Assembly: GCA_039096225.1 (NCBI GenBank)
Contig: JBBPEB010000009.1
Coordinates: forward strand, 1,302,001 to 1,366,000
Origin: Blastocystis sp. Blastoise
Lineage: Eukaryota; Protista; Bigyra: Opalinata
DNA: 64,000 nt
Reading direction: 5' to 3'
Below, one piece after another: positions 1 to 64,000 of the stretch (the first letter of the stretch is position 1; the number at the start of each line of letters is the position of its first letter). The notes beneath the pieces were generated by a model that worked only from the letters and a program-made list of their open reading frames with translations, was not told the DNA's origin and ran no database searches. The translations under genes and the position numbers were made by a program.

Positions 1-1270
1 TATAGAAATGAATATTTAGAAAATAAATGATTATAACAAATATATTTTCAAATTAGTTAATCATTTTTCTAAGATGTCAAAACATCTCATTGTCATATTT
101 TGAATTGTTTTTGCCAATATAATATGAAAATGTATATCAAAGAAATATGAATGAAAGTTTATAAAAGTGGCAGTTAAAAATATATATACCTATATAAATC
201 AACTAATAATATAGAGTGATTCATTGTGTCATTAAAGAGAGCATTATTATTACCTTTACTCCTTTCTTACATCCTGAACAAAATTAATCCACTATACAAC
301 CACAAAAAATTCAATCCCAAAATAATATATATTTTGCAGTGTTATTTATATATAATGGATTCAGTTAAGTTAATTAAGACTGAAAGTGAAAGTAACATAT
401 TGTTATGACAACTGTCATACAAGTGAGGGAAGAATCTAATATATTTTTTTTCTATTAATTAAAATATACGTTGATATTATATATTATAAATATAAATTTA
501 ACAATAAAAAGTTGTCAATACTTTTCAATATATCATGTAAAAAGAATAAAGGCTTTATTAAACTCCTATTTCATAAACAATTATATTTAAGTTGTTGTAA
601 TATGAGTGATGACTAATAATGAAATATGAAGGTAATAAGAAGATATAAATATATAATAATTCTGGTTTCTATAGAAGACATAATATTAAATTAGTAACAT
701 AAGTTTGAAACACATAAAGTCATGATAATCATATATATCAAAAATTTCATTTTTTAAATAATGTTTTTGAACGAATTTTGTAAATGAATGATTTTCTACT
801 GTTGTTTTTGAAATAAAATGACGAAAAATCAGTATGTAAAGACTTCATTGATTGTATAAAAAAATATTTATCGAAAAATATTAGGGTATTAAAAAGGAAA
901 AAGAAGCAATCATTATATTCTATCGAAAATGAAGATAAAGATGTTGCTTAATTTTATACTGAGATGTCTATAAGATCAATACTCAGGATACTATACAATA
1001 TGACGATATAATTACAAAGTGATTGATCTATTATGTAATTTTCTGAAGTTTTAATAGAATATTTTGAATATATCCATAGTTTTAATGATTAAAATACAAT
1101 AATAACCGTAAAAAAGCAGTAATTGATTCGATTATAAGTATAAAAAAATTATCACTTTTTTTTTCAGTTTAAGGATAGGATTTTATCTTTATTTATGTAT
1201 TTTTAATAAAGGATATTGCAAATAATGAGCGACATACACCATATAATTTTTATATTTTCCATAAAAACTG

Positions 1271-4619
<3,349 letters not shown>

Positions 4620-5426
4620 TTTTTATATTCATTTTCTTCTTTCATTATATTATTTATATATCTATTTAATATAATTCTATAAATAATATTTGCTATTTCT
4701 ACATATAGTCATCGTTGTTTGATGTTTTATTAAATATTTTATTTTTTATTTGTTATATTCTTTTTATATTAGTATTAGTTTGCAGATGTATTTGTTTTCT
4801 TGTTGTATAACAAATTGTTTTGTTTTTATAATTGTAAAGTCATTTTTGTTGTAATTTTCAAGAAAAATCAAGTTAAAATTAAAATAAAAAAAGTTTAATG
4901 AATAGACACTAATATAGAAATTAAAATATATATAAAAAAATGAAAGTAATCTATTTATAAATGGGATTTAGTAAATTATCACTGCAATGATTCAGACAAA
5001 ATACTTTATAACACATTTATTGATTATCTAATTTCTTTAGCAATATTATATAATTTTTCTTTATGAATACATTAAAAAATATACGTATAAACAAATGAAA
5101 TATTAAATTGCCTTTTTAAACAATTGTCTAGAACATAATCATGGAAAAACACATATTTGAAAGAAATTGTTATTCCACCTCCTTCCTTAAAAAACAAAAG
5201 TTTCCCTTATTGATATTTTATTCATGAGAATTCATGTTTTTTTAGTAGGAAAAAGCCAATATTCTTGGATTATTAGAATGCCTCTGTGTCAAAAAGAATA
5301 GGGAAAACACTGGTTTGTCATCTTATTCGTAACTGCATCTTTAGGCATCCACAAATGGTCAATGTATTTATTTCATTCCATACAAATTTGTTTTTTGATA
5401 TATATATTTGTATATACCTTTAAATA

Positions 5427-6407
5427 ATGAGATTTTTTGTATTAGCTACTTTCATCGCTTTAGCTTTTTCTTTAAGTCATTCTAACTCTTACTATAAGAG
5501 TAAATATGATTCTTATCTTAACAAGTTCAATAAGGAATATTCTCAACAAGAATATAGATATCGTCTTTCAATTTTTTCTGAAAACGTTGATTTTATTGAA
5601 TCTGAAAATAAGAAAGGTCATTCCTATACTTTAGGTTTAACTTCTTTTGCTGATATTTCTAATGAAGAATACAGAGCTCGTAGAAGTTGTAGTAATATGG
5701 AAAAACAAGTTAAGGAAGCTTCTAGAAATGTTCCTAATAAGGTTTATGAAGATTTACCTGAATCTGTTGATTGGAGAGCTGTTGGTGCTGTTACTCCTGT
5801 TAGAGATCAAAATGGTTGTGGTTCTGATTGGGCTATTTCTGCTACTGCTTGTATGGAATATACTAATTTCAATGCTACTGGTAAACTTATTCAATTATCT
5901 ATTCAACAACTTATTGATTGTGATCAAATTTCTGTTGGTTGTAGAGGTGGTTTAATGTCTTATGCTTTTAGATATGTTACTGAAAACTTAGGTATTTGTG
6001 CTGAAGAAGATTATCCTTATACTGCTAAGGATGGTGAATGTGATACTAATAAATGTTATTCTAAGGGTCATATTAGTGATTATGTTGTTAATAATTTCTT
6101 TGGTAAAGGAGGTAAACCTCTTAAGGAAGCTATTTCTGAACATGTTTCTACTATTTCTCTTGATTCTAAGTCTGAATCTTTCCAACATTATACTAGTGGT
6201 ATTTTTGATGCTACTGATTGTGGTCATAAAGTCGATCTTGGTGCTGCTGGTGTTGGTTATGGTAAAGAAGGAGATAAAGAATACTTTATTGTTAAGGTTC
6301 CTTTTGGTACTCAATGGGGTGAAGAAGGTTATATGAGACTTGCTTATCAAGATGAAGGCTGGGGTACTTGTGGTGAAAATATCTCTACTGCTTGGTCTAC
6401 TTGGTAA
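5427..6407 (+). CDS. Papain-family (C1A, cathepsin L-like) protein with signal peptide and I29 prodomain; catalytic triad substituted (pseudoprotease)
   Basis: Hydrophobic N-terminus; ERFNIN motif (EYRYRLSIFSENVDFIESEN); LPESVDWR; LSIQQLIDCD; GCRGG; EEDYPY; WGEEGY. Active-site motifs read CGSDW, VDLG and VKVPFG instead of CGSCW, LDHG and VKNSWG. No introns. Confidence 0.93.
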   Translation: MRFFVLATFIALAFSLSHSNSYYKSKYDSYLNKFNKEYSQQEYRYRLSIFSENVDFIESENKKGHSYTLGLTSFADISNEEYRARRSCSNMEKQVKEASRNVPNKVYEDLPESVDWRAVGAVTPVRDQNGCGSDWAISATACMEYTNFNATGKLIQLSIQQLIDCDQISVGCRGGLMSYAFRYVTENLGICAEEDYPYTAKDGECDTNKCYSKGHISDYVVNNFFGKGGKPLKEAISEHVSTISLDSKSESFQHYTSGIFDATDCGHKVDLGAAGVGYGKEGDKEYFIVKVPFGTQWGEEGYMRLAYQDEGWGTCGENISTAWSTW

Positions 6408-7030
6408 ATACTATAAAGTTTCCTTTATATATATTGATAACTATTACTTATTTTTATATGTTAAGTTTTTCTTATTTTATTAAAAATATTTTGTATATAG
6501 TTATTCAATTTATTAGTATATTATTTACTACATTGTTTACTCTATAGTTTTGTTTTATTAAATAATTTGAATAAAATAGTAGATATTTTAACCAAAGAAA
6601 AATTTAAATTAATGTTTAAAACAGTTACATACAAAATAATACTTCAAAGAATATAATAAAAAAAAGAGATATAGCATTATAATAAATATATAAATAATAT
6701 ATATGATGAAAAGGTATACATTAAAAAAACATCGAGAAACACACAATAACAAATAAAAACATCAACAAAATAATAAGTAATAAATATGTTAATGTGTAAA
6801 AAGAAATGATATATATAGACACTAAAAAACATAGAGATATTATAAATAAAAAAAAAAATATGTATGTAGAGATAGAAAAAAATGAATATTATAGAATATT
6901 TAATAAATAATAGAATAGTATGAATAACAGTTACAATGAATAATATGGGAAAAATAAAAATAATTTAAAAACAATTGAAAATGTGAATGAACGGATTAGT
7001 AATATATATATATAATAGTTATTAGACTTT

Positions 7031-7856
7031 TTATAAAGGGACATAATCAGGATATTTGATATGTTTAAGCCTCCATAAGGCAATTTCTAAATAGTTCGAG
7101 AGTTCTCCAGGATTGATATATACATTACTCTTATAGAGAAGTGTTTTACAGTTCTCGTCACTGAATGTACCATAAGGTTGTAAATACTGAATACATTCAT
7201 CAGGAATAGGTGCTGTGTAGTTATATATAGGAAGGTATAGAATCTCAGCGAATTCTGAGATAGAATGAAAGAAATAACCTCCAATATAGGGAGGACTAGC
7301 GACAATAATCACGGAACCAGGAAGCATAAAGATACAGTTTACAAACCCAGATCCTAAAGAACCAATCAGAATATCTGTATGAAGTATCTTTTCAATTTGT
7401 TCTTGAGGAGACAGAGTTTCAAGAATCAACTGATGGAATAGATACTCATACTAGAGAACATGAAATATTAATTATATAGAAGAAGAATTATGTTTGGGAA
7501 GATTTTATTATGAGATAAATTTATAATATATAATAAAATAATTATAAACAATAAATAATTATAATAAAATAATTATAATAAATAATAAACAAATAAAATA
7601 ATAAATAATAATAATAAGTATCTATTTACTTTATGTTCTTTGAAGAATTTATGAAGTTCATTTGTATTGACGATATGTCTACCGGGCAGGTTGCCTCCAA
7701 CATTCGATCGTTCTAGCATGGAAACCACAGGGAGAAGAAGAGAAATCTCTTGAGGACTCAAATTCAAATGCTTATAAGTTAGGGCGCGCAATGTATCCAC
7801 TTGTTGGCGGGAAATAAAAACACCTCCATAACTCACATGAAATATACGACTTGAAA

Positions 7857-7889
<33 letters not shown>

Positions 7890-8726
7890 ATGAAGAGTAG
7901 TTAAATGAAGACATACAAGGTGCTTGAAACATAATAGGTTAGAGGTAATATCTAATATATCGTTTCGATCATATATATTAAGAGGATATTGAGGAGGATA
8001 AGAAGATTTTAGAATATTAATATAGAGATTGATCCAAGGAAATACTTTTTCTGAACGATAACGAGGCATATATACATTCTCAATCTATAGAATATATATG
8101 TAGAAAAAGAAGAATAAAAAATAATATATAAATATAATAAAAAGAATACATAAAAAGAATAAATAAAAAGAATAAAAAGAAGAATAAAAATAAAAATATA
8201 AATAAACAAAAAGAATACATAAAAAATAAATAAAAAGATAAATAAAAAGAATAAAAATAGCATAAAAATAATAAAAACATAATAAAAATAAAACAAATAG
8301 AGAAGATGCTATACAGGAGGGTAGTCATTAGGGAAATGGGCTGTATGAAGGATATAATTCAATGCTTCGATAAAATGAGCAATATTTCGTTGAGAATGAG
8401 GAATAATCATCCAGTTTGTAGAACCATAGATCTCTTGAGAAGTCTGAGGGTAACGAGATTTATCGACTTGGAACACAAATCCATTCTTAAATTCTAGAGA
8501 AATATAAGTAGAAGAATATAAAATAATATATTAAAAATAATATACTGTCATCAATCTTATTGACTATTGACTTTCCCTTGGAACCAGAAGCTGCATATAT
8601 AATCATTTTCTCATGTTCAACATCATAACAAACATTCGAAAATAAAATTATATCAAATCCTAATTTTGATTTATAAAACTTTGCAGTTGTATAATTTGTA
8701 GATGTTCTATATAAATAATAAAATAC

Positions 8727-8813
<87 letters not shown>

Positions 8814-9390
8814 CCCTGAAGGATAACTAAATTTACTAGGCATATCTCTATATATGATTATTAAAAATAAAATAACATCTTAAAGAAATACCTAGTTACA
8901 TTCTTCCATATAAATTTTTCTCTTAATAAAAATGCTCGTTTCCTATAGAATAATAAATATAATAAAGATTCATCATATAATAATTAACATATAATAAAAT
9001 AATAATATTCATATACCAACTGATATCACGAAAATGTATATCTTGAGAATAATCATAGGTGATAGGAGCAAATAACTCTGGATTTTCAATTTTATATTGA
9101 TCAAGAGTTTTACATGGAGGTTGAGTAGGAATCTCATTTTGAGGACAAACTTGCTTTGGAGGATCTACATAAACGTCAACAATTTGAGGAACTTCTTTGA
9201 TTCTTTCCACAATTCTCTCTACAGTTTTCACTTCTCGTCGCATAGGTTTCACTTGCCTTTTACTACAACATAGAAAACATTATTAATTCACATACCTTGA
9301 CATTCTCATACCGATGAATTGAATTACTGTTACAAAAAAAGACATCATTATGGATGTCATAACTATTAAAAGCACTATTTTAATATTCAT
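7031..9390 (-). CDS. Multi-exon type II membrane glycosyltransferase family 61-like protein (EOGT/POMGNT2-like)
   Basis: N-terminal anchor MNIKIVLLIVMTSIMMSFFVTVIQF; stem region; FSNVCYD; NIAHFIEAL; LLCFKHL; GRHIVNTNEL; C-terminal LETLSPQEQI..DILIGSLGSGFVNCIFMLPGSVII, matching the GT61 'dvliGmHGAGltN.lF..pgs.viE' motif. Confidence 0.8.
8729..8810. repeat. (AAT)n microsatellite in a GT61 intron
   Basis: Pure AAT run between the exon ending ..KFSYPS(G) and the exon starting RTSTNYTTAKF; it explains the poly-Leu stretch in ORF 8487..8843. Confidence 0.85.
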
Positions 9391-9701
9391 AATATTTGTG
9401 ATGGAAACAATAAGCAAGAGGAATTGTTAACATGGAAAATGAAAGGCTTTTTAATTATGACCTAAATTTTAACGGCTAATGTTTTTTTCATGATTTAATG
9501 ATTTTTTCTCCATTTTTTTTTTGTGTTTATTAGAGTTATTACTTCGTAATAGGGAAATATAATATATCTAAATATAAAATAATATTTCATACACAAATTA
9601 GCTTTATTAAGATAAGTTATATATGTAATTGATAGCAAAATAAATTTTTTTAGTTGAATTGTATATGATTCTAATAAAGTAGTGAGAAGTAAAAGAACAA
9701 G

Positions 9702-9773
9702 GCGCCACTGGTCTAATGGTTAGGATTCCACCCTTCCAAGGTGGAGGTCCGGGTTCAATTCCCGGGTAGCGCA
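9702..9773 (+). tRNA. tRNA-Gly (anticodon TCC)
   Basis: Cloverleaf: acceptor GCGCCAC/GTAGCGC, A-box TGGTCTAATGG, anticodon arm CCACC-CTTCCAA-GGTGG, T arm CCGGG-TTCAATT-CCCGG, followed by an oligo-T Pol III terminator. Confidence 0.95.
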
Positions 9774-9979
9774 ATTTTTTCCCTTTTTATTTAAAAAAAA
9801 AAATAATAGAAAATTTGGTTATAGATATATATTTTTTCTTTTTTGTTTTATTTGTTGTTAGTTTAATTCTATTATTGTTGAAATTTAAAGATGAAACAAA
9901 ACGTTATTTGGCAAAGACTATAATCATACAAGAAAGACATTATTGATGGCAATATATTATATATATATATATAAAGAGT

Positions 9980-10956
9980 TTATTGTTTAAGGTAATAAGT
10001 AGGATCTCGATTTAATTTTTCTTTTAGTCTTTCGATCCATCTATCAAATATATTTGAAGGAAGTATTAATGTATTCCCAGTAATATAATTAAGGATCAAA
10101 TAGATATTAAAAAACAGTATGAATGAAATTATTATGTTAAAAAATAATATAATATATATAAAAATATATATAAGAAAGGATATTTTGATGTTCCAAAAGA
10201 AGAAACATAATTATAACAATCTTGTGCAATTTTCATTACTGGTAATTCGCTTTCAATAGTACTAGGAACAGCTTCTTTAAGATTATCCGCAAATTCAGAA
10301 CTATAAAATGTAAATTAATATAAATAATAGATATGTTGTTTTATATAATATAATATAATATATATAATATAATATAATATAATAGTATATAATAGTATAT
10401 AATATAATATAATAATAAATAAAAAAAAAATATAAATAAAAATATAAATAAATAAATGAAATAAATAAATTTAAATAAATATAAATTTAAAAATCTAAAT
10501 AAACAAATATAAATACTCTTCAAAAGAAACACCAACTTGAACTAATTCAACGTTATTTATATTTTTTGCTTTCCATCCTGTTCGGAAAATAGCACTATAT
10601 ATAAATAATAATAATAATATAAAAATAATAATAAATAAATTAAACAATACGTTGGACAATTAGGTGTAACAGTTGCTAATACTTCCCAATCCTGGAATGG
10701 AGGAAAACTGTAGTATAAAACAACTATAGAAATGTAGAGAAAAATAGTATAATAGTGATTATAATCAATAAATGAGAAAAATATATATACCACAGTAATT
10801 GGGAAGTTGACAATTGGGATTCATGAAGAATCCTAATTCTAATATATTAGATGGAGATGGTAATTGTGTTATAAATTTTCTTTCATCAGCCTGTTGAAAA
10901 GATGTAATAAGAGGGAGTCCAGGAACAATCAAACCAAAAGGAACGTCTATACTCAT
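9980..10956 (-). CDS. HIKESHI: Hikeshi/OPI10 family protein (DUF775; Hsp70 nuclear import carrier), multi-exon
   Basis: Spliced MSIDVPFGLIVPGLPL..LYYSFPPFQDWEVLATVTPNCPTAIFRTGW..VQVGVSFE..KIAQDCYNYVSSF..LPSNIFDRWIERLKEKLNRDPTYY, ending TAA at 9980-9982. Confidence 0.9.
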
Positions 10957-11178
10957 GTTAAATAATATTAAAATAACTTAAAGTCTTTTAGATTTCTTTT
11001 TCTAAACTAGAAAAATCCCGAACGTTCTTTTTTTCTATGGGGAAAATAAGGAAATACCATGGAATTGTGTGTTGTTTCTCGGTTTTTCATTTTTTAAAAT
11101 TTTTATGGTATCATTTATCAACCTTATTATTAATGTATATAATTAAAGAACTTTCATAAATAATTAATCGACTCAACT

Positions 11179-12500
11179 ATGTATAAAAGTGATAAAAGAA
11201 AAGAGATATCTCCAAGTGATGGAGGTAAATGTCGTATAAACTCTTTTTTTTAAAGTTTGATATTTATATAGGTAGTGACAAAACATTTAAATTTAAAGAT
11301 AATTATTATGTTACTGCACTTCTGTCCCTTTTAGATAAGTATCCGAATTGGTTGTTGAATAAGTATTGCAATGATACATGTAATTGCTCTAAGGAGAGAT
11401 GTGTCTATGTATTAATTATTTAAGTAAAGTAATTTATAAAACTAAAGAAATTCTTCAGAATCCTGGTATGTGTTTAGAAAAATGGTCAAATAATGACTTG
11501 AAAAATACATATAATTGCATAAATAAACTCTTTAAGAAGGTTCCGAAAGAAATTGAACATGTTTTGCGTAAACAGATGATTAAAAAACTGTCTTTATGCT
11601 TTGAATAAGAAGAATATAAATGTATATTCATTGACCTAATCTAGGAATGAGAAGAAAGGGAAGAAAAATGATTTACTATTAGTAAGAAATTACAATGATT
11701 ATGAACAAATGTAGTTTTGTGATGTTGAAATCATTATTCATTGAATTTTTTAAATCTAAATTTTTGGTAATATATATAAGATTTCTTTATGATCTATTAT
11801 TATCATTGGTTTTAGAGATATATTCTTTTCAATTCCTATTAAGGTGGTCACCATAGAATGTATATATATATATAATTAAATTTTATTATAAATAAGAATT
11901 TAGGAGCATCATTTGCTGATAAATGCTTTATTACACTGGTAAATACTATTATTTTGGGAAATAAGTGACAATATCTGGATATATCTGGATATTTTTATTT
12001 ATTATAATAACAAAATAATCGTATCTATATATAAACTCTCTTTTAACTGATCAGAGTATTCTATATTTATTTAATAATTTAACAGACATAAACCTAATTC
12101 ATATAAATTGTTTCCTTGTAAACTGTATAATACTATATATAATATATAATATATATAATATATAATATATAAAATATACAATATATAAAATATATAATAT
12201 ATAAAATATTCAATATATATAATATATATTATTTAATATTAATATCAATGTAGCTTGAAATATAACTGATGTTTCTGCAATTTGTATTTATAAATCATTA
12301 GATAAAGGACTATTAAATAATCTTCATTCTCTTAACCTAATATGTACGATAATTATTATATATAGATATATATCTATAAAACGTTATTCTCTTTTTTATA
12401 TAGTTTATAAATTAACTACTATCTCATTATGCGAATTATATCATATTATTCAAAAAGGGAATCGGACAGACTCTTTATCTATATATTGCTAAAATTGTAA
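11179..12500 (+). pseudogene. Probable pseudogene of an LRR-containing protein
   Basis: Exon-like segments with LRR-like patterns (QYLDIS, NITDVSAICI..LHSLNLI, LLTDQSILYL). They are interrupted by an apparent 2-nt frameshift in a GA repeat near 11395, TAA at 11606, TGA at 11966 and 12256, and poor splice sites. The 3' limit is approximate. Confidence 0.4.
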
Positions 12501-12523
12501 ATATTATATACTCTCTCTTTTTA

Positions 12524-12559
<36 letters not shown>

Positions 12560-13504
12560 CTATATACTTAGACAAACTATATAATGAAAATATTCCTTAC
12601 TTTCATTCCAATTGAAAAAGATAAATATGCCATACATTGAATATTGACTCACCCTAAACCTTATTATTCTAATCATTCTTTTTCTACTTTTTTATACATA
12701 GTCTTGATTCACTTTTTCTCAATATCGTCAGTTATATATTTCAAGACTAGATATCATATCATTCATTCGTCTATCCTTTATAGATTATGCATTTATCTTC
12801 AACTATTATAAACAAAATTATTATTTAATAGTTGGATGACCATTATCTTTATGAACAACTTTTTTTTTCATTCAATACAATAAGAGTCTTATACAGGCAT
12901 CAATGAGTCATTGAGAACTGTAACTATATTTCTACATTATTGAAATGACTCATCTATTATAAACTCATGCTTATATTGAATATGAATTATTCTCACTCGA
13001 GATTTATCACGAGGATCAACATAACTAATGTGAGAAATAAAAAGAAAAGAATCTTAATCCGACAATTCATGAGTTTTAATTCATGAATAACATGATAGAA
13101 GTATGATATACATAGACTCTTTAAAAAACTGCTATAACTATTACAAAACAAACAAACAAAGTATAACAAACAAAGCATTTCTTCTTCATCAAGTATTTCT
13201 GAATAATCACGATTATTTTTGTTGCTCTACATTAAGAATTTTCTAAAGACAATTCCCTCCGATTTTATTTGTTTATTCGTTATTAGTCATCCAATAAAAT
13301 GGTACTTATAGGGGATAATATCTATGACGCATCATATTTTCACTTTCCAACCTTTTTTTCTTCTAAATTCCCATGAATAAATCAAGAATGACACACACCT
13401 GAAGAGTTTCTTGGCAAGAAAGGAAGAAACAATTGTATTATATTTTTCTTTCTTAAAACATCTCTGAAGAACGTTAATATATATATTATCTTGATTTCAA
13501 TATA

Positions 13505-14951
13505 ATGGCGTATGGATTCCCCATATACTCATATTTTATTTATACTTTATTAGAAGCCTCGCGTCAATTCATTCTTATACATATACTGGAAACAATAATT
13601 TACGATCGTCATCACCTATCAAGAAGTATGAAAGTATTCCTAAACGTGATTGCTCTTTATATGCCGACTAGTATGTATTACTTTACCATATGTTTTATCT
13701 TTCTTTTCTTATAGTGATATCGAAAAACAAGAAAATAATGGTATTCAATTATTATGATACATTCCTATTGCTGACATCTATTTCTTTTTATAGATCCTGA
13801 TGAAATTCTTCTTGATATTGTTCCATTACAGTATATTTATTATATATATATTATAAATATCATTTTAGACTTGTTTCAGAACAAGGAGTTGCTCAAAAAA
13901 AGAATCAAAATTTGCTGTTAACCGATTTTGATTATTATCCTCTCTCTATTGATAAATCTGATAGTAATTGGATTTTCAATGACACTGAAATCAAAAAATG
14001 TTTTAATAAAGAAATGTATATATATATATTTATTGTTATATTCTATGTTTATTACTTTTTTTTTCTTTTTTAGGTCTCTTCAACAGGTATTTTGTTATAT
14101 AAGTCTATTTATTTAAGGAAGAATATTTAATTATATATTTTCTATTATTTAGTTCATCTCAATATTTTTTACATCCAACTCATATACTGTTTATCAACAG
14201 TATAAATCTTTAGCTATGAAAAGAAGCCTTGTCTATATTCTTACTTGCTTACAATATGTTATATGTCTTTATGGACTGATTCGATGCTATTCCTTTTCCT
14301 TTACAACTTCTTTTTCTGGTGCTTATTTAGCTTTTATATTCTGTCGTCAACTTCTTTGTATTTGTATATTTTTATCAAATGCATTTATGAACTCACGAGC
14401 TCTTCAACAAATATCCTTTAAAATATTTTATATTTTTTATTATTCTATTGATTGTATTTATTATTATATTGATTATATTATATTTATTATCTTAATTATA
14501 CTTATTTTTATTATCTTAATTATTTTTATTATGTTGATTATACTTATTATATATCTTTAATCATTATACATTTCTCGCGTATGTCTTCATCTATTTCTCG
14601 GTATATTCGTGGTAGTCCCTGCTTATTATTATTATATATCTACTTATAATCCTCTTTGGCTCTATTCTTCTATACATGGTGTATATATGTATTCCATGAT
14701 CAACAATATCATTCTTTATGATGCCATTGCAGCATTACTTTTCCTTTTTCCTATTTATAAACTTACCAAGAAACTAGCCACTGTACATATTACAAATCTA
14801 TCCGGTATATATATATTTATATTTATTTATTATAATATAATATCATATATTTTAAAAATCAAGATTCTATATATATAATAATAATATTATTATTTATTTT
14901 AAATAAAATTCTATATATATATATATATAATATTATTTATTTTAAATAAAA

Positions 14952-14997
<46 letters not shown>

Positions 14998-15082
14998 AGA
15001 GTATAAAGATAAGATGCTTCTCACGGAGGGTGTTGAGCATCTCGTATCTCTTCATTCCCTTTGGGAAAACCAATCTCTCTAA
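13505..15082 (+). CDS. Uncharacterised multi-pass membrane protein (multi-exon; possibly disrupted)
   Basis: Several hydrophobic exons of mixed composition (MAYGFPIYSYF.., MKRSLVYILTCLQY.., VVPAYYYY..ILYDAIAALLFLFPI) and a last exon ending ..HSLWENQSL-TAA. My splice path meets a TAA at about 13919 and a phase conflict, so the structure is uncertain. Confidence 0.45.
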
Positions 15083-16470
15083 ATCCTATTTATCCTTATA
15101 TATATATATATATTAGGATGAAATATTAGTATTGATTCTATTTCAATCACTTTTCTCTTATTATTATTTATTTGTAGTACCTATTCTCTTTTTTTTTTTT
15201 TGATGTGCCTTTTTCTTTGTCTGTATTAATAAAAAATTATATAATTATATATTTATTCACAGTGAAATTTTTTTAAATGAATATATATATATTTATTATA
15301 TATACTTTTTATTTTTATTTTATATATACACATTATATTATATTTACATCTCTATATATATACTTTTTTATTATTATTATATATATACACATTATATTAT
15401 ATTTATATCTCTATATTATATATACTAATTATCTTTTGATTATAAACTTTACATATTATTATATATGTTTTTTTATTTATAATCCATAATATATATAAAT
15501 CTAATTCTTTTCTTAATTACTTTGATTCAAAACACTAAAACAATTTCTTTGATCATATCGTTACTTTTTATCTGCTATTGTCTTGCTTATTATTTTCGTT
15601 TTCTGAATTATATATTTTATAATATATATCTATTCTCATTTTACTTGTTTTTTCTATCACAAGTAATATCTTATGCTACTATTTTAATCTATTGTTATAC
15701 TTTTGTATTATATTTTCATTTTTATATATTCATTATTGAAGATATTTTGAATACATAAATCCAGAAAATTCTATAGTTTATATACTTTAGGATTCTTTAT
15801 ATACATATATATATATATATATATCTTTCTCCTGTCTTTCTAGATTAGGAGCAGTCATTCACTATATATATATATATATTCATTTTATATCTATCCGAAC
15901 GTATTTACATATTATATATACTTATAATTATATATATAATATTTTTTAATTTATTCAAATATTCTCCAAATCTCTCTATTGTTATTATTCCCTCACAGAA
16001 CCTTCTTATGCTATTATTTTTATAGTATACATATATTCAATATATTTATATTATTGACACTCTTTATTTTTCCTTTTACCTCTCTCCTCTTTATTCACTA
16101 TTTATATCTATTGATTTCTTTTTGGTTTATTTGATTCTATTTAAAAAAATATTTGTTTGTTAACTTAATTTTTATTATTATTATGACTCTCCTCATTCCT
16201 ATTTTTTTAATTAGTGTTAAAATTATAATATATATTTTACACTTTTGACACATTTATTCAGTTATTATTATTATTTTTAACAATTCACAAGAATTCATTG
16301 ATACATTGTTGTATTTTTGTTTATATGTAAAAAAGGAACATAATATGAGAAACTAAATTAATATTTACTAACCTGGAAAAAAATAAATTAATGAAAAAAG
16401 TTAAAATAATCTATATATATATGATATATATATATGTAAGAAATACTATATATAGTATTTTTTAAAACCA

Positions 16471-16570
16471 AATATAATAAATAAAATATAATAAATAAAA
16501 TATAATAAATAAAATATAATAAATAAAATATATAAATAAAATATAATAAATAAAATATAATAAATAAAAA
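16471..16570. repeat. Minisatellite of about 14 bp (ATATAATAAATAAA) just downstream of giant gene A
   Basis: About seven tandem copies directly visible. Confidence 0.7.
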
Positions 16571-16625
16571 TAAATATATAAATATAATAAATATAAATAA
16601 ATATAATTAATCTGTTTATATCTTT

Positions 16626-19600
16626 CTACATGATTTTGATAATAGCAGTATATTCATTAATAATAATTTCATTAAAGATGTTAGTCATATTATTTATGAG
16701 ATTAATATTGGAGCCATTTCCAGTATTTCTAGTAACAACATTATGTTCAGTAATAAAATTATCATGATTTAAATGATCTCCTTGATGGTTTACTTCTTTA
16801 TCAATTAAAGATCCTATATATCGAGTTATAAGGAAAATAGAATCATCAAGAATAGGAATAACATGAAGATGTACATTTCGTTTTGTTATAATAGTTTTTA
16901 TCATGTTATATTGTTCATCAAAAAAAACTTTCTTTCTACCACAAAAACATTCATTCTTTAATTGACATGACTTATGTGACTTGCGATATTTAGTATTATA
17001 ATCTTGAATATATTCTACAGGAATACCATGTCCATAATAATAACCACATAACATGAGTAAATGATAACAATTGGGTAATTTATCAACGGATTTTAATGCT
17101 TCTACTAAACCACCAGTAACATATTTACATTGACATGATGCACAAAACCCATTTCCAACTTCTGTGAAACTCTTCTTTATTGAATCTTCTGTTTCATTAA
17201 TTATATTAGGAAGAGACATACCTTGTGATGAAACACATGTATTATCATCAACATTACTATATACAACAATTTGATATTGAACTACTGATTTATTTCTATC
17301 ATGCACTTCCAATCTTCTAGAATCTAGTTTTTCTAATATTGAATGAAACATTTTAGCCATGTTATCATGTACTTGATGAATAAAACCACTCCCATCCATA
17401 ACAATAGATAATACAAATGTTACAGGACGATTAATCTTACGACGTTCCCAAGGTTGAGGAATATTATCTTGTTCTGTAAATTGATTCATAACAACTTTAG
17501 TATATAAATCAGGTACAATGTTATCATCTAAATTACCTCCAGCAGCAATATGAAGTTCATTCAAATATCCTTCAATATTTAGTAACCAAATACATGCATT
17601 ACTTATCCATCTAGCTGTACCATCTTCTGACCAATCTCCAAATAATTTACTAGCTGCAGTATCTACAATCATACGACCTTTCATACCTTCATTATCTTTT
17701 AACATAATAGCAGGATTTCCAGAACTATCTTTAGCAAAAACAATAAAGCCTTTTTCTTCAAGTTTCTTTTGATCAATACCAGATAAAGTATAACCTTCAA
17801 AGAATATATTTAAACCTTGATTTATTTTCATCTTAAATTCTTTTTTAAATATTGATGTTCCATAAGGTAAAAACTCACTATTATTAAGTACAATAGGTTT
17901 ATTCTTTTCTTCTTTTGTAATTATATGCTTATGTATGATTTTACCTCCTGGTATATTTGCTGAAGGATCACAAACATTTTGAATATTATAACCATCATCA
18001 TCTTTATAAGCAAAGAATCTTTCAGCTTCAAAATCATTAGGATAATTTTCTAATAACCAGAAAATACCACCACCATGATTATGAAATACATATAAACATT
18101 TAATAAATGCATCAAGACGATCGACTTCTGTTGATTCTTCAGGTAAAATACCATCTCCAGGACTACAAGTAATTACAGCAACTCTATGTTTTCCTTGACG
18201 TAATTCATTAATTGCACTTTGATAACTATATACAATCTTATAATTAAATCCTTTTTGATCATGTAATTTCTGTATTGGACCTTTTAATAAACTGTTTTCA
18301 TTTACTTCAATATCTATAAGTTCTCCCTTTTCATTATATGAACCAGGTCTATGTAAATATAAGATGATAAATAATATAGACCAAGGTGTAAATGCTCCAT
18401 CTTTACCTAAATCATAAGAAGAATTCGAATTATTAAATAAATTCTTATAAGCACCATCTTCTGTTTCTTCTACATTTATAAAACGATTACGTCTTTCATA
18501 TATACTATCCATTTTTATAATCTCTTCAATAATCTTATTATTAAACTTGACATTAAATTTTGTTTCAGATATATTACGATATATATCTGGGTTTGTAATA
18601 TAAACTGATTGACTTTCTGTAGAATTTGTTGGTTGATATATATTATCAATAGCATTCGATAATTTATGAATATCTTGAGACCAAATAAAAGTAGGGAAAA
18701 TATCATTAAAATCAGTAATAGTATATCCAATACCTATACCAATATAAGTACATTCATTAGACATAATAATATTCTTAATTTCTTTTTGTTGATTACTACA
18801 AGGAATACTATCTGTAAATACAAAGAATATACTTGCATAAGGTCTACTATTACTTATAGCTGTAGCTTGTCGAATTGTCTCAGAAAGACAAGATATATTT
18901 GATGAATTTTGAATATTTAAGAAGAATGCTGTTAGTGTGGATTCTGTCCATATATCATAAGTTTGTAAACCTGTTCCAATACATATAGATTTATCACCAT
19001 TTGAAATCCATATATCAACAGATGAAACAAATAATTCTGCTAAACATCGAATAAATAATAGAATTGTTTCAACTGAATGGCGAATATTTAATAAATTAAA
19101 TGAAGATGATTTACAATCTATAATAACAGAAACAGTATATGCACGAATCTTACCACCTGATTTCTTTTTAAATAACTTACCATTACCAGTTTTAGTTAAA
19201 AGGAATTGAATATAATTCTTTAAATGAATAGAAGTACCTGTTGTTGAAGCAATCCAAGCAGTAGCTTTATTTTCTATAATAACATTAGCACTTAATGGTT
19301 CATAAATCATATTCTTAGAAATTATTTCACTTAATTCATTAAGAAGTTCTTTACTTCCTCCAGATGGTGTCTTTTGAAGCATAGAATCATCAATAGAAGG
19401 TAATGAACACTGACCACCAGATCTATTTGCATGAACTACTATATATTCTTTTTGTTCTACATTATCAAGTTTAGACAATGATTTATTATTATCTTTATTA
19501 TTCTTTTCTTCTTGTATAGGTAGATATAATATATCAGTGAGTGACAATGAGTCTGAAGATAAAATACTCTTTTCTATATCATATACTTTAGAAGAAAGAG

Positions 19601-22600
19601 AAATATCAGATAATTTATTAGAACTATAGAATATATTCCACCATTTACATATATTCTGTATACATATACTATCTATAGAATCAATAGTAATATAGTTATT
19701 ATCGAAATTTCTTTTAATTAATTTGAATAAAAGATCATTAGATGTATGTGTTAATGTTTCAGAAGATGATTCATTAGTAATTCCACTTTGAATTAAAAAT
19801 AAGAATAATTTATCTTTATTATCATGTATAAATTGATGTAAATGTTCAGAGATTAATTGTTCAGAAAAACCATCAGATATAATAATAAACTTTTCAGTAT
19901 CAAGTTTCTTTCTTATATCATCAAATCCAAATATATCAAAAGGTGCAGAAGGAGTTTTAATAATATTATCATCATCAAGATCATAAATTATAGATAATAA
20001 TTCATATAAATTATTTGTTTCTTTTGGAATATACATAAAACCTTGACCTCTTCCACATGTAGAATAAAGAGATATCTGAACATTTAACATATAACTAAGA
20101 ATAACAAGAATACTAGTAGCAATAGTTCTCAATCTTCTTTTTTGGGATTTAATTGTAAAATTAATATCAATAATAATATTAATATGTTCTATAATTTGAC
20201 AATCACGTTTTTCTGATTGACGGAAAAGATTATATACTTTTGAGACATATCCTTTATAATTATTTAAAATAAAATTAATAAAATGAGAATCAATTAAACA
20301 TTTTTGATTTTGTACTTTCTTAATACCATTTCTAGTATTATTTGTTTTGATCACACATTGTTCTATATGTTTTGAATTTTCTACTATTGCATTAAATATA
20401 ATATCAAGACTTTTACCATTATATTGTTCTAATAATACAGCAGAACTTTGTTCTAAGAATTCATATTTTATTTCTTCTTCTTCTTGTTCTTCTTGATTTC
20501 TTTTGTTTTTATTCATTTTATATAAAGAATCATCAAATTGAATTTCCATATGACTTCCTTCTTCTTCTTTTTTCTTGATTTCACCTAATTTTGTAAGAGC
20601 GAAATCACTGTTATAATCTCTCATGCAAAATGATTTATTATCAGATGTAGATTCGTTTTCTTTATGTATAGCTTCTTTTGATATATAATTACTACAAGGT
20701 CTTGTAATAATAACAGGCTTTACTGCATTCTTTACACCTTCTACTTGATTTTCCCAATTCATATGATTTGATAATAAACTATTTAATATATTTAATGATT
20801 TCTCAGCAACTGAACGAATACATTTAAAATATTGATCAGAATGATGTTTTATATAAAGTAATGATGAATATAATCTATTAAATTTTTCATAATTTTCAGG
20901 ATGATTATTAATATCTAATATACAATAAGGTATTTTTTGAATTGCTGATATATAATGAAGTATATCAACATTAGATAAATCTTTAATAGAATATGTTAAG
21001 TTATCACCATCAAATAATAAATCTTTATAAATAGAATCAATAGTAACAAAAGGACTTGGAAGTATTATATTATTTTCTACAGTAGGTTCTTTAAAATAAG
21101 ATATTTTATTTTTATTGTCTTTATCTTTAATAATAATGAAATCATGATGAGTAGCTTCATAATTATTCTCATAATCAATTACATAATCTGTATATCGAAT
21201 TTTCTCATATTCAACATTACCTTGCTTATAATTAATAGTTTTCTTATTCTTTACTATATTTAATTCTCTACTAATTGTATAAAACATAAATTGATTATCA
21301 TCATTTTCTTGAGGTAATCCAGAAGGTTCATTTGTTCTGAAATATTGACTTGATTGATCATTCTCACATGTACATCGTATATTGGTATCTGTTTTAAGTA
21401 TTTTATAATTATCTTTTAATTCATAATATATTCTAAATTGTAATTGTATGTCAATTATAGTATTAGGTTTATTAGTATTATTATCATCTTCATTATCACT
21501 TATTCTTATATCTAATTTAATACCATTATCTACATAATTTATAATACAGGAAGTAGATCGTACTTCATAATGATATCCATCAGGATTAAATATAGGTATA
21601 AACATATTATTAGTATGATATGTATTATAATGTTTAGGTAAATGAATAATATATTCATTTTGTTCTGTTGGACATATTAATTGTGGTATAGATTTAGAAT
21701 CTGAAAGAATATAAATATAATTATTTAAATTAATTGCTTTATTATTATTAAAAACACTATAATCTTCTGATTGTGGAGTTAATTGACTTACAGGAATATA
21801 TATACATTTAGAGATACTTCTTTCTAATAAGAAATTATCACGTTCAGTATATTTATGTATATTATCAACAAGTTCATTTATTGTATTCGAATTTATTTGA
21901 TATTCATCACATGTACCATTAATAGATCTTATTACAGATTGAATCTTTTTATCTTTAAGAGGATAGGGTAAAGTTTCACGAATAAAATATTTTGGAAGAA
22001 TTGTAAATGTATCACTGAAATAATAATCTTCTTCTTTTAATAATTTATATTTATTCATAATTTTAAACTTTAAAGGGAATATTATTGGCTTTTTAATCAT
22101 ATCTATATTATCAAGTGTTATAGTAAAAGAAGAAGCATTATTTGTTTCAAGAAAATGAGGTAAAATAAATGTTTGTTTACTTAATTGATATTCATATCGA
22201 TCTTTAATAATTCCTTTCTGATTATATAAGTATAATTTATAAGAATTTATAGGTATACAATAAAATTCAGGAGTTGTTCGTTCATAAATAGGTATAGATT
22301 GAATTTGGTTGAATGTAGATATATTAAAATTTGTATCAAGAATAAATGATAATTTATTATCTTTGAAAAACTGATACATTTGATCAAATACATAATTACT
22401 TAATAACATATATTCATCATTCATATTTACATCATTCATATTTTTATGATTCATTTCAGCAGGTAAACTAAAGTAATATGTATTTGTATCCACTTCAGAA
22501 GGTATATCTTGTAAAACCATTGTATATATTGACATAGGGCAAAAAATATATTCTATAATTTTGTTTTCTTTTATTCTCTTGTTATTATCCTTTTGAAATT

Positions 22601-25600
22601 TTAATTTATTATTATAGATAGAAATAGGTGCTATTTCATTGGATGATGTCATTAATTGCATAGTTATCATAATAGATTTCATTGTAATAGGATATTTTAA
22701 TTCAATAATTTGAATATATTCTTTATTCTTCGGTAGAATCTGACTAAAATATTCTCTATCAAATATTGTGAATTTATTTTGAATAGTATTAAATAATGGA
22801 TTAGTTTCATCTATTGTATATGATTGTTTTACACATTTAGAATTAAAAAATGTATTCCAAGAATAATAATATAATTGTATCATATACCAATTATAATTGT
22901 TCATTTCAGTTTGTATAGTATCTTGATTAGAATAATAATAAGTATTATTTGTATTATTTTCATTATTAATAAGTTGTTTAAATGTGATTACAGATTTTTC
23001 ATATTCTTCCTTTAGTATATTATTTTTTTCTATTATTTTTTCTTTTTGTAAATTAATATCTTTTATTTGTTTTAGAAGTATTTTATGTTCAGAATCAATA
23101 TCATTATTAAATATTTTATTAAATAATTCTGTAAAAGATGAAGAATCACTTATTGCTTCCTCCATTCCTTGAATCCATCGATCATTTAATAATAATTCTT
23201 GAATTAAATTAGAATAAAGAGTAAAAGAATAAGGGAATAATAATTCATATTTAGAAGAACTGTTCAATTTAGAATTCTTTATTAGTGTCTCATAATCATT
23301 TAAGATACGTTTATAGCTATTTAACATATTATAACATAAATCAAGAGAATGAGAAGATATCATTTGATTGGGAGCAAGATACGACAAATTATCATTAGGT
23401 TTATTACATGGATGAGCTTCTATTTCATATATATCATCTTTTTGGAAACAGGATAGGCATCCTATATAATCATCAGTTAAATAATTACTATAACGATTCA
23501 CTAATGCTTCATAAATACAAGCAAAGAAACTAAAAGTATTTAAATAGCAGAAAGGTTTTTTCTTATTAAGAATAGTATTATTATTATAAACACAAGAAAG
23601 CATGCTTTCTAATGAAGTATTTTCATCAAAATATACTTTAAGTTGACCAAAATATCCATGATTTGAACATATAAACAAAGCTTTCTGTAATTTCTTGTCA
23701 CTTATATCTCTATGAACATAGAAATTAGATGATTTCAAAATAGATAGTATTTCACGATTAAAACTAAGCCCATTTTTTGATAGACTACAGTATTGATTCA
23801 TACAATAATTGACTATATATATAATATATTTAATATCTTTTTGTAGTAAAGATTTATCTACAAACAAGTACTTTATATCCATTTCAATAAGTTTTAATGC
23901 TTCAATATTATTAAAGAATAAATTAGTAATATCAATAGATGGATTCATAGTCATACATACAAATTGTGATAGATATTCATATTGTTTCCAATAAACATTA
24001 TCCATTTTCAATGAATCAAATTTCTTATATTGAATAAAATGATTTTCATTTGAAAGAGATTCTAAATCAATATTATCCATAGAATTCTTATTATTTGTAT
24101 ACATTTGTTTAATAGCATCTTGTATATTTTCATTACATGACTTAATGTTATTCGATATATATAAAGGAAGATAGATACCATCTATAGCAGTAAAATAATA
24201 ATAAGTTTCAATTCTTCTCTGTTCTAATTTATGTATAAATGTTGTTAAATCTTTTGTAGATATATTATGATCCATTATATTCACATATTCATTATGTATA
24301 GTATTATATAAGTCATTTATAGAAGTATATAAAGTTTTTGCTTTTGAATGGTCAAGTTGTATTTGCTTATATTTTTCAGAGAAATCGTGAGCAGATAAAC
24401 TAATAGATTCATAATCCTTTAATAATTGTAAAAGATAATCTGAAGATATAGTATTTATATTTTTTTCTAATTCAGTATAAATATTTTTTATATCAGTATC
24501 TTCTATAGAATCATAGAAAAATAACATTTTATCTAATATATAACATAATATAAATCGTTGAGAGATTGTTTCTACTTTAAAATAATCACATGGATTATTC
24601 TCTTCTACGAATGCATTATTTTCATCTGTAATTGAAATATTATTATTAGCTTCAAAGAATTGATTTGAGAATAATTTCCATCTATTAATACTAATGATCT
24701 GAGAAAATGAATTCTGCCCAATTACACCATCTATATTATTATGTATAGATAATATTTCCATTATTTTAGAAAGAGGATAATAAAGAACACTCTTTAACCA
24801 ATAATAAAGATATTTCTCCATTTTTTTATATCGATCATTTTGATAGAAACTTTGAATATTACGTTGTAAACATACATATATTTGATTACGAAGATTACTC
24901 TGTTTCTCTATTGTAATATTACGATTATATAGTAAATCAATAAAATCATCTTCAAAAACAGTATTTTGATTATTATCTTTTGATCGCTTTCTATTTGTTA
25001 TATTTATATTATTTTCAAATTCTGTGTTTAAAAGTTTATGAATATCTTCTTGAGAATTTAATATACGTACAGCTTTTCTCCAATGAATCATATTTATAAT
25101 ATTATTAGATAGAATAGATGGCTCTGGAATATAATTACCAAATGGATTATCAAAAAATACTTTTGAATCACATAATTCACATATTTGTTTAAGACTTGAT
25201 AAAGGTTCAGTATATAAAATAATACATCTACTTTGTAAAGGAGCAGCAATAGAAGAAATATTATTACTTGACATAGTTAAAATTAATCTAAAGTCTTCAT
25301 GTATATATTTATATCCTAGTTTCTTTTCACGAGAATAATAATAATTTTCTTTTCCTTCATTTATAGCTAAAGTAGGATTTTCTTCACATAAAGGATTAAT
25401 TCGTTCTAATATATCATTCTTTGCTTGTTCAATACCTTCAAGATTTAAGAAATAACCTTTTTCCATAGCTTCTAATAAAGGACCTTTTTTAAATACTAAT
25501 TGATCTTGATTTGTTTGTTGAGAATTATCTAAATTTGAAGATACTTTATTTAAATTTGAATTAGGTTCTAATCGACCTATTAATAAAGATGAATTACTTT

Positions 25601-28600
25601 CAGCATTTATAGGTACATTAAGAATAGTTTGATTTAATAATTTAGCAAAAGTACATACAGTATGTGTTTTACCAGAAGGAGAAGAACCATAAATTAAAAT
25701 AACACGTCTAGAAGAATATGAAGAAACTAATTGATATAATAATAATTTTTCAGAAGAAGTTAATAATAATGAATTATTATTAAATCCAGGAGTATATATA
25801 GAAATAGGGAAACTACTTGTTAATGTTAATTTATAAGAATTATTTTCAGTTTGATGACAATTAATATCAACTCTATCTTCTTTATTAGAAGTATCTATAC
25901 CTAATGAGTTTTTAAGTTTATCTCTTTCTATAGGTGGATAACGATATGCTATAGATAAAAGTAAAGAAGCTTCTAAAGATAATATAGATGATGAAAAAAT
26001 ATCTCTAGTTTTTAAAATATCTCTTAATGAAAATGGAATACCATTTTGTTTTCCTAATTCAATAGCACATGAAACTATATTTTGTATAATTTTCTCAGCA
26101 TTATTCTTAGCTATTGGAGTACCAAACGATTTTGATATTTTTTCTTTAACTGATTCATTATATTGATAATTAATAATAAGATTACTACTTAATTTAGTTA
26201 ATTCAAATATATTAAAATCTAAATCTTTATAATAATAACCTAATTTTAATAATGATTTTGGTAATGTACCACGACTACTTGATAATGTAGGTGGATTCTG
26301 AGAAATAACAATAATAATATGAGGTAAATGATCTATTTGTTTATATCCAGGAATATAAAATTTCTCATTATTACAACTTTTATATATAAGATCAGTAATA
26401 GTATCTAATAATTCTGGAGAAGCAAGATTTAATTCATCTAATAATAAACCTATAGTATATCCATTTTTTCTAAATGAATATTGATTCTTTGTTAATCTAG
26501 TTGGAGTCTTTTCATTATTATTAAAAGTATAATAATAATTTGAATACAATGATTTTTGGAAATCTTTGTTTTCTATTAAAGTATTAGTATTCTTATTATA
26601 TATATTTAGCATATCTATATTTTGAGATAATAAATAAGTTAATTCTGATTGTTCAAAAGTAGCTGTATTATTAGAGAATTCATTATGATTATCTTTATCT
26701 GCTTTAGATTTAATACTTTGAATACCAAAAACATTTCCTAATTCTGTATTTTGAGCAAAATTTATTCGAACAAAAGGAATTTCTAAATAATTAAAGAAAC
26801 GAACAACTAAATCTGATTTTCCAATTCCTGGTGCTCCTTCTAATATAAGTGGATAATGATTAATTTTTTCATTTTGAGTATTATATTGATTGTTATTATT
26901 AATAGTAATAGTTGAAATATCAGAACTCATAATTAAAGATGTAAAAATATGTAATGAAGTTAGTGTTTCATGAAGTGGCATATTTATTTGTTTTTGTTTT
27001 TGTATTATTGAAGAATATATACTTGATATACATTGATGAAATAATGAACCTAAAGCTTCTATAGTATTAAATGAATCTAAATTTGTTGGATACAAGAAAT
27101 AATTCTTAAGTTGATTAATTTGTTCTTGATTTTCAGTGGAATTTAATAATTGTTGTCTTTGATTTTTATCAGAAGAAATATATTTTAAATAAAAAGAAGC
27201 ATCTTTATATCCATTTTGAAAATAGGGTGATAGATTCTTAACTTTATATAAGAAAGATAATGGTTCTTTATAATATTCTTCATCAAATCCATTTACAATA
27301 TTTTTCTTTGCTTCAGAAGTATAATCATTACAAGATATATACATAAAATAATTCTTTAAAGGAGTTTTTCCATATACATCTTCATCAATAGTAGCAATAA
27401 ACCGTTTATTTCCAAGATTAAATTCAGGATTCTGTTCACTTTCATGAAGAATAAAAGGTATATTATTATATGTACTTTCTAAAAGAGATTCCATTCTAGG
27501 TAATACATTTTCACTTAATAAATCCATATGATTAAAACGAACTATTTTATTTGAAAATAAACCAACTATAATTTGACCAGGTTTAAATATCATTTGTGTT
27601 GATGTTGTTTCTTTAGATTTATTGTCCATTGTATGAAGCCATTTTGTATATGATTCGTTAGTATTATTAGTTAAGTTATTATTATTCATATCTACTTGAT
27701 TATCAACACTTGATTTAATATTTAAAATAGTATTGTGTATTTCAGTCTGATTAGCAATTGTATTATATCCAATTAAATAATCATTATCTAATGATCTTGA
27801 TAATTCTATTTTATATGTACTTAAATCTCCACAAATATTACTTATAAATGTATCTATAGATTCATGACCACCAATAAGTAATGGAGGAATAGGAGTTATT
27901 CTTTGTACTAATAAAATACGAAGAATTGAAGAATAACACCATTCTAAATTATCTAAAGAAATATTCTCTACATAAAAACTTAATATAGTATTATGTAAAC
28001 TTTTTGTTTCTTTATCATAAGAACAAGGTAAATGAATAAGTGTATGAATAGATTGTATTTTCTCATTTATTAAAGTAGCTAACTCATCTTCTGATATATT
28101 TTTTGTATCTTCTTCACGAATAGTATATGATGCTATATTATGTAGAAATGGAGAATTTATTTGTAGATATGAATCAGGTTGATATAAACAGACAATATAA
28201 GCCATATAAAATGAAGGATCAGATGTAAATATTTGTTTATTATCGGCTTTATTATTTACTATATACTCATAAATCTTATTAAAAATTACTAGTTGATTGA
28301 TAGGTATAGAATCATAGATATATAATGATTGTAAAACATTATTTGATAGTAATTTTGCTAATTCTTTCTTTGTATATGTAGGTATACTAACTTGATTAAT
28401 ATAAGTTGGTAATGTAAATTTAATTTTATCATTTTGATTAGATCTAAATACATAAATTACTCTAAATGTATCAGAAATCGTATATTTATCATTAATATAT
28501 AATACTTCATTTGATAAAGGATCTATAAACTGTTGAATAGATTCTAATAATTCTTCAGATAAATATTGAGCATTTTCAAATATAATAATATATCCATTTT

Positions 28601-31600
28601 TAAGAGCTTCAATTAATGGACCATCTTTATGACTATTTTCAGTATTATTACCTATAGAAGCAATAGTATAACTTCCAACTAATTGTGTAATATCTGTATC
28701 AGGAGTTAAATAAATAGTTTTAACATGATTCAAAGAACATCTATTTAATAATCTATGTAGTATATATGATTTTCCAGAATTACTCTTTCCAATAAGAGCA
28801 GTTGTTCTATTTTCACATAAACTTCTAAAAAGGCTTGTATAATATTTTTGACGAAGGATTGGTTTTCCATTAGCAGTTGTAAAAAGAGATAATTGTTTAT
28901 TGTCTATATAATCTTTTATTAATTGTGAGAATCCATCAGAAGTCTGTGTGTCTTCAATATCACACATTTGATCAATAAATCGTAAAGAATCATGTAATTT
29001 CTTTTTAGAAAAGAAATCATTTTGCTTCTGTATAGTTCTTTCAATATATTTATATATTTCTAATGTATCGTCTTTCTCATTATTTATAATATCTGAAAAG
29101 TATCGAAGATCTTTTAGAGGAGCTGATTTGATCTCCTTTGATATATTCTTTATAAGAGTATTAGGTATATAAATATGTGTAAATCGATTATTTAATGCAG
29201 GAGAAAATTTTTCTAATGATTTATAAGCACTTGTAGCAATTATTCTAAATTGAGGATTGACTTCAATATCACTATTTTCTTGTCTTTCATCAAAACGAAC
29301 ATCTTTAGTTGATAGTGTCATATCTTTAGAATTATTATTTCTACGAAATTCAATTTCTAATAAATTATTTAATCTTTCTAAAGAAATACTATTCATAAGA
29401 TCTATATTTTGTAATACATTTATATATCCTTTAATAGCACTATGAACAAGAGTAGAATCATTCCAAATAGGAATAAGTTGTTTATGATCTTCAGAAGGTC
29501 CAAGAGTAGAAGCACCAATTAAAGTCTCACTAGTAATTGCTTTAGAACAATATGTAGTACTATATCCAACACCAAAATCACCAGATCTTATAGATATTAA
29601 ATCTGTTTTTTGTTTGTTTAACTTATATCTATGATATAAGAATGCATAAACATATTTTCTTGCTGTATATTCATCATCAGCACATACGAGAACATGAGAT
29701 CCTGAACTTAATGCAACATTCAATAAATCATCTATATAAAAATATACTAAAGGATCTAAGGGAACAATAGGATAATCACATAATTCTTTATGTTTATTAT
29801 AGGCAGATTCTTTTAATGTAAATAATGTATTCAGTGATTGTTTTTTATTATATACTAATGCATTAATATATTCATTACATCTTGAATCATCATGATATCC
29901 ATAATAAATAGATATAGCTCTATTAATATCTCTTATTGTATAAAGTTTATTTACTAATCTTTTAGGATCAGCATTTACTGCTGATATATGACTAGTATTT
30001 AAAAGTTTATTAAACTCTGTAGTTAATCTCTTCTTTAGAATAAATGATTCAATTTCTGAAGGAGATATAGGAGGAAATAACTTCTCATTTAACACTCTAA
30101 AATAATCTTTAATATCTGTATTTAATGTATTTCGTTTATATACAGAACCAGCAGGATTTTGTGTAGCTATAATACGGAAATAAGGATTCATTTCTCTTAT
30201 TTCATATTGTCCAAGTTGATCAATAAAGATTTGTTTAGAATCTAAGAAAGATAAGATTGATTGAACAATAGATTGAGGAGCTAAAGACATTTCATCTAAT
30301 AATAATATACCACCATGAATAAATGCTTCTGTGAATGCACCAGATTTAAATATAAAAGTACTTCCATTCTTATTAGTTTTTAATGCAATATCACCAATTA
30401 AATCTTCAGGAGAAGACGTAGGAGAGAAATTATAACGAATAATACGAATACCTCCTATTTTACATATATATTCTACACTATAAGTTTTACCACTTGATGT
30501 AGGTCCTTCAATTAATAATGGAATATTATATTGAATAGCTGTTTTAACTTGATTAATTCTTTTAATAGAATCTTCAGTTTCTATATAATCATTCATAAAA
30601 GAAGATGGTTTAAATGAATAATAAGGATAAATAATATATTCCTTTCCACGAATAACATATTTCAATGATGAATTATTTGAATGAACAATCATATAATCAC
30701 CAGTACATTTATATAAATATGGTTTTTTAGATCCATTTTCAGAAGAAAAAAGTAATATATTATCATTTTTATAACTAATTTTTTCAGTTACTTTTGTATC
30801 TATATTTAGACTCTTTATAGAAGGATGAATAATACAATAGAAATATATAGTTTTTGACATAAAATTATATTTTGCTTCTTTTCTTTCTGTTTCAATTAAG
30901 GGTAACGTAAAGAATACTTTTCTATCATTGATTATAGTTGAGAAATGGAAATATTGATCTTTAGAAATAGAAGATAATCCATTATACAGAGCAATAGGAA
31001 GAGATAGAAATGAAGACTCATTTTCAAGATTCTTATAAGTTTTATTTGTATATAAAGTAAGATTTTCGAATGTTTGGAAATAAGATGTCTTAGAAGATTC
31101 GTTATATATATAATAACATGGTTCTAAAGGAGAATAACCACATGGACTAGGATGATTTTCTAAAGTAGAAGCATAAGAAGAAGGATCTGCTTTTTCTATA
31201 TTTTGTGTATTACCTATATAATTAATATATATATGTATATATGTATGATAAGAATACAAAGGATTATATATAAAGAATATAAACATAAAATAATTCTTAT
31301 AATTTTTTACCTGAATCATATTCTTTAATAAAGAACTCATCGTCATATTGAGAGATATGTTTTAGTGGATTATTATTTACCTATATATATATATATCATA
31401 AATACTTATCTATTAGTAGCAAAGACTTATTTATAATAAAACAAATATATATATAGGTTTATATATACATATATAATATCATGTTTGTATTTATCATTTG
31501 TTGTTATGGAATTAATAAATACATAAGCCATATAATAATTATATAAATAAGTTTCTTTTTCTGTTAACTGATGTTGAAATGAAAAAGATATTTGAAAAAG

Positions 31601-34419
31601 TTTCTTTATTACATTTAAACAACTTGGATTTCGACAGATAAGTGTTAGAAATTGTCTTATATTTTCAGCTATAAATGGAATAATATATATTATTCTTCTT
31701 AATAATAGTTACTTTATATATATACAGGTAATAACGATATTAGTAACAACGAAAATAAATAAATTATTCATGCGTCCAATAGAATAATGCCAGTGACATT
31801 CACAATGGTTTCTCTCTATATTGAGATAGATATGTATATACATTATTGTATGAAACATATATATATATAATAATTATATACCTTGTATAACAAGATTTGA
31901 TAGGAACGAAGTAGCTTTAGAGAAAAACACTTCTAAGTCTTTCGACTGATTTATATTTGATAAGAAATCTCCGTCATCTATAGATAATAATAATATATAA
32001 TAATAATAAATAGAATATGTTAATAATATTATATAATTTGATTAATAATAATAATAAACTGGTATATCATAATATATACAACAACATATTAAGCTATAAC
32101 GTTGTTTAAACCATTGAATATATTGTTTTTCATTCATTTCTTTAAGTTCATCAAAACTCGGTAAACTACCAGGATTATCTTTATCTATTAATATATGTAT
32201 ACATTATTCCAGATTATATATATATATATACTTAATTCAATTTGAACACGAAACAATAAACCAGTGTTTATGGGATAGGTTAGCTGTAGAGAATAATAAT
32301 AATAATAATTATTATTATTAATGAAATATAATATAATAAAAACTGTTAAAAAATAAGTGTAGAAATGTATATGAAAACGAAAATATATAAATGAAATTAT
32401 AATTGAGAATAAAACATACAATAAGAACAAGAAATCGTAAATTTTGATCGTTTTTATTCACTTTTTTATAGAAGGAATCATTGATTATATTATTTTTATA
32501 TATATAACAGATAGAAGTTGTTCTTTCACTATGTATTCTCATACCTTGCTATATATATAAATATATTTAAGTGATTATAAAAGATGGTAGATAGTAAAAA
32601 AAAATGATAAGTATATTGAATATAATAATGATAAATATAAATATAATAAAAAATAAGAATTATATATACATTTAATAAATCATAGACAGAAGACCATTCA
32701 CTGTTTAAAGGTATTTCAATTGACTGATACATTCTAGAATTTATATTGAAAACCTTTACTTCAAATGTTGTCTATATGTATAATAATAATATAATTATGA
32801 ATTCAATTAAAACAATAAATCTATACAACTATAAAAACTAAAAAAACTAAAAAATACTTTTAAACGACTTTTTAATGTATTATATTATATATATATACAG
32901 GAATAATAACTACTGGATCTATAATAGGTTCATGTTGTATTTCTTCTTCTGGAGGAATCATATTTAATTCTTTTACTATAAAAAAAAACGAAAATAGATG
33001 AATAAATAAGTATTTATTTACAGATAGATATTTCTTTTTCATCCATTTGCTTCGATACTAATCGATTATAACGAAAGCATTGATGATTCACCTATAGTAG
33101 TAGTAATAAAAAGATATTAGAAATAGAAGAATAAACACTAATTAAAAATAAAATAAATTAACAACTTTAAACATACTTTATAATGCATGAATTCTTGATG
33201 TGTCACAGTAGTATTGATATATTTCTTTAATAAATAGCCAAAGAATTCATTATAAGCAAACGAAGAAGGAAACAAATGTGAATCGACTAATTCAAATAAT
33301 TGAAGATTCTTTAAGAAAGGTGAATAGTTTCCTGACATAAATAGCAAGTAAATATATTTATCAAAGAATAATACTATATAATAAGATGTAATAGAATATA
33401 GAAATAAAAAGAATTAGTGATAATATACTATTTGCATCAATTTGAACAATAAAGAAATGTAACTGACCTTCATAATCAACATCAAATTGATAAGATAATT
33501 TATTATCAATATTCTCTAGAAAAAAATATTATATATTTATAGTTTATTTAATAGTATTGTATGTTGTAATTATATATATCTAATATCATAGTAATATAGT
33601 ATATATATCTACTATCATAGTAATATAGTATATATATCTAATATCATAGTAATATAGTATATATACCTCCAATTACACATTTAGAACAACGAGATAATGA
33701 TTCATCTGAAAATATTTCTATATTTTTTTCTTTATTATCAATATCCAGTTTATCTATATATTATATAATATAGATATAAACTATAAAATATAGAAATAAT
33801 TATAAATAATATAGTATCATAAATAATAAATATACATGAAACAGATAATTTAATAGTTCCTTTCATAAATAAGAAATATTCGGATATATTTGTAAAAACA
33901 GACATGGTATTTAATGATAACCTATCTATCTGATCTAAGAAAAAAAACATAATAAATATATAAATAGTCATATAGATATATACTTGTCTCTATATGGCAT
34001 TCAAATGATTTAAATCGAGGACAACTTAATAATGGACACTATATAATATAATAATAAATAATAATAAATAATAATAATAATAATAATAATAATAGTAATA
34101 GCTATTATTAAATATATATAATGATATATACTGGGACAAGACAAAGAGTTTTTATGCGATCATTTTCATTAAGAATATTATTAAAATTTTGTTCTGTTAG
34201 TAGATGTTGATAATAAAGGAAACAGTTTTTTGTTTCAGAATGATATTCCTATATATATATATATAAAATAAAAAGTAAGAAAAAAGACAGTATTATAATA
34301 TATAATACATACATAAAGAGCATCTTCTAAGTCACTAAGAGAACATTCTTTCATGATATTATATACATATATTTGTTTTGTACATACATTTAAAATATAA
34401 AGATCAATTCCTGACTATA

Positions 34420-34496
<77 letters not shown>

Positions 34497-36401
34497 TTAA
34501 ATATACTAAAGGTATGCCATTGAATCTTTTAAAACAATTTAGAGGTATGCTATATAATAAATAATAATAAATAATAATAAATAATAATAAATAATAATAA
34601 ATATAATAAATAATAATAAATAATAATAAATATAATAAATAATAATAAATATAATAAATAATAATAAATATAATAAATAATAATAAATATAATAAATAAT
34701 AATAAATATAATAAACATAATAAATATAATAAACATAATAAATAGATTACATTTCGATAAATGTAACAGGTGGGTTATGAATGATATTTTCTTGAATATT
34801 CTCTATAGGTCTATTTAAAGGAATATTTATATTTATTGGATTATTAGGTGAAGAATATATAAGTAATGGAGGAGCAGGAGAACCAGATCTAGATATATTT
34901 GCTTGGTTACTATTTTCACTGATAGTCCCATAAATATTTCCATTATTATTTGTAGGTGTTTCAAGTGGAATAGGAGTTAAGGAAGACATAGAAGAATTGA
35001 GACTAATTCTACTACTTACAGAAGTAGGTGTTCCTATAGACAATGAAGGAGTGCTATTATTTGTATTTCCATTTATAGATGTACTAGATCGTCTTATGTT
35101 TAAAAAACGTATATGTCGTGTACTATTACGAATTGATGATGGTCTTTTATTATTAGGTGTACTCGATATATTCTGAGTATCTTGATTATTTGGATCTATA
35201 GTATTCATAGATAATGAATTATGATGTGATATTGATAAATCATCAGTTGATAAATGCTTGAGTTTATTATTCATATCAGGTAATGACGCATACAGAGGAT
35301 TTACAATAGATATAGGCGATTCATCATTTTTAGGAATAATCTTAGTTGGAAATGTATTTATAGGTATAGGAGTAGTACTCTCTTTATTTTGAGGTGATAT
35401 ACTTTCATTTGAAATAGGGGATTGTGAATATGAATGAGAGGATATATTATTGTGAGTATTATTATTGGATACATTTGTAGTAGTAATTATAGGAGTAGGA
35501 GGTTCTAATGATTTAATTAAACTAAATATACAAATAAATAACATTTTGTAAATATATATATATAATATATAATATGTACTGGAATTAGTTAAATAAAAGA
35601 AATAAAGGAAAAGAAATAACAAAGAGAAATTATTATTATTATATATATATATATATTTACTGATTATTTGGACTTACAACTTGAGGAAGCAAAGAAGGAT
35701 TTATAACTATATAATAATAAATATAATAATATAAAGAAAATAATAATAAATAAATACTTACATGAAGAATTTTGTAGTGGGTTTTTTCTCTATAGAATAA
35801 ATGAGATATATACATAATTATAATACTATATATTTACTAGAAAAACAATGTAGATATAATAGTTATATTGTTGTTGTGGTAAGGGAGAAGGAGCAAAGCT
35901 AAAAATGTTTATATTAATACTAACACAAGAACCAAATTGCGTCTCTGGATCAATATTTTGTTTTATCTATATACGATGATACCAATAATTAAAGCAATGA
36001 AGACATACAAAATTAAGGAGATGCTCATTTTTCCTTGTTCTTAAATCTTGAAACCGAAGTGCCATAGCTAAATCTGGAAAATTTGACAAGATATAATCTA
36101 TTGAATATTTGAATTTGATAACGTGCACTCCACCTTTATAGAGCAGTTGCTGCATAGGATAACTACTAGGAATCTGCTGTTTGTGGCGATCAAAGTAAGC
36201 GTGTTCAATTTGGCTAATGTCATAACTGCAATTCTAAATAGATGTTCATTGTTATTCATTGGCAAAAAAATAATATATATATATATAAGATACCAGAATT
36301 CTTTTTGTGAAATCTTCTACGCTTAACGAAAAAACGGTTTGTATCGTTTCATTTATCACTCCACATGTGTCAATATATGTGTACTGAAGGCTACAGTTCA
36401 T
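16626..36401 (-). CDS. Giant midasin-like six-AAA+ protein with multi-VWA C-terminal tail (paralogue A); about 20+ short 5' exons plus one 14.6-kb terminal exon (31213-16626)
   Basis: AAA_5-type modules: GPTSSGKT/LLLDE (~30490), degenerate (~29700), GKSNSGKS (~28780), degenerate (~27870), GAPGIGKS/LLLDELNL (~26825), GSSPSGKT (~25680), with 'FRIIATQNP' and 'APLQSRC' motifs. VWA-like strands INIIID, VSVIIDC and LSIVMDGSG. Exons 31380-31311 and about 31669-31468 splice in phase into the giant exon, so the ORF-track start is an artefact. The ATG at 36401 is the most plausible start, but not every upstream junction was verified. Confidence 0.85.
33572..33666. repeat. 29-bp tandem repeat x3 in an intron of giant gene A
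   Basis: Unit ATATATATCTA(A/C)TATCATAGTAATATAGT at 33572, 33601 and 33630. Confidence 0.85.
34422..34492. repeat. (TA)n microsatellite making up most of an intron
   Basis: Pure TA dinucleotide run of about 70 bp. Confidence 0.9.
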
Positions 36402-37034
36402 TTATGCTGATTGACACAAATAAAAAGATAAATGTTTTTTTAAAAGAAAGAAATATTATCTGAAATTCTTTTTGAAAATATGAAGAAGACACTGAAATTT
36501 TTAATAAAAACATGGTTTTTCAAAATGGACAAAAATTCTCAGTTTTTTTCAAAAAATAAAAATAACCAAGAAAATTAATAGCGAAGCTGTCGCTTATTAC
36601 TGATGACACATTACAAATGGGGAATAATGAAAATGCATATAATTGGCTGATGATAAATAATATGTTCTTTTTTCGTTCTTAGAGAAACATAATGGAAGTT
36701 CTTATTTAAGTTTTTGTGAATGTTAAAAATAAACAGAAATTTCCTTTTTTAGTTTTTGATTTCTATCTTAGTAAATTTAAAATGGTTATCAAACAGTATC
36801 TGAGATATTATAATATTAAAAATAACTGAGTAGTTTATAACAAAACATAAATCAAGTAAATAAAATTAAGAAAAATAATACATCAGTTTCTCATGTATAT
36901 GGATTCACATAGTTAGAGAAAAAATAATAATAATAATAGAAATAAATTAAAAAAAAGTAGAAAAGTTAAAAATATATATACATATATATATATATAAAAT
37001 AATAAATAAATAAAAATAAATAAAGCATAAAATA

Positions 37035-39240
37035 TTAGATTTGATTAAGAGAATGATGAATGAGTTCATGATTATACTTTTCATGATGGTTTATAGAATA
37101 CTGATTTATATTATTATTAATATTATTAATATTATTTCTATCTGTAACATCGATACAAATAGATCCATCGGTTTCAATATAGATATCAGGATGTAGATCT
37201 TCTTCAGATATATATATAGATTGATAAATAGGAGAGGAATTGAGTTCTCTTGGTGTTAATCCAGTATGAAGAGCAGATCTTTGAAGTATATTTCTATTAT
37301 TATTATTATTATTATTATTAATAGTATTTGGATATAAATGAATATCATTGATATTTTGAATAGTAGTAGAAGATATTTTTGGATTTATAGATGGAGATTG
37401 TGTTGGTATAGATATAAATTTATGTTTAAATAATAAAGAATGACCACTAGAAAATATATAAATAATTAAAAAAAAATATATATAAATGTATATATATATA
37501 TACTTTGCTTTGAATATATAATATAGAATAAGAATAAGTGTAAGTAGAACAAATAGAATAAGTAGAATAATAGTAGTAATAGAAGTATTTTGTTTAAGTA
37601 TATATTTTGATTCATTGATTCCACCTTCATAAAGATCTAAAGATAATAATAAAGATAATATATATATATATATATAATATATAATAATAAATATATATAA
37701 AATAAAATAAAATAAATACTATGACAAGATAATGGATTTGAAATAGTAAATCCAATAGAATTATTATATAGATTAAAAATAGTTGTAAATGAATGAAGAA
37801 AGCTATTTCCTAGGATAATATCATTCTATATAATAAATAATTAACAAAAAATAATTAACAAAAAATAATAAAATACATGATTTGAAAAGTTGTTTGGTTT
37901 GAAAATAAAGCAATAATAAGTTTTTGTATTAATAATATGTGGATAGAAATAGAGTGAAGGAGGAATAGAAAGAAATGTATGATTATATAGATATAGATTA
38001 ATAGGTGGCCATAAAGAAGAAGGGAAATAATATAAACAATTATCATTAAATATATTTGATGTTGTAGATATAGCTAAAAAGGAAATATAAATATATTATA
38101 ATATAATATAAATAAAATAAAATAAAATATAAATAAATAAAATATAAATAAATAAAAATAAATAAATATACAAGGTAAATTAGTATAATATGTTTGAAAG
38201 AAAAGAATAAGATCTTTATAGAGTAGAGGAGGTAGATAAATAAAAGGAATAGAAATATCAATAGATGCACTTGAAGGAAACTATATATATATAATAATAA
38301 TAAAAATAAATAAATAAATATATATACAGATTGAGTAGTAAATGGTTGATTGTCTATTAATATAGTATAGAAAGGAATATTAAATAAAGAAGAAGAGAAT
38401 TGATTTGGAAACCAATATATTTGATCTTTCTATATATATATTATAATAAATAAAAAAATAATAAATAAAAAATATACATAAAGTGAAGAATCTATAGTTC
38501 CAAAAGAAAGAATTCCTTTAGAATCTTCAAAACAGAATGTCATTATTTTATCTTTTGAAATAGATTCTAATAATGTATTTATATATATATTATTATTAGA
38601 AAGAAGTCCAAGATGACCATCATATATAGAATTTAATAAGGAACAATTTCTAATAAAAAAAATATATAAATAAACAAATAAAAATAATATACGATAATAA
38701 ATAAAAAGGAATAGAAAAAGAAATTGTTTGATTATTTTCTATAGTTATTTGATCTTCTATTAATCTATAAATAAATAATATATATATAAATATTAAATAC
38801 TGATTAGGAATAATTTCTTTATACGTAAGACTTTCGTTTGAATTATATATATGATTTTTATACTATATAAATACAATAAATAATAATAATAATAAATAAA
38901 AACTTACTGAAGAACAACAAAGACAATCTGAAGAATATAAAAATATATCTTTTGAATTCATATTCTATTTATAATATATATTAAAAAAATAATAATTAAA
39001 TAATAAAAAAAAAAAATTAAAAAAATATTTTGTTTACTAATTTTAAAGAGAACGATTGTTTTGGTGTACAAACGAATACATTAATAGTATAGAATCAATA
39101 AGAAATATTACAATAAATATATTGTTGTATATTAAACAAATACTAAATTAATTAAAATAAATGAAAAAGAATATTATATAAATATAGATAAAAGAAAATA
39201 CAGTTAAATAGAATAAAGAGAATAAGAGTATCAATATCAT
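37035..39240 (-). CDS. Pepsin-family (A1) aspartic protease-like type I membrane protein with degenerate active site, multi-exon
   Basis: Spliced YTINVFVCTPKQSFSLKL|NMNSKDIFLYSSDC (cf. Y..I.IGTP.Q.F....DTGS..W), GHLGL, TFCFE..GILSFG, ASIDISIPFIYLP (cf. AIIDSGT...LP), IILGNSFLHSFTTIFNLYNNSIGF, then a TM helix (TTIILLILFVLLTLILILYYIF) and a cytosolic tail ending TAA at 37035. The 5' exons and start are uncertain. Confidence 0.7.
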
Positions 39241-39507
39241 AATTAATAAATTAAAACATTAAAATAAATAAGAAAATAATAGTTTTTAGTATATATACTA
39301 AAATACTAAAAATTTAAAAGAAAGAAATAAATAATCATGTGAATAACTGAATAAAGAAGGGGAGTGAGATAAATGGTTCTTTATAAAATTTATCCAATAA
39401 ATAAACTGATGAAAACAAAACTGATAACGATTTAAATGAGAATTATTAAAAAAAATAAAATAAAATAAAATGTGTATTAAAAAAGAACTAAAAGAGATTT
39501 ATAATAA

Positions 39508-41611
39508 TTATTTTTTAATGATTAATTTTGCTTGTTTGATATTTGTTTGATCAACAAGATTACCATAGAAAACAACAGTCATCTTCACAATTCCATCTAT
39601 ACAATAATCTTTTATTTCTACACACTATATATATTTATTTATAATAAATATAAAAATAATAATTTTATAATGAATATAATAATAAAAATTTTATAATGAA
39701 TCTAATAATAAAAATTTTATAATGAATATAATAATAATAAAATACTTCATTAGAATCAGCTAATTGAATACATTCTTCTTTATTGATATTTCTTGGTAAT
39801 AAATAAACAATCTAGAATTATATTAACAAAAATAAAAAAAAAATTAAAATACATTTTTTGTATGTTTTCGAGCAAGATAGAATAATTCTTTTCCTGAAAT
39901 AGATAATGGTAAATTATTTAATGAATAATTATCTTGTTTTCCATATTCAGGTCCTCCCCAAGGAGGTGCTAATATAATTACATCACAAGGAATAGTACAA
40001 CTATAATAATAATTATTATTATAATTATATATATATATAAATACATTTGAAGTAATTGAATAGAATCCATATGTATACATTCAATATTATTATTTACATT
40101 ATATAAAGAAGCATTATGTTGAAGATAATGTAATTTATGAATATCAATATCAACACTAAACTATATATATATATAAATATATTTATAATATAATATAAAT
40201 ATAATATAATATAAATATAAATATAATATAATATAAATATAAATAAAAATAAAAATAAAAATATAAATAAAAATATATATACAACTTTAAAACATGTTCT
40301 AGCTAATTGAATAGAATTTCCACCAATTCCTGCAAAACAATCAATAACCGTGGGACAAGATACTTTTTGAGCAATTAAAATAGCAATAGCTTCTGGTGTA
40401 ACACTATAGATTCCTTCTTCATCCGTTTGAATTCCTTTGTCAAATAAAGAAAAATATCGATAACGTTGTTTCCAGTATCTAATAGAATAATAATGTTTAT
40501 TATTATTATATATATATACTTTTGTAAATGTTTTGGTATATTTGATTTTGTTATTACTATATATTATTAATGATATATATATATTATATTACATGGATTC
40601 ATTTGTTTAGATTCATTTGAAGATATTTCTTTCTTTTCCTATTTATAGTATATATATATATATATTATATATATTATATAGATACTTGAGTATTAGATGA
40701 TAGTATATAATAATCTAAAGATTGTCTTAATGGTTTTATTTGATTTCTTTGTAATATATATAATCCTTTATATCCTATATATTCTACTATATATCCATCT
40801 ATATATATAATATATATATATATAATAAATAAATATATAAATACTTTCTAAAGAATCATGAATATATATAGGTATATATTGTATATTATTATTTTCTTTA
40901 AATTCACCATAACAAATACTATTATAATCTATATACTATATACTATATAATAATAATAATAATACATTCATCATAAGAAATAGTTTCCATAGAAATTATT
41001 TCTTCTTCTTTATCTATATAATAAATATAAATATAATAATAATAATATATACTTTCAATATTCTTTTTATCTTTAATTACTTTCTTATGTTTTTTATTGA
41101 TTTCTTTTTTCTTCTCTTCTTTTGAAAAACTTAAAGGTAATCCATAATCGAATCGTTTCTATATATATATATGTAATTATAATAAAAATAAAATTATATA
41201 CCATTGCTTGTTGTCTTATTTCTTCAATTTTATTATCTTCTTCAATTAATATTTCGTTATTATTATTATTATTATTTTCAAATAAATAATTATAATTTAA
41301 TTCAAATTGATGAGTACCTATTTATTTTATTTTATTTTATTTTGTTTTTTAGAAAAAGAAAAAAAAGAAAAAAATATATAATTTACGATCAAAAACGTCA
41401 TTTAATATATTATTTATTATCTTATGAATATATTTATCTTTATATGCTTTCGATCTATATAAAATATATTTATTAAATGAAATAAAAGAAGAAACAATTA
41501 CTCGATGTTTTCGTTTGTAAGGATATATTGTTTATTATTTGAATAATAGAGATGAGAAGAATGTTTATATGTGAATTGTTGATCAATACAATAGGTTTCA
41601 AATAAATTCAT
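39508..41611 (-). CDS. TGS1: Trimethylguanosine synthase (RNA cap hypermethylase), multi-exon
   Basis: YWKQRYRYFSLFDKGIQTDEEGIYSVTPEAIA, VIDCFAGIGGNSIQLA, HNASLYNV, DVIILAPPWGGPEY, YLLPRN and VFYGNL are all TGS1 signatures. Confidence 0.93.
39661..39738. repeat. Tandem repeat of about 26 bp x3 in the last TGS1 intron
   Basis: Unit AATTTTATAATGAAT(A/C)TAATAATAAA repeated three times. Confidence 0.7.
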
Positions 41612-42024
41612 AGAATTTATTTATTTATAATATCAAAATAAGATATATATAATATTAATAATTCTTTTACTAAATATAAAAAATTAAAAAAATAGAAAAT
41701 AAAATGAATAAAAGAAGAATGAAAAGAAAACAAATGAGAAGAGACTTGATTGTTGTTGAAAATTGATGAAATTTTTTAAATTTTTTTTGAATACTTTTTC
41801 TCTGAGAGAATAAAAGATTAAAACAATAAGATTTTATTCGATATTATTATATAATAAATTGAATATAAATTATTATTAGATTAATTTGATCTTATAATTC
41901 CTAATTTCATTAAAATATTAATAGATTTCAAATATAGTTATATAATTTCAGTTGGATATTTATTGATAAATAAGTATTTGATTGTTTATAAATTATAATA
42001 ATATGTTATATAGTTAGAATAAGA
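41612..42024. promoter_or_regulatory. Short divergent intergenic region, probable bidirectional promoter (TGS1 / AMSH-like)
   Basis: About 410 bp between head-to-head start codons. Inferred from gene geometry only; no motif identified. Confidence 0.4.
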
Positions 42025-42796
42025 ATGAATGATCATGAAAAAGATATAAAGTTTCAGAATTATATGAGTTTAGTTCGAGAAAGATCAAGATATAATAAGC
42101 CAATATATAGTAAAGTTGATATAAAGAAATATTATGATGAAGGATTTGAATATAAGAAAGAGAGTTTGTTGTTAATGAAAGACTTTGCTTATGAGAAGAT
42201 ATATATGAAGTTAAATATGTATCGTAGTTTATTAGATCAATTATGTGCTCATCAACGATATGGTATTGATTGTCTTAATGAAAAAAATAAAGCAGAAAAA
42301 GTATATTTATATATTTATTTATTTTTTATTTTTATTTTAATTAATAGGATATGATACAAATAGAAGATTTATTAAAGAAATTAGAAATAAAATTATATGA
42401 ACAATATAAGAATGGAAAATTAGATATTCAAAGTATATATATAGTTTATTATTATTATTATTATATATATATAAAGAAATAAAGAATTCATTATATAATA
42501 CTGATTTTTATGATATTGTTCAAGATACAAATAAGAATAAGAATTCTTCTTTATCATCAACAATGAATATATTTCAATCAAATGATCCATTTATTGTGAA
42601 GGATAATAATAATAGAAATAATACTATTCAATATAATAATAGTAATAGTATTCAATATAATAATAGTAATAGTATTCAATATAATACTAATAGTATGAAT
42701 ACATTACCTTATACTGCTTCTCCTTCTCCTTCTCCTTCTCTTATTAGTATATCTCCTTATAATCCTAATGTTCTTATTCAAGGAAAAGGTATTTTA

Positions 42797-42833
<37 letters not shown>

Positions 42834-43658
42834 GTTGTTGATGATACTATTCCTGCTAATATAAAAACAAATGTATATATATAAAATATATATATATTAT
42901 TATTATTATTATTATATATAGATGAATTCTAACTATTGTACAACAACGTATATTTTATGAATAATAATTATTTATAAAATATAGATATAAAACAATAATA
43001 AATAAAGATATATTTTCTTTATTTTATAAGGCAGCTTATTCTTCAATTATTAGTACACCTCCTTTTGAAACATGTGGAATTTTAGGAGGAATCTATATAA
43101 ATGATGATATAAAAATAACACATTTAATTATTCCAAAACAAAAAGGTGATAGTGATAGTTGTACAATGTTAAATGAAGAAGATCTTAGTATTGAATTATC
43201 TAATCATGATATATATATGTTAGGATGGATTCATTCTCATCCTCGTCAACCTTGTTTTCTTTCTTCTATTGATATTCATACTACATTACCTTTTCATCTT
43301 CTTTTAGATAAAGTATATGAATAAGAATATTATTATAAATATTATTATAAATATTATTATAGTCTATTGCTATTGTTATTGCACCATTTGATACTAAAAA
43401 ACCGTAAATATATATATATATATATAATATTATATAATATAATATATATATAGAAGTGGTATATTTCGTTTATGTTCTTCTCAAATTCCTTTTCTTAAAT
43501 CATGTTCTCAACAAGGACATCATCAACATCCTGATGTATATATATAATAATATATAATATATAATAATATTTTTTAGAATTTAATATTATATGAGAATGC
43601 AGAGAATGTTGTTTATTTAGATGAAATAACAACTGTTATTGATATGAGAACTATATAA
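42025..43658 (+). CDS. STAMBP: AMSH/STAMBP-like JAMM (MPN+) deubiquitinase with N-terminal USP8-dimerisation/MIT-like region, multi-exon
   Basis: ETCGILGG..ITHLIIPKQKGDSDSCTMLNEE..LGWIHSHPRQPCFLSSIDIHT..SIAIVIAP..GIFRL..CSQQGHHQHP..VIDMR: intact JAMM motif and second zinc site. Confidence 0.9.
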
Positions 43659-45180
43659 TTATATATAAATCAAATTAGCTTTGCTTATTCTTTAAATATT
43701 ATTATTATTAAATATAATATAGTTTAAAAATATCTTTATATATAACAAAATAGTTTAGTTTCATTTCTTTTACATTATAATAAATATAAATAAAATTTAT
43801 ATCTATTAATTATTTTTCTACTTATTAACATAAAAATATTTTTTTTATTAAAAAAGAAAATATATTCTTTTATACAGTATAAAATTTATTAATTAATAAA
43901 AAAACTAAAATAATATTATTTTAACTTTTAATGAATATAAATATATTTAAAACACTTTTATAAATAATAAAATATACTATAAATAAAAAGAAATAAGACA
44001 AAATTTAAAACAAATAATTTTTTAATTATTAATTTAATAATTATTCATAATGATCAAAGAAATATAGTTTAAAATAAATAGAATAATAATATTAATGAAT
44101 ATCAATAATAAATAATAATGAGAAGGAATGATTTATAAGAAAAACATAAGCTTATTTTTAAAAAACTCTGAAATATTTCTTATATTTCTGTTATTGTATT
44201 GTTTGACTTATAGATAATCGTTAATTGATGATCTATAATGAAGTATCTATTGTTTATATTCATTTTAATAATGATTTTATAGAACTAGATAATTTTTTAA
44301 AATTTTTCATTCTTTAATATTTTATTATTTTATAGTAAATATGATAGAATAAGTCTTTATAAATAATTTAGAATTGATTTCAATCTTTATAAAAGTAATA
44401 AAGAATCCTTTTGTTTTAATAATAGAAAAGAACCAATCAATAATTATAAAATAGAAAAACTAAACCTTATAAGATAATCTATATATGATAATAAATATAT
44501 AATTATTGGTTTAGTCTTTTTTTAAAAGAAAAGAAAACGAAAACGAAAAAAGAGAATGAATGTAGAATGGTTCTAATTGACAATCCCCTTGAAAATAGGA
44601 ATGCCATAAAATTTTGTTTCATAAATATTTAATAAAGTCATAGGAATATTTAATAAATAATTGTGAATATCTTTTTAGTAAAAGAAGGGTTTAGTTTGTG
44701 TCCCGCACAAATGAAAAATAATTATAGAAAATTATAATAATAAAGAGAAAGAAGTGAAGCAAAGTTTTTTTTTTTAATTCAAATTGTTCAGCATTCTATA
44801 CTCAATTATTATCTTATTACTTATTGTATAATTTGTTTACTTAAGTAATAATTAATTGTTGTGTTATATTTCTTGATTAGTATGTTTATTATATAAGAAG
44901 AGTGTTTTTCATTTTGTTTCTATTATTAGAATATACATATTGATATCAATGATTACTGTGAGTTCTTATAAGATTAATAAGTTCATAGAATCATCTTTAT
45001 TTGAATGTTGTTTATTTTATTTTTTTAAAATAATTTATTCTTTATGTTTAAATATTATTTAATATATATATATATATTTTAGATTATTCAAGTGAGATTT
45101 ACATTGCTATTACTATATAAAAATAGAATTTCTGTATATATATAAGTGTTAGTAACGTCATGTATAATTAGTGTTAGAAA

Positions 45181-48154
<2,974 letters not shown>

Positions 48155-49115
48155 TTATTTATAATATATTATAAATGAAAATATATTTTTTTATTCATTA
48201 TTTTTTTTTTCTTTTTCTTTTTTTTTAGATAAAAATATAAAAAAGAAAACAATATTTTATTTTATTAATAATAAAAATAATATTATAATATATATATATT
48301 TACAGAATATAATTATTTATTTTTTTGTTATGCTTTTGCTTTTATTTCTATATATATATATAATATATATATATATATATTTATCTTTAATCTATTTTTT
48401 CTTCTTCTTCTTGTTAGTTTTATATTATTTATTAAATAATAATAATATTTACTTTTATTTTTTTATTAACCTTCTCTTACTCTATCTTTATATATAAAAA
48501 TAATTATTTTTTTTTTGTTTATTTTAGTTTTCTTATTTTATTTAATATAATTATTTTTTGTTTCTATGTTATTATATATATAAAATATATAAATATATAT
48601 CTAGTTTATTGAATATATAATTATTTATATATTCAATAATAATAATAATATATATATATATAAATTGTATTTACTTTTCAATAATAGTATTATATAAATT
48701 TTTTTAAAAATAATTATTCAATATATTCAATTCTTTCTGTTGTATTCATTCTTATTATTTTCTAATAGTTTATTATTTCTTTTTCTTTGTTTATCTTTAT
48801 ATATATTTCAAATAATATTTTATTATCTAAATGTATATTTTATGAATTATACACTTTAATATATATATATATTTTATTCTTATATTAGTTATTCTTTTAT
48901 TTCTTACAACAGTTCAATTATTATCATTATTATTATTATTATATTTATATAATAATAATAATAATATGTTTCAATAAATAAAATTACAAAAAAATATATA
49001 TATTATATATTATTAATTGATTGTTTTGTTGATTATTTTATTTTATTAAAAAAAGAAAAAGAAAAAGAAAATAAAAAAAAACTAATAATAATAATATATA
49101 TAATATTAATAAAGA

Positions 49116-49660
49116 TTAAGAATAGAAAAAAGATTCATAATCATGAATAATATCTGGATAAAAAGGATGTATTTGAGATGTTATAGTATTTGATTCATTA
49201 TAAGATAGAGGAGGTAAAGGAGATAATGAATCATCCTATATATATATATAATAATAATATATAATAATATATAATATATAATATATACATCAGAAAGATG
49301 TTCAATTCGAATATGTACATATAATATCATTTGTTTAATAATATCTAAAATAAGAGATTTATCTTTAGATTCTAATATATATTCTCCTTCTATACTATTT
49401 GATATTTGTATACCTATTATTGGTTTTGGTTTTAATTTATTTTCTTTTGAATAATGTATAATAAAACGATTTTCATTTCTATATATTATATATATTATAT
49501 ATATTATATATATTATATATATTATATATTATATATACTTTGTATCAGGAATTAATTCAATAATATTATATATATAATGAATATGATGATTTAAATTATA
49601 ATAAATATCAAAACATAAATCTTGATTTTCATTTGTAAAAAACTATAAAATAAATAATTA

Positions 49661-49715
<55 letters not shown>

Positions 49716-50374
49716 CTCTTATATATCCAGAATATTTTCCTTTCCATGGAATAATACTAAGAATAGGAATTTTGATTTTATTATATTTTATATAAGATAA
49801 CTATAAAAATAATTTTTTTTTTAAATATATAATTATAATAATATTATATAATAAATACATATATTTTATATTTAAATAATAATTTTGCATAAGAATTATT
49901 TTCATTTGTTATTTTTTCTATTTTATTATTATTTTCTATATTATTATTTATTTCATTTTTATATTTCTATAATAATAATAATAATATTATATAAATATAT
50001 ACATTTTGAATATTATTTAAATCAATTTTTAATTGATTATTTTCATTTATTAAATCATTATATTTTATTTTATATATATCTTTTTCTTGTGTTAATTGAT
50101 ATTCTTTTACTAATAATTTTTGTATTTTTATTTCATATTCATTATTTTTTTTCTTTAATTCATATAATTCATTTTGTAATAAATTAATTTGTGTTTCTTT
50201 TTGAGATATTATATTATGAATTCTTTGTTCTGTTTCTTCTCTTAATTTTGTAGCATTTTCTTCAATTTGAGCAATTCTTTCATTAGAAATTTCTTTTGTA
50301 CGATTAATAACAGGTGTTATTGATATAAAATAATTTGGATTTGGTAATTCAGAAGAAAAAGAATTATTTTATTT

Positions 50375-50405
<31 letters not shown>

Positions 50406-50711
50406 AATTACTTATTTGAAATATTAGATGTTTGTAAAGATATATTTTGTTGTAATATAGAATCCATAGCTTGTTCTTTAAGTATTAATTCAGTTTTTAA
50501 CTGTTCATTTTCTTTTAATAATTCTAAATTTTGTTTTTCTATATACTATAAATAAATATAAATATAAATATAAATAAAATAAAATATATACATTATTTCT
50601 TATTTTTTCAGTTGTATATAATTTATGTAAAGATTGATTTTTTTCAATGAGATTAGGAATAATACAATCTGAAATAGTTGATATTGATACTTTAATATGA
50701 TTTGAATTCAT
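49116..50711 (-). CDS. Uncharacterised coiled-coil protein with a C-terminal globular (possibly PH-like) domain, multi-exon
   Basis: MNSNHIKV.. followed by heptad-rich exons (LLKENEQLKTELILKEQ, IAQIEENATKLREETEQR), then beta-rich exons (NRFIIHYS..IIGIQIS..EYILES), ending TAA at 49116. Confidence 0.6.
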
Positions 50712-51075
50712 TAATAAATAGATAAATAGATAAATATATTTATTTTTTTTTTATTTTAGTAAATAATAAATTAATCAAGATTATTATAATTAATTCAATA
50801 TAATTTTTATTATAATTTTTTTAAAAATTTTTAAATTTTTTTTGTTTGTGTTTGTGTTTTAATAGAAAGATTAAAGAGAAATAAATAATATTTCTTTTTA
50901 AAAAGAAATATTTTAATTTATTTCTTTATTTATTAAATTGATAATATAATAATAAATAAAATAAAAAAAAATGAATAAAAAGAAAGATATAAAAATGAAA
51001 ATAAAGAAAGAAAAATAGAATATAATAATACGAATAGAGAAATGAAGAGAATAAGAATAAATAATAGAATTATTA

Positions 51076-51148
51076 GCCCGTCTAGCTCAGTCGGTAGAGC
51101 GCCAGGCTCTTAACCTGGTGGTCGGGGGTTCGAGCCCCCCGGTGGGCG
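51076..51148 (+). tRNA. tRNA-Lys (anticodon CTT)
   Basis: GCCCGTC-TAGCTCAGTCGGTAGAGC, anticodon arm CCAGG-CTCTTAA-CCTGG, T arm GGGGG-TTCGAGC-CCCCC, acceptor 3' strand GGTGGGC, downstream T-tract. Confidence 0.97.
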
Positions 51149-51413
51149 TATTCTTTTATTTTATTTTATTCTATATTTTATTTTATTATATATTTTATTT
51201 TTATTATTTTTATTTTATTTTATTATATATTAAAATTTTTATTATATATTTTTATTATTATCATATTCATTCTTTTTATTCTTTTTATTTTTATTTTTAA
51301 TTAACTAAACTATTATTATTATTATTATAAATTATTATTATTATTATTAAAAAAAAAAGTATATAATTATAAAATATATATATATATAAAATTTAAAAAA
51401 AAAAAATTAAAAT

Positions 51414-54400
51414 TTAAGATATACTCATATATCTTTCATAAGAATCTGTTATTATTTTTGCAAATAAATGAGCAAAATCTAAATCATCTTGTATATATGT
51501 TTTTATAAATTGTTTTGGTAATAAGGAATGTAATAAATCTGCTGTAAATTCAAATGCACTATTCTCGGATACTATTTCACTATCATTTATACAATTTATT
51601 GGTATCATATAAAATTCTACATCTATATTCTTTATTATTTCTATATGTTTATCCCATATATCATCCCAATTCTCATGTGTTTCAGGATTCTCATTTAATG
51701 TACATACTTCATATATACCATGATTTGGTTGATCACCTATTATTATACCTATATGCTTATAATTATTATACGGTTCTTTATTCATTCTTATATATGCTTG
51801 CTCTATTCCTCCTTCAACATCTTCACACATTCCAGCACAACATCCTGGCATAAAACCACCTCCTTCAATCTCTACTTTATCTATATATTCTTTTAATATC
51901 TCAAAATCATCTATTATCTCGGAACAAGAAAAATGTTCTATATAATCTGGCTCATAAAAATCTCGATAACCTATAAATTGACCTACTATCTTTGATTCTT
52001 CTTTTCCAAATTTCTCTCTTATTTTTATTAATAAATCTATTATTCGTAATATATGCTTCTTTACTTCATTATAAGGTGGATTCATTGAACCTGTACAATC
52101 CATTATTATCGATAAACAAAAATCACCTTTTGATGATACTATTGGCCTTTTCTTATCTAATACCTGAAATTCATTTATATCACATTCACTTAAATCTATT
52201 GTTTTGGGTATTTCTATATTTATTCTATCTAATCCTATATTCTTATCTATATTTAATAACCATATTATTGCATTTGATATCCATCTACTTGTTCCTTTCT
52301 CTGTAAATTCTATAAATAATTTAGATGCAGCTGTATCTATTATCATTCTTCCTTCTCTTTCATTACTATTTCGTAACATTATTGAAGCATGACCTTCATG
52401 TTCACGTGCAAATACTACAAAACCATTCTCTTTTAAGGCTTCTTCATCTATACTTGCTAATGTCTTTCCTTCATATATACTAAATAATCCTGTATCTATT
52501 TTTGTCTCTATCTTATTCTTAAATAAATCTTCACCTACTGATATAAAATGACCATAATTTATCGAATTCTCTCGTCTCTGAGGATCTCTTGTCATCTCTT
52601 TTGTACCCTCTATCATTGTTTTATCCGTTATATATTCAATATTATAAAAATTATGGAAATAAATATCAGCTTCATGATTAAAAGGATAATTTTCAAGAAA
52701 CCAAAAGACACCACCACCAACACTATGGAAATAATGTAACCAATTCAAAAATGCATCAAGATATGATGTATCAGGATTTATAGCCATTTCAGGTAAAGGA
52801 TTTCCTGTTTTAGAACAAGTTATACATACTACTTTATATATACCTGTTTTAATTTGTTCTATAGCATTATAATAATCATAAACAATCTTGACATTAAATC
52901 CTTTTTGATCTCTTAATTTCTTCATTGGACTTAACATTGTTTTACCATCTCGTTTTAATCCATTTATAAATACATCTTCAGTAATAAATTCATCAGGAAT
53001 TACTCCATCTTTTCCTACTTGAATATCACTTCTTCTTAAATGTAATATAACAAATAATATACTAAAATCTTTAAATGAATGATCTTTACCTAAATCATAT
53101 TCATTACCTTCTATATTAGCTTTCATACCTTTATTAACTTCATCTGTTGTACTATTTAAATTAAATAATTGAGCACGATATTCATAAATACCATAACAAT
53201 TTGATATTTGACCAATTAAATCACGATAATGAGGTATATTTTGTATATTATTATAATCAGAAGAAGATATACCTTTATAATTATCTAATATATTATTAAT
53301 TAAATTTTGTTTTGTTTCAATATTTATATTCATAATAGCATCTCGAATTCTTTTTGGATCTTTACTCCATAAGAAATTAGGATATATATCTTTATAATCT
53401 TGTAATATATATCCTATACCTATAGCTAATGTTTGAATACTATTATTATTTATATTATTCTTTATATCTTCTTTAGTATCTTGTATTATAGTTCCATTAG
53501 TAAATATAAATAATAAACCAGGATTACTTCTTGCCATTATAGTAGCATTTGCATATTTAATACCACTTGATAATACTGTTTCATTTTGAGGTAACATTAA
53601 TTCTAATAATATATTTGTTAATATAGAACCTGTCCATAAATCAGATGAAGGTATACCACAACATATTTTATGTATAGTATTATTACATATCCATATATCT
53701 ATTTCACTTATACTCATTTCACTTATAGCTCTTAATAATAACATAATTGTTAATATAGAATGTTCTCTATTTAATTCATTAAATCCAGAAATAGAACAAT
53801 CAATAATAAAAGATACAGAATAACTACGTATTTTATTACCTGTCTTCTTTTTAAATATTTTACCATCACCTATTTTTGTAACCATATATTTAATATAATT
53901 CGATATATGTAATGAAGTACCCGTTATACTTGGAACCCATGATGTTGGCTTATTTGGTGTTAATATACTACTATTTAAAGAATAAAATAATATATCACCT
54001 GGTATATTTTCATTTAAATCACGATATAAATCATTATTACCACCATTTATAGTATAACTTAAATCTCTATCTGTTAATATAGGTAATTCATTATTCCTAT
54101 ATATCATACCTAAACTATGACTAACTATAGTTAATAAATCTTTTTGATCTTCTTTACATTTTAATAATATACTCGTTAAGTCTTCTAAATAATTAATATT
54201 TATATTATTTATTCTTCTTATATAATCATATAAATATCTTCTTGGAACTTGAGTACTATCTATTTCTTTACCATTATCTATATCATTCTTAATCTTTTCA
54301 TATTCTTTATCATCTTCTTTTTTATTTTCTTCATTAATATTATTATTATTATTATCTTTATTATTATCTTGATAATTATCATATAAATAATACATACTAT

Positions 54401-56291
54401 TATTATCTGGACTTATATTCTCTTTTACTTCATTTGTATATATATGAATACATTTCTTAGTACTATAAAAATAACGAAGATAATTAGGTATTGTTATATT
54501 AATAATATCATTTATTGTTTTCATAAAAATAATATTTTTCTCAAAATTGGTTTCTAACATTTTCTTTTGATGTCCTAAATTAATATCGTTAATAGATTCT
54601 TCTTCTATTCCTTCTATATATAGGATTAATAAATGAGGATTAATAATATTTAATATTTCTTGAATAGAAGGAACAGGAGATAATAATTGTTCACTAAAAC
54701 AATCACTAATTAATATATATAATGATTCTTCATTAAGTATAATATCATCAGTATATTTAAATATATCTAAAGGAGTAGAAGGTGTTTTTGAAATATGTTC
54801 TAAATCAAATAATTTTATTATTTTTATACGTATATCTTCATCATAATCAGAAATAAAAAACCCTTGACCTCTAGATCCTGTACAAATTATTCGAATATTT
54901 ATATTTAATTCATTACATAAATAAATAAATAAACAACCTATAATTGTTCTTAAACGAGCTTTATTTTTCTTATGAGATAAATTAGTATCTATAATTAATG
55001 TAATATTAGAAATAAATTGATTTTCTTTAAGTTCACTATTCTTTAAAGCAATATATAAATATTGAATAATAGGAAGTAAAATTTGATATATATGGTAGAC
55101 ATCTTTATCAAATAAATGTTTATCTATTGTATTAATTGCATATCGAATCAATTTAGTATCTTTTGATGAAGGTTTTACATAAATATCTTCTTTAGAACGT
55201 TCAAATATTTGTTGAATATATTCATCTAAGGAAATACTATTAAAATGTTTTAATACATCTTTTACATCAACATTTGTTATTTCTTCTTTTATTTGATCTA
55301 TTTGATCTTGAACTTTTTTATTATCTACTTTCTTATTATTATCATCACCTTTTTTCTCCATTCCTTTTCGTTCATAATCAGGTACAAAACCCATATCTCC
55401 ATTATTAATTAATTGATTTGCAATAAAATCATTAAAATTCTGATTTGCATTAATAGCATTTAAGGGTTTTCCTTCTTGACGTTGTTCTTTAGGATCTTTT
55501 TCATCATCATCATCACTATCATATATATAAGCTATTCCATTATTATCTTCTTCTTGATTATTATTATTATTATTATTATCGTTATTATTATTATCGTTAT
55601 TATTATTATTATTATTATTATCATTATTTTTATTATTATTCTTATCTTTTTCATCTGAATGATTATAAACAAAATTATATTTACTTTGTTCAGGTTTATC
55701 ATCTTTATTAAATTGATTATTATCATTATTATCATTATCAAGTGGATCTTCTTGATCTAAAATATCAGCATTTACAAGTATATTATTCTCTTCTTTTTTA
55801 TCACGTTTCCAAAATAATTTTTTACCTTGATTAAATAAACCATATATATTATCTACAAATCGATTAATAGAATCAAAATAATCTATTTTATTCTTTTGAA
55901 TATAAAATAATGCTTTTATAAAGAATTTCTTTACTTCAACATTTTTATAACATATTAAATATGGAATATGTTTATATACAGCTATATATACTTCTAATTG
56001 ATGATATAAAAAGTTATCTTTTAATTGAGAGATATCTTTATTAAAATCACCTAAAATAATTTCATTAGCTTTATATATAGAATAATCATGAACTTTTAAT
56101 GTTTTTTGTCCAGTAATAGAAAACTTTGTAGTTTGTTGAATATTATCCGAAGGACGATCATTTGTAAAATAAACATAAAAGAATTCTAAGAACTTTTGTT
56201 GATCAAGTTTTGGTTGTTTTTCTAATAATTCTAATTCTTTAATAGATAATTCTTCAATTTTTTCTAAAGGTTGCTCATTAGCATCAGCTTG

Positions 56292-56363
<72 letters not shown>

Positions 56364-59300
56364 TTTTTCTTGAGCTTCTTTAACTCGTCTTTCAATTATT
56401 TCTTTTTGTTTCTTTTGTTTTCTTTCAATTTCTTTCTGTTTTGTTTTTATATTTTGTTTAATTACTTCTAATCGTTGATTCTCTTCTATAATTTGAATAT
56501 TTCTTTCAAAATGATATTCTTCATTATTATATTCAATTACAAGTGAATCACTATTACATATAAGCATATGTTTATCTTCAGAAACATAACAATTATTATT
56601 TGTTGATAATAAATCAATAGGTCTTATAATATTAAAGAAAAGTGTAAAAGAAGAATCATTTCCATTTACTTTTATATTTATAGGTCTTCTATATTCAGTC
56701 ATTTCTTCATATATACCTAATATATGTATTTGAATAGAATAAGGATTACATAATAATTCATAATATTCTGTATTAACACCTTCTATTGGTAAATCAGATG
56801 GATTAATCACAGGAATTGTAATTATAGGATTATCTAAACCTCTATAAAAAGGAGGTAAAACAAAAACATTATTTTGAGGATATATAATATCTCTATTTGA
56901 TTTTCCAAGTATAACAATACAATCCGTAATAACATAATTATTTTGAGGAACATTAAGTATAAACTTTTCTATATCAGGTATAAATATATGATCAGAAGCA
57001 TTCTTTATTTCATTTAATACATGATTTAAAGCAATTTCAGTATTCTTTATATCATTTTCAATTGTTTTTATATTCTCCATTGTGTTTTCTCGTTTCGTTA
57101 ATAAATCATTAAAACCATCAATAGCATTTCTTAACTGTTTATTTTCCCATGTATTACCTACATAAGAATAAGGTAAATATTCTTGGCTAGGATTATTATA
57201 TTGTTTTCTTTGTTTCCTTATTAATGATTCTCTAGTAATAGGCATCAATTGACTATTTTCATTAGCTTTACTCATCTTTGATTTCTTATCAAATTTTACA
57301 GGATAATTTCTTGGGAATTCAATTGTTTTTATAGAACCATTTAATGAAGATACAGGTAAAGGATAAGATTTTCTTTTTCTATCATCAGTTAGAGATGCCA
57401 ATTTGTAAGGTATAATAGAATAATTTGCATAATAAGCAGAACTATCATCAAGGAATAAATAAGTATTTATAAACGCATGACTTTTAATATCTGATTGTTG
57501 ACATTGATAATAATTTATAGCACGGTTATAAGGAGTACTATGAATTAATAATTGAGTAGATAATTCGTTATAATCCATTTTATCCTCTGTATTATATTTA
57601 ACACCATGAGCTTTACAAAAAAATATCATATTTTCTAATAAATATCTAGTAATAGAATCACGTATATCAGTATGTCCTTTATTCTCATAAATAGTCTCTA
57701 TTGATTGATGTATCTCACAATACATATACTTTATATTAACAATATTTTTCTTTGGTTCTACTATTATATCACATGAAGATAATGGTAATACAAATAAATA
57801 TACATTATTTTCACGATGATATCCCCTAAATACTATAGGATCATAACGTACATATTCTGAATTAGGAAATAATTCAACTTTAAAAGTATTTCTTGTGAAA
57901 CCAAGGTCAGAACCACGTAAATTCATCTGAAGATTAAAAGAAACACTGGTGTCACTATTCTTGGCATATAAATATGCCACTTTTAAATAATAGGGTGTTG
58001 TAGGATTTGGAGTTAAATAGTGTTCACAATTATCAGGATTTAAATAATCATTCATTTGCATAGATGCATTAGGTTCTAATCTATGTATATTGTATATTAT
58101 ACTAATAAAACGATTAATACTTTCATGATATAAAGCTGTTATATTCGATAATTGAATTGATCTTTCCTCATTCACATCAATATTTGTATGCTTTTTCAAT
58201 TGTTCTTTTTTATTATTTATATTATTATTATAATCATTGACAATGTCATCAGCCAATTGTTCAATTTGTTCATTATATATTGGTATAGTATCTTCATATT
58301 CTTTTAATTTCTTTTTCAATTCATTTAATTCTTCAGTTTTTTTCTTAGTTTCCATGGATAATTTTGATTCTTCTTTTTGTTTATAAGCATCAATAGTTGT
58401 ATCAACACATTTTAATAAATCCTCACATTTTGTTACTCTTTTTATTTTATATTTTAAATCAGGAATATCAACTAGATTGATAGCAAAATTAATAATATCT
58501 TTATAAATAGAAGTATTATTCTTTCTCATTAAAGGACAAATTAATACTAATTTTTGGACATAATCTAGATTTGAATCCCAAATAAATTGATCTAATTCAG
58601 AAGGTTCCTTGGGTTCAAAGAATTTTAAATCAATTTTTATACAAAAAGAAGGATATATATGACCTCTTCTCATATCAACCATTTGTTTATCTTGTTTATT
58701 TAATAAACATAAATATTTTGTTTCTAATGAACGATAAGATTCACTATTAATAGATTGAATATATTGATATGCCTTGGATTGAAAAGGAATATTTCTATAT
58801 ATAAATATATTTTGTCCTCTGATTTTATCATAACCATTTCTAATCCAATTTTGATCACATTTATTACTTATAGATTTAAATTCAGTTTGATTTAATAATC
58901 CTACTTTTGATAATTCAGTGACACTCTCTAATAATGTTTCTTTAGTATATTCATTATGTATATATAAATCTTTATTTTGTATAATTTTAAATACATCTTT
59001 TGTTAAGTCAACTTTATCTGCAATTTGATTCATAAAATAATCTATATAGATTTTTAAAGATGAATAAAACATAGGAAATTGTTTTAAATTAAATAATATT
59101 AATCCTTTATCAATTTTTAATAAATCAAATAAAAAGAAATATTGAATAATAACACCTTCGGATGATGATTTTTCTTTAATAGATTTTTCAATATTAACAA
59201 TAAAATGAGAACATTCAATATATACACGAGTTTCTTTATTTTTAATACTATTATAATTAATAGTAGAACTTGATAAAAGATCAATATCTTTAAATTGATT

Positions 59301-62300
59301 ATATACATAATCACGATTTTGTTTATCATTAAAATAATTACGAAGTACACTGGCTACATCTGAATTAATACGACCAATTTGTTGTAATAAAGTATTCTGA
59401 TTATATATAATTTGTCTTTCATTCTTATCTTTTATATTTATATATTCTAAAGCATCTTCAAGGTTCTTTTTCTTTTCTTCTATTTGTTTATAATAATCAT
59501 CCTTATAGATATCATAAGATATATATTTGAATACTATATCATTCTCAATAACATCTCGATAATAACTAAGTGCCTTCGTAATAGAATTAATATTCTTTTG
59601 TAATTGTTGACTTGATATAGTATCATCAGTTTTATAATCTTTACTTTCATCAAAATACATACATAATAATGAAATAACTTCAAAGAAATGAACAATTCTC
59701 TTTATAATATCTGGTTTTTCTATATTTTTAAAGAAGTTAAAAACTTCATTAAATTGCATAAAATGTGTACCAATACGTGATAATGATAAGAATTCTCTTT
59801 CTCTTTTAATAATAAATGCTAAGGATGCTAAATATTCTAATGACAAATTTAGATCATTTAATGATAAATTATATGAATTATTATATAAATCTTTACAAAT
59901 TAATTCATATATATTATTATCAATAGATTTCTGATTATATCCATATCGATTGTTAATATAAGGAATAGTACTTTTAAGTGGCGAATTGATTAATTCTTTC
60001 TTTGTAGGTATTTCAAAAAAGTTATATAATTGCCATCTATAGAGTTCATTAAAATATAAAGTATCTTTATATAATACAGGTCTATTCTCTGTAGAACATT
60101 GAGTAATAATTTCATAAATTAAATGTAAAGGATAAACAATAATAGAATTTTTAAATAATGTTGATATTTGTTTTTCTATATTATTACATACTTGATTAGT
60201 AAAATTAGATACATGATCATTTAGTATTTTAGGCATACATTGTTTTAAAGAGCGAATACTATCTTCAATATTAGTATCACGTTCACTATTTGATAATATT
60301 TTCTGTAATATTCTTGCTGATTTATAATTGTCTTTAAAATGAGGAACTTTATCAGGATTCTTTTTAGGATAATAATTATATTCATTCATAAATGCTTCTA
60401 TTGTATCTAATTGAATTACACGCAAAGCTTTACGGAAATGTTTAGATTCTTCTATACCAAAATGAGTAGCTTTAATAATATCATTTTGATTATACAATTG
60501 ATATTTTACTATTTCTTGAACAGAAGAAACAGTTGCTAATGATTCACAAGATAAAATAATACATCTAGATAATAAAGGTGCAGGTATAGATGATATATTT
60601 GAAGAAGAAATAGTTAAAAATAAACGGAAATCAGGATGTATTTGTCGAATAGCTTTTGTTGTTGATATATTTTGTTTAAGAAAACAATTCATTTTATCTT
60701 CTTGTTCTTTATTATTCGATATATCTCTTTTATATATAGTAGGAGTATCAGATTCTAATAAAGTTAACATAGGATTATCTTGACATAAAGAATTTAATCT
60801 TTCTAAGATATCTCCTGAAACCATCTGAATATCTTCTAAAAATAACCATTTTCCATTTTCAATAGCATCAATTAAAGCACCATTTCTATATTTATAATCA
60901 GTAATAGATCCTTCATTCTCTATACTTTCATATCTACCTAATAATATACTAGTACTACTTTCTGTATTCATATGTATAGAAATAAATGGTTTATTTAATA
61001 TTTGAGCAAATTTCTTTAATGTATATGATTTACCTGAAGGTGAAGATCCATATAATATAATAGAACGAGAAGATTGATATGATAAACCTAATTTATAACA
61101 TAATATTGTTTCACTTGTAGTTAATTCTAATGAATCCATAATAAATGAATGATTATAAATATTATTAAATTTTATTTCCCAAGGACCTTTAAAAATACAT
61201 TGATTTTTTGTTTTATCACTTGAAATAGAAATAGTAAGTATATCTGACATTCCTATAGCTTTATTCATATCTTCTAAATACTCACCATTATATTTACAAC
61301 AAAATATAAGCCATAATGCAGAACGTATATCTAAAGATGAATTTAAACAAATATCAACAACTTTTAAAATATCACGTAAAGTAAATGGTATACGTGTTTG
61401 TTGAGATATTTGATAAGATGTATCTAATATATTCCATAATTGTTGTTGAAATTCAGTATTACCTAAAATAATACTATTTCTTTTCTTTGTTTCTTCATCT
61501 TCTTTTACTTTAATAACTTTACGATCATTTATTGAACTTAAATAATAACTACTTAATTGAATTAATTCTGTTTTAGAAAAATTAATACCTTTAAAATAAA
61601 TACATATAGAAATAAGATTAGAAGGTAATGTATTTCGATTAGCAGACATAGTAACAGGATTTAAGGTATTAATAATATATATTTCATTTAAATGAATATC
61701 ATCAGAACCTGGAATAGTAAATAATTTAGATTCGGATTGAATAGCACGAATTAATGTTGATATAGTATCTAATAAATCAGGAGATGCTAAATTTAATTCA
61801 TTAAAAATAAGTGCACTTGTTTTATAATCATTCTTTAAAAATGTAGTTAATGGTCCATCAATAAATTGTATACTTTGATTACTATTAAATTTATAACTAC
61901 CAAAAAGATCTTCAATAGTAATATTTTGTGCAAAATCTACAATATAATAAGGTATATTCATAGAATCAAACACTTTTAATGCATTTTCAGATTTACCTAT
62001 ACCTGGTGCTCCTTCTAATAATAATGGTATATGAGTAATAATAGATAAATAAATAGCTATAAATATATGAACAGTAGTAGGTACAGGATATATAATATGA
62101 TGTAAATTAGAAGAAGTAATATCATTATTTGAATTTAATAAATTAAAAAATTGTTCAACTATTTCTTTATGAAAACATTTTTGAATCGATAATTTATAAT
62201 TATTATATATATGTAATGGATCTTGTTGACTTTCTTTAAAGAAATCATTACAATAAGATGATTTCATTGGATAACAGAAATCAATTATATCTTGTGATGG

Positions 62301-64000
62301 TTTATATTTAATAGTATTATTCATAAATGAATTATATAATTGAACTCGTTCATATTCATCAGATATACAATATTCCATAAAAAATAATGCATCAGAAGAA
62401 TTATTAAAATATTGTATTAATTGATTTGTTATAGATAATAAAGAAAAAGAAGTTATTGAAGAAGGAAGTAATTTAAATAATGATTGTATTTCTTGTTCTG
62501 TAAATGGTTGACATAAAATAGAAATAAAATCATTTTTTAATGAAAAATTAAAATATTGATTACTATCTATAGTAGATATTAATAATGGAGGATTCTTTAA
62601 TGTATTATATAAACTATCTGTACAATCTTCATAAAATACATGCATTTGATCATAATGTAATAACATTTTTAATCTTGGGAATATAGAATCATTCATTAAA
62701 TCAATATTTTCTAAAAGAATAGGTCGATCTAAAAGAATACCTTTCGTAATACTGCCAGGATTAAATAATATAGATGATGATTTTTCATTATTAAATGTCG
62801 ATAATAATTGTTTTAGAGTATTTCCCCATAAAATTCTATTTCTTTCAGGTAATACAATAGAATGTTCTTTAGAATGAACAATATTATTATAAGTAATTTG
62901 TATTTCTGTTTCATTAGAAAGTGTTGTAAATCCAATTAAATGTGTTCCTTCTAAAGAACGAGATAATTCTATAGAATATATATCTGGATATATATATTGA
63001 ATAACTTTATTTTTATAATTTTCAGAACCTACTAATAATATAGGATATTCATATAATATCATTCCTATACGAAATAATGATTCATTTAACCATATATATG
63101 ATTCAATATCTTTATGATAATAAGGTATATATACTTCAAGAGATCCTTTTACTAAATGATAATATGATATATCATCAAAATCATCATATTGTTCTATAGA
63201 GAATAAAATAGCTTTATACATATGAATAGGAATAAAAGAAGATCGTTCCATAAATTCATTCTTAGAACAATGAATTATTTCTATATTAACAGGTGATGCT
63301 AATATTTCCATAATCATTGAATTTGGATAATGTTTAGATATATATTGTAATGTAGAAGGTTGAACTTGATATAAACATATAATAGAAAGAATAGATATAG
63401 GTATTTTAAATAATGATTGTATATGTTTAAATTTTATTAATGATGATAATGATATTTCAGGATAAGATAATAAATAATATAAATTTATACCATTATTATT
63501 CTTTTCTTTTTTAGATTTTTCATTATCTTTTTTATCATTATTATTATTATTATTATTTTCTTCTATATAATAATCATTATCCTTTGGATATAATGTATGA
63601 ATAATTTGATATTTTTCTTCTGGTGTATAAGGTGATAATACATAATGAATAATATAATTAGGAAATTGATGAGAAATAGATGTAACTTGACATGAATATA
63701 AAAATATCATTTTAAATTGTGGATGTATCTTATGTTCTACACCAGAAAATATAAATGTATCTTCAATAGGATTACAAAATAATTGAAATGATTGAAATAA
63801 ATCATTTGTTAAATATTCACTATGATCAATAACAACAATAAATCCAGATTCAATATATTTTAATAATAATCCATCATGATATATACCATCACTAGTATAA
63901 AAACCCATTAGTTGATTTAATTCTGTATCATTTGATAATGTTAATATCTTTATTTGGGGTATATGTAATATATTTACTAATGTATTTATTATATATGATT
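51414..64000 (-). CDS. Giant midasin-like AAA+/multi-VWA protein (paralogue B), 5' part beyond the window edge
   Basis: The frame stays open to base 64000 (..SYIINTL..LSNDTELNQLMG aligns with AAA3 of paralogue A). It shares LEGAPGIGKS, ELNLASP, FTLRDILK, YGSSPSGKS, DILERLN, GRGQGF/GSRGQGF, KTPSxP, GxGKxFKKK, YDLGKD, GGGxFWxLENYP, GRMIxDTAASKLF and GTxRWISNA with A, and ends in a VWA (MDCTGSM, GYRD, EDVEGG, GDQPNHG). Confidence 0.9.

What the first reader, a model, noticed from the sequence alone, without database searches (positions are those of the whole stretch)
16626..64000. Two giant midasin-like six-AAA+ / multi-VWA paralogues: candidate undescribed system
Seen: two co-oriented genes about 15 kb apart (A 16626-36401, B 51414->64000) with collinear architecture over the part of B in the window: AAA_5-type modules (six in A), a long divergent middle, a short acidic/Asn tract, then VWA-like, VWA-like, a conserved alpha/beta domain and a VWA. 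Established: midasin/Rea1 is normally a single-copy ribosome-biogenesis factor ending in one MIDAS domain; giant dynein-like six-AAA rings with few active sites also occur in the immune protein RNF213; MoxR AAA+/VWA pairs remodel client proteins. Inference: this is not MDN1 but an expanded, diverged family that uses a midasin-like motor and VWA adaptors on other clients, possibly in cell-autonomous defence or protein remodelling. I recall similar hypothetical proteins from other gut anaerobic protists (parabasalids), but cannot verify that here.
Basis: partly seen in the sequence, partly recalled or inferred. Interest (0 to 1): 0.9.

Follow-up and report, generated by a model that had tools for sequence, protein, structure and literature searches.

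The report
Expanded family of midasin-like giant motors
A tortoise-gut Blastocystis carries at least 15 giant genes, two of them here, for an unstudied relative of the ribosome-building motor midasin whose engine fires at different positions and whose tail has extra gripping domains, so it probably works on other, still unknown targets.

Summary
Confirmed. Both genes are on the minus strand of a Blastocystis sp. Blastoise contig. Each has six AAA_5-type modules, a divergent linker, a weak VWA-like domain, a homologue of the midasin MIDAS domain, a GATase/GIFT-like domain and a last VWA. Neither is MDN1: a canonical, intron-rich MDN1 lies on contig C34. The genome holds at least 15 intact giant copies plus one copy without the ring. 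The same architecture occurs in Tritrichomonas, Kipferlia and Aduncisulcus; bdelloid rotifers have a related ring. The ATPase pattern differs from midasin. AAA1, which lacks Walker B in MDN1, is intact in all members examined. In Blastocystis only AAA1 and AAA5 keep Walker A/B and sensors, and only their neighbours AAA2 and AAA6 keep arginine fingers. The MIDAS import signal and the acidic tether are lost. Best reading: a non-ribosomal, probably cytoplasmic single-chain AAA+/VWA remodeller; clients unknown; a defence role is plausible but untested. No paper describing the family was found. The scan already reported this family at other loci of this genome (s1-728687, s1-726021), so this window adds two divergent members, not a first sighting.

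The parts
31309..36401 (-). Gene A, intron-rich 5' part (about 23 small exons): a probable first ubiquitin-like domain, an S/N-rich stretch, then two repeats of [ubiquitin-like + alpha/beta unit]
   Evidence: Exons mapped from public model P0001; ATG exon at 36401 in frame by GT-AG; repeat 1 matches a profile of two paralogues' N-termini at E=1e-8; Ubl fold only suggestive; no RNA reads
16626..31212 (-). Gene A, giant intron-free exon (about 4,860 codons) ending at the stop
29862..30599 (-). A AAA1: Walker A, Walker B, sensor 1 and sensor 2 intact; own arginine finger lost
29082..29759 (-). A AAA2: no Walker A/B; conserved arginine finger that serves AAA1
28242..28874 (-). A AAA3: Walker A only; Walker B degenerate
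27162..27944 (-). A AAA4: no Walker A/B; arginine finger also lost
25872..26924 (-). A AAA5: Walker A/B, sensor 1 and sensor 2 intact
25032..25784 (-). A AAA6: Walker A, degenerate Walker B, conserved arginine finger that serves AAA5
20295..25031 (-). A divergent linker (about 1,580 aa; roughly 10-25 identities per 100 residues to distant paralogues), short acidic patch near its end
19602..20294 (-). A V1, weakly VWA-like, no intact MIDAS motif
   Evidence: E=6e-4 to V2 profile
18612..19364 (-). A V2, homologue of the midasin MIDAS domain with its N-terminal loop; MIDAS motif partly degenerate; PY import motif absent
17562..18464 (-). A GATase/GIFT-like alpha/beta domain, the best conserved part of the tail
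   Evidence: fold from B's model
16629..17444 (-). A terminal VWA (V3), MIDAS degenerate, Cys-rich loop
63402..64000 (-). B AAA3, C-terminal part; B's AAA1-2 and start lie beyond the window (AAA1 match at C3:1367211-1367750)
62352..63095 (-). B AAA4, no Walker A/B
61233..62108 (-). B AAA5: Walker A and sensors intact, Walker B Asp replaced by Asn
60387..61145 (-). B AAA6 with arginine finger
55032..60386 (-). B linker with poly-Asn runs and an Asn/Asp-rich tract (about 55360-55780)
54459..55031 (-). B V1, weakly VWA-like
53319..53981 (-). B V2, MIDAS homologue; DxSxS intact, last Asp replaced by Asn
   Evidence: (Rea1-MIDAS Z 18.0)
52239..53126 (-). B GATase/GIFT-like domain
   Evidence: IFT52-N Z 14.6, OST subunit Z 14.4, ThuA-like Z 14.2
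51414..52136 (-). B terminal VWA (V3) with an intact-looking MIDAS motif, then the stop

Best explanation
A and B belong to an unstudied family of single-chain MoxR-clade AAA+/VWA remodellers, related to but separate from midasin, expanded to at least 15 copies here. SHOWN by sequence: six modules in one chain, with complete ATP-site motifs only at AAA1 and AAA5, each followed by a motif-dead module (AAA2, AAA6) that keeps its arginine finger. Metamonad, Kipferlia and rotifer members also keep AAA3 with the AAA4 finger, so an alternating firing/donor ring is probably ancestral. SHOWN by model: the tail is a midasin-type MIDAS domain, a GATase/GIFT-fold domain and a second VWA. INFERRED: as in Rea1 and NorQ/NorD, a VWA face grips a client, the MIDAS-like domain docks on the ring, and hydrolysis at the two sites switches the ring to pull the client off or release it. 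INFERRED: with the PY import motif and acidic tether gone, it acts outside pre-60S assembly, probably in the cytoplasm. Paralogues differ in which VWA keeps its metal site, so they probably handle different clients. The most likely purpose of the expansion is handling foreign or damaged complexes (cell-autonomous defence); I put that last step at about 0.35.
For: Separate canonical MDN1. 15 giant open frames. Correlated retention of Walker motifs and neighbouring arginine fingers in 12 Blastocystis proteins and in 16 family and rotifer versus 7 MDN1 rings. Tail model pLDDT 87, top match Rea1-MIDAS Z 18.0; V2 versus MIDAS profile 96%, E 2e-9. PY motif in 18/18 MDN1 versus 2/48 family rows; no D/E tether. 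Long branch from MDN1. Mosaic recent clade; dN/dS 0.4-0.5 in V1, V2 and the GATase-like domain, near or above 1 in the linker and AAA3/4. Midasin and RNF213 mechanisms: PMC6920918, PMC7311170. MoxR-vWA pairs in conflict systems: PMC7159879.
Against: No expression, localisation, ATPase or client data; no RNA run listed. MIDAS motifs are partly degenerate in V2 and, in A, in V3, so metal-dependent gripping is uncertain for A. The ring and linker were not modelled. No effector domain (E3, nuclease, peptidase) was found, which weakens defence. dN/dS by simple counting is inflated in 22% GC DNA.
Confidence: 0.58

Rival explanations
1. A nucleotide-gated switch or scaffold rather than a pulling motor. 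As proposed for RNF213, the few live sites only open and close the ring and expose or hide the tail, possibly controlled in cis by the protein's own N-terminal ubiquitin-like domains binding its MIDAS.
For: Only two complete sites, perhaps one in B. RNF213 precedent (PMC7311170). N-terminal Ubl-like units in A and the six-copy clade. A ring-less copy keeps an open frame.
Against: AAA1, dynein's main site, is the one always kept. Ubl fold not established (pLDDT under 50; Atlas 0.77). No match to the N-terminal unit in the metamonad N-termini tested.
Confidence: 0.22
2. Specialised ribosome-related helpers: midasin duplicates that strip lineage-specific factors from pre-ribosomes or hibernating ribosomes in anaerobes.
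For: V2 keeps the midasin-specific N-terminal loop; AAA4-6 are collinear with MDN1.
Against: Canonical MDN1 is present; lids, PY motif and D/E tether are lost; the catalytic pattern differs; 15 diverging copies are unusual for ribosome factors.
Confidence: 0.12
3. Selfish or virus-derived giant genes, or decaying duplicates with no host function.
For: Intron-free 14-16 kb exons in an intron-rich genome; dispersed copies; mosaicism; high dN/dS in parts.
Against: Frames of 4,400-5,500 codons stay open in 22% GC DNA at 30-40% mutual identity; motif retention is patterned; spliced 5' exons; homologues in B. hominis and metamonads; no transposase or viral domain seen in the Pfam scans.
Confidence: 0.05
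4. One of the two genes is the Blastocystis MDN1 orthologue.
For: Best PDB sequence hit is midasin, E 1e-50.
Against: The C34 locus matches MDN1 at up to 61% with lids and MIDAS; A and B reach only 33-34% in their best module.
Confidence: 0.01

Closest known systems
Midasin / Rea1 / MDN1
   Same: Six MoxR-clade AAA modules in one chain, long linker, C-terminal MIDAS-type VWA with the same N-terminal loop element; AAA4-6 collinear by profile.
   Different: Multi-copy. AAA1 motifs intact and AAA2, AAA4 dead, whereas MDN1 has AAA2-5 intact. No AAA_lid_5/7 match, no D/E tether, no PY motif. Extra V1, GATase-like and V3 domains; Ubl-like N-terminus in some copies.
RNF213 / mysterin
   Same: Giant single-chain six-AAA ring with only two catalytically complete sites.
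   Different: RNF213's live sites are AAA3 and AAA4, its AAA1 is dead, and it ends in an E3 module (PMC7311170). No RING or E3 detected here. Analogy only; homology not tested.
Dynein heavy chain
   Same: AAA1 is the universally kept site.
   Different: No dynein linker, stalk or tail families matched; VWA tail present.
MoxR AAA+/VWA pairs (NorQ/NorD, CbbQ/CbbO, RavA/ViaA; MoxR-vWA ternary conflict systems)
   Same: Same AAA clade and VWA partner; NorD VWA is the top Foldseek match of the tail.
   Different: Prokaryotic homo-hexamers with a separate VWA gene; here one eukaryotic chain with specialised modules.
GIFT / class-I GATase-like domains (IFT52 N-terminus, oligosaccharyltransferase subunit, ThuA-like)
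   Same: Fold of the conserved alpha/beta domain (Z 14.2-14.6).
   Different: No Pfam match; no Cys at the nucleophile-elbow position by my reading; never reported in a midasin-like protein as far as searched.
Bdelloid rotifer midasin-like giants (noted in passing in PMC7943196)
   Same: Ring motifs and module order collinear with the metamonad members; a VWA-rich gene follows the Adineta ring gene.
   Different: Uncharacterised; V2 and the GATase-like domain were not found in the rotifer DNA held.

Membership tests
Midasin/MDN1 | Six tandem MoxR-clade AAA modules in one chain | tested here: met
Midasin/MDN1 | Midasin lid domains PF17865/PF17867 (and PF21108) | tested here: not met
   Absent from A and B; lids found only at C34
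Midasin/MDN1 | AAA2-AAA5 with intact Walker A/B; AAA1 and AAA6 degenerate | tested here: not met
   AAA1 and AAA5 intact, AAA2/3/4/6 degenerate
Midasin/MDN1 | Long D/E-rich tether before MIDAS | tested here: not met
   No 60-aa window at 33% D+E in A or B; hundreds of residues in three MDN1
Midasin/MDN1 | MIDAS-type VWA with midasin N-terminal elements | tested here: met
   V2: Z 18.0 to Rea1-MIDAS, profile match 96%
Midasin/MDN1 | That MIDAS is the single, terminal domain and carries the PY import motif | tested here: not met
   Followed by GATase-like and VWA domains; PY in 2/48 versus 18/18
Midasin/MDN1 | Best MDN1 match in its genome (orthology) | tested here: not met
   C34 locus is the best, collinear match
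Midasin/MDN1 | Binds Rsa4/Ytm1 UBL domains and pre-60S particles | not testable with these tools
   Needs pull-down
RNF213 | AAA3 and AAA4 active, AAA1 dead | tested here: not met
   versus PMC7311170
RNF213 | C-terminal RING/RZ E3 module | tested here: not met
   No such Pfam match; the tail models as VWA-GATase-like-VWA
Dynein heavy chain | Dynein tail, linker and stalk domains | tested here: not met
   Only sub-threshold P-loop cross-matches
MoxR-clade AAA+/VWA remodellers (broad kind) | MoxR-type AAA modules coupled to a VWA domain | tested here: met
MoxR-clade AAA+/VWA remodellers (broad kind) | Intact metal-binding MIDAS that grips the client | tested here: inconclusive
   Motif looks intact in B V3; partial in A and B V2; degenerate in A V3 and in V1
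Class-I glutamine amidotransferase enzymes | Nucleophile-elbow Cys and His-x-Glu catalytic triad | tested here: inconclusive
   Fold met. The partly conserved Cys ends an earlier strand and is replaced in many homologues; closest folds are non-enzymatic GIFT-type
Ubiquitin-like (beta-grasp) N-terminal domains | Beta-grasp fold | tested here: inconclusive
   Strand-strand-helix-strand order, but pLDDT under 50, Z about 3 to PB1/UBX-type chains, Atlas 0.77-0.78

The most novel reading that the evidence does not exclude
A further old lineage of single-chain six-AAA rings beside dynein, midasin and RNF213, with alternating firing and donor modules, kept in anaerobic protists and bdelloid rotifers. 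It would serve as a diversified cytoplasmic immune sensor-remodeller whose own ubiquitin-like domains hold the MIDAS shut until a foreign ligand binds the GATase-like/VWA head.
Probability: 0.15. Interest if true: 0.92.

Novelty: new variant of a known kind. Interest (0 to 1): 0.72.

Why it matters
Midasin is regarded as a single-copy ribosome factor, and few single-chain six-AAA machines are known. A multi-copy sister family with a different firing pattern, in the commonest gut eukaryote genus and in metamonads, shows the midasin chassis reused for other work. It gives exact, testable predictions: which two Walker B sites carry the activity, which VWA binds metal, and cytoplasmic location. 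T. foetus and B. hominis can be cultured, so clients can be sought.

Tried and rejected
Long ORFs as shadows or a non-standard code: rejected; standard-code frames stay open for over 4,000 codons and carry coherent domains. MDN1 orthology: rejected. Recent tandem duplication of A and B: rejected (33% identity). Pfam on the linker, N-terminus, V1 and the GATase-like domain: nothing. N-terminal fold prediction: low confidence, fold search unclear. RNA evidence: no run listed. Rotifer tail: V2 and GATase-like domain not in the DNA held. Nine paper searches found no description; the genome paper PMC10690189 has no mention of AAA or midasin. Direction of spread (ancient with losses versus transfer between anaerobes) was not resolved: quick tree only, long branches, no outgroup, no Blastocystis or metamonad MDN1 included, no AU test. 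One search timed out before the rotifer-MDN1 table finished.

Full report
Observation. The window is contig C3:1302001-1366000 of a 33.3-Mb, 34-contig genome at about 22% GC. Gene A's product is on record as a hypothetical protein of Blastocystis sp. Blastoise, a tortoise isolate whose genome paper does not mention these genes. Both genes are on the minus strand: A has an open frame of 4,911 codons (31361 to 16626); B has 4,194 codons in the window and 4,958 in all. Such frames cannot arise by chance at this GC content.

Gene structure of A. The public 5,773-aa model adds 22 small exons from 36155 down to 31309, nearly all with clear GT-AG ends. A profile of two paralogues' N-termini matches A's exon-encoded residues 352-619 at E=1e-8, and that exon type occurs only just upstream of sister giant exons. 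This supports one gene, but no RNA run was listed. The N-terminal units look ubiquitin-like, but the evidence is weak. I did not build or search a joined model.

It is not MDN1. The midasin lids PF17865 and PF17867 occur only on C34. A fungal MDN1 ring aligns there in order at 42-61% identity, and a plant MIDAS at 48% further downstream. A and B reach 33-34% in their best module. They lack the D/E tether. The PY motif of the MIDAS loop is present in 18 of 18 MDN1 and 2 of 48 family rows; a review states that the MIDAS domain carries the PY import signal (PMC6920918), and assigning it to this dipeptide is my inference.

Family size. The tail matches about 20 loci; 15 lie in open frames of 4,429-5,515 codons. 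A is closest to a six-copy clade (37-38%), B to a copy on C16 (42%); A and B share about 33%. The six recent copies are 79-94% identical to one of them (C25a) and mosaic along their length; dN/dS is 0.4-0.5 in V1, V2 and the GATase-like domain and 0.9-1.5 in the linker (simple counting, biased upward in AT-rich DNA). One copy on C26 has lost all six AAA modules and most of the linker yet keeps a 1,417-codon frame.

The ring. Across 12 Blastocystis proteins, Walker A, Walker B, sensor 1 and sensor 2 occur together only in AAA1 and AAA5. Arginine fingers survive only in AAA2 and AAA6, the modules that complete those sites. AAA2 and AAA4 have no Walker A; AAA3 and AAA6 have Walker A alone. In B and its closest paralogue the AAA5 Walker B Asp is an Asn. 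In Kipferlia, most parabasalid-type members and rotifers, AAA3 keeps Walker A/B and AAA4 keeps its finger; both are lost together in Blastocystis. AAA1 with the AAA2 finger is kept in all 16 rings compared, while AAA1 lacks Walker B in all 7 MDN1. Dynein's main site is AAA1; RNF213 uses AAA3 and AAA4 (PMC7311170). Profile comparisons show Blastocystis modules collinear with metamonad modules (5 of 6) and those with rotifer modules (6 of 6). Against MDN1 only AAA4-6 match in register, though odd matches odd and even matches even. A concatenated tree puts the family and the rotifer rings on a long, fully supported branch away from fungal and plant MDN1; it cannot give root or direction.

The tail. 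B's last 860 residues model at pLDDT 87. The first domain matches Rea1-MIDAS best (Z 18.0, rmsd 2.8, 187 residues, including the N-terminal loop). The middle one matches IFT52-N, an oligosaccharyltransferase subunit and a ThuA-like protein (Z 14.2-14.6). The last matches generic VWA domains. NorD VWA tops the Foldseek list. The terminal MIDAS motif looks intact in B and is degenerate in A; V2 is partly degenerate in both. V1 is only weakly VWA-like.

Distribution. A profile of the GATase-like domain finds 591 representatives. Six AAA modules plus V2 plus the GATase-like domain (usually plus a last VWA) occur in B. hominis, Kipferlia bialata, Tritrichomonas musculus, T. foetus (three genes named) and many unnamed metagenomic proteins of 4,000-6,500 aa. 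Aduncisulcus paluster has a partial copy; Dysnectes and Chilomastix have tail fragments. The named hosts of the ring-plus-tail form are all anaerobic or microaerophilic protists. Bdelloid rotifers have a related ring followed by a VWA-rich gene and a close GATase-like cluster; a 7,479-aa midasin-like rotifer gene is mentioned in passing in PMC7943196.

Mechanism. Established: midasin grips UBL domains with its MIDAS, docks it on the ring and releases factors (PMC6920918); MoxR/VWA pairs remodel clients and also serve in conflict systems (PMC7159879). Inferred: these proteins use the same logic on other clients, outside the nucleus, with a two-site ring and paralogue-specific VWA faces (0.58). 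A switch or scaffold role (0.22), a ribosome-related role (0.12) or no host function (0.05) remain. Defence is the likeliest reason for the expansion (about 0.35), on copy number, mosaicism and analogy only; no effector domain was found.

Novelty and score. It works like a midasin/MoxR-VWA remodeller but fails five midasin membership tests, so it is a new variant of a known kind, and no paper describing it was found in nine searches. The scan had already reported the family at other loci of this genome, and other notes on this window name the two-site pattern and the exon structure; I had derived these independently before reading them. Interest 0.72.

Noticed in passing
G000:C26:440272-444525 (-), loci L034/L035: Ring-less family copy: two deletions remove all six AAA modules and most of the linker, leaving an open 1,417-codon frame with the whole tail at 92-96% nucleotide identity to siblings. 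Could be an adaptor or dominant-negative form.
   Followed up: partly
G000:C13:890401-891120 (-) and C13:833152-834072 (+), L022/L023: Two near-identical genes carry the GATase-like domain followed by a helical C-terminus instead of a VWA (open frames 1,580 and 2,995 codons).
   Followed up: no
G000:C3:837489-838415 (+), L016: A 4,429-codon copy ends right after the GATase-like domain, without the terminal VWA.
   Followed up: partly
G000:C17:510528-510908 (+): A further AAA_5 match in a 2,113-codon frame that did not match the tail; identity unknown.
   Followed up: no
G000:C21:28415-29041, C19:457968-458693, C25:9659-10996: Short frames matching only the tail or terminal VWA; fragments or stand-alone VWA genes.
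   Followed up: no
proteins P0135/P0281, P0205, P0254, P0242, P0245: The GATase-like domain also occurs as a stand-alone GATase-like+VWA protein in T. musculus, fused to EF-hands in metagenomic proteins, and in giant proteins with no family ring or V2 match (Monosiga brevicollis, 3,906 aa).
   Followed up: partly
L045:7474-32979 (Adineta steineri): A rotifer six-AAA ring gene is followed directly by a 4,425-aa gene with Ig-like and VWA domains; possibly one split giant gene.
   Followed up: partly
six-copy clade, loci L024-L033 and L036-L037: Pairwise identity switches by region (for example 78% in AAA4-5 but 99% in the late linker), pointing to recombination or gene conversion; the terminal VWA's Cys-rich loop varies between copies.
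   Followed up: partly
window 9702-9773 and 51076-51148 (+): tRNA-Gly(TCC) and tRNA-Lys(CTT); the latter lies 265 nt beyond B's stop, on the opposite strand.
   Followed up: yes
window 5427-6407 (+): 326-aa intron-free ORF with a signal-peptide-like start that looks like a papain-family cysteine protease (by eye, not tested).
   Followed up: no
window 46199-48154 (+): 651-codon low-complexity Asn/Ser/Asp-rich frame, probably the last exon of another gene between A and B.
   Followed up: no
protein P0124 versus G000:C13:1020325-1036566: A public 2,746-aa model matches only the second half of a 5,413-codon open frame, so annotation probably splits or truncates this copy.
   Followed up: no
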